NCBI RefSeq assembly: GCF_000016745.1
Contig: NC_009483.1
Location: forward strand, 660,001 to 692,000
Reading direction: 5' to 3'
Source: Geotalea uraniireducens Rf4
Lineage (GTDB): Bacteria > Desulfobacterota > Desulfuromonadia > Geobacterales > Geobacteraceae
Length of the DNA stretch: 32,000 nucleotides
Made by a program: the position numbers and the translations under genes. The notes under the pieces are model-generated. The model worked only from the letters and a program-made list of their open reading frames with translations. It made no database searches and was not told where the DNA came from. Numbering within the stretch: position 1 is the stretch's first letter; every line of letters begins with the position of its first letter. Below are positions 1 to 32,000 of this stretch, in pieces.

Positions 1-471
1 AACATATGAGGGGCGATCTCCGGAGAAATCGACGAACAGTTTCTCCCCGGCCTTGTGATCGAAGCGCATGACCGGATCTAGTCTCTTGCCGTGCTTCTGG
101 TAAAGTTCGCAGAACTGGCTGCGGCTATAGCCGTCAGGATGGATTGACCGGTATTCTTCCCAGAGAAGTTGAAGGGTTACCCCTTTTTTCTTCATCTCCA
201 GGCGCAGATAATCAAAGTCGGGAAGAGGCTTGCGAGAAGGAGCGCCACGACCTTCGGTGTAGAGACGAGTTTTCAAAGAACTGTCGTCAAGGGCAGAAAT
301 GGCGGCCCAGGCCAAGCCTGATCGTTTGATGCGCTCCAGGTAATCGCCGACGGTCGTGGGAGAAACTGCACAGGCCCGGGCAATGGCCCGCCTGCTCAGG
401 TCGTGCTCAAAATGGAGTCTTAGAATTTCACGTGCTGTTCTCATTGATTTCTTTCTGCCTTTCTTCACCAT
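1..471 (-). CDS. istA: IS21-family transposase IstA, N-terminal 157 codons; the gene runs off the left window edge
   Basis: Not in the supplied ORF track because it is open at the edge. Reverse-strand reading from ATG (complement of 469-471, GGAGG 5 nt upstream) gives MVKKGRKKSMRTAREILRLHFEHDLSRRAIARACAVSPTTVGDYLERIKRSGLAWAAISALDD...LEMKKKGVTLQLLWEEYRSIHPDGYSRSQFCELYQKHGKRLDPVMRFDHKAGEKLFVDFSGDRPSYV with no stop down to position 1. An HTH followed by the LLWEEY and MR..H.AGEK.FVDFSG motifs is typical of IstA. Confidence 0.85.
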   Translation of the reverse strand, partial: MVKKGRKKSMRTAREILRLHFEHDLSRRAIARACAVSPTTVGDYLERIKRSGLAWAAISALDDSSLKTRLYTEGRGAPSRKPLPDFDYLRLEMKKKGVTLQLLWEEYRSIHPDGYSRSQFCELYQKHGKRLDPVMRFDHKAGEKLFVDFSGDRPSYV

Positions 472-533
472 AGCCTCCGGAAAGTTTTTCCGAAGATGGT
501 AGATGATGTGACAGGAAGATGAAAAAAAGTTAG

Positions 534-673
534 TCCGGAAAAGATTGGACACCTATTCCGGAAATCCCGAAAAAGTGTCCAGTTAAAACCGGAATCGGTG
601 TCCATTCAAAACCGGAATGACTGTCCAACCTTTTCCGGAATTGGTGTCCAGTTTATATCGGAATCGGTGTCCA
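534..673. repeat. IS21 multiple terminal repeats (CCGGAAT-N2-3-GTGTCCA units)
   Basis: GTGTCCA at 575-581, 598-604, 644-650 and 667-673; variant CTGTCCA at 621-627; inverted copy TGGACAC at 546-552. Each copy is preceded by a CCGGAA(T)-like block (534-540, 557-563, 589-595, 611-618, 634-641, 657-664). Confidence 0.75.
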
Positions 674-1381
674 GTTTACTCCGGATTTTGCATCCTGCAT
701 ACCTGGACAAGAGCTCTGGAGCACCATCCCCACGTGCATATGCTGGTCCCCGCCGGCGGACTTGATAAAGACGGCCAATGGCGGGAGTCCCGCAAGAAGT
801 ACCTCGTGCCGGTGAAAGCCCTGTCAAAGGGCTTTCGCTACCGGTTCATGAAGATGGCCAGAAAAGCACTTCCCGAGGTGATCTTTCCTGGGCAAGTCTG
901 GGACAAGGAGTGGGTGGTCTTCTGCAAACCGACCTTCAACCGGGCAAAAAAGGTGTTCCATTACCTTGGCAGATACGTCCACCGCATCGCCATTACCAAT
1001 AACCGTATTCTTGCCCTGGATAACGGTCAGGTCGTCTTCCGCTACCAGAATTCCGACACCAGAGAGTGGAAGAATATGCGGCTACCGGTAAAGGAGTTCC
1101 TGCGTCGCTACCTGCAGCACGTCCTGCCGCAGGGGTTTCACAAGGTCCGCTACTACGGACTTTTAAGTCCAGGAAATAGAGTAACCCTGAAACGGTTGCA
1201 GCTCCTGCTTGCAGAGAGAAGAAAGACAAAAGAAGAAAAGAACGAAGAGACTTCTCCGCCACCGGCAGAGCGCCGCTGTCCCTGCTGTGAAGAGGGGACA
1301 ATGGTGATAATCAGCTGGCTGCCGCGTAAAGCGAGAAGCCCGCCGCAAGGAAGGGCACGGACAATAACGACAAAACAGTGA
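674..1381 (+). pseudogene. IS91-family (Y2/HUH rolling-circle) transposase, C-terminal fragment truncated at its 5' side by the IS21 insertion
   Basis: The frame of ORF 617-1381 reads ...GFCILHTWTRALEHHPHVHMLVPAGGL...WVVFCKPTFNRAKKVFHYLGRYVHRIAITNNRILALDNGQVVFRYQ...LQHVLPQGFHKVRYYGLLSPGNR...CPCCEEG. These are the HTW..L..HPH.H, LGRY.HR.AI.N.R and HVLP.GF..VR.YG motifs of Y2_Tnp-type IS91 transposases. The N-terminal half, including the zinc-binding region, is missing. The first residues of the supplied ORF are translated IS21 repeats. Confidence 0.85.
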
Positions 1382-1614
1382 AAAGCAGCGCGGGACAAAA
1401 CCGGCGCAACGCCACAACTGCGCCCGAAGTTGGCAAAAATTGTAAAGTCCGATGGTTAAACAAGGCAGGGAATCAGAGAAATTCTGATAAATGAGACAAT
1501 CAACAACAATTCTTTATTGAATTGCCCTCATAAAACCCGTATTATCCACGCACCCAAAGACAAAAATCGGTATAAAAATCCAGATAGCACGTGCACAGGC
1601 CCGAAGACGGTTTA

Positions 1615-1680
1615 GTCCAACACGACTTTATGCGGCGGCTCCGCTTCGCTACGCACCGCATAAAGTCTTATTCGTTGGAC
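1615..1680 (+). other. integron attC recombination site (attC-1, 66 nt)
   Basis: GTCCAAC (1615-1621) fits the R'' box RYYYAAC. GTTGGAC (1674-1680) fits the R' box GTTRRRY. There is a perfect 12-bp inner stem, GACTTTATGCGG (1624-1635) with CCGCATAAAGTC (1656-1667). The spacers are unequal (2 nt versus 6 nt). The next ORF starts 22 nt downstream. Confidence 0.7.
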
Positions 1681-1701
1681 AAAAAAGGAGGGACTGAAAA
1701 T

Positions 1702-1911
1702 ATGTTAGTTTCAGCTAATTGGGCTGTAAAATTGTGTTACGCCTCTTCGTTGCTTTTTTTGTTACAAGGATGCTGTATGATAACAAAAAATTTAAACAAT
1801 GCCGGTGTTAGCTATCAAGTTATTAGCGAGCCTAAATCTGTAAAACTAGATAGCAAAAAGCTTTACATTCTATATTCTACAAATAGCCATAAACATGAAA
1901 TAAGTTATTTT
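1702..1911 (+). pseudogene. cassette-borne small lipoprotein gene, N-terminal fragment (70 codons), interrupted by ISL3
   Basis: ATG at 1702 with AGGAGGG about 9 nt upstream. MLVSANWAVKLCYASSLLFLLQGCCMITKN has a signal peptide and a lipobox-like LQGC. The reading frame continues exactly into 3262 once the IS and one TSD copy are removed. The sequence is AT-rich. Confidence 0.75.
1904..1911. repeat. ISL3 target-site duplication, left copy (GTTATTTT)
   Basis: Identical 8-mer directly abutting both inverted repeats (1904-1911 and 3254-3261). Confidence 0.9.
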
Positions 1912-1937
1912 GGCTCCTCGACGAATTGAGTGGGTAG
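1912..1937. repeat. ISL3 left inverted repeat
   Basis: See the element entry; it starts with GGCTC, as ISL3-family IRs typically do. Confidence 0.85.
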
Positions 1938-1997
1938 CCTGGGCCGGGTTGATGTAAGATAGGCCACCATCACTCAGCCTGGAGGTTAGTAATCGCT

Positions 1998-3239
1998 ATG
2001 AATCCTGAAGATCTTTTTGGTGCTGCTCTTGGAATTGCCATCCCGTGGAAGGTTACCTCTGTTGACTTCAACAAGAAGTCAAGTCGTTTGGACATAACCA
2101 TCGACTTCCAGCGGGGAGCCACCTTTCCCTGTCCGGTCTGCGGAACGTTGTCACCAGTCCATGACACCACGGAGAAAGAGTGGCGGCATCTGAATTTCTT
2201 CCAGTACGAAGCCTACCTTCATGCGCGTGTTCCACGGGTAAAGTGCCCTAACAGCGACTGCGGCGTGAAGTTGGTCCAGGTACCCTGGGCTCGCGCAGGC
2301 TCAGGATTTACGCTGCTGTTTGAGGCCCTGGCCATGACCATGGCTCGTGATTTGCCGGTGAAGGTCATGAGCAGGCTGTTTGCCGTTACCGATACCCGTC
2401 TATGGCGGTTGATTCAATCCTATGTCGAGAAGACAAGGGCCGCAGAAGACTTCTCCGAGGTGAAGAGGGTCGGTGCGGATGAAACCTTTGCCGGGCGCAG
2501 TCATGACGAGAAATTCGTCACCTTCTTCTTCGACCTCGACATGCATAAGCTCTTGTTCGGCACGACGGGAAAGGACAACGAAACAGTCAAGAGCTTCGTC
2601 GCGGACCTTAAGTCACATGGCGGCGATCCTGATAGCATCACAGACGCTGCTATTGACATGTCCAAGGCATTCATAAAGGGTGTCAAAGAGCAGTTGCCCC
2701 ATGCCGTGGTCACCTTCGATAAATTCCACGTCATCAAGCTTATGAACGATAAGCTTAGTAAGATAAGGGCTCAAGAAGCCAGGTTATTTCCTGAAATCCT
2801 GAAAAAGAGCAGAAACCTGTTCCTCAAAAATCCAGAGAACCTGACACCGGAAGAGGAACAGCGCCTGGATGCCATTATCACCAGTCAAAGCTTAAGGAGT
2901 ACGGAAGCTTACATGCACAAGCTGAACCTTCAGAACGTCTATTTTGCTTCAAGCCGAACGGAGGCAGAAACCCTGTTGACCAAATGGCATCGGAAAGCCG
3001 CCGCAAGCTCAATCCAACTCATCAAGAACATGGCCGAATCTGTAAAAGAGCATTGGGATGGCATTCTGGCACATTTTGAAAGCGGCCTGACTAGCGGCTT
3101 CATTGAGGGCATCAACAGCCTAATTCAATCAGCCAAAACTCGGGCACGAGGCTATCGGAATCCTGACAACTTGATCTGCATGGCTTATCTGGTTGCAGGC
3201 AAGCTCAACCTAAAGTCGCTATTCCCTCTACCCACTTGA
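1998..3239 (+). CDS. ISL3-family transposase (zf-ISL3 + DDE_Tnp_ISL3)
   Basis: 413-aa ORF. The N-terminal zinc-finger region is CPVCG...VKCPNSDCG. It continues with VGADETFAGRSHDEKFVTFFFDL, DAAIDMSKAFIKGV, VTFDKFHVIKLMNDKL and GFIEGINSLIQSAKTRARGYRN, the conserved blocks of ISL3 (IS204/IS1001/IS1096/IS1165-type) transposases. The stop codon lies inside the right IR. Confidence 0.93.
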   Translation: MNPEDLFGAALGIAIPWKVTSVDFNKKSSRLDITIDFQRGATFPCPVCGTLSPVHDTTEKEWRHLNFFQYEAYLHARVPRVKCPNSDCGVKLVQVPWARAGSGFTLLFEALAMTMARDLPVKVMSRLFAVTDTRLWRLIQSYVEKTRAAEDFSEVKRVGADETFAGRSHDEKFVTFFFDLDMHKLLFGTTGKDNETVKSFVADLKSHGGDPDSITDAAIDMSKAFIKGVKEQLPHAVVTFDKFHVIKLMNDKLSKIRAQEARLFPEILKKSRNLFLKNPENLTPEEEQRLDAIITSQSLRSTEAYMHKLNLQNVYFASSRTEAETLLTKWHRKAAASSIQLIKNMAESVKEHWDGILAHFESGLTSGFIEGINSLIQSAKTRARGYRNPDNLICMAYLVAGKLNLKSLFPLPT

Positions 3240-3253
3240 TTCGTTGCAGAGCC
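3228..3253. repeat. ISL3 right inverted repeat
   Basis: CTACCCACTTGATTCGTTGCAGAGCC is the reverse complement partner of 1912-1937. Confidence 0.85.
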
Positions 3254-3831
3254 GTTATTTTGGAGAGTATATAAATAGCACGCCATACCAAAAACATAGC
3301 GGAATCTTGTATACAGTTATAGATCTTGACAAATACACGGTTAAGACAAACTCTGACACTGAGAGAAGTCAATACATTCTCCATTTCATGAAAGAGCAAA
3401 ACATTTCTAAGGCAACTATATTAAGAAAAAGTTATCCATCCCAGGATTATCTTGGCACCACTCCGGGTGATAACAACTGGAATTTGATACCGGGTAGTGT
3501 AGTTAACCTTAATTTGCTTAAAGAAGAGCGTGATATAGAACTTCAAAGAGTTACTGATGTACTTATTTCAAAAACCGAAGCTGCTTCTCCATATTTTTTA
3601 AATTTTATTAGGAGATCAGATTGCCATAATTGTTACGAGATTTACCTAGTAAATAAGGTTAATGCCTCAGAGGTCTATATCATAGATGTACCTCCCATAC
3701 CTGATTATCAAACAGTCAGTTCTCTCTCAGCTTTAAAAATATTTCTTTACCCGTTGACGATTGCGGCTGACATTGGCACATCACCAATACAGTTCGTCTT
3801 GGCTATGAAGGAACTCTCAACGGCTCACTAA
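3254..3831 (+). pseudogene. cassette-borne small lipoprotein gene, C-terminal fragment (begins with the right TSD copy)
   Basis: The frame of ORF 3244-3831 reads ...YFGEYINSTPYQKHSGILYTVIDLDK... The left fragment ends ...HKHEISYF. Joining 1911 to 3262 restores an uninterrupted protein of about 259 aa. I recognise no family. Confidence 0.75.
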
Positions 3832-3875
3832 TACATAATTTCGTAACTTTACAAGCCGTTCCAATTACAATCAGA

Positions 3876-3932
3876 GTCCAACACTTACGACCCGCCCAAA
3901 TAACCGGCGGGTCAAACCCAGGCCCGTTGAAC
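3876..3932 (+). other. integron attC recombination site (attC-2, 57 nt)
   Basis: GTCCAAC (3876-3882) and GTTGAAC (3926-3932) fit RYYYAAC and GTTRRRY. The inner stem is GACCCGCC (3889-3896) with GGCGGGTC (3906-3913). The spacers are unequal (6 versus 12 nt). It lies 44 nt after the stop of the preceding gene and 44 nt before the next start. Confidence 0.7.
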
Positions 3933-3975
3933 GATAAATTTCTGATGACAAACGGCACACAAGGGACTATGATTT

Positions 3976-4266
3976 ATGAAGCCAATTAACTGGAACTCAG
4001 ATAAGAACATGCAACTCAAAGCGGAACGCGGGATATCCTTTGAGGAGGTGCTGGTTGCCGTGTCCCAGGGAGCGATTCTCGATGTTGTCGAACACCCCAA
4101 CAAAGATAAATACCCGAACCAGCGCATAATTATTGTCCGTATTCGCGGTTACGCTTTCTTGGTTTCTTTTGTCGAAACAAATGATGAAATCTTTCTGAAG
4201 ACGATCATTCCAAGCCGAAGCGCCACGAAAAGGTATCTTCCGGAGGAAAACAAAAATGAAAAGTAA
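3976..4266 (+). CDS. brnT: BrnT-family (DUF497/COG2929-like) type II toxin
   Basis: 96 aa. W.SDKN..LKAERGISFEEV at the N-terminus and IFLKTIIPSRSATKRY near the C-terminus match the BrnT pattern (W...K......HG.SF.E.....iRIISAR.AtK.E...Y). It overlaps the downstream antitoxin gene by 11 nt. Confidence 0.75.
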   Translation: MKPINWNSDKNMQLKAERGISFEEVLVAVSQGAILDVVEHPNKDKYPNQRIIIVRIRGYAFLVSFVETNDEIFLKTIIPSRSATKRYLPEENKNEK

Positions 4267-4594
4267 AATAAAAACTGAAGACAAAAAATATGAAGAGGAC
4301 ATTCTCAATTCATTTGAAAAGGGAGAATGGCAATCGGTACCTAACTTGAAGGATGAGCTAGAACGTTATGTATCTAGTGCTGCGGCGACACTTTCAAAAG
4401 ACAAACGAATTAACATTCGCCTTTCTTCTCACGACTTAGAGGATATTCAAATGCGGGCAGCAGAGGAAGGCATGCCCTATCAGACGTTGATTGCTAGCAT
4501 CCTTCATAAGTATGCCAGCGGCCGGCTCGTCGATATTGCATCGCGTCCAACAACGCGCTCAACCGGGCGCGTGAAAAAGCTGCGCGCCGGTTAG
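4256..4594 (+). CDS. CopG/RHH-type antitoxin (COG5304 / BrnA-like) partner of the BrnT-like toxin
   Basis: 112 aa. DILNSFEKGEW...KDKRINIRLSSHDLEDIQMRAAEEGMPYQTLIASILHKYASGRL is the conserved block of the RHH antitoxins paired with DUF497 toxins. The last ~16 codons lie inside attC-3. Confidence 0.75.
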   Translation: MKSKIKTEDKKYEEDILNSFEKGEWQSVPNLKDELERYVSSAAATLSKDKRINIRLSSHDLEDIQMRAAEEGMPYQTLIASILHKYASGRLVDIASRPTTRSTGRVKKLRAG

Positions 4595-4610
4595 CTCACA
4601 ACCGTTGGAC
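4545..4610 (+). other. integron attC recombination site (attC-3, 66 nt)
   Basis: GTCCAAC (4545-4551) and GTTGGAC (4604-4610). The inner stem pairs 4561-4571 (AACCGGGCGCG) with 4582-4592 (GCGCGCCGGTT), giving 10 bp and a single bulged G at 4567. It has the same length and the same end boxes as attC-1, but an unrelated interior. Confidence 0.7.
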
Positions 4611-4628
4611 CAGGAGAATAAACCAAAA

Positions 4629-5042
4629 ATGAAAACAAAAATGGGATACTGTGGCGACGTCTGTGACTATTGCCCTCGATATATTGCAACTCAAAGCGGA
4701 GATAAGAGCAAACTGAAAGAAGTTGCGATCCTATGGTATAAAGCTGTCGCGCGACCGAAGATATTGACACCTGAGGAAATGATATGTCACGGATGCTTTC
4801 CCAACAAAGCATGTCAATTTGGCATTGCACAGTGTGCTTCGGAAAAAGGCGTAAGTCATTGTGGAGAATGTTCTGATTATCCATGTGAAAATCTTAAATC
4901 TAGATTTGATCTTATTCCGTCGATCTCAGAAACATGGAAAAGTATCTGCACAAAAGAAGAATATGAACTCATTCATAAGGCATTTTGGCAAAAGAAAGAG
5001 AACTTGGACAAGGCTCGGGAGGAGTATCTTTCTAGAAAATAA
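4629..5042 (+). CDS. DUF3795 domain-containing Cys-rich protein
   Basis: MKTKMGYCGDVCDYCPRY...CHGCFPNKACQFGIAQCASEKGVSHCGECSDYPCENL has the CG..C..CP ... C.GC ... C ... C ... C..C..YPC spacing of DUF3795. I prefer ATG 4629 (GGAG 12 nt upstream) to the TTG at 4605, which lies inside attC-3. Confidence 0.75.
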   Translation: MKTKMGYCGDVCDYCPRYIATQSGDKSKLKEVAILWYKAVARPKILTPEEMICHGCFPNKACQFGIAQCASEKGVSHCGECSDYPCENLKSRFDLIPSISETWKSICTKEEYELIHKAFWQKKENLDKAREEYLSRK

Positions 5043-5194
5043 GGGAAAATAGAGGGAGGGGCTGCGGGGGCAGGCGTGCAATTATGCAATTTGGTGAAGA
5101 ACCCAGCCAAAAATGAAGGCGTGAGTGGTCTTGGTAAAGGCAAATTCCAAATATTGGTTTGCAACACCTCAAATCTGAAGCAGAGGCAGTCCGT

Positions 5195-6079
5195 ATGAGC
5201 GCAAAAAAAAAGAATTTTCATAAGTTCCGTGCAGAAGGAACTTGAACTGGAGCGGGCCTCCGTGGCTAGTCTCATCGCGACCGATCCCTTCCTTCTTCAA
5301 CACTGCACGCCGGTGCTGTTCGAGAAGGAACCCCCACCTTCGCATCCGGCATCTCGGCCCTACCTTGACTCCCTCCGGGACTGTGCCGTGTATGTGCTGC
5401 TCATAGCCAACGAATACGGCCAGCGGGATGGCGACTTTTCAGCCATGCACTATGAGTATCGTCTCGCCCAGGATTTGCAACTCCCGACCATTATTTTTAT
5501 TAAGGGAGCCACTGACGCTGGCCGGTCAGAAGAAACCAACGAGTTGATCAAAGAGATCAAAAGGGCCGGGCACACCTACAAGCGCTTTCACGACCGCCGC
5601 TCAAGCCCCTTACCTTGGCCAAGCTCCGCCGGGGCGGATACCGTCCCTGTTCGCGTAATCCACTCATTGCCCAGACACTCGCCACTCTCGACAAGATGGA
5701 GCAGCGCGGCAGCGGCTTTGCACGCATGCGCGACGCCATGCTTGACCACGGGCTCAACGAGGCAAAGATTGACCAGCAGGATGGTTTCTTTGTCGTCACG
5801 CTTTCCGGCCCGGATGGCAATTATGACCGGATAAAGACGCCGACCAATATTCCGGCGTTAGTGTCATCGGCGGTGGAGGCACGACTGACTGAACGACAGC
5901 GTCAGATGATGGCGGCACTGGTACAAGGCGAAATTTTAACCAGCAAAATTTGTCAGGAACGCTTTAATGTGTCGGCTCCGGTGATATTTGCCGATTTCCA
6001 GAAGCTTATCGAAGAGGGTTTAGTGGAGCGCATTGGCGCTGGACGGGCCACCCGCTACATTCTCCGGTCCAGGTCATAA
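5195..6079 (+). pseudogene. decayed DUF4062 / HATPase_c_4 / winged-helix protein gene (frameshifted and internally deleted)
   Basis: ATG 5195 is followed by an A9 run (5203-5211). With A8 the reading would be MSAKKRIFISSVQKELELERASVASLI..., the canonical DUF4062 start (FISS.Q.EL..ER). With A9 the ATG is out of frame. The DUF4062 frame (5229-) loses sense near 5590. A second frame (5615-6079) then reads LTLAKLRRGGYRPCSRNPLIAQTLATLDKMEQRGSGFARMRDAMLDHGL...FFVVTL plus a C-terminal HTH (GLVERIGAGRATRYIL). That is the C-terminal end of AlbA_2/HATPase_c_4 regulators. The whole central AlbA_2 part is missing. Confidence 0.7.
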
Positions 6080-6264
6080 TCATAAGGGAATCATTAGGTC
6101 AAATCATGAAATCATTAACCCCGAGCTGAATGGGCACCAATCGGTGGGCAGGTTCAACTTCTAAACATTACCAGAACAGACACCTCTGGGCTTTGATTTT
6201 ATGCTATTCAATTCGTCATCAAGTCTGCAATATTACCTTGCAATTTTGCAATACCGGCGACTAT

Positions 6265-6456
6265 TTGGTCGAGATTCAGGGAGAACGTGTGGGGATTTCT
6301 GGGGACAGCATACTTAATTGGATAATCATGAGACAAAATGTCAATACCAGTCTTTTATCAATCCAGAAATGGGAGATTGGCGAGAAGCACCCCGGCGGTC
6401 CATCCCTGAAACTTCTGAACATCCTTGATCGCAAAGGGATTGAGGCTTTGATTTAA
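6265..6456 (+). CDS. possible small XRE/COG2944-like HTH protein (orphan antitoxin-like); start uncertain, may be a remnant
   Basis: The C-terminal NVNTSLLSIQKWEIGEKHPGGPSLKLLNILDRKGIEAL resembles the ..vs..tvq.WE.G.r.P.G.a.kLL motif of YiaG/HigA-like HTH antitoxins. Only a TTG (6265) or the late ATG 6328 is available as a start, and the RBS is weak. Confidence 0.35.
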   Translation: MVEIQGERVGISGDSILNWIIMRQNVNTSLLSIQKWEIGEKHPGGPSLKLLNILDRKGIEALI

Positions 6457-6525
6457 CGCACACAAAAGCCCGAAAAAGGGGCCATTTCATCATGACCAAC
6501 GCCACGCAATGGCCTTTTACTATGG

Positions 6526-6954
6526 ATGACCATGCCAAAGCAGCCAGAGTTTCCAATTCGCGTATTTTATGACGGCTCATGCTCCGTATGCGCCACGGAG
6601 ATTGAGCACTACCTGCGTGAGGATCACGGCGGCAAGCTCCTGCCAGTAGATATCAGCGCCCGGGACTTTGACCCGGAGCCCTACCACATCCCCCTGGAAG
6701 CATTCATGTACGAGCTGCATGTGATTGATCAGAGCGGCGCGGTTTATCGGGGCGTAGAGGCGTTCTGGGCCATCTGGCAGGCATTCCCGACCTCGACCAT
6801 CTATGGTGTACTGGGGGCTGTCATCCGCATGCCCGTGGTCAAGCCTTTCGCCCGCCTGCTGTACAAGGGATTCGCGCGGGTCCGTCCCTATCTGCCGAAA
6901 AGGACGCACTGCGATGGCGGCTCATGCCGGATCGGCAAGCATGGGAACCCTTGA
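6526..6954 (+). CDS. thiol-disulfide oxidoreductase DCC family protein (DUF393)
   Basis: 142 aa. VFYDGSCSVCATEIEHY carries the DG.C..C motif. The length and downstream pattern (..D......G..Y.G.eA.......P) fit the DCC/YuxK family. Confidence 0.8.
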   Translation: MTMPKQPEFPIRVFYDGSCSVCATEIEHYLREDHGGKLLPVDISARDFDPEPYHIPLEAFMYELHVIDQSGAVYRGVEAFWAIWQAFPTSTIYGVLGAVIRMPVVKPFARLLYKGFARVRPYLPKRTHCDGGSCRIGKHGNP

Positions 6955-6982
6955 ACGAAATGTGCACGATACAGGAGAGACA

Positions 6983-7270
6983 ATGAACATAACCGTAGTT
7001 GCAAAAATAGTAGCCAGGAAGGATGCCGTCGAGGCTGTCAAAGCAGAACTGCTCAAGCTGATCGCGCCGACGAGGAAAGAGAGCGGCTGCATCGAGTACA
7101 AGCTACACCAGGACAATGACGATCCGGCTGTGTTCGTTTTCTACGAAACCTGGGAATCTGCCGCCAGCCTGGGAGAGCACATAAACACAGAACATTACAA
7201 AGCCTACGTTGGCGCAGTCGCCAGCATGATCGAAGGGAAAACTGTCCATAAAATGACCCGGATCGCATAA
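6983..7270 (+). CDS. antibiotic-biosynthesis-monooxygenase (ABM) family protein / putative quinol monooxygenase
   Basis: ATG 6983 with AGGAGAG 6 nt upstream. MNITVVAKIVARKDAVEAVKAELLKLIAPTRKESGCIEYKLHQDNDDPAVFVFYETWESAASLGEHINTEHYKAY is the YgiN/ABM pattern (C..Y.l.qd..dp..f.f.E.W.s...l..H..t.H). The longer track ORF starting at 6803 overlaps the DCC gene and is rejected. Confidence 0.85.
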   Translation: MNITVVAKIVARKDAVEAVKAELLKLIAPTRKESGCIEYKLHQDNDDPAVFVFYETWESAASLGEHINTEHYKAYVGAVASMIEGKTVHKMTRIA

Positions 7271-7300
7271 GGGTGAACCCGGGAAATAATCGAGGTAGGC

Positions 7301-7696
7301 ATGGCAAAAGGTTATAAGGCCAATAAAGAGCGACAGGAAGACATCGGCACCTTCGGCAAAGCCATCGGCAAACGTGCCGGCTTCAAGTGCGAATGGTGCG
7401 AAAGCAAGGAAGATCTGCGGGTCTGGGATCATCAACCCGATCTGCCGCCCGCCATGGAGACGCTTGCCATGCTCTGCCGCCAATGCCGCGAGCTGGCCGA
7501 CGACAGAAAAGCCGATGCCAACGAGCTGCGTTCGATCCGCAACGCCCTCTGGAGCGATATCCCGGCAGTGGCGGAAGGGGCCGCGAAGGTATTGGCCCAG
7601 TGCAAGGAATCCTGGGTGCGTGACGCCATCGAGCAGAGTTTCATTGATGAGAGTCTCAAGGCTGAGCTGCTGGCCCGATCGCAAATCTGGAAATGA
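7301..7696 (+). CDS. PhnA-like zinc-ribbon domain protein (function unknown)
   Basis: 131 aa, GAGG 6 nt upstream of the ATG. CEWCESKEDLRVWD...LCRQCRELADDRK...LRSIRNALWSDIPAVAEGAAKVL resembles the N-terminal module of the longer 'PhnA protein' family (CELC...L.vY.V.P...LC..C..Q......W.CL..SMWS.VPAVQV). This assignment is from memory only. Confidence 0.6.
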   Translation: MAKGYKANKERQEDIGTFGKAIGKRAGFKCEWCESKEDLRVWDHQPDLPPAMETLAMLCRQCRELADDRKADANELRSIRNALWSDIPAVAEGAAKVLAQCKESWVRDAIEQSFIDESLKAELLARSQIWK

Positions 7697-7739
7697 GTCG
7701 CTCCGGTACCCGCAAATATGCCGGCAGAAAATCACACGC

Positions 7740-7761
7740 ACGGGGCGCCGCCCGTTTTATT
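7740..7761 (+). terminator. weak candidate intrinsic terminator between convergent genes
   Basis: ACGGG-GCGCCG-CCCGT stem (5 bp, GC-rich) followed by TTTTATT. It abuts or overlaps the rmuC stop codon (complement of 7757-7759). Confidence 0.35.
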
Positions 7762-9268
7762 CCTCCGATTCAAGCCAGTCCAGGTTGCGGGCTGTTTTGT
7801 CCAGCCCTTCGACGCTCTCGATATCCTTGCCGGTGGACGCACCCAGATCCTTGAATTTGCGGGCGGTCACCAGCACCCTTGTTTCCAACGAGCCTACCGC
7901 CTTGTTGTAGGAATCCACTGCCCGCTCCAGTCCTTTGCGCACGTCGGAAAAATGCCCAGCTAATGTGGCAATCCGGTCGTAGAGGGATTTCCCCAGGTCG
8001 GAAATGGCCTGGGCGTTCTCGGCGATCTGCTCCTGCCGCCAGCCGTAGGCCACCGCCCGGAGCAGGGCTATGAGGGTGGTCGGTGTCGCCAGGATGACTT
8101 TCTGCTCGACGCCGAATTCGATGAGGCTCGGATCCTGCTCCAGAGCGGCGCTGAAGAACGTTTCGCCGGGGAGGAACAGGACCACGAATTCCGGGGTCGG
8201 CCGGAACTGGTCCCAGTAGGATTTTGCGGAGAGCTTCGTCAGGTGGACCCGGATATGGCGGGCATGTTCCTTCAGGTGGCGGAGCCGTTCCTTTTCGTCT
8301 CCGGCTTCAAGAGCCTCCAGGTAAGCCATCAGCGGCGCCTTTGAGTCGACGACGATGTTCTTGCCGTTGGGGAGCTTGATCACCATGTCCGGGCGTAACC
8401 GCCCATCTTCACCGCTGACGGATTCCTGCTCCAGAAAGTCGCAGAAGTTGACCATTCCGGCGATCTCCACCACCCGCTTCAGCTGGATTTCCCCCCAGCG
8501 GCCGCGCACGGTCGGCGTGCGCAACGCCTTAACCAGGTTGGCTGTTTCCCCCTGCAACTGCATCTGGCCGGCGGCCATGGCCTTGATCTGTTCTGTGAGG
8601 CCGACATAGGCGGAGACGCGCGTCTTTTCCAACTCCTGGATCTTGGTGTCGACCTTTTCCAGCGACTCCCGCATCGGCCTGACCAGCTCGTCGATGGCCT
8701 TTTGCCGCAGTTCCAGGTCACCCCTGGCCCCCTCCTGAAACTTTTCCAGGGCTACCTTCGCCAGGTCCAGGAACGACTGGTTGTTGCTCTTCAAAGCCTC
8801 TGCGGAAAGTGCCTTGAACGCATCGGACAGCTTGACGTGGGCAGCATCGAGGATGGCCAGCTTCTCCTCGGTGGCCTTGCGTTCCTCATGGAGCTGGGTG
8901 GCAAGAGAGGAGAGCTTTGCCTTCAGCGCGGAGTTCTCCTCGAACACCTGCCGCATCTGCTCTTCCCTGGTCTTCAGCCGCATTTCCAGCTCCGGTATCC
9001 TGCTGTTTTTCTCTTCTGCTGCCGATCTTTTCTCTGCCTCCGCCTTCAGCTCGCATCTCAGGTCGGAGATTTCTTCTGCCCCTTTTGCCAGCTGCGCTTT
9101 AAGCTCGCCGATCTGCAGATCTTTACCCTGGAGACGTTCGGTCAGTGTCGCAGTCTCTGCCTCCAGTTCGTCCCTCCCTTTCTGATAGGCAAACTCCACC
9201 TTGGATCTGAAGATGAACCAGACGGCAACGGCGACGACTATAGCGGATATAAGCAATACATAGTCCAT
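7757..9268 (-). CDS. rmuC: DNA recombination protein RmuC
   Basis: 503 aa. N-terminal TM helix ([16 protein letters not shown]), a long coiled coil, then the RmuC core ...[30 protein letters not shown]...[28 protein letters not shown]...[23 protein letters not shown] lies 8 nt upstream of the ATG. Confidence 0.92.
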
Positions 9269-9301
9269 GGGCTTTGCTCCTGTTTTTAATGCAAAATACT
9301 G

Positions 9302-10102
9302 CTATTCAATGCCGATCCCCTTCAAAAATTCCAACAGGCAGGCGTTGAACGCCTCCGGCTGCTCCATGTTTGCCATATGCCCCGCACCCGGAATAATGCA
9401 GCTGGTACTTTGGGGCAGGGCGGCGGTGAAGATGCCGACGTTTTCCAGCGGTATTGCCCGGTCTTCCTCCGCGCCGATGACGAGCGCCGGTAGGCGCAGG
9501 TTTCCAAGAAGCGGGGTCGAATCCTTCCTGTCAGCCATGGCGAGTAGCCCCCCGGTTAGCCCAAGCGGGTCTGTGGCCCGCATCCAGCAGGCTACCTGCG
9601 CCGGAAAATCCGGCCTGTTCTTCATCGTTTCATCTGAAAACAGAAGCTTGGCAAAAATATCGGCCACAACCTGCGAGCCGAAGGTTGCGACATCCCGAGC
9701 CATGGCCAGGCGTTTTGCCTTGCCTGCCTCGTCGTCGGCCCCGCTGCGGGTGACGATGAAGCAGGCCGCCGCAATCCGTTGCTGATAGCGTTCGAGCATG
9801 TTGAGCAGTACATAGCCACCCATGGACATGCCTCCGACAACGGCGCGTTCAATGCCGAGGTGGTCAAGAAGGGCGATCATGTCGTCGGCGAAAAGCTCCA
9901 TGGAATAGCCGCTGCCGGGTGCATCGCTTTCACCGAATCCGCGCAGGTCCGGCGCGATGACCCGATAGCCGGCGGCAGCGAGGGCTTCTGCCTGGGGGAG
10001 CCACATGCGGCGGTTGAGGGGGAACCCGTGGATAAGGAGCACGGCCGGCCCCACGCCGTTGTCGTCATAAGCCATGGTAAATCCGTTGATCAGGTCGTTC
10101 AT
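9302..10102 (-). CDS. alpha/beta-fold hydrolase
   Basis: VLLIHGFPLNRRMWLPQAEALAAAGYRVIAPDLRGFGESD, nucleophile elbow GGMSMGGYV, and C-terminal GAGHMANMEQPEAF. I prefer the internal ATG (complement of 10100-10102, MNDLINGFTMAYDD) to the track start at 10159. It is on the same strand as rmuC, 33 nt upstream of it. Confidence 0.85.
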   Translation of the reverse strand: MNDLINGFTMAYDDNGVGPAVLLIHGFPLNRRMWLPQAEALAAAGYRVIAPDLRGFGESDAPGSGYSMELFADDMIALLDHLGIERAVVGGMSMGGYVLLNMLERYQQRIAAACFIVTRSGADDEAGKAKRLAMARDVATFGSQVVADIFAKLLFSDETMKNRPDFPAQVACWMRATDPLGLTGGLLAMADRKDSTPLLGNLRLPALVIGAEEDRAIPLENVGIFTAALPQSTSCIIPGAGHMANMEQPEAFNACLLEFLKGIGIE

Positions 10103-10202
10103 TGGTTGGCACCCCCCGAAAATAGTGTGTGTAAAAATCATCCCCCGTCGCGGCAGCAAACCATAAACGCCCGGCCTGCGCTGTCCTGCGGCGGATGACG
10201 TA

Positions 10203-10509
10203 AAAATGTAGTACGAAGGCCGCCTGCTTGCAGCGGAACAATTATTGCATGGTAATAAAAAAAATATTATTACAGTGCGTTACTTAATTCGGCTTGTGAC
10301 CGTATTTTAATAAAATATTATTATTGTTTGCGGGCGGTCAAGAGAAAAGAATCAAGTCATTTCGCTGCTATGATGACGTGGTTATTACATATTTTCATCA
10401 GGTTTTGCAATGGGCATGTTATGGGCGCGTATGAATCAGCCCGGCCGGAAGTAATAACAATGCTTGTCCTGCGTTTCCGATTTGCGACTTAGTCTACAGG
10501 GGGTGCACC
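10203..10509 (+). promoter_or_regulatory. AT-rich control region upstream of the cytochrome/giant-protein operon (divergent from the hydrolase gene)
   Basis: About 300 bp that are much more AT-rich than the surroundings. Palindrome GTAATAA-N8-TTATTAC (10252-10273). More half-sites: TTATTAC 10382-10388 and GTAATAA 10451-10457. A 12-bp direct repeat AAAATATTATTA sits at 10261-10272 and 10312-10323. A possible sigma70-like TTGTGA (10294-10299)-N16-TATTAT (10316-10321). GGGGGTG lies 6-7 nt before the TTG start. Confidence 0.4.
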
Positions 10510-13500
10510 TTGAGCAATGTTCAGGGGAAAGATAGTTTGACCACACTTAGGCTTTTATTGCTGGTCGCCATGCTCATATGGGCTGGTACGGCGGAAGCTT
10601 CGTTGCAATGCTATGACTGCCATGGCACGAAGAGCAGCGGGGACAACCGGCCGCTGGACGCCGCCTACAGAAACGTCACCACCGGAGGCTTCCAGGGAAC
10701 CCATCGCAACCATCTCCCTCCCAACGCCACCGGATCAAGCTGCGTTCTTTGCCATCCGGGGAGCGACGGCTATGTCCCCGGCCACCGGGACGGATTGATA
10801 CAACTCTCCACCAATATCAAGAATTCACCCGAGCCCGCCGTCTATAATCACTATACGACCCCCTTTCCCCAGACTCCGTCCCCCGAGCTCGGTTCATGTT
10901 CCAATGTCAACTGCCACTTCGAAACAACAACACCCCCTTGGGGGGACGCATCCCTGACCGTTCCCGCCGGATGCAGCGCCTGCCACGGCTTTCCGCCGGA
11001 TGACGGCAATCACCCGGCTATAATCGGCATCGGCAAGAAGCATGGCGACTATTACGGCACCGGCACCGAGAGCTGCGGCACGTGTCACAGCAGCCACAGC
11101 ACCTTTGCCCACGCCACCAGCGCCGGCAATCCCGGCAGAGGGCTGATCCTCGATTTTGCCGCCGCACCCAACAGCGGTGGCGACTACTCCCAGGCAATCA
11201 ATTTAACCTATCCCAACTACCTTCCCAGCCGGAACCCGGTCAGAAACGGTGCCTGCACGAACCTCTACTGCCACAGCGACGGCAAGGAAGGCGCAGCGAA
11301 AACCCAAGCCGTATGGGGCGGAACGCTGGATTGTACCGGCTGCCATAGCGGGGCCGGAGATACCACCGACCTGAGCGGCAGGCACGGCAAGCATACCGGC
11401 CCTTCGGGCTATGCCTTTGCCTGCTCCCGCTGCCATGTGGGAACCGTCGCAACTGTCAATGAACAGAACACCATCACCGATAAAACCCTCCATGTCAACA
11501 AAACCAAAGACGTGGCCTTCACGGAAGGTGGCAATTACAACCAAAGCGATAAAGGGTGCGTCAGTACCTACTGTCACAGCAACGGCGCAGGCGGAGCCCC
11601 GACCGTTGCCGTGAAGTGGACCGACACCGCACCGATGCAATGTTATTCCTGCCACAGGGGGCGGACCGGCGACAGCACCGAAGCCAACTGTACGGGGCAG
11701 CCGATCCTCGGCGTCTGGTCATCGGCCGGGAACGCCTGCACCCCGCCCCTCAACATGACCAGCAACGGCCATGCACGCCTGGTCGGTCCGCAGTGGATCA
11801 GAAAATACCCATGCAGCTATTGTCACAACGATACTGTCGACGGCAGCGGGAACATCAAGGACAGGACGAAACACACCAATGGTGCGAAAGATGTGGCCAT
11901 TTCGCCGCAATGGTCCATTTTGGGGGAAGAGGCGCCGACCTACAATCCGGCCACCAAGTCCTGCGACAACATTTACTGTCATAGCGACGGCACTGCCAAC
12001 CCGGAGAACGTCAGGCCCTTTGCCTGGACTGAGGGGAAGACCGAGTGCAATACTTGCCACGGCCACCCCCGCGGCTCCTGCTCGACGAAAAACTGCCACG
12101 ACAACCGGATCGATTACAACACCGGCAAGGTGTGGAATCTTCCGTCCATATTCGGCAACAACTCTTCGTATCAATGGCCGGCCGGCCAGGAGTGGAAGGC
12201 CGCCATCCCCATGTTCCACAATGAAGGCCCCGGAACGCAACGGGCAAATTCGCACCCCCGCCATACGGAAACCAGCTTCACCTGCGACAAATGCCACGCC
12301 GCCACCATTGCCAACGGCACCTGCGATTCTTGTCACACCAACGGCATCCCCGCCGGCAAAATGGGGGAATATGCCCACATAGACCCGGCCTATCACGTCA
12401 ACAGGACCAAAGATGTGGTGTTCATGGATGGCGGTTCATATAACGCGGTGGCCAAGACCTGTTCCAACACCGCCTGTCATACCGGCGGCACCGATCCAGT
12501 CTGGGGGGGCTCCGTCAACAGCGCCGTCATCTGCCTCAGCTGTCATGGTGTAACCGGGGCGGATATCGATGATTTCGGCTCTTTGGGCAACAGTGCGGAA
12601 ACGAGGATCGGCCAGGAGGCGAAAATCAGTCTGGTCGAGTGGGTGACCACCGGTCACGGCAGGTATTCCACGGCAGGGCGCTATCCCTCATCGGGCAATC
12701 CCGCGGCAAATTTCCCCGGCAATCCTTGCTGGTACTGCCACGACAACACCGTCCTGCATAAGGACACGACCAATCCTTTCAGGCTCCGCCTCCATCCGCA
12801 GTTCGTCCAGCGCTTCGAAAAGGAGTGCGTTTATTGTCACATGGAGCGCAAAAGCGACGGGAGCGAATGCGTGGCCTGCCACGTGGACCAGCCCGAATCC
12901 CTTGCTCCCCAGGCGACCGGCAGCGGTATTCTCTTTAGAAAGAGCGACGGCACGACCGAGGTCAGGTTTTCCGGCCACAGCCATGTCGACAACTGCATTA
13001 CCGGCGCCGCGGGGGGGTGCCACGATTCCGACAACGGTCTGTTCGACAACTTTTCATCCCACAAGGGGCACAACGCCAATGCGGGGGTGTGGAACAGCGA
13101 CCAGAAAAAGGATGTGAAAAATCAGTACCTGATGATGGGTGTTTGCCTCCAGTGCCATGACGATGACAGCGGCGACAAGTGCAACAGCTGCCATAAAATG
13201 GATACCGAGGCAAAAAAGGTCAAATATTCCCTCGGCTTTGACCCGGGCACCGGCTTCATCAAGCCGAAAAAGGCGCGGGCCTCGTCGGTCCACTTCGGCT
13301 ATAAGCATTACAGGGCGTACCAGCAGAACGGCGTCTGGCTGGGGGGCAAGTTCTGCTGGGACTGCCACGATCCCCATGGGGACGGCAACATCTATATGGT
13401 CCAGAGCAAGGTCGCCACATCGACAGAAGGCACCTTCGGCATTCCCCAGACGCGGGCCGATGTGGTCTTCAACAAAAAGCAGAGCGGTCTCGACTATGCC

Positions 13501-15528
13501 CGGACCCAGGCGCCCTACAACGGCATCTGCAATGTCTGCCATACGCCGGAGAGCAAGCACTTCACCCGATCGAGCGGCGACGGGCACAATGCCAGCCGCG
13601 TCTGCACCGTCTGTCACGAGCACAGGTTCAGCGACAGCCATGCCAACAGCCAGAGCTGTTCCGGCTGCCACTTCAACAAGCCGGTGCCGAGGCATTCGGG
13701 TTTCGGCCAGCCGCGGGACTGCACCAAGTGCCATGCCGGGACCGTAGGCATGCGGATGGACGTCATGGGGCAGATGCGGGGCACATCCCACCACGTGCAG
13801 GGGGTGGATGTAACCAACAAGCACTGTTATGCCTGCCATTGGGAGTCGACGCCGGAAGGGCTCATCGACGTCAGGCATCATGAGGGTTACAACTACAAGC
13901 TCTACACCTCGGTCAAAAACGCCAAGGTGGACCTGGTGGTGTGGAAGGCGGGGGAAAGGCCCACCTATTACAATTCCACCACTGCCGTCCAGTTCATTGC
14001 CGCCAACATCGGCACGGCCAATGAGAGGGGAGAGGCGGCCAAGCTGACCAATGTCTGTCTCTCCTGCCACAGCGACCGGAATAACGATAACCAAACGATC
14101 TTCGGCGACTGCAAGACCCCGAGGCAGTATGCCTGGGACGGCCAGAGCATCGATGCCCGCTATTCCCAGATGGGGACTACCCCCTGGGGCAAATACAATT
14201 CGACCACCTATCCGAATGTGACCAAGAAGGACACGGTCGCCAAGGCCTTATCTGCCCACGGCAACGCGGTGGGCAACGCCGGCGGTTTCGATCCGGCGAA
14301 CGGTCTTGACGCAGCCATCCCCAATACGAGGAATGGCAGCCAGAACGTCCATTGCTTCGACTGCCACAGTTCCCACGGCTCGAAGCTGGTCGGCGTGACG
14401 TCGAGCTATGTGACGTTCAACGGTACCCGGAACGGCGGCAACCTGAAAGAAACCCAGGCAGGCAAAGGTGGCTATGCCATGACCTACAAGGCCTCGTTCA
14501 ATAGCACGCCGGGGGCCGTGAACCCATACAGCGCCGGCGCAGGGCAGTGCTTCGACTGCCACAACACGCCGGCCGCGGGCATCACCCCCTGGGGGTACAA
14601 TTCCACCTTCGGAGCGACAGCGCCGATCATGGGATACAAGGACACTTCCCGCTTCGGCAACGGGACAAAGGCTTCGACCGTCCGTTTCCCTTATCGAACA
14701 AGCAAAAAGGATATCGTCAGCGGACACATGATACCGAGGGAAGCCGCCTTTCTCAATTATTCTGCAAAGGGTGAGATAAACGGCCTCTGCACCCCCTGTC
14801 ACGATCCCCACGGCGTAAGCACTTCGCTGGGTGGGAATCAAAGATACGCCGTGCCGCTTCTGAAAGGCACCTGGATGACCTCCCCCTACAAGGAGGACAG
14901 CCCTCCTCCCGATACTTCCGGGGCCACGTCAGTCCCCCCCCTCTCCTGGGGCAAGGCATTTACCTGGCCCGATAGGGTTGGATACGGAGGTACCCCGCCG
15001 GTCACCAACTACAACATCGACCGGACAACCTTCGGCGGTTCGACCCGTATCGGCGAGGACGCGTCCAGGTTTGCCGGGCTTTGCCTGCGCTGCCATCCGA
15101 AAGAAAACCTGACGGACGGCGTCCCGAACAATACGGCATGGAAGGGTGTCGACAGGGTCCATGAATCGGTCAAGGGATGGGGGGACACCTCTAAACCGAC
15201 GGAGCATTCCTATACCTGTTCCAAATGCCATGCGCCGCACAATTCCGGGCTGCCGCGGCTCCTGACGACCAACTGTCTCGATTCGAAGCACCGCGGCTAC
15301 AGGGTTTCGGGCGGGCAGGCCTGGACGGCAGATAAAGAAGCGACAGCCCTCGGCAATGGCGGCAGAGCCCATTCTTATGCCGGTCAGCACCGCGGTTTCC
15401 CCATAGGCAATGTGCTCGGCAATTCGGCAAGCTACGAGGCGACCAGCAGTTGCCATGCCGGCGCCCCGGGCAATACCGGGACCACCTGGCCGGACAGCAA
15501 CCGCTGGAACAATATAACACCATGGTAG
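10510..15528 (+). CDS. secreted giant multiheme c-type cytochrome (about 35 predicted heme-binding sites) with Geobacter-type CxxxxCH...CxxCH repeat units
   Basis: 1672 aa. Sec signal LLLLVAMLIWAGTAEA/S. Hand count: 29 CxxCH (CYDCH, CVLCH, CSACH, CGTCH, CTGCH, CSRCH, CYSCH, CSYCH, CNTCH, CDKCH, CDSCH, CLSCH, CWYCH, CVYCH, CVACH, CLQCH, CNSCH, CWDCH, CNVCH, CTVCH, CSGCH, CTKCH, CYACH, CLSCH, CFDCH x2, CTPCH, CLRCH, CSKCH). Plus 6 CxxxxCH (CSNVNCH, CTNLYCH, CVSTYCH, CDNIYCH, CSTKNCH, CSNTACH). Five CxxxxCH-(~20-27 aa, W)-CxxCH units look like the TIGR01904 domain. The TTG start is inferred. Confidence 0.92.
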   Translation: MSNVQGKDSLTTLRLLLLVAMLIWAGTAEASLQCYDCHGTKSSGDNRPLDAAYRNVTTGGFQGTHRNHLPPNATGSSCVLCHPGSDGYVPGHRDGLIQLSTNIKNSPEPAVYNHYTTPFPQTPSPELGSCSNVNCHFETTTPPWGDASLTVPAGCSACHGFPPDDGNHPAIIGIGKKHGDYYGTGTESCGTCHSSHSTFAHATSAGNPGRGLILDFAAAPNSGGDYSQAINLTYPNYLPSRNPVRNGACTNLYCHSDGKEGAAKTQAVWGGTLDCTGCHSGAGDTTDLSGRHGKHTGPSGYAFACSRCHVGTVATVNEQNTITDKTLHVNKTKDVAFTEGGNYNQSDKGCVSTYCHSNGAGGAPTVAVKWTDTAPMQCYSCHRGRTGDSTEANCTGQPILGVWSSAGNACTPPLNMTSNGHARLVGPQWIRKYPCSYCHNDTVDGSGNIKDRTKHTNGAKDVAISPQWSILGEEAPTYNPATKSCDNIYCHSDGTANPENVRPFAWTEGKTECNTCHGHPRGSCSTKNCHDNRIDYNTGKVWNLPSIFGNNSSYQWPAGQEWKAAIPMFHNEGPGTQRANSHPRHTETSFTCDKCHAATIANGTCDSCHTNGIPAGKMGEYAHIDPAYHVNRTKDVVFMDGGSYNAVAKTCSNTACHTGGTDPVWGGSVNSAVICLSCHGVTGADIDDFGSLGNSAETRIGQEAKISLVEWVTTGHGRYSTAGRYPSSGNPAANFPGNPCWYCHDNTVLHKDTTNPFRLRLHPQFVQRFEKECVYCHMERKSDGSECVACHVDQPESLAPQATGSGILFRKSDGTTEVRFSGHSHVDNCITGAAGGCHDSDNGLFDNFSSHKGHNANAGVWNSDQKKDVKNQYLMMGVCLQCHDDDSGDKCNSCHKMDTEAKKVKYSLGFDPGTGFIKPKKARASSVHFGYKHYRAYQQNGVWLGGKFCWDCHDPHGDGNIYMVQSKVATSTEGTFGIPQTRADVVFNKKQSGLDYARTQAPYNGICNVCHTPESKHFTRSSGDGHNASRVCTVCHEHRFSDSHANSQSCSGCHFNKPVPRHSGFGQPRDCTKCHAGTVGMRMDVMGQMRGTSHHVQGVDVTNKHCYACHWESTPEGLIDVRHHEGYNYKLYTSVKNAKVDLVVWKAGERPTYYNSTTAVQFIAANIGTANERGEAAKLTNVCLSCHSDRNNDNQTIFGDCKTPRQYAWDGQSIDARYSQMGTTPWGKYNSTTYPNVTKKDTVAKALSAHGNAVGNAGGFDPANGLDAAIPNTRNGSQNVHCFDCHSSHGSKLVGVTSSYVTFNGTRNGGNLKETQAGKGGYAMTYKASFNSTPGAVNPYSAGAGQCFDCHNTPAAGITPWGYNSTFGATAPIMGYKDTSRFGNGTKASTVRFPYRTSKKDIVSGHMIPREAAFLNYSAKGEINGLCTPCHDPHGVSTSLGGNQRYAVPLLKGTWMTSPYKEDSPPPDTSGATSVPPLSWGKAFTWPDRVGYGGTPPVTNYNIDRTTFGGSTRIGEDASRFAGLCLRCHPKENLTDGVPNNTAWKGVDRVHESVKGWGDTSKPTEHSYTCSKCHAPHNSGLPRLLTTNCLDSKHRGYRVSGGQAWTADKEATALGNGGRAHSYAGQHRGFPIGNVLGNSASYEATSSCHAGAPGNTGTTWPDSNRWNNITPW

Positions 15529-15584
15529 TAATGAACCGTAAGTTCAGAACCGAGAGACCGAAGAAGCTGACCGGAGGTAAGCCC

Positions 15585-18500
15585 ATGAGGCATGAAGCCC
15601 GTGAAATGAACTTGACGATAGATGCCGCTGTCCGCGGAAAACTTTTCCCTGCCATGCATTGCTGGTTGTCGTTGCTATTGGCCTTTTCGCTTTCCGTCGC
15701 AATCTCCGTTCCGGCTTTCGCAAAGGGGGGGGATGTCGTCTGGCAGACCGGCGACCCGCGGGGAGGCAAGCAGGAAGCTAAGTCCTCCGGGGTCGATGCG
15801 GCCGGCAACGTCATAATTGCCGGTTACCAGAACCTGAGCGGCACTACCGACGACGATTACCTGACGGTCAAGCTTAAGTCCGACGGCAGCGGCATTGCCT
15901 GGCGTGCCGCGTATAACAAGTCGGGTGGCTCTGATCAGGCGACAGCCGTGGTTGTCGATTCGGAAAACAATGTCGTCGTTACCGGTTATGCCTGGAACGG
16001 ACAGAACAACGATATTCATACCATAAAATACAACGGTTCCACCGGCTCGGTGATATGGGAGCATACCTTTGACGGCGCAGCCCGTGGCGACGACAGGGCC
16101 ACGGCAATTGCCGTGGACAATCTCAACAACGTTTATGTGGGTGGCTTTTCCCAGAATGCGCGGGTCAACGAAGACTATATTATTGTCAAATACGGCGCTT
16201 CCGGCCCTAATCCCGACGGTACTCCCCTCTGGCATACGACCTGGAACGCTACCGCAGACGGCACGGACAAGCTTGCCTCGATTTCAGTCGGTGTGGGCTG
16301 CATTGCCGCCACCGGTTATTCCTGGAACGGTGCTGACTTCGACTATCTGACCATCAAGTTCGACCTTAACGGCAATAAGCTCTGGGACATGCGCCATGGC
16401 TCATCGGTCCCGGCGGGGCTCAAGGAAGACCAGGGGAAATTCACCAGGATCGACCCTGCGGGCGACGTCGTTATCACCGGTTATGTCTCCAACACCATCG
16501 ATAAGGATATCTATACAGCAAAGTACAACGGCGCAACCGGCGCCCTCGTCTGGGAACGGACGTATAACGGTGCCTATGACGACGAACCCAACGGCCTCTT
16601 TGTCGACAGCAGGGGGGATGTCTATGTCACCGGCTACACCTGGACGATCGACGCTCACAACGACTACTATACGGCAAAATACGCCGGTACGGACGGGGGG
16701 CTTTTGTGGGAAAACACCTTCAATTCCAGCGGCAGCAATGACGACATCACCTCGGCTACGGGCATCGTCGTCGATGAGGCGGGCGATGTCTTCGTCACCG
16801 GCTACAGCATAACGGCGGGCAACTATGATTTTCAGACGCTGAAATATAAAAAGGACAACGGCACCGAACTCTGGCACAGCAGCTTCAACGGCACTGCCGG
16901 CAAAAACGACCGCCCGGTCGGTATCGGGCTCGATCCACTGTCCGGCATGGTCTATGTTGCCGGCTGGTCGGACATGACCGCTTCTCTGGACAGCGGGGTC
17001 GCAACCGCGGCCAGCACCAATTTGACGGTGGAGAGCGCTAAGAGCTGGTCGGCCGATCAATGGGCCGGTTACCACGTCATGATGACCAGTGGTGGGAATA
17101 GCGGTGTGAGCAGGCATATTGCCGGCAACAGCGCCACCACCCTGACGCTCTCGACCCCTTTCGCCAAACCGGTTGCCGCGGGAGACACCTATTACCTCTA
17201 TGATCAGGAAGACCTGGACTATCACCTGATCAAATACGATCCGGGTCTCCTGAACCGCCCCACCGGCCTTACCGCCCAAACCCTTTCGAACAGTTCCGTA
17301 AAGCTGACCTGGACGGACAACACGAGCAGCGAAACCGGATTCAACGTCTACCGCAAGGTCGGCGAATTCGGCGCATGGGAGAGGCTCCTTCCTCCTGCTC
17401 CGGCCCCGCCGACGGACCCCACGGTGCGCGCCGGCGTCGTCACCTACGACGACACGGGGCTGACTGCAAACACGTACTACTACTACCAGGTAACCGCCTA
17501 CGACGGCACGGAATCGCACCCGAGCGACCCGGCCAAGGCTTTGACCGTCTTCGTCAGCTATCCGCTCCCCGCCTGGAGCTTTGTCTACAACAACCCCGAC
17601 AACTTTGATGATTTCGCCAACGCGATTGCCGTCGGTCCCGACAACAATCCGGTCGTCACCGGCCAGAGCCTGCGCACTGCCGGCGGCTTCGATTACTACA
17701 CGGTCAAGTTCAGGAACTCGGACAAAAGCCTGCTCTGGAGCGACCTCTACGACAGCCCCGACAGCGCACTGGACATAGCCATGTGCGTGGCGGTCGATGG
17801 CGCGGGCGATGCCATAGTTTCGGGCTATTCGGAGCTTTTTAACGGTACGAGCGGCAACACCCCCCATATTTATACGACGAAATACCCGGCAGCCGGTCCA
17901 CCGGCATTGTGGCATCACCAGTACATCGGTTCGGCGCGCATCGATGACCGGGCCGTGGCCATCGCCTCGGCGGTCGACTCATCCAACAACAGCGTGGTCG
18001 TAGGTTACGGCAAGAACGCGGCGGGCAACGAGGACATCTACCTCATCAAATATCCGTCGACACCCGTTCTCGACGGCAACAACAGCGCAACCCCCGCCTG
18101 GACAGCCACCCCCTTCGACGGCGGAGGCGACGATTTTCCCAATACCGTGGCCTTCGGCAAGGGTGGCGATATCTTCGTCACCGGCTATAGCAAGAATGTG
18201 GCGACCGGTAATTACGACGTCTTTGTCGCCAAATACAGCGGTGCGACAGGTGCGCGCATCTGGACGGACACCTTTGAAGGTCCGGGGCTTGGCGACGACC
18301 GGGGGGCGGCCCTGGCCACCGATGCAGCCGGTGACTTCTACGTTGCCGGTGTTGCGGTCAACGCGGCCGGCAACAAGGACTTTTTCACCATCAAGTACGA
18401 CGGGAGCAGTGCGTCAGTACAGCGGCTCTGGCAGCCGACTTTCTTCGACGGCGCTGCCCACGGCGACGACGAAGCGGTTGCCGTCAGTATAGATCCGATA

Positions 18501-21500
18501 GACGGCGCCGTTGTCGTTGCCGGTACAACCCTGACCGCTGCCGGCGATCACGACTTTACCATCGTCAGATACACGCCAGCCGGTCAGCCTCTCTGGAGCC
18601 GGACCCTGCAGCGTCCGGCCGATGACGACTATCTCAAGGCAATGGGGACGGACAATTCCGGCAATATCATCGTTACCGGTCATACCGGCGACGGCGTGAC
18701 CACCGACAGCATGACCCTCAAGTACGACTACGAGGGGACGCTGATCGTCGCCACCATCTATGACGGCGCAGCCCAGGGTTTTGATCAATCGAACGCCATT
18801 GCCGTCAACTCCCTGGGCGAGGCCTACATCGCCGGATACACGACCAATGTCGACGGAAATGCCGACTACCTTGTCTATTCGCTGCCGGCCGAGCCCATCC
18901 AGGCGCCCCTGCCGTTAACAGCGGCGCCGAAATACACCACGGTAGCATTGAGCTGGCAGGACTATTCGACGGTGGAAGACGGCTATCATATCCAGAGAAA
19001 GGTCGGCGCATGTTCAGCCGCCAATGTCTGGACCCAGGCCGACCTGATCAAGACGACGAACCCGGATGCGACGAGCTATCCGGATGCGGGGCTGACCTCC
19101 GGGCAGACTTACTGTTACAGAGTTCAGTCCTTCAGGACCAACGGCGCGGAGTCGCGCTGGGTCGAAAAACAGGTTACGACCGCGGTCCCGGCTGCTCCCG
19201 GCTCCGTAACCGCCACGCCCGACAACACCACCCAGGTCACGGTCAACTGGAGCGACAATACCGGCGGCGAGACGGGATTCAGGGTCGAGCGGTGCCTGGA
19301 CGCGGGGGCGGGTTGCGACTTCACCACCAGGGACACCTTTGTCACTGCGCCCGACGCCACCACCTTCACCGATAGCACCGCATGTGCCGATAAAACTTAC
19401 AACTACCGGGTCATGGCGATCAACAGGGGGCTTTCGTTCGATGGCGGGGGCGCCTGGACACGGAGGGCGCCGCTCAGCATCGCCGACTTTCAGCCGAATG
19501 TGCTGACCAGGATGACCATTGCCTACGACGGCCGCACGGACCTTGCCGGAGTCCCCATGAAGGCGGACTTCAGCGACATTCGCTTTTACGATGAGACCGG
19601 CCGGACCGAGCTCCCGTACTGGATAGAGAGCAAGAGCGATGGGGTCTCGGCCAACGTCTGGATCATGGGTGGGGCAAACAACGCCGTTTACCTCTATTAC
19701 GGCAATGCCGGGGCGGCAGGGGCGAGCAACGTGAACAATATTTTCGGCAGCGGCCTCGTGGGGTACTGGCCGTTCAACGAGTCAGCCGGAATCCCGGCTG
19801 CGATCGCCGATCTGAGCGGCCGCGGCAACAACGCCGCATTGAACGGTTTCATCTCCCCCTACGGGGTCGTCAGCGCCGGCAAGTACGGCAACGGCCTGAG
19901 CCTGGACGGATCGAACGATTATCTGACCGTACCGGACACAACCGGCTCGTCGCTGGACATTACCGGTTCGATCACGGTCGAGATGTGGTACAAGTACGAA
20001 CAGAGTCAGCCATGGGCACGCATTATCTCCAAGCCTACCGCCGGAGGTCCACAGCCGTGGGATCTTTATGCCATTGCCCTCAATGATAACGGCAACAGGC
20101 AGAAACCTTATTTTGTGATTTCGAGCACCAATACCTGGAATAACCTGCCGACAGACAATTATGTGGTCATGGGGCCGGAACTTGTCGTCGGCAACTGGTA
20201 TCACCTGGTCGGCAGATACAACAGGGCTACGGGAAGGGTCTCCATTATCGTCGACGGTATAGAATACGGCGCGACCGTTACCCCCATTACCCTGGCTGTG
20301 AGCAATGATCCCCTTACCATGGGGACGCGGGGTGTTTATGGCGGGAATGCCAAGGGGGGGGTCGACGAAGTCCGTATCTACAGCCGGGCGCTCACCGACG
20401 AGGAGATAGCGCGAGACTCACGCTATGCGATTACTGTCACTGTGGGGACGGCGGAGCAGGAAGGGGCGGGGTACGTCTTTGCCGGCACATTTACAGGACT
20501 GATCAGTGCAACGGCCCAGGCGAAGACGCCGTCGCCAGGCCAGCCCGGACCGTTGACCCTGTCGAGGGTTTCGGAAGCACAGATCAATCTGTCCTGGACG
20601 GACACGACCACGGACGAGACCGGTTTCAGGGTGGAGCGGTGCAAAGATGCCAGCTGCGTGCAGACGGAACTACCTTCCCATGCGGGCACCGGCGCGATGA
20701 CCCTGACCGACACGGGGCTCGAACCGAACACCACCTATTCCTATAGTGTCAGGGCGCTTAAAACGGGCGCATGCGGCTGGGACGATGCCGTGAGCGCTTT
20801 GGTCAGCGAAACTACGACCGTCAATCCGCCGGTCGTCACCTCAGTGACAGCCGTGAACACGACCCGGCTGGACGTTGCCTGGACGGACGATGTGGTCAGC
20901 AACTCGGGGTATCGGGTGGAGCGCTGCGCCGGCACATCGGCAACGTGCGGCGCGCAGGGGGCGAGCTTCAGCGTCATCGGCGGCTCCACTGCCAGAAACT
21001 ATTCCGATACGGAGGCGTGCGCGGGAACGGACCACACCTACCGCGTCTGCGCGGTTTTCAACGGTCTTTCCGGCTCCGGCGCCCCCTGGTCCATGCGGGC
21101 ACCCTTAACTTTCGACAACAACAGCTTCCAGCCCAACTTCAAAACCAGGCTGACCGTTTACTATAACGCTGCCATGAACCCCGACTTCAGCGACATCCGC
21201 TTTTACGACGCCGCGGCAGACAGGGAACTCCCCTACTGGATTGAGAGCAAGACCGATGGGGTTTCGGCGAACGTCTGGATCAAAACCGGCGACAATAACG
21301 CCGTTTACCTCTATTACGGCAACAGGAACGCGACCAGCGCGAGCAAATTGAGCGGCGTCTTCGGCAGCGGTCTCATGGGGTACTGGCAGTTCAACGAGCC
21401 GGCCGGCATTCCCGCCGTAATCAGCGATCTCAGCGGTCAGGGGAACAATGTCGTCCCGACCAGTTTCATTGCCCCCTACGGTGTCGTCGCAGGCGGAAAA

Positions 21501-24500
21501 TACGGCAACGCCCTGAGCCTCTCCGGTGCGGCAAATCACGCCAAAAAAGACACGGTTACCCTGCCGACGGGGAACGTCGCCACGGTGGAGGCATGGATAT
21601 TCCCCACCGGGTACTCACCGGGCAATGCCTATAACGGCATCGTCTCGTGGGGACCCAGGTCCGGCACCGCGGTCTCGTTGCTGTTGAGCATCCAGGACGG
21701 CGGCCGGCCGAGCATGGCCACCTGGGGGAACGATTTCGTGCCTGGGAGCGGCCCGGCCGCAACCCTCAACGCCTGGAACCACATTGCCGTCGTCCTTGAC
21801 GGCAAGGCGGTCACACTGTACATGAACGGCCAGCCGGTCAGCGGAGCGGTCAGCGCCGATATCTTGCCGAGCATTCAGTCAAAGAACCTCTCCATCGGCT
21901 CCACCGACAATCCGGGCAGGAATTTCCAGGGGAAGATAGACGAAGTGCGTATTTACAACCGTGCCCTGTCCCCGCAGGAGATCGCTTCCAGTTACGCCGC
22001 AGTTTTGCCCTCTGCCAGTGTTAATCTGGGCGCGGCGGAACCTGCGCCCGCCATTCCCCAGGAGTGGCAGGGTAGCTGTTCCCTTGTGACTCCGCAGTCG
22101 GCCGGTAAAACCCCGGTCCCGCCAAAACCGACGGGGCTGACCCTCACATGGGTTTCGGAGGCGCAGCTGGATCTGGGTTGGACGGACAATGCCAATGATG
22201 AGAGCGGCTATTATGTGGAGAGGATGTGCACGGCCGGGCCCGGCTGCACCGACACGGACTTCGCCCCGGTGCCGAACGGTGATCTCTCACCCCGTACGGG
22301 GACCGGCGCGATGACCTTCAGCGACAAAACCGGCCTGAGGCCGAACAACATCTACGCCTATCGGGTAAGGCCCTACAAGAACGTCGTCTGCGGCAACATC
22401 TGGGACAACGCCGGCGGCAGCCTCTATTCGGACGTGAAGTCCGCTACGACAACGGTCAAAGATCCGTCGGCAATAGCGGCGACTGCGGCATTCGGCACCA
22501 GCTGCAACGATATCCGCCTCACCGACAGCGACGGCAGCACCTCCTTGAGCCAGTGGGTGCAGCAGCTGCAATGCAATACCACCGGCACCCGCGTCTGGCC
22601 AAAGGTCCCGACGATTCCTGTCGGAGACAAAACCATATATCTCTATTACGGAAACTCTTCGGCCCCTTCGGTTGACAATGGGGATACGACCTTCGAGTTC
22701 TTCGACGATTTCAGCGGGAAAAAGGCCGATGGGTCGCCATTGTCGCCGCCATATATCGACCCGGACAAGTGGACTGTAAACGACCTGACCGGCTTCAGCG
22801 TGTCGGGCGGATATCTGCACGGTACAAACACGACCGGCCGATTGACCTCGAAATTTTTGCTTTCCGCCGATAAACTCATGACCCTCAAGGCGAAAACCAC
22901 GAGTTCGGCGACCGGTGGCCAGATAATCGGCGGTGTTTACCTCTCGGCAACCGACCATCTCGGTTTCCTCAACCGTCCCGCAGACGGCGGTTACCAGCTG
23001 AACGGCAGCCAGGTGCTGTCGGTTGCCACCCCGGCTCCGGCGCACAACCTGGGTTACACCCTCAATTATACGAGCCCGTCGACAGTCAATATGCAGGCCT
23101 ATGACTGGGATACCGGCGCCTGGTATCTGAGTCCGCTCACCGTCTCGGCGACCATCGCCGGCAAACCCGTCGTGCTCGGCAGGCAGTATGTCACGGACGG
23201 CGCCAATGGCCAGGCATACCTTACCGACTGGGACTGGGTCCTGGTGCGCAAGGTAGCGAATCCCGCGCCGACGGCTGCATTGGGGCAGAAGGAGTACGGC
23301 TCCTTCAACGTCGGCGGCGACACCTTCAGCGTGCGCAAGCCCATAACCATAACCCACAGCGCCACAGGCGCAGCGCCGCTGACGGATTACCAGCTTCTCT
23401 TCCCCACAGTGGACACGACCTCCCTGGCGACGGACCGGATAACCATCGGTTGGGTCGACAACACAGCAACCGAGAGCGGTTTCACCATCGAGAGATGTAC
23501 CGCCGGCCCTGCCGGGTCGGCAGATTGCACAAGCTGGGACAGAACCATCCCGGTCGCTCCGAATGCCACCAGCTATGCCGACACCAACCTCCCCCTTGCC
23601 ACTAAATACTGCTACCAAATCAGGGTCGACATTCCCGACGTTGTCACGACATTCTCCGCGCCGGTCTGCGCCACGACGTCCGTGCCGACTCCACCCTTCA
23701 ACCTCACCGTTTCCGTGAACGGCACGCGGGTGGATCTTGCCTGGAGCGACACGACGCCCGGCGTTCCCGACGGCTATATGGTCGAGCGCTGTTCCGATAC
23801 GGGGTCGGGGTGCGTTTTCAGCGGCTCGGACCCCAGCTTCACCACCTTTACGGTGGACCGTGCGTCAAAGGCCTTTATCGACCCCTCCGCCTGCAGCGGC
23901 ATCTACAACTATCGGGTCAAGTCGGTCAAGCCATGGATCAGCGGCTGGCCCGCCGATTACACCAATGTCGTCACGGCTTCTCTGACCATCCCGCCGAAGC
24001 CGACAGGCGTTACGGCAAGTCGGTCCTCCGAAAGCCAGATCAACCTCACCTGGACCGACAACACCACCGACGAGACCGGCTACCGGGTCGAGCGGAAGTG
24101 CGTCAGCGGCCCCCCCTCCTCTCCCTGCCCGGACAGCGATTTCCATCAGGTGGGACAGGACCTGCCGGCAAATCCCGGCACGGGAGCCATGTCCTTCAAC
24201 GACTTCGGCTTGACTCCGGATACGACCTATCTCTACCAGGTGACCTCCTTCAAGTCGGCCGGCTGTTCCTGGCTTGCGGTGAGCGACCCGTCTGCCGACG
24301 AAACGACGACCTTGACTAACCCGGCCAACCTGACCGCCACCGCCATCAATACCACCCAGATCAACCTTTCCTGGAGCGATACGACCTCGGGCGAGAGCGG
24401 TTTCGTCGTTGAACGCTGCACCGATGACGCATGCACAACCCCGACGATCCTCACTCCGCCGGCAGGGGTCAATGCGACCAACTATGCCGATACCACGGTA

Positions 24501-27500
24501 TGCAATGCCTTAACCCCCTATTATTACCGTGTCAAGGCCTTCAAGTCCGCCAACCTCTCCTCTGCCGGCGGCGGGGCCTGGACAAGGCGCGCCCTTCTGG
24601 CAATAACCGGTTTCCAGCCCAATTACCAGATGAAGCTGACCATACGGTCCGCGGACTATCCCGGCATGCAGCCGGATTTCAGGGACGTCCGTTTCTACGA
24701 CGCCACCACCGGCAGTGAGCTCTCCTACTGGATCGAAGGCGTATCCGCGGGGACTGCCGTCATCTGGGTGAAAACCGCCGCAAACAGCGCGATCTACCTC
24801 TATTACGGCAATACGGCGGCAGCGGATGCGTCCAGCGCTGCCAGCACCTTCGAATTCTTCGACGACTTCAGCGGGACGAATATCGATGCCAGTAGGTGGA
24901 ACGTAGTCGATCCGACAGGGTTCACCGTTTCCGGCGGCTCCCTGCACGGGACCAGCACCAGCGGCAGGCTGACTTCGAAAGCGACCTTTGCCGCGGGCAT
25001 CACGCTGGATATCAAGGCGCGGACCACCGCCGTTGCCGTCAACGGCCAGGCCATCGGCGGCTTTTACCTCAGTGCCGCCAACCACATCGGCTGGATGGCT
25101 GATCAATCCACCTCCAAACTCTACGCGGTCAAAAACGGCTCCATTTACAGAAATACGAACAGCAGCACGGCAAACCTTCTCTATACCCTGACCGTAAAAA
25201 GCGCCTCGACGTCGAGCCAGCAGCTCTATAATCTGGACAGCTCCTCGCCGGACCAGTACCTGGGGACGGGGGTGGATACCTCGTTCACGTTCGCCAGCTC
25301 CCCTATCGTCCTCGGCAGAAGCTACAAGGACGATCTGCACAACGGCCAAGCCTATGCAACTGACTGGGACTGGATCCGTGTCCGCAAATACGCGGCCGTT
25401 GAACCGGCTGTGACGGTGGGAGCGGTGGAATCTTCCGCGGGGTACAGCTTCGTCAATACCTGGTATGGCGACACCCCTTACAGTGCAACGGCTTTTGCCA
25501 CCACCTCGACGGTGGTCCCCCCCGGCGGGCTGAGCGCCACCAGGGCCTCGGAGGCGCAGATAAACCTATCCTGGACCGACAACGCCAATGATGAAACCGG
25601 CTTCAAGGTGGAGCGCTGCACCGGCGCAACCTGCGACTTCACCACCCTGGACGTCGGCTTCCCGGTGGAACTCGGGGCAAATGCAATCTCCTACAGCGAC
25701 CCGCTGCTGGTCCCCGACACACCCTACCGCTACCGGGTGCGCGCCTATAAAACCGCTTTCTGCAACGGCGGCTGGACCAGCGACCCGTCCAATGTCTCCG
25801 GCGATGTTACAACCGGCATAGCTCCGGCCAGTTTGACTGCCACCCCCTTCAACACCACCCAGATGGACATTTCCTGGTCCGATACCACCCAGGCGGAAAA
25901 AGGGTTCATCGTCGAGCGGTGCGAGGGGAGCGACTGCAATTTCACGCAGATAGGATCGGTCGGACCGCATAAGGTAAACTTACTTGCGCTCTATACTTTC
26001 AATAACAACCTTAACGACTCGTCAGGAAACGGCCTGAACCTGACCGGTCCTGCGCCGGTTTACGATGAGGGGGGACTGCTGATGACCACCGGCACGGTCT
26101 ATCAGAGCCCCGTGACCAGCATCCTCGATACGGACGACCACACCATCGAGTTCGACATCAAGATAAGGTCCACCAACGCCGGCTGGACGAGGATTTTCTC
26201 CTATACCCCTGCCGGCACGGACCGAAGCCCGGGGTTGTGGCTGGCGGACGGCAACCGGGCGCTTTTGCACTGGCGTTACGACCCGGCTAACAAGGGGGTC
26301 GATTACCTGGGGGTGAACGGCAACAACGGGACTCCCTTTACCCTCGGCGCCTGGTATCATGTGCGCGGCGTCAAGACGGGCCGCTATTTCAAGGTGTATG
26401 TGGACGGCACGCTGGTCGTGGACATGATCGTTTCCAATCCCAAAACTGCCGGTCCTTCAGCGCTCTACTTCGGCGGTGCCGATGTCTCCATCAGGAACTT
26501 CACCGTCTCCAGCAGCACGGAAGTCGTCTATTCCGACACCACGGCTTGCAACGCCGTCCCCTACAGCTACAGGGTACGCGCCGTCAATGGAGGGCTTGCA
26601 GCAGACGGCGGCGGCTGCTGGAAAAACAGGGCGCTGCTTGCCATCGGCGGTTTCCAGCCGAACCACCAGACCAGGGTGACCATTGCCTATAATGCGGCGA
26701 TGAATGCGGACTTCAGCGATATCCGTTTTTATGACGCAACCAGCCGGAGCGAACTCCCCTACTGGATAGAAAAGAAAACTGACGGCGCCTCGGCGACGGT
26801 CTGGTTCAAGAGCGGCATGAACAACAATATCTATCTCTATTACGGCAACGGGAGCGCATTGCCTGCCGCGGACGGCGCTGCCGTGTTCGAGTTTTTCGAT
26901 GACTTCGCGGGCACGGTGGTCGATTCGGGCAAATGGAAGATAATCGACGGCACAGGCTTCAGCGTATCGGGGGGCTATCTGCACGGGACGAATTCGACCG
27001 GCAGGCTGACATCAGCCAAACCATATGCGTCCGGGGTGGTTCTGGATGTCAAGGCAAAGACGACACTGACGGCTCCTTCCGGCCAAACAGTCGGCGGGCT
27101 GGTGCTGTTGCCCGACTTGTACAATTATATGGGATTCGCAAACGCCGCCGGTGCCGTAACCTACACGTATAATACGAACAGCGGCCCGCTTCCAGCAGCC
27201 AATATGCTCTATACCATCAAAGTTAAGGACTCCCAGACGACAAACCTCCAGGTGGATAATTGGGACACAGGGACGCCGTTCTGGGTGATCGGCAATGTTT
27301 CGAAAGCGATCACCGGGCACAACATCGTGCTGGGTAGGCGGGTCGACACGACGTTCAACTTAGACCACCTCAATGAGCCGTATGTGACGGATTGGGACTG
27401 GGTGCGCGTCCGCAGGTATGCGGCAGCCGAACCGACTGTCAGCGTTGGCGACCGGGAGACATCGTCCTGTTATGCCTTTGACGGTTCGTGGCCGGTCCCT

Positions 27501-28832
27501 CTTTACAGCAACACGGTACAGAAGGCAACTGCTGCGCCGGCTGTGCCAGGCGGGCTCGGGGGGGCGGCGACCGACAGCCAGGTCAGCCTGAGCTGGAATG
27601 ACAACACGGGCGATGAAGCGGGATTCAAGGTCGAGCGATGCGCTGACTCGGGATGTGCCTCTGCGGCAGAGATCGGAACGTCCGGCCCGAACGTGAACCT
27701 GTTCACCGACACCGGGCTTTCCCCGTCGACCAACTACTGCTACCGGGTAAGGGCATACAAGCCCCAGCCGTGCAACAGCGAGTGGAATTCCGGCTACAGC
27801 CCGGTCGCCTGCGTAGCCACCGGCGCTGCCCGGCCTTTCAACCTGACGGCCGTTGCCCTGAACTCCATGTCGGTAAGGCTCGACTGGAGCTCGGACGTTG
27901 CCGCCAATGAGGACGGCTTTGAAATAGAGCGCCAGGTGTGGGACGGCGAATGGCAGAAGTGGGGAAAGGTGGAGGCCAATGTCACCACCTTTACGGACAC
28001 GGTCGGCGTCGAGCCGCTGAAGAGGTACAGATACCGGGTGCGGGCGTTCAACAACAACGATTTCGGCGATTTTGACGCCGGCATCGATGCGACGAAGTGG
28101 GACCAGCGGGGTGTTGTTCTCGATAACGCCGGCGCCATCATCCTGGATGTGAAAACTCCACCTATCACCATAGTCGATGCAAACGGCACGGAGCAATTGA
28201 CCGCTGCCGACGGCAACGTCGAGTTCCTCACCTCGAGCCCGGGCGGGGGGGCGGCTGCCAAGTACAACTGGCTGCGGATGTCGTTGAAGAACCCCGCAGT
28301 GGTGAACGGCGATTTTGATCTGCAGATCGACTATCGTCTGCCGGACGGCCAGGTAAGCTCGGCCAACTACCATGTTTACGGGAGGTTGCAGGTCAACTTC
28401 CTTAATACTGCAGGCGGTTCCAATTATGCATATATCGAGCGCGCCATCGGCAACGGCGACAACAATTACGGCGTCGTGGCCGCAATCAACGGCGCTACGT
28501 CTTCTGCCGCCGTCATAACAGCGGACACCTCCGGCAAGCTGCGGATAACGAGAAAAGCGGACACTGTTTCTCTCTATGCCTGGACCGGCGGCAAATGGTC
28601 GCTCGTTCACGAAGTAACGGGTGCATCGGCCTCTGCCGCGACCTTTGTCGGTTTTACCCAGTACGTGCAGAGGATTGAAGCGGTCGGTCTCAGAACGGTC
28701 ATCGATAACTTTGCACTTTCACCGGCTCAATCAGAATACAGCAACACGGCTACCGTAACGTTCACCAATCCTGACGGCTCGACGATCTTCACGACACCGG
28801 CGTATGCTGCCGGCGACAACGTCTGTCGATAG
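15585..28832 (+). CDS. giant secreted multidomain protein (~4415 aa): 2 SBBP-type beta-propellers, ~14 FN3, 5 DUF2341, ~7 LamG/ConA-like jelly-roll domains
   Basis: One uninterrupted ORF. I prefer ATG 15585 (GGAGGT 6 nt upstream). Signal peptide ...MHCWLSLLLAFSLSVAISVPAFA/KGG. Blade repeats ..A.AV.VDS.NNVVVTGY....(N)DY.T.KY...G...W at ~15.72-17.25 and ~17.55-18.89 kb. FN3 signature L.WTDNT..ETGF.VERC...C seen 14 times. DUF2341 signature DFSDIRFYD....ELPYWIE.....A.VW.K......IYLYYGN near 19.57, 21.18, 22.5 (divergent), 24.67 and 26.71 kb. Laminin_G_3 signature GL.GYW.F.E...D.SG.GN...W.H.....DG....LY.NG......G.IDEVRIYNRAL...EI at ~19.75-20.41 and ~21.36-21.99 kb. FEFFDDF...DWDWV.VRK jelly rolls at ~22.69-23.28, 24.85-25.42 and 26.89-27.45 kb. 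Domain borders are approximate. Confidence 0.9.
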   Translation: MRHEAREMNLTIDAAVRGKLFPAMHCWLSLLLAFSLSVAISVPAFAKGGDVVWQTGDPRGGKQEAKSSGVDAAGNVIIAGYQNLSGTTDDDYLTVKLKSDGSGIAWRAAYNKSGGSDQATAVVVDSENNVVVTGYAWNGQNNDIHTIKYNGSTGSVIWEHTFDGAARGDDRATAIAVDNLNNVYVGGFSQNARVNEDYIIVKYGASGPNPDGTPLWHTTWNATADGTDKLASISVGVGCIAATGYSWNGADFDYLTIKFDLNGNKLWDMRHGSSVPAGLKEDQGKFTRIDPAGDVVITGYVSNTIDKDIYTAKYNGATGALVWERTYNGAYDDEPNGLFVDSRGDVYVTGYTWTIDAHNDYYTAKYAGTDGGLLWENTFNSSGSNDDITSATGIVVDEAGDVFVTGYSITAGNYDFQTLKYKKDNGTELWHSSFNGTAGKNDRPVGIGLDPLSGMVYVAGWSDMTASLDSGVATAASTNLTVESAKSWSADQWAGYHVMMTSGGNSGVSRHIAGNSATTLTLSTPFAKPVAAGDTYYLYDQEDLDYHLIKYDPGLLNRPTGLTAQTLSNSSVKLTWTDNTSSETGFNVYRKVGEFGAWERLLPPAPAPPTDPTVRAGVVTYDDTGLTANTYYYYQVTAYDGTESHPSDPAKALTVFVSYPLPAWSFVYNNPDNFDDFANAIAVGPDNNPVVTGQSLRTAGGFDYYTVKFRNSDKSLLWSDLYDSPDSALDIAMCVAVDGAGDAIVSGYSELFNGTSGNTPHIYTTKYPAAGPPALWHHQYIGSARIDDRAVAIASAVDSSNNSVVVGYGKNAAGNEDIYLIKYPSTPVLDGNNSATPAWTATPFDGGGDDFPNTVAFGKGGDIFVTGYSKNVATGNYDVFVAKYSGATGARIWTDTFEGPGLGDDRGAALATDAAGDFYVAGVAVNAAGNKDFFTIKYDGSSASVQRLWQPTFFDGAAHGDDEAVAVSIDPIDGAVVVAGTTLTAAGDHDFTIVRYTPAGQPLWSRTLQRPADDDYLKAMGTDNSGNIIVTGHTGDGVTTDSMTLKYDYEGTLIVATIYDGAAQGFDQSNAIAVNSLGEAYIAGYTTNVDGNADYLVYSLPAEPIQAPLPLTAAPKYTTVALSWQDYSTVEDGYHIQRKVGACSAANVWTQADLIKTTNPDATSYPDAGLTSGQTYCYRVQSFRTNGAESRWVEKQVTTAVPAAPGSVTATPDNTTQVTVNWSDNTGGETGFRVERCLDAGAGCDFTTRDTFVTAPDATTFTDSTACADKTYNYRVMAINRGLSFDGGGAWTRRAPLSIADFQPNVLTRMTIAYDGRTDLAGVPMKADFSDIRFYDETGRTELPYWIESKSDGVSANVWIMGGANNAVYLYYGNAGAAGASNVNNIFGSGLVGYWPFNESAGIPAAIADLSGRGNNAALNGFISPYGVVSAGKYGNGLSLDGSNDYLTVPDTTGSSLDITGSITVEMWYKYEQSQPWARIISKPTAGGPQPWDLYAIALNDNGNRQKPYFVISSTNTWNNLPTDNYVVMGPELVVGNWYHLVGRYNRATGRVSIIVDGIEYGATVTPITLAVSNDPLTMGTRGVYGGNAKGGVDEVRIYSRALTDEEIARDSRYAITVTVGTAEQEGAGYVFAGTFTGLISATAQAKTPSPGQPGPLTLSRVSEAQINLSWTDTTTDETGFRVERCKDASCVQTELPSHAGTGAMTLTDTGLEPNTTYSYSVRALKTGACGWDDAVSALVSETTTVNPPVVTSVTAVNTTRLDVAWTDDVVSNSGYRVERCAGTSATCGAQGASFSVIGGSTARNYSDTEACAGTDHTYRVCAVFNGLSGSGAPWSMRAPLTFDNNSFQPNFKTRLTVYYNAAMNPDFSDIRFYDAAADRELPYWIESKTDGVSANVWIKTGDNNAVYLYYGNRNATSASKLSGVFGSGLMGYWQFNEPAGIPAVISDLSGQGNNVVPTSFIAPYGVVAGGKYGNALSLSGAANHAKKDTVTLPTGNVATVEAWIFPTGYSPGNAYNGIVSWGPRSGTAVSLLLSIQDGGRPSMATWGNDFVPGSGPAATLNAWNHIAVVLDGKAVTLYMNGQPVSGAVSADILPSIQSKNLSIGSTDNPGRNFQGKIDEVRIYNRALSPQEIASSYAAVLPSASVNLGAAEPAPAIPQEWQGSCSLVTPQSAGKTPVPPKPTGLTLTWVSEAQLDLGWTDNANDESGYYVERMCTAGPGCTDTDFAPVPNGDLSPRTGTGAMTFSDKTGLRPNNIYAYRVRPYKNVVCGNIWDNAGGSLYSDVKSATTTVKDPSAIAATAAFGTSCNDIRLTDSDGSTSLSQWVQQLQCNTTGTRVWPKVPTIPVGDKTIYLYYGNSSAPSVDNGDTTFEFFDDFSGKKADGSPLSPPYIDPDKWTVNDLTGFSVSGGYLHGTNTTGRLTSKFLLSADKLMTLKAKTTSSATGGQIIGGVYLSATDHLGFLNRPADGGYQLNGSQVLSVATPAPAHNLGYTLNYTSPSTVNMQAYDWDTGAWYLSPLTVSATIAGKPVVLGRQYVTDGANGQAYLTDWDWVLVRKVANPAPTAALGQKEYGSFNVGGDTFSVRKPITITHSATGAAPLTDYQLLFPTVDTTSLATDRITIGWVDNTATESGFTIERCTAGPAGSADCTSWDRTIPVAPNATSYADTNLPLATKYCYQIRVDIPDVVTTFSAPVCATTSVPTPPFNLTVSVNGTRVDLAWSDTTPGVPDGYMVERCSDTGSGCVFSGSDPSFTTFTVDRASKAFIDPSACSGIYNYRVKSVKPWISGWPADYTNVVTASLTIPPKPTGVTASRSSESQINLTWTDNTTDETGYRVERKCVSGPPSSPCPDSDFHQVGQDLPANPGTGAMSFNDFGLTPDTTYLYQVTSFKSAGCSWLAVSDPSADETTTLTNPANLTATAINTTQINLSWSDTTSGESGFVVERCTDDACTTPTILTPPAGVNATNYADTTVCNALTPYYYRVKAFKSANLSSAGGGAWTRRALLAITGFQPNYQMKLTIRSADYPGMQPDFRDVRFYDATTGSELSYWIEGVSAGTAVIWVKTAANSAIYLYYGNTAAADASSAASTFEFFDDFSGTNIDASRWNVVDPTGFTVSGGSLHGTSTSGRLTSKATFAAGITLDIKARTTAVAVNGQAIGGFYLSAANHIGWMADQSTSKLYAVKNGSIYRNTNSSTANLLYTLTVKSASTSSQQLYNLDSSSPDQYLGTGVDTSFTFASSPIVLGRSYKDDLHNGQAYATDWDWIRVRKYAAVEPAVTVGAVESSAGYSFVNTWYGDTPYSATAFATTSTVVPPGGLSATRASEAQINLSWTDNANDETGFKVERCTGATCDFTTLDVGFPVELGANAISYSDPLLVPDTPYRYRVRAYKTAFCNGGWTSDPSNVSGDVTTGIAPASLTATPFNTTQMDISWSDTTQAEKGFIVERCEGSDCNFTQIGSVGPHKVNLLALYTFNNNLNDSSGNGLNLTGPAPVYDEGGLLMTTGTVYQSPVTSILDTDDHTIEFDIKIRSTNAGWTRIFSYTPAGTDRSPGLWLADGNRALLHWRYDPANKGVDYLGVNGNNGTPFTLGAWYHVRGVKTGRYFKVYVDGTLVVDMIVSNPKTAGPSALYFGGADVSIRNFTVSSSTEVVYSDTTACNAVPYSYRVRAVNGGLAADGGGCWKNRALLAIGGFQPNHQTRVTIAYNAAMNADFSDIRFYDATSRSELPYWIEKKTDGASATVWFKSGMNNNIYLYYGNGSALPAADGAAVFEFFDDFAGTVVDSGKWKIIDGTGFSVSGGYLHGTNSTGRLTSAKPYASGVVLDVKAKTTLTAPSGQTVGGLVLLPDLYNYMGFANAAGAVTYTYNTNSGPLPAANMLYTIKVKDSQTTNLQVDNWDTGTPFWVIGNVSKAITGHNIVLGRRVDTTFNLDHLNEPYVTDWDWVRVRRYAAAEPTVSVGDRETSSCYAFDGSWPVPLYSNTVQKATAAPAVPGGLGGAATDSQVSLSWNDNTGDEAGFKVERCADSGCASAAEIGTSGPNVNLFTDTGLSPSTNYCYRVRAYKPQPCNSEWNSGYSPVACVATGAARPFNLTAVALNSMSVRLDWSSDVAANEDGFEIERQVWDGEWQKWGKVEANVTTFTDTVGVEPLKRYRYRVRAFNNNDFGDFDAGIDATKWDQRGVVLDNAGAIILDVKTPPITIVDANGTEQLTAADGNVEFLTSSPGGGAAAKYNWLRMSLKNPAVVNGDFDLQIDYRLPDGQVSSANYHVYGRLQVNFLNTAGGSNYAYIERAIGNGDNNYGVVAAINGATSSAAVITADTSGKLRITRKADTVSLYAWTGGKWSLVHEVTGASASAATFVGFTQYVQRIEAVGLRTVIDNFALSPAQSEYSNTATVTFTNPDGSTIFTTPAYAAGDNVCR
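19430..27450 (+). repeat. intragenic module repeats (FN3-FN3-DUF2341-jelly roll) within the giant gene, recognisable at DNA level
   Basis: For example, 19566-19706 versus 21183-21323 match at about 112/141 nt by hand alignment, including a 26-nt identical run AACGCCGTTTACCTCTATTACGGCAA. A third, more diverged copy starts at 26709. Confidence 0.8.
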
Positions 28833-28896
28833 GGTGAAGGGGGAAGGTTCCCGAAAACAGACGGATTGAAGGGGATGGGGCGTTGGACGGCGTGAC

Positions 28897-28934
28897 GGCA
28901 GGACATGCTCGCAAGAGATGTCCTGCCTTTTTTT
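28897..28934 (+). terminator. rho-independent terminator of the cytochrome/giant-protein operon
   Basis: Perfect 10-bp stem GGCAGGACAT (28897-28906) with ATGTCCTGCC (28918-28927), an 11-nt loop, then T7 (28928-34). It lies 65 nt after the stop codon. Confidence 0.9.
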
Positions 28935-29002
28935 ATCATACGATTCGCGCAAGTTGTGGTAATGTTTCATTGTCAAATATTTAACCTGAAAACGGCAGTT
29001 AG

Positions 29003-29155
29003 GCACGGATTACCAGAAGTAGGCGCCTCCAGGCGACACGGATTTGGACGGATTGACACGGATAAACCAAGGAGATTTCCGATAACACTTTGGGTCTTGG
29101 TTCTCGGTCTTTTTAATCCGTAAAATCCGTACAAATCAGATTTGATCCGTGTGCA
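29003..29155. repeat. phased ACGGAT / ATCCGT hexamer array with overall dyad symmetry (function unknown)
   Basis: Forward copies: CACGGAT 29004-29010, CACGGAT 29037-29043, GACGGAT 29047-29053 and CACGGAT 29057-29063; the last three are spaced exactly 10 bp apart. Central hairpin AACCAAG (29066-29072) with CTTGGTT (29097-29103). Reverse copies ATCCGT at 29116-29121, 29125-29130 and 29145-29150 (ATCCGTGTG). Confidence 0.7.
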
Positions 29156-29186
29156 ATGCTTTTTCCAGGTTTAAGGATGCTGAAGA

Positions 29187-31196
29187 GTGAAATGCCTTGC
29201 CGGATATGTGATGGGCGTCATCGTTTTCGCCCTGCTGTCGCTTTTCCCGCTGCTGTCTCTGGCCGCAGAGGTGGAGGGCGTGGTGTTGTGCGACAATGGA
29301 CCGGTCGATGATCCCCGGGTTCTCGCTTACGGCACGTTGCAGGAGAGCGCCGGTGGGACGCCCCTCTATCGCTCCGTTGCCGACGAGAAGCCGGGTTACT
29401 TCAGGCTTGAACTCCCCCCGGGAAAATACTACCTGACGGCTGCGGGAACCTTTCATGGTGCGGAATATTTTTCGTTTCACGGTGCAAACCCGGTCATCGT
29501 GAACGATGAAAAACTCTGGATTCCCTTTACTGTAACGCCGCGGACAAACGCGTCGGTCAAGGCTGCGGACTCGACAAAGCTTGGCGGCACGGTTACCTTC
29601 AAGGGTAAGCCGGTCGCCGATGCCCAGGTATCTCTCTATGCCGCCTCTGAAGGGCAGTTCAAGGGAATGGGGCTTCTGACCCGGACTACCGGAGAAAACG
29701 GCGCGTTCAGCTTTGCTCCCGAAGCGGGTGATTACGTGGTTGTGGCGAGAAAGAGGGTGGCGGCAAAGGGGGAGATGCCGCTCAAAAAGGGGGATCTCTT
29801 CTGTTACTATGCAGGTAATCCCCTGTCTGTTGCGGCCGGCAAAGAAACGAACATAGAAATCCCCTGCCATCCGAAGGATGACCTACAGGCCTTTCTTGAG
29901 GATTGGAGCCGGGTCAAAAGGGTCAACGCCGGTCTTGCCAGGTTCAGGGACAAGGCGTCGGAAGAGGCCGAACCGTTCAGCATCGCGGGGAGGGTCACCG
30001 ATCTGCACGGCAAACCGGTGGCGGGCCTTTATGTGACGGCCTACCAGGGGGAGCCCGGCCGGATCTTCCAGATGCATTTTCTCCGTCTGAAGTCCGATTA
30101 CATGGCCCGCACCGACAAAAATGGCCGCTACACCATCGGCGTCAAGGAAAAAGGAATCTATTACCTTGTTGCCCGGGAACTTGGCGGAGAATCACCGCTG
30201 AAAGGGGAGTTGTACGGCCTCTATGAAGGGAATGTCGACCATGCTGTCACCGTTGAACAGCCGCTCGTCAACGCGGACATCGCGGTCGGCAGGGTCATGG
30301 CCGAGGCTCCCCGTAAACCGGTCCCCGGCGCAAGTCACCACCAGCGGTACAAGACGCTGCGGCTCGGCGACACGGTTGTCGAGCAGGACACCGAATGGAG
30401 CGGCCGGATCGAGATTTCCGGGCGGGTGGTGGTGAAACGGGGAGTGACGCTTACGGTCAGGCCGGGGACCGTAGTGAGCTTCAGGCGGATCGACCGGAAC
30501 AATGACGGCATAGGCGACGGCGAGATCCGGGTGCTCGGCCGGATCGTCGCCAAAGGGACCCCCGGCCGCAGGATCCGCTTCACTTCGGCGGAACGGGTTC
30601 CCCGCAAGGAAGACTGGTCCTATCTGCTCCTCTTTACATCGGGCGCGGAGAACATCATCGAGCAGTGCATTTTTGAATATGCCTTCACCGGCCTCCAGGC
30701 GCACTTTTCACGGGCTGTCATACGGGATTCGCTCTTTCTGAAAAACCGGGAGGGGCTCCGCTTCGGCAGGGCCGAACTGCTCATCGAGCATAACGACATC
30801 ATGGGCAACACCTACGGCATCAGGCATACGAGGCTTGAAGGGCCGGTAACGATAGCCCGCAACAGGATCAGCGGGAATGAGGTTGGGATATTCTTCGTGC
30901 CGTCCAACCAGAACATGGTGAACTTCTCTCCGCAGAGGTACGCGGTTGACCCGCAGCTGGAGATGCTCCCCCTCGTCGAACAGAACAACATCGACAGAAA
31001 CAGCAGGTACAACTACCAGCTCGGTGAACGGCAGGGGTATGACGTCTCCTTCGGGAGAAACTGGTGGGGTACGATAGCAGAGTCGGATATTTATGCTAAG
31101 CTGTATGACAAAAAGAACGATGACTCTTTGGGCAAGGTCAACGTGAGACCGTATCTGAAGGCCCCTGTGCGCGGCGCGGGGGCAAGGGGGAGATGA
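29187..31196 (+). CDS. secreted protein with N-terminal carboxypeptidase-regulatory-like (CarboxypepD_reg) domains and C-terminal NosD-like right-handed parallel beta-helix
   Basis: 669 aa. Signal VIVFALLSLFPLLSLAAE. CarboxypepD_reg-like units: GTVTFKGKPVADAQVSLYAA...TGENGAFSFAPEAGDYVVVA and IAGRVTDLHGKPVAGLYVTAY...TDKNGRYTIGVKEKGIYYLVA. Beta-helix rungs: IEQCIFEYAFTGL, IRDSLFLKNREGL, IEHNDIMGNTYGI, IARNRISGNEVGIFF. The tail RNWWGT...IYAKLYDKKNDDSLGKVNVRPYL is typical of this class. The start is uncertain (GTG 29187 or ATG 29211). Confidence 0.8.
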   Translation: MKCLAGYVMGVIVFALLSLFPLLSLAAEVEGVVLCDNGPVDDPRVLAYGTLQESAGGTPLYRSVADEKPGYFRLELPPGKYYLTAAGTFHGAEYFSFHGANPVIVNDEKLWIPFTVTPRTNASVKAADSTKLGGTVTFKGKPVADAQVSLYAASEGQFKGMGLLTRTTGENGAFSFAPEAGDYVVVARKRVAAKGEMPLKKGDLFCYYAGNPLSVAAGKETNIEIPCHPKDDLQAFLEDWSRVKRVNAGLARFRDKASEEAEPFSIAGRVTDLHGKPVAGLYVTAYQGEPGRIFQMHFLRLKSDYMARTDKNGRYTIGVKEKGIYYLVARELGGESPLKGELYGLYEGNVDHAVTVEQPLVNADIAVGRVMAEAPRKPVPGASHHQRYKTLRLGDTVVEQDTEWSGRIEISGRVVVKRGVTLTVRPGTVVSFRRIDRNNDGIGDGEIRVLGRIVAKGTPGRRIRFTSAERVPRKEDWSYLLLFTSGAENIIEQCIFEYAFTGLQAHFSRAVIRDSLFLKNREGLRFGRAELLIEHNDIMGNTYGIRHTRLEGPVTIARNRISGNEVGIFFVPSNQNMVNFSPQRYAVDPQLEMLPLVEQNNIDRNSRYNYQLGERQGYDVSFGRNWWGTIAESDIYAKLYDKKNDDSLGKVNVRPYLKAPVRGAGARGR

Positions 31197-31197
31197 A

Positions 31198-31992
31198 ATG
31201 GGGCAAGCGAGAATATTTGCACTGTTCCTGCTGATCTTTTTTATGGCAGCAACCGCCGGGGCGGCGGAACAGAAGACGGGTTTTCTTTCCGGGCGGCTGA
31301 TGATAAAAAATGGCGGACCTCTTGCCGACGGTATGGCATTTTTGTTTAATCATGCGGCCGGGCCGCCACCCTCGCCGGAAAAATACTGGCGGGTCCCCGA
31401 TGAGATAGTTCCCATAGACAAAGATGGGAGATTCAAGGCCGAACTCCTTGAAGGGAAATATTACCTCGGGGCGATAAAGAGGCTTGCAGGTAAAGAGATC
31501 GGCCCGCCGCAGGAAGGCGATTTTTTCCTCATCAGCAGGGACACCAGTGGCGAACCGAAGACGTACCTTGTTAACAAGGGGGGGGAGACGGACGTCGGCA
31601 CCATTGCCGAGGCGGCCCCCTTCAAGCGGGCGACGCTCAAACTGAAAGAGGGGATTACAGCCATTGAAGGGACCGTTGTCGGTCCGACAGGAAAGCCGAT
31701 TGATGGGGCGCTGGTCTTTGCTTTCCTGACACCGTCAATGGTGGGTAAGCCCGTTTTTGTTTCGGAGAGAACGGACAAGGACGGGAAATTCCTGCTCAGG
31801 GTGTTCGGCAGTGACCATTACTACCTGAAGACGAGGGACGTTTACGGCGGCGGCCCTCCCAAGGTCGGGTCGGTGATCGGCAGCTACGGCGAGGATGCGC
31901 CGATCGCAGTGAACGTAAAAGCCGGGGAAATCAAGAAGGGAATCGAGATCAAGGTGGTAAGGTTCACCGGCCAGGGGCCAAAGCAGAAATAA
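31198..31992 (+). CDS. secreted protein with two carboxypeptidase-regulatory-like domains
   Basis: 264 aa. Signal RIFALFLLIFFMAATAGAAE. LSGRLMIKNGGPLADGMAFLF...DKDGRFKAELLEGKYYLGA and IEGTVVGPTGKPIDGALVFAF...TDKDGKFLLRVFGSDHYYLKT. The ATG is 1 nt after the upstream stop codon, suggesting translational coupling. It resembles the N-terminal half of the upstream protein. Confidence 0.8.
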   Translation: MGQARIFALFLLIFFMAATAGAAEQKTGFLSGRLMIKNGGPLADGMAFLFNHAAGPPPSPEKYWRVPDEIVPIDKDGRFKAELLEGKYYLGAIKRLAGKEIGPPQEGDFFLISRDTSGEPKTYLVNKGGETDVGTIAEAAPFKRATLKLKEGITAIEGTVVGPTGKPIDGALVFAFLTPSMVGKPVFVSERTDKDGKFLLRVFGSDHYYLKTRDVYGGGPPKVGSVIGSYGEDAPIAVNVKAGEIKKGIEIKVVRFTGQGPKQK

Positions 31993-32000
31993 CCCTAGAA

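What the first reader, a model, noticed from the sequence alone, without database searches (positions are those of the whole stretch)
1615..5042. Integron-type gene-cassette array (three attC sites) without an integrase in view
Three imperfect palindromes of 57-66 nt sit just 3' of successive short same-strand genes. Each begins with GTCCAAC (fits the attC R'' box RYYYAAC) and ends with GTTGGAC or GTTGAAC (fits the R' box GTTRRRY). They are at 1615-1680, 3876-3932 and 4545-4610.

Each has a GC-rich inner stem: 12 bp perfect, 8 bp, and 10 bp with one bulged G at 4567. Each also has unequal spacers between the outer and inner stems. This is the asymmetric hairpin geometry with extrahelical bases expected of attC.

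Two sites are exactly 66 nt, yet their interiors are unrelated. Conserved ends and structure without conserved sequence is the attC signature. ORFs start 18-44 nt after each site (1702, 3976, 4629), and the antitoxin ORF ends inside attC-3.

The cargo is small and function-poor (lipoprotein, TA pair, DUF3795) and visibly more AT-rich than the flanks. Cassette orientation predicts intI/attI to the left, where IS91 and IS21 have landed. This may therefore be a degraded integron or a CALIN-type array.
Basis: partly seen in the sequence, partly recalled or inferred. Interest (0 to 1): 0.75.

Follow-up and report, generated by a model that had tools for sequence, protein, structure and literature searches.

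The report
Integron cassette array without visible integrase
Three short DNA hairpins between small genes are real integron recombination sites (attC) that mark mobile gene cassettes in Geotalea uraniireducens; this is an ordinary example of a known system, cut off from any integrase by insertion sequences and decaying at both ends.

Summary
The three hairpins at 1615-1680, 3876-3932 and 4545-4610 are the only such elements in the 32 kb window.

A covariance model built only from eight plasmid class 1 integron attC sites recovers two of them, full length, at the exact coordinates and on the + strand (24.9 and 23.4 bits). The best score in 1.22 Mb of control DNA was 18.1 bits. The middle site fails this model (3.3 bits).

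The stronger evidence is comparative. The toxin-antitoxin cassette (3927-4604) and the DUF3795 cassette (from 4605) recur in unrelated contigs at 76-97% nucleotide identity. Homology starts and stops at the G|TT of the R' boxes, with different neighbours each time. That is the integron crossover point.

The host is Geotalea uraniireducens Rf4. The array is eroded:
- ISL3 splits cassette 1.
- IS91 and IS21 replace whatever lay upstream.
- Cassette 3 has lost its own attC.

No integrase gene lies in the window. Whether one lies beyond the IS block or elsewhere in the genome could not be tested. This is a new member of a known kind and of low to moderate interest.

The parts
1..690 (-). End of an IS21-family element. 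It holds the N-terminal part of istA (1-471) and the multiple terminal repeats ('GGTGTCCAGTT', about 590-690). It is inserted into the IS91 element. The right boundary is approximate.
   Evidence: NCBIfam NF033546 transpos_IS21, profile positions 1-126 of 294, E 9e-23. The repeats were read.
690..1614 (+). IS91-family transposase fragment (ORF 617-1381, N-terminal about 137 profile positions missing) with its 3' flank. It abuts attC-1. The exact 3' end of the IS within 1382-1614 was not determined.
   Evidence: Pfam Y2_Tnp E 5e-64. NCBIfam transpos_IS91, profile positions 138-355 of 356.
1615..1680 (+). attC-1. R'' is GTCCAAC, the stem is 12 bp perfect, and R' is GTTGGAC. The inferred crossover is G1674|T1675. 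There are no extrahelical bases. The body of its own cassette is gone, replaced by IS91.
   Evidence: Class 1-derived attC model: 24.9 bits, E 3.8e-4, full length, + strand. DNA fold z = -5.0.
1675..3926 (+). Cassette 1. It carries an orphan lipoprotein-like gene (1702-1929 plus 3244-3831, one ORF of 259 aa once the IS is removed) and ends with attC-2. It is about 901 bp without the IS.
   Evidence: ORFs. Reading frame restored by removing 1911-3253 and one copy of the 8-bp duplication. The only database homologue is Rf4's own fragment WP_041245240.1. No Pfam match.
1911..3253 (+). ISL3-family insertion sequence (1343 bp, transposase 1998-3239). Imperfect terminal inverted repeats at 1911-1933 and 3231-3253. 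The 8-bp target duplication GTTATTTT is at 1903-1910 and 3254-3261.
   Evidence: Pfam DDE_Tnp_ISL3 E 1e-67. NCBIfam transpos_ISL3, full length. Repeats read. Logan contigs of the same strain break at 3225.
3876..3932 (+). attC-2, atypical. R'' is GTCCAAC, the stem is 8 bp GC-rich, the spacers are 6 nt and 12 nt, and R' is GTTGAAC. The crossover is G3926|T3927. R'' is perfectly complementary to G plus TTGGAC, the first bases of its own cassette at 1675-1680.
   Evidence: Pattern and fold. The junction is shared with L089, L090 and L097, which have different upstream attCs. The attC model does NOT support it: 3.3 bits.
3927..4604 (+). Cassette 2 (678 bp). It carries a BrnT-like toxin (3976-4266) and a CopG-like antitoxin (4256-4594), a promoter-like site at 3945-3973, and its own attC-3.
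   Evidence: Pfam BrnT_toxin and CopG_antitoxin, both weak. Nucleotide homology to 9 metagenome contigs is confined to about 3922-4610. Junctions. Promoter scan scored 10 of 12.
4545..4610 (+). attC-3, canonical. R'' is at positions 1-7, followed by a 5-nt spacer. The L'' arm GCT-C-AACCGG-G-CGCG has bulges at C4560 (position 16) and G4567 (position 23). The 3' spacer is 8 nt and R' is GTTGGAC. The crossover is G4604|T4605.
   Evidence: attC model: 23.4 bits, E 9.3e-4, + strand. Eight homologues are conserved up to ...CG and diverge after TT. Position 16 is invariant C and position 23 is G, A or T. These are the same bulge positions as in the aadA2 and aadB attC sites.
4605..5042 (+). Cassette 3, truncated. 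It carries the DUF3795 gene (4629-5042). Its own attC (AACCAAC...GTT.., seen in L084 and L181) is missing. Homology stops at the stop codon.
   Evidence: Pfam DUF3795 E 5e-15. Alignment A1. 96-97% nt identity to L179 and L181 and 88.6% to L084, starting at 4602-4605 behind different attCs (4585 in L181/L182).

Best explanation
This is an integron gene-cassette array in the chromosome of Geotalea (Geobacter) uraniireducens Rf4.

**What the hairpins are**
- The three hairpins are attC sites. Their single-stranded bottom strand folds into the substrate that an integron integrase (IntI) binds and cuts between the G and the TT of the R' box.
- They delimit three cassettes read left to right:
  - an orphan lipoprotein-like gene, now split by an ISL3 element;
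  - a BrnT/CopG-type toxin-antitoxin pair with its own promoter;
  - a DUF3795 gene.

**What is shown**
- The sites have attC sequence and geometry.
- Cassettes 2 and 3 have moved as units between arrays of different bacteria, with breakpoints at G|TT.

**What is inferred**
- An IntI made these joints. None is in the window.
- The array is now largely inert:
  - attI, the cassette promoter Pc and intI are absent, or displaced by the nested IS91/IS21 block on the left;
  - the last cassette lost its attC to a deletion right after its stop codon;
  - cassette 1 is inactivated.
- The toxin-antitoxin cassette probably helps the remnant to persist.
For: **Consensus and structure**
- All three sites carry R'' RYYYAAC and R' GTTRRRY and form hairpins.

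**Independent model**
- The model was built only from eight plasmid class 1 attC sites.
- It finds 1615-1680 (24.9 bits) and 4545-4610 (23.4 bits), full length and on the + strand only. The next hit in the window scores 14 bits.
- In 1.22 Mb of rmuC-region DNA from 80 genomes the best score was 18.1 bits, and that hit is itself attC-like.

**Geometry**
- attC-3 has a 5-nt spacer and bulges at positions 16 (C) and 23, as in the aadA2 and aadB attC sites.

**Cassette junctions**
- Cassette 2 is 76-92% identical to L089, L090, L092-L097 and others over about 3922-4610 only.
- After ...CG|TT every contig continues differently: TTGGAC, TTCGGT, TTGGAT, TTGACA, TTATAA, TTATAC. The upstream attCs differ as well.
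- Cassette 3 is 96-97% identical in a Geobacter MAG (L179) and a Desulfuromonadaceae MAG (L181), and 88.6% identical in L084. Homology starts at 4602-4605 behind a different attC in each (4585 in L181/L182). The one in L084 scores 55.5 bits and is nearly identical to the aadB attC.

**Family context**
- DNA around BrnT homologues gives 51 attC-model hits in 476 kb, almost all on the gene strand.
- IntI genes or fragments lie 1-3 kb from the homologue in L104, L120 and L143.

**Genome context**
- Window 1-7745 is absent from the closest relative, L004, which is 87-89% identical over 7746-19357.
- The region is AT-rich relative to the backbone.
- Integron integrase genes are documented in other Geobacter species (PMC2426708).
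Against: - No intI, attI or Pc is visible. tblastn with IntI1 finds nothing in the window.
- attC-2 scores only 3.3 bits with the model.
- attC-1 and attC-2 have no extrahelical bases and have unusually long 3' spacers (6 and 12 nt), so they may be poor substrates.
- No homologue of cassette 1 exists elsewhere, so its boundaries are untested.
- Covariation in the attC-3 family is not significant: one compensatory pair, 180 of 500 shuffles as high.
- The model is home-made and its calibration is short, so E-values are rough. IntegronFinder's own model was not run.
- Rf4 is not among the intI-bearing Desulfuromonadales listed in the 2008 survey. This is weak evidence, because the survey may not have included Rf4.
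Confidence: 0.9

Rival explanations
1. It is the cassette array of a complete, possibly still active, sedentary chromosomal integron. On this reading intI and attI sit just beyond the IS21/IS91 block to the left of the window, so 'CALIN' would be an artefact of the window edge and of IS insertions.
For: - Cassette orientation points left.
- The left 1.6 kb of the window is only IS DNA, so nothing is known about what lies beyond it.
- Other Geobacter and Geotalea species carry intI.
- The DUF3795 cassette is 96-97% identical in other taxa, so exchange was recent.
Against: - The array shows decay at the other end too: the last attC is lost and cassette 1 is disrupted.
- The Geobacter MAG locus L014 has an attC-like hairpin (18 bits) and a weaker second one between small same-strand genes next to rmuC, with no intI in the 9 kb beyond it that were fetched or elsewhere in the locus.
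- Rf4 is not in the 2008 intI list.
- The left flank could not be fetched, because the genome is absent from the searchable collections.
Confidence: 0.3
2. The hairpins are not integron sites. They would instead be REP-like extragenic palindromes, transcription terminators or IS-related hairpins that happen to fit the loose RYYYAAC/GTTRRRY consensus.
For: - The R boxes are nearly perfect palindromes, so the consensus fits both strands.
- attC-2 fails the model.
- A looser pattern-plus-fold scan also hits coding DNA at roughly one site per 15-20 kb.
- attC-1 abuts an IS91-family element, whose transposase is a Y2 HUH rolling-circle enzyme.
Against: - The model hits are strand-specific and above the 1.22 Mb background.
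- None of the three was called as a + strand terminator, and no T-run follows them.
- Homology breakpoints fall exactly at G|TT in more than 10 independent contexts. Neither REP elements nor terminators predict that.
- Only three copies occur in 32 kb, all in one array.
Confidence: 0.03

Closest known systems
CALIN: cluster of attC sites lacking an integron integrase, as defined for IntegronFinder (Cury et al. 2016, cited from my own knowledge and in PMC11434368)
   Same: - At least two same-strand attC sites lie less than 4 kb apart, with promoterless small cassettes and no intI within reach in the sequence available.
- Cassette content is typical: a toxin-antitoxin pair and small proteins of unknown function.
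   Different: - The label is provisional, because only 1.6 kb, all of it IS DNA, is visible upstream.
- One of the three sites (attC-2) would probably not be called by a covariance model.
Sedentary chromosomal integrons of Desulfuromonadales: intI genes in G. metallireducens, G. lovleyi, G. sulfurreducens, Geobacter sp. FRC-32 and D. acetoxidans (PMC2426708)
   Same: - Same bacterial order.
- The array sits in strain-specific, AT-rich DNA.
- Cassettes are shared at 96-97% identity with other Geobacteraceae and Desulfuromonadaceae genomes.
   Different: - No integrase, attI or Pc is seen here.
- The array is very short (3 cassettes) and is invaded by three IS elements.
attC sites of mobile class 1 integron cassettes (aadA2, aadB, arr-3, aacA4, blaVIM-2 and others)
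   Same: - Same R''/R' consensus, the same 5-nt 5' spacer, and bulged bases at positions 16 and 23 in attC-3.
- Lengths of 57-66 nt fall in the 60-nt class.
- A model trained on these sites finds attC-1 and attC-3.
   Different: - The R box is GTCCAAC/GTTGGAC rather than GYCTAAC/GTTAGRY.
- The 3' spacers are longer: 6, 12 and 8 nt, against 5-6 nt in the eight class 1 attC sites.
- attC-1 and attC-2 lack extrahelical bases.
- The cargo is not antibiotic resistance.
REP/BIME-type extragenic palindromes
   Same: They are short imperfect palindromes lying just 3' of genes.
   Different: - They are not dispersed.
- They are heterogeneous in sequence apart from the 7-nt ends.
- They mark recombination breakpoints.

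Membership tests
Integron attC site | R'' box RYYYAAC at the 5' end and R' box GTTRRRY at the 3' end of the top strand | tested here: met
   All three sites fit: GTCCAAC with GTTGGAC, GTTGAAC and GTTGGAC.
Integron attC site | Imperfect palindrome with L''/L' stem, unpaired central spacer and extrahelical bases on the '' arm | tested here: inconclusive
   - attC-3 meets it fully. It has a 5-nt spacer and bulges at positions 16 (C, giving G on the bottom strand) and 23, as in aadA2 and aadB.
- attC-1 and attC-2 fold but have no extrahelical base. Their asymmetry lies only in the spacers.
Integron attC site | Significant match to an attC covariance model | tested here: inconclusive
   - The test used a home-made model from 8 class 1 attC sites.
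- attC-1 scored 24.9 bits and attC-3 scored 23.4 bits, both above the 18.1-bit maximum in the 1.22 Mb control.
- attC-2 scored 3.3 bits.
- IntegronFinder's own model was not available.
Integron gene cassette | Mobile unit of one ORF (or a few) plus one attC, with recombination breakpoints between G and TT of R' | tested here: met
   - Cassette 2: both ends checked.
- Cassette 3: 5' end checked in four contexts.
- Cassette 1: not testable, because no homologues exist.
CALIN | At least 2 attC sites less than 4 kb apart on one strand with no integron integrase nearby | tested here: inconclusive
   - The spacing criterion is met: the gaps are 2196 and 613 nt.
- No IntI is in the 32 kb window.
- Only 1614 nt are visible upstream of attC-1, all of it IS DNA. 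The remainder of the IS21 and IS91 elements, and whatever lies beyond them, could not be fetched.
Complete integron | intI with the IntI-specific insertion, adjacent attI and Pc promoter | tested here: not met
   - Not met within the window: tblastn with IntI1 finds nothing, and no attI-like repeats lie upstream of attC-1.
- The rest of the Rf4 genome is not testable with these tools. The homologue search listed only IntI1-like proteins.

The most novel reading that the evidence does not exclude
Geobacteraceae might keep integrase-less cassette arrays at a recurrent spot next to rmuC that are still serviced in trans by an IntI encoded elsewhere. Supporting hints are this window and locus L014 of another species. 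In L014 four direct repeats and a GTTGAAC box resembling an attI precede the first cassette, yet no intI is present. On this reading, sites without extrahelical bases (attC-1, attC-2) would reflect a different recognition rule of the Geobacter integrases rather than decay.
Probability: 0.1. Interest if true: 0.45.

Novelty: new member of a known kind. Interest (0 to 1): 0.25.

Why it matters
**For annotation**
- This 3.4 kb of G. uraniireducens Rf4 should be labelled as an IS-eroded integron cassette array, not as anonymous hypothetical genes.

**For integron biology**
- It is a small, clean example of how chromosomal arrays decay, through IS invasion, loss of the terminal attC, and survival of a toxin-antitoxin cassette.
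- It also shows that cassettes (DUF3795, BrnT/CopG) have been exchanged recently among subsurface Geobacteraceae and Desulfuromonadaceae, at 96-97% nucleotide identity.

**Limits**
- It opens no new question. The system, its sites and its mechanism are textbook.

Tried and rejected
- **Rfam.** The gathering-threshold search found nothing in the window. I take this as uninformative, because I know of no attC family there.
- **Left flank.**
  - The genome-contig scan with the 75-aa lipoprotein N-terminus found nothing.
  - Exact look-ups of the 75-aa fragment, the ISL3 transposase and P0028 failed.
  - The Rf4 chromosome is evidently absent from the searchable DNA collections. Only short Logan contigs were found, and they break at the IS.
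- **Searching for an Rf4 IntI.** A profile of IntI1 plus the L104 IntI gave 7963 hits, and the 120 listed were all IntI1-like or unnamed. This search was wasted.
- **Literature.** I found no paper describing an integron or CALIN in Rf4. The supplement of PMC11434368, which ran IntegronFinder on Geobacteraceae, is not held.
- **Covariation.** The test on eight attC-3 homologues was not significant because the sequences are too similar.
- **Strict pattern scan.** The RYYYAAC/GTTRRRY scan with 6 of 7 complementarity missed the attCs in L084. In arrays the last six bases of R' come from the next cassette. Reading the sequence and the model were needed.
- **Region 5043-7745.** I considered that it might hold more cassettes and rejected this. 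The intergenic gaps are 30-70 nt, there are no model hits, and no homologues lie in arrays apart from a 58%-identical ABM protein next to the DUF3795 gene in L179.
- **Terminators.** I rejected this reading. None of the sites is called on the + strand.

Full report
**Observation**

The three elements are in the sequence exactly as described:
- 1615-1680: GTCCAAC...GTTGGAC, 66 nt.
- 3876-3932: GTCCAAC...GTTGAAC, 57 nt.
- 4545-4610: GTCCAAC...GTTGGAC, 66 nt.

A scan of both strands of the 32 kb window for RYYYAAC(N)GTTRRRY returns only these three sites, plus a sub-match nested in the third.

The stems are as stated, with the bulged G at 4567. As single-stranded DNA the + strands fold with z-scores of -5.0, -2.2 and -2.6, and the - strands with -5.4, -2.0 and -3.1.

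Each site lies 3' of a + strand ORF, and the next ORF starts 18-43 nt later. The antitoxin stop codon lies inside the third site. GC is 39-44% across 1501-5000, against 57-64% for most of the window from about 10.5 kb on.

**Gene content**

Pfam and NCBIfam give the following:
- An IS21-family istA N-terminus at 1-471 (- strand), with the family's multiple terminal repeats up to about 690.
- An IS91-family transposase lacking its first ~137 profile positions (ORF 617-1381), so IS21 has landed in IS91.
- A full ISL3-family transposase at 1998-3239.
- A weak BrnT-like toxin at 3976-4266.
- A weak CopG-like antitoxin at 4256-4594.
- A DUF3795 protein at 4629-5042.

The ISL3 element spans 1911-3253. 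It has imperfect terminal inverted repeats and an 8-bp target duplication, GTTATTTT, at 1903-1910 and 3254-3261. Removing it joins ORFs 1702-1929 and 3244-3831 into one 259-aa lipoprotein-like gene.

**Source genome**

- The DUF3795 and RmuC proteins of the window are identical to ABQ24778.1 and ABQ24783.1 of Geotalea (Geobacter) uraniireducens Rf4, which has a 5,136,364-bp chromosome.
- The only homologue of the lipoprotein-like protein in 5.8 billion proteins is Rf4's own fragment, WP_041245240.1.
- The genome itself is not in the searchable DNA collections. Logan contigs from SRR9436595 and SRR9436596 are 100% identical to window 3225-13281 and break at the ISL3 edge.
- The closest available relative is a Geobacter MAG, L004, whose RmuC is 93% identical. 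It is 87-89% identical in DNA over window 7746-19357 and shares nothing with 1-7745. The array therefore sits in strain-specific DNA next to rmuC.

**Model test**

Rfam gave no hit. I therefore built an independent model.
- I fetched class 1 integrons from ten plasmid records. Five of them yielded the eight distinct attC sites used: aadB, aadA2, blaVIM-2, aac(6')-Ib, dfrA5, dfrA27, arr-3 and aac(6')-29a.
- I aligned them and built model R1, imposing only the R and L helices.
- With filters off, R1 finds 1615-1680 (24.9 bits, E 3.8e-4) and 4545-4610 (23.4 bits, E 9.3e-4). Both are full length and on the + strand only. The next hit in the window scores 14 bits.
- Calibration is short, so I rely on an empirical control. 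In 1.22 Mb of rmuC-region DNA from 80 genomes the best score is 18.1 bits, and that hit (L014 12714-12777) is itself an attC-like hairpin between two small genes.
- The middle site scores only 3.3 bits, from its R boxes alone.

**Geometry**

- In attC-3 the top strand reads R'' (positions 1-7), a 5-nt spacer, then GCT-C-AACCGG-G-CGCG pairing with CGCG-CCGGTT-AGC.
- The unpaired bases are at position 16 (C4560, which is G on the bottom strand) and position 23 (G4567).
- The aadA2 and aadB attC sites have their unpaired bases at the same two positions (sequences; model alignment).
- Across eight homologues of attC-3, position 16 is an invariant C and position 23 varies freely among G, A and T, as expected of a bulged base.
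- attC-1 and attC-2 have perfect inner stems with no bulge. Their asymmetry is confined to the spacers: 2 versus 6 nt, and 6 versus 12 nt.
- Covariation in the attC-3 family is not significant.

**Comparative test of the crossover point**

This is the decisive evidence.

A metagenome scan with the toxin returned 80 loci.
- Nucleotide homology between the window and nine of them (L089-L097, excluding the truncated L099 and the weak L098; 75-92% identity) is confined to about 3922-4610.
- At the right end every contig keeps the attC up to ...CG. After TT each continues with unrelated DNA: TTGGAC, TTCGGT, TTGGAT, TTGACA, TTATAA or TTATAC.
- At the left end L089, L090 and L097 share G|TTGAAC with the window, but each is preceded by a different attC.
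- Cassette 2 is therefore 3927-4604.

Homologues of the DUF3795 protein led to further contexts.
- They lie in a JGI metagenome (L084-L086), a Geobacter MAG (L179) and a Desulfuromonadaceae MAG (L181).
- Identity is 88.6% with L084 and 96-97% with L179 and L181. It begins at window 4602-4605 (4585 in L181/L182, whose upstream attC shares part of its 3' arm with attC-3), that is at the TTGGAC of R', behind a different attC in each case.
- The attC in L084 is nearly identical to the aadB attC and scores 55.5 bits.
- In L084 and L181 the cassette continues past its stop codon into its own attC (AACCAAC...GTT..). In the window, homology ends at the stop codon (5042) and unrelated DNA follows. The array has therefore lost its last attC.

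These breakpoints also fix the polarity. The + strand is the top strand, so attI and intI would lie to the left.

There is one internal consistency check. The R'' of attC-2 (GTCCAAC) is the exact complement of G plus TTGGAC, the first six bases of its own cassette at 1675-1680. This is what the circular form of cassette 1 would require.

**Family context**

- DNA around BrnT homologues is rich in attC. Model R1 gives 51 hits with E <= 1 in 476 kb, almost all on the toxin strand.
- IntI genes or fragments lie 1-3 kb from the toxin in L104 (full length, 51% identical to IntI1), L120 and L143.
- The toxin-antitoxin cassette carries the best promoter-like site of the region (ATGACA, 17 nt, TATGAT at 3945-3973). 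This site is conserved in the homologous cassettes.

**What is missing**

- No IntI-like gene is found in the window or in the Geobacteraceae rmuC loci, nor in L179-L182.
- Integron integrases are documented in G. metallireducens, G. lovleyi, G. sulfurreducens, Geobacter sp. FRC-32 and D. acetoxidans. Rf4 is not in that 2008 list (PMC2426708).
- A 2024 study ran IntegronFinder on Geobacteraceae genomes including Rf4, but its tables are not held (PMC11434368).
- My attempt to find an Rf4 IntI by protein search failed for technical reasons.
- Whether this is a CALIN in an integrase-less genome, or the array of an integron whose intI lies beyond the IS block, therefore remains open.

**Mechanism**

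What is established (my own knowledge of integron biology):
- IntI recombines folded bottom-strand attC sites with attI (insertion) or with another attC (excision).
- It cuts between the A and C of the bottom-strand R box, which corresponds to G|TT on the top strand.

What is shown here:
- The sites have that architecture, and cassettes 2 and 3 carry exactly those breakpoints.

What is inferred:
- The array is now largely inert.
- It has no local integrase or Pc promoter.
- Cassette 1 is split by ISL3.
- Upstream DNA has been replaced by nested IS91 and IS21.
- The downstream end has been deleted.
- The toxin-antitoxin cassette probably stabilises what is left, and read-through from it may express the DUF3795 gene.

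**Verdict**

The element is a new member of a well-known kind, and large-scale IntegronFinder surveys have probably already flagged it automatically. Interest is low to moderate. It is a tidy example of integron decay and of recent cassette exchange among subsurface Desulfuromonadales, not a new system.

Noticed in passing
window 1903-3261: A clean, apparently recent ISL3-family insertion (1911-3253) lies inside the cassette 1 gene. It has an 8-bp target duplication, GTTATTTT. Short-read assemblies of the same strain break at its edge (3225).
   Followed up: yes
window 1-1614: Nested IS elements. An IS21-family end, with about five copies of a GGTGTCCAGTT-like terminal repeat, is inserted into an IS91-family transposase gene. 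The IS91 element's 3' flank abuts the R'' box of attC-1. The exact IS91 end within 1382-1614 is undetermined. I did not examine whether IS91-type elements target attC R boxes.
   Followed up: partly
window 5195-6079: - A DUF4062 gene looks degraded.
- Its ATG at 5195 is out of frame with the domain ORF (5229-5834) because of an A9 run at 5203-5211. An A8 run would restore the frame.
- The ORF then runs out of frame into the C-terminal HATPase_c_4 part of a larger protein (5615-6079).
- Logan contigs of the same strain break at 5612-5618, which suggests heterogeneity or a repeat there.
   Followed up: partly
L014 12100-14530 (Geobacter sp. MAG NC_groundwater_76): - Between rodA and rmuC lie three small same-strand genes separated by attC-like hairpins. 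The one at 12714-12777 scores 18 bits. A 103-nt one lies at 13841-13943.
- Upstream of the first gene is a GTTGAAC box preceded by four direct repeats of about GGTYACGTATATAGG (14420-14530, reverse strand). This resembles an attI with integrase-binding repeats.
- No intI lies anywhere in the 20 kb locus.
   Followed up: partly
L084 789-848 (JGI metagenome 3300027566): An environmental cassette array carries an attC that differs at only about 7 of 60 positions from the aadB attC of clinical class 1 integrons (55.5 bits). It lies directly upstream of the DUF3795 cassette shared with this window. The R' reads ATTGGAT, with A in place of the usual G.
   Followed up: partly
L096 603-800: In one homologue of the toxin-antitoxin cassette, the attC is followed after ...CACG by about 130 nt of highly self-complementary GC-rich DNA rather than by TT. 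That stretch ends in GTTAGAC. It may be a small insertion into, or a fusion with, a second attC.
   Followed up: no
L179 5446-10417 (same MAG as L014): The 95-97% identical DUF3795 cassette sits behind a 102-nt attC (19.3 bits). Genes for a group II intron reverse transcriptase, a methyltransferase, a PIN_4 protein and an ABM protein lie upstream on the same strand. There the DUF3795 gene is truncated at a different point: homology ends at window 5032.
   Followed up: partly
window 10510-28832: Two very large + strand ORFs (1672 aa and 4460 aa) fill most of the rest of the window. Part of this region is shared with the relative L004. I did not examine them.
   Followed up: no
window 3945-3976: The promoter-like site of the toxin-antitoxin cassette ends 2 nt before the toxin ATG. 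This implies a leaderless or near-leaderless transcript. The motif TGATGACAAANGGCACAC...TATGAT is conserved across homologous cassettes.
   Followed up: partly

Follow-up and report, generated by a model that had tools for sequence, protein, structure and literature searches.

Beta-propeller proteins encoded beside outer-surface multihaem cytochromes are a known theme, seen at omcS and its neighbour GSU2505, in the omcE clusters, in Desulfovibrio ferrophilus and in Uet. GSU2505, an NHL-repeat protein, has been proposed as a requirement for OmcS to be properly assembled or expressed, and omcE clusters always carry two beta-propeller lipoproteins together with a large beta-barrel. In D. ferrophilus (DFE_0448-0451 and DFE_0461-0465) and in Uet (UetHI), propeller proteins are likewise encoded alongside multihaem cytochromes, and authors have suggested that the propellers stabilise the cytochrome complex by serving as sites of protein-protein interaction. 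The nanowires (OmcS, OmcE, OmcZ and their archaeal analogues) polymerise from subunits of 4-8 haems. The Mtr, Pcc/OmbB-OmaB-OmcB and Ext conduits, whose multihaem cytochromes are presumed to move electrons outward in Gram-negative metal reducers, have a porin, a periplasmic partner of 8-10 haems and a lipoprotein signal.

Very large single-chain cytochromes have also been described. Soares et al. 2024 (PMC11492766) singled out long, uncharacterised “molecular wire” cytochromes of Desulfuromonadia for priority study; many long wire cytochromes are predicted to be periplasmic, and the paper's cluster 2 (representative of 130.7 kDa with 27 haem motifs) is predicted to be extracellular and lies outside a porin-cytochrome operon, with no partner gene mentioned for it. 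Geoalkalibacter ferrihydriticus encodes, after a 38-haem cytochrome, a protein that combines 24 haems with two FN3 domains (Ga0056053_03448).

The gene pair and its transcription signals

The window is a stretch of 32,000 nt from Geotalea uraniireducens Rf4 (NC_009483.1, 660,001-692,000, forward strand), and every feature given with coordinates below lies on its plus strand. It carries a cytochrome gene at 10510-15528 (1672 aa; ABQ24785.1 / WP_011937510.1), followed by a giant gene at 15585-28832 (4415 aa; WP_198134514.1). An earlier note on this DNA had placed the two on the same strand 56 nt apart, and the open reading frames agree, as does the start of the giant: ATG 15585 is preceded by a Shine-Dalgarno sequence (GGAGG, 15573-15577) and matches RefSeq. 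GenBank (ABQ24786.1) begins the giant at ATG 15531, for a length of 4433 aa and a gap of 2 nt. The spacer (15529-15584) contains no T-run, as had been claimed, and a promoter/terminator scan found no internal terminator with a T-run between the genes. The companion claim that the junction has no hairpin is only approximate: its RNA fold is moderate (-26.4 kcal/mol, z = -2.3) and encloses the ribosome-binding site and start codon of the giant.

A strong terminator is present only 3' of the giant gene. It is the textbook structure that the note had described, at 28897-28934, with a perfect 10-bp G+C-rich stem (GGCAGGACAT/ATGTCCTGCC) and then T7; it has a loop of more than 8 nt and was missed by the scan, whose terminator counts are not above shuffled expectation. 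The AT-rich control region said to precede the cytochrome gene is also found (10160-10509), with a GC content of 44%, and 36% at 10220-10420, against 60% inside the genes. It holds sigma-70-like hexamers at 10294-10324, in a setting where the overall count of promoter-like matches is not above the chance level given by shuffling, and a Shine-Dalgarno-like AGGGGG at 10498-10503. The whole control region shares 82% identity and long conserved blocks with a relative (L001), and Rfam, scanned with it and with 9800-29400, gave neither a riboswitch nor any other RNA family. The two genes are predicted to be cotranscribed.

A single-chain cytochrome with a conserved haem core

The figure of about 35 haems proposed for the cytochrome is borne out by 29 CXXCH and 6 CX4CH motifs over 1672 aa. 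Thirty-two of these 35 sites are invariant or nearly so in 51 aligned relatives (29 at 100%, 3 at 92-98%); five of the six CX4CH motifs are kept in at least 92% of the relatives and the sixth, at residue 350, in only about 24%. Members of the family measure at least about 1450 aa, with 32 core motifs. Profile matches to TIGR01904 (135.3 bits over five stretches; cut-off 27) and to PF09698 (GSu_C4xC__C2xCH; 71.2 bits, cut-off 21.7) assign the predicted protein to the CxxxxCH/CxxCH-domain c-type cytochromes; a Cytochrome_C7 domain is matched as well. Read by eye, the N-terminus is a cleavable Sec-type signal peptide (residues ~1-30) and has no lipobox: the signal ends in AGTAEA, SLQC follows, and its Cys is part of the first CXXCH. 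The C-terminal tail, WNNITPW, is conserved too. The family ends in WNxVTPW-COOH, and 57 of 59 complete relatives have WNxx[TS]xW.

A phmmer search with the cytochrome against all PDB chains gave no match at E <= 0.01, and so none to the solved nanowire subunits. An AlphaFold2 model of residues 700-1672, built from a 73-sequence alignment, was unusable (mean pLDDT 49.5), and the wire-like shape suggested here therefore rests on haem density and on a published model whose family may not be the same.

A conserved propeller head on a variable stalk

The giant protein starts with a cleavable Sec signal peptide (residues 1-46). The SBBP, FN3, DUF2341 and LamG modules reported earlier are recovered by profile searches: SBBP (PF06739) reaches 50-56 bits (cut-off 20.5), and DUF2341 (5 copies, 333 bits), Laminin_G_3 (3 copies, 181 bits) and fn3 (many copies, 194 bits) are all above cut-off. 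The VERC cysteines are recovered with them, as an “[VI]ERC” motif in 12 FN3 modules. Over the whole protein the modules run mFFFDLFFDLFDCFFFFDCFLFDCFF, and by these profiles it belongs to the predicted DUF2341 / Laminin_G_3 / fn3 type of modular surface protein. Since its FN3 domains are Cys-rich, an oxidising, extracytoplasmic location fits.

The head (15723-19319, residues 47-1245) comprises SBBP propeller 1, a 75-aa inserted module, FN3, SBBP propeller 2 and FN3. Its AlphaFold2 model is all-beta with a mean pLDDT of 89.7, and the best Foldseek hit is the CylK beta-propeller (E = 9e-19), so that profile and modelled fold both point to an SBBP beta-propeller repeat protein. Foldseek also finds the propeller plus FN3 ectodomains of ROS1/Sevenless (E ~1e-17 to 1e-11, with low TM-scores of 0.13-0.15). 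They are alike in architecture only, with propellers alternating with FN3 as a ligand-binding head on a stalk; theirs are eukaryotic propellers of the YWTD type at ~10% identity, and no evolutionary or functional link is implied. No NHL match (PF01436) appears at E <= 0.01 in the giant, whole or in pieces: it shares the beta-propeller fold class with GSU2505, UetHI and DFE_0451/0463 but belongs to a different repeat family. A sequence search of the PDB yields only generic LamG and FN3 matches.

The stalk (19320-28793) is composed of FN3, DUF2341-LamG and DUF2341-ConA-like units and a C-terminal ConA-like region. Among homologues these DUF2341/LamG/ConA modules are lineage-variable and represent one of several interchangeable stalk types; most partner proteins have an FN3-only stalk and about 2050 aa in total. 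Some stalk of 800-3100 aa is retained in every partner, and the N-terminal double propeller plus FN3 head (~1280 aa) is the sole region common to all. Of the binding-type modules to which the note had seen the cytochrome coupled, the conserved ones are those of the propeller/FN3 head, not DUF2341, LamG and ConA. Conservation returns at the extreme C-terminus (28794-28829, TPAYAAGDNVCR, with Cys at position -2): partner proteins end in TPxYxxGDxxCx-COOH, and an aromatic-x4-8-Cys-x0-2-COOH ending occurs in 41 of 49 complete ones, across several stalk classes. The conserved C-termini of cytochrome and partner could be docking or sorting elements.

Two other affiliations were considered. Identity with TafC of the haloarchaeal Tat-fimbriae (NF052521) was rejected: the score of 60.5 bits lies far below the cut-off (410) and comes from one shared DUF2341-LamG unit (residues 1392-1609). 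The giant RTX adhesins of type I secretion (LapA/SiiE) have no Sec signal, a C-terminal RTX/T1SS signal and adjacent ABC/MFP/TolC genes. The protein described here has an N-terminal Sec signal peptide, gives no RTX or haemolysin-type Pfam matches and has no adjoining transporter genes.

The module inserted after propeller 1 (“M75”; 16980-17216, 75 aa, giant residues 466-544) has a curious distribution. It sits in the cytochrome at ~22 loci and in the N-terminal part of the partner at ~15, the window included, and never in both, which may hint at a link between the two proteins. Such an either/or pattern is to some degree expected for any two tightly linked genes. M75 was rejected as a “Rosetta stone” joining them: the repeat is promiscuous, being present in 944 representative proteins and widespread in tandem in other large ones, with a distant, sub-threshold similarity to Pfam Phage_BR0599.

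The two genes are inherited together

The earlier note had called for a synteny search, and its expectation of a coupled pair held up. Among the best 80 or so related loci, a giant homologue lies 3' of the cytochrome on the same strand in 60 of the 62 cytochrome loci that have downstream sequence, or in 61 once a frameshift-split cytochrome, one of the two misses, is corrected. One locus (L052) has the cytochrome without a partner. The genes are separated by short gaps or overlap, with a median gap of ~40 nt when measured to the start that has a Shine-Dalgarno sequence; in Geobacter metallireducens GS-15 (CP000148.1, ~2.796-2.811 Mb) the start of a 3507-aa FN3/DUF2341/LamG partner overlaps the cytochrome stop. 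In the reverse direction, a TIGR01904 cytochrome (1525-1734 aa) lies directly before each of the five giant homologues looked up, which include those of G. daltonii FRC-32 and Geobacter sp. DSM 9736; at one of these loci the pairs stand in tandem.

The pair occurs in Desulfuromonadia, Nitrospirota and Desulfobulbia, and has repeatedly been duplicated as a pair, giving multi-copy paralogous pairs. Flanking genes differ between genomes, so the pair appears autonomous; in several genomes it stands alone amid unrelated housekeeping genes. Pairwise distances for the cytochrome and for its partner are correlated over 51 pairs (Mantel r = 0.75; the highest value among 2000 permutations was 0.24), and the nearest neighbour is the same locus for both proteins in 30 of the 51 cases. 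Some co-divergence is expected for any two tightly linked genes. Together, the conserved adjacency, the tight gaps or overlaps and the co-divergence support, at the level of sequence, the view that the two genes form a functionally coupled unit. That the adjacency is a matter of chance or of one lineage, with no functional link, is scarcely credible: it is refuted by synteny across ~55 species-level genomes and several phyla, in both search directions and amid changing flanks.

A probable larger unit with no conduit partners

The coupled unit probably extends beyond two genes, contrary to the size first given to it. A third gene (29187-31196; ABQ24787.1) encodes a secreted protein of 669 aa with Pfam matches to CarboxypepD_reg, DUF4198 and NosD/right-handed beta-helix, and a fourth (31198-31992) a secreted CarboxypepD_reg-like protein of 264 aa. 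Where the giant gene is complete, roughly half of the loci have such CarboxypepD_reg/NosD-like genes, which frequently abut or overlap the giant stop codon. The module ends after the fourth gene, at 31992, because a near-identical relative (L087) continues with PilZ and RecBCD. Other recurrent neighbours (histidine kinase, HD_5, ResB-like, MCP, RND pump) were set aside as generic and inconsistent among loci, and the other ORFs near the pair in the window read as RmuC-like and alpha/beta-hydrolase-like.

The absence of a porin and of a small periplasmic cytochrome, remarked on before, is confirmed and extended. None of the scanned ORFs in the window has a porin-like Pfam match, and Pfam and clustering detect no recurrent beta-barrel family in the ~80 related loci and none in the L087 flank. 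No second ORF rich in haem motifs is found in the window, nor a small periplasmic cytochrome in the L087 flank, and only a few related loci have one. Genes for type I, II or V secretion are likewise absent near the pair, and no known C-terminal sorting signal is seen.

Comparison with described systems

None of the three marks of the Mtr, Pcc and Ext conduits (porin, 8-10-haem periplasmic partner, lipoprotein signal) is found in the pair or its surroundings. The omcS and omcE nanowire clusters also couple an extracytoplasmic multihaem cytochrome to a beta-propeller gene in Desulfuromonadia, presumably for extracellular electron transfer. The pair differs from them in several ways: the cytochrome is a single 1672-aa chain with 35 motifs in place of a polymerising subunit, the propellers of its partner are two, of the SBBP type and fused to a stalk of 800-3100 aa, and no beta-barrel gene accompanies the pair as it does in omcE clusters. 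The propellers of D. ferrophilus and Uet are small stand-alone NHL proteins in multi-cytochrome clusters, as opposed to a two-gene module, and Uet has its own porin and a peptidyl-prolyl isomerase. Cluster 2 of PMC11492766 resembles the cytochrome as a large, single-chain, wire-like protein away from a porin operon, but is smaller in size and motif number than the family described here and possibly belongs to a different one. Ga0056053_03448 also joins FN3 modules with very large cytochromes in Desulfuromonadia; it has FN3 and haems on one polypeptide, whereas here they are on two co-inherited proteins, of which the non-haem one is far larger. The earlier note had not recognised the pairing as a described system, and a limited literature search found no description of a cytochrome paired with a propeller giant; the broader theme of propellers beside cytochromes was, however, already established.

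Models for the role of the partner

What would a wire cytochrome need a giant partner for? The reading that we prefer, and to which we give about an even chance, is that the pair is a widespread two-gene module inherited as a unit, frequently extended by the two CarboxypepD_reg/NosD-like genes, in which the partner holds the cytochrome. The first gene would encode a Sec-exported single-chain “wire” with a core of 32 haem sites (35 in the Rf4 copy), and the second its dedicated partner. The head, with its two SBBP propellers and FN3 between and after them, would most likely bind or hold the cytochrome, and the variable FN3-based stalk would position or anchor the complex at the cell envelope, the matrix, or a solid or polysaccharide target. 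We infer that the proteins touch, lie outside the cell and take part in extracellular electron transfer; the scaffold set against a substrate, which the earlier note had proposed, is equally conjectural. Several observations sit awkwardly with such a scaffold: no route across the outer membrane is encoded near the pair, a Sec-exported giant of ~460 kDa could stay in the periplasm, and L052 has the cytochrome without the partner.

The conserved head and the freely swapped stalks would also suit a partner that acts in assembly, secretion or maturation, its propellers transiently chaperoning or exporting a loop-rich holo-cytochrome while the stalk serves another purpose. The proposed need of OmcS for GSU2505 and the invariable presence of two propeller lipoproteins in omcE clusters are in keeping with this, and others have already suggested this very role for the NHL/beta-propeller genes that adjoin omcS and omcE. 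A chaperone needs no stalk of 800-3100 aa, yet all partners keep one, and the conserved C-terminal Cys tail suggests that the end of the stalk has a conserved role of its own; one-to-one duplication and co-divergence fit a stoichiometric partner at least as well. We consider such a factor unlikely, and put at the same level the view that the two products are co-regulated and physically independent, the giant being an adhesin or matrix protein that would bring the cell to a mineral, a polysaccharide or a partner cell, and the cytochrome released or a separate electron carrier. Operons often combine related products that do not interact, and LamG/ConA, DUF2341 and FN3 modules are typical of adhesins; but conservation does not extend to the adhesin-like modules, most partners having FN3-only stalks, and both the one-to-one pairing across Desulfuromonadia, Nitrospirota and Desulfobulbia and the repeated duplication as pairs are tighter than co-regulation requires. 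Less probable again, and by our reckoning quite improbable, is that both proteins are periplasmic, with the cytochrome as a periplasm-spanning or storage wire and the giant as its scaffold, and no direct surface role. The Sec signal peptides, with no outer-membrane export system or sorting signal nearby, would be explained, and many long wire cytochromes are predicted to reside there (PMC11492766). Judged by domain count, however, an FN3/lectin rod of 2000-4400 aa would far exceed the width of the periplasm, and it is in surface proteins that arrays of lectin-like and FN3 modules typically occur.

A bolder form of the preferred holding model, which we put forward only tentatively and think rather doubtful, is that extracellular electron transfer has a third architecture besides the porin-cytochrome conduit and the polymerised nanowire, and that the pair represents it: a propeller-docked haem wire on a modular stalk. 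A monomeric wire some tens of nanometres in length, with 32 core haems (35 in this copy), would use its conserved C-terminal region to dock onto the double-propeller head of an FN3/lectin stalk that could exceed 100 nm. Through exchangeable stalks and several paralogous pairs per genome, the reach of the wire could then be tuned to a given surface, matrix or partner cell, and the CarboxypepD_reg/NosD-like proteins would be further envelope components.

Implications

Geobacter-type genomes commonly encode very large multihaem cytochromes that have no porin partner, and the pair bears on how these are exported, held and used, as well as on what beta-propeller proteins do in the electron-transfer gene clusters where they are repeatedly found. 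With two genes, strict pairing, high conservation, multiple copies and a core of 32 haem sites, it makes a clean test case, and one that occurs in cultured strains (G. uraniireducens Rf4, G. daltonii FRC-32 and G. metallireducens GS-15); gene deletions have been published for G. metallireducens. Should the partner instead be an export or assembly factor, the pair would clarify a step missing from current models. If the partner does hold the wire on an exchangeable stalk, this would explain how solid acceptors or partners can be reached without pili or polymerised filaments, and would provide a natural modular scaffold for bioelectronic design.

Composition of the pair

In Geotalea (Geobacter) uraniireducens Rf4, the multihaem c-type cytochrome gene (10510-15528, + strand) encodes 1672 aa, identical to ABQ24785.1/WP_011937510.1. 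An earlier note had described a secreted protein with about 35 haems, and we count 35 sites (29 CXXCH and 6 CX4CH) behind a predicted cleavable Sec-type signal peptide, with no lipobox at the N-terminus. The TIGR01904/PF09698 profiles match well over their cut-offs. Conservation is unusually high: each of the 32 core haem motifs is kept in 92-100% of 51 relatives, 29 being invariant, and identity at residues ~700-1450 is 60-73%. The other three motifs belong to an additional TIGR01904 unit that 24% of the relatives have. Two relatives (L019 and L048) reach ~2560 aa and 55 haem sites (46 CXXCH and 9 CX4CH), with a ~2100-aa partner still downstream.

The giant partner gene (15585-28832, + strand; 4415 aa, identical to WP_198134514.1) begins at an ATG 7 nt after GGAGG, leaving a spacer of 56 nt, as first described. 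GenBank ABQ24786.1 uses ATG 15531 instead of RefSeq's 15585 (4433 versus 4415 aa), a start that would sit just 2 nt past the cytochrome stop. Pfam agrees with the propeller/FN3/DUF2341/LamG composition seen earlier, finding five DUF2341 domains, three Laminin_G_3, many fn3 and SBBP repeats, and motif mapping gives the order mFFFDLFFDLFDCFFFFDCFLFDCFF (F, FN3; D, DUF2341; L, LamG; C, ConA-like unit; m, 75-aa module).

The same note had seen neither hairpin nor T-run between the genes. The T-run is indeed absent, but the junction RNA (15537-15617) has a moderate predicted fold (-26.4 kcal/mol, z = -2.3), in which 15537-15547 pairs with ~15606-15617 and encloses the ribosome-binding site and start codon of the giant; this structure could serve translational coupling or control, or be due to chance. 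The other two signals in the note hold: a terminator follows only the second gene (28897-28934, a perfect 10-bp stem and T7), and AT-rich DNA lies upstream of the cytochrome gene (GC 36-44%, compared with 60% in the genes).

Linkage and co-inheritance

Comparison of related loci shows that a secreted cytochrome with a 32-haem-site core and a secreted stalk protein with a propeller head are passed on, duplicate and diverge as a couple, and the two genes usually lie within operon-like distance. Scanning a single genome of each species, with the cytochrome as query, yielded at least 79 loci in ~55 genomes, from Geobacter, Geotalea, Geoanaerobacter, Pelobacteraceae, Desulfuromonadaceae, Geothermobacter and Trichloromonas to Nitrospirota/Thermodesulfovibrionia, Desulfobulbia and one Polyangiaceae MAG. 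A synteny check suggested in the earlier note bears out the pairing: a giant homologue lies downstream on the same strand in 60 of the 62 cytochrome loci where 1.5 kb or more can be read beyond the gene. Of the two exceptions, L045 has a cytochrome gene split by a frameshift, and the sole true partnerless case is the Polyangiaceae MAG (L052), where a CarboxypepD_reg/NosD-like gene adjoins the cytochrome on the opposite strand. Measured to a partner start that a Shine-Dalgarno sequence precedes, the median gap is 40 nt (interquartile range 17-56). Conversely, giant N-terminal homologues have a TIGR01904 cytochrome (1525-1734 aa) immediately upstream in 5/5 cases, flanked by unrelated housekeeping genes and including two tandem pairs on one contig. 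G. metallireducens GS-15 also carries the pair; its partner protein is of the FN3/DUF2341/LamG type and has 3507 aa.

Genomes often hold three or four divergent pairs, for example Geobacter sp. OR-1 and one MAG of the Desulfuromonadaceae, in which they are dispersed and strongly diverged; some carry two tandem pairs (loci with tandem or multiple pairs include L084, 8001-22378, L023, L050 and L031). Pairwise distances of cytochromes and partners correlate (r = 0.75; permutation maximum 0.24) and in 30 of 51 cases both proteins point to the same locus as nearest neighbour, so the pairs duplicated and diverged as units. Adjacency by chance is excluded on these sequence comparisons, and its probability is virtually nil.

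A conserved head on a variable stalk

Only the first ~1280 residues are common to all giant homologues. AlphaFold2 modelled residues 47-1245 as an all-beta head (mean pLDDT 89.7) with strands arranged as expected for two beta-propellers and an FN3 domain after each. The top Foldseek match is the SBBP-type propeller of CylK; propeller and FN3 ectodomains such as those of ROS1/Sevenless also match, with low TM-scores (0.13-0.15), and are architectural analogues. The stalk beyond the head is modular. The most frequent partner is FN3-only, with ~2050 aa; DUF2341, LamG or ConA-like units are added in other classes (the window, G. metallireducens, several MAGs), and still others have the 75-aa module 7-8 times in tandem. 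The giant of the window is the longest among complete partner genes of these loci. Since only the head is shared and stalk classes vary, the lectin-type modules pointed out in the earlier note are optional decoration rather than the conserved partner of the cytochrome.

The 75-aa module (16980-17216, residues 466-544) lacks a Pfam family of its own and resembles Phage_BR0599 distantly, below the threshold. In the partner it is either inserted N-terminally, mostly behind propeller 1 (~15 loci, the window among them), or forms the tandem copies of some stalks; in the cytochrome it sits C-terminally (~19 loci) or close to the N-terminus (3 Nitrospirota loci). Loci with the module include L013, L019, L032, L062, L066 and L078. 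Among related loci it is never in cytochrome and partner head together. Elsewhere, it forms tandem repeats in 944 representative proteins.

Both proteins have conserved ends. The cytochrome finishes in WNxVTPW-COOH (15508-15525), conserved across the family: WNxx[TS]xW lies at most 15 residues from the C-terminus in 57 of 59 cytochromes, at the exact end in 46. An aromatic-x4-8-Cys-x0-2 ending is found in 41 of 49 partners of several stalk classes; the conserved partner terminus (28794-28829 in the window) reads TPxYxxGDxxCx-COOH, with Cys at -2. To our knowledge, neither terminus resembles a described sorting signal; roles in docking, sorting or cross-linking are possible.

Borders of the module

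Past the terminator lie genes for a CarboxypepD_reg/DUF4198/NosD beta-helix protein (29187-31196, 669 aa, ABQ24787.1) and a CarboxypepD_reg protein (31198-31992, 264 aa), both with signal peptides. Where the giant gene is complete, about one locus in two has homologues beside the pair, often abutting or overlapping the partner's stop codon. The module ends after them, since the next genes in a near-identical metagenomic relative (L087) are PilZ and RecBCD; its left border is a divergent alpha/beta hydrolase and RmuC. A 90%-identical relative (L001) shares both flanks. As the earlier note had seen for the window, no porin or small cytochrome was found around the pair, nor any secretion system or other recurrent family.

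Farther left, a stretch of low GC (600-5100; 41-43% at 3000-5000) holds mobile and accessory genes: an IS91-type Y2 transposase fragment (617-1381), an ISL3 transposase (1998-3239), a BrnT/CopG-type toxin-antitoxin pair (3976-4594) and a DUF3795 protein (4605-5042). At 5229-6079, two ORFs overlap in different frames (a DUF4062 N-terminal part; RecG-C-terminal-like HATPase_c_4 with HTH), perhaps a gene that has decayed or suffered a frameshift.

Relation to known systems and possible roles

By family, the cytochrome belongs to TIGR01904 and the giant to the SBBP, fn3, DUF2341 and LamG domain families. The pair is not a porin-cytochrome conduit, because it lacks porin, periplasmic cytochrome and lipobox, nor is the cytochrome a known nanowire subunit, having no PDB relative and the wrong size. 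Identification of the giant as a T1SS adhesin or as TafC was rejected. Beta-propeller proteins recurrently accompany outer-surface cytochromes (omcS/GSU2505, omcE clusters, D. ferrophilus, Uet), and those clusters likewise set a propeller protein beside a multihaem cytochrome; here, however, a doubled set of SBBP-type propellers is fused to the giant stalk, and one very long chain makes up the cytochrome. Long wire-like cytochromes that lie outside porin operons were listed as uncharacterised in a survey that mentions no partners (Soares et al. 2024, PMC11492766); they may be of the same family as ours. In the part of the literature covered, we found no description of the pairing, which the earlier note had not recognised either; its observation is confirmed and its interpretation partly supported.

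What could the partner do? The propeller head would bind or hold the cytochrome outside the cytoplasm, and the variable stalk would position or anchor it, be it within the envelope, within the matrix or against a target that is solid or made of polysaccharide; we give this joint reading, drawn from sequence, even odds. A main weakness is the route across the outer membrane, for which nothing is encoded near the pair. That both proteins remain in the periplasm is improbable. Could the partner instead be a transient export or assembly factor? Such a role has been proposed for the propeller proteins encoded next to omcS and omcE; we consider it unlikely here, and would say the same of a co-regulated yet independent adhesin and cytochrome. 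If the head does hold the cytochrome and the stalk does place it, paralogous pairs and stalk classes would confer differing specificities, and such a "wire on a stalk" might, tentatively, be a third architecture of extracellular electron transfer, neither porin nor polymer.
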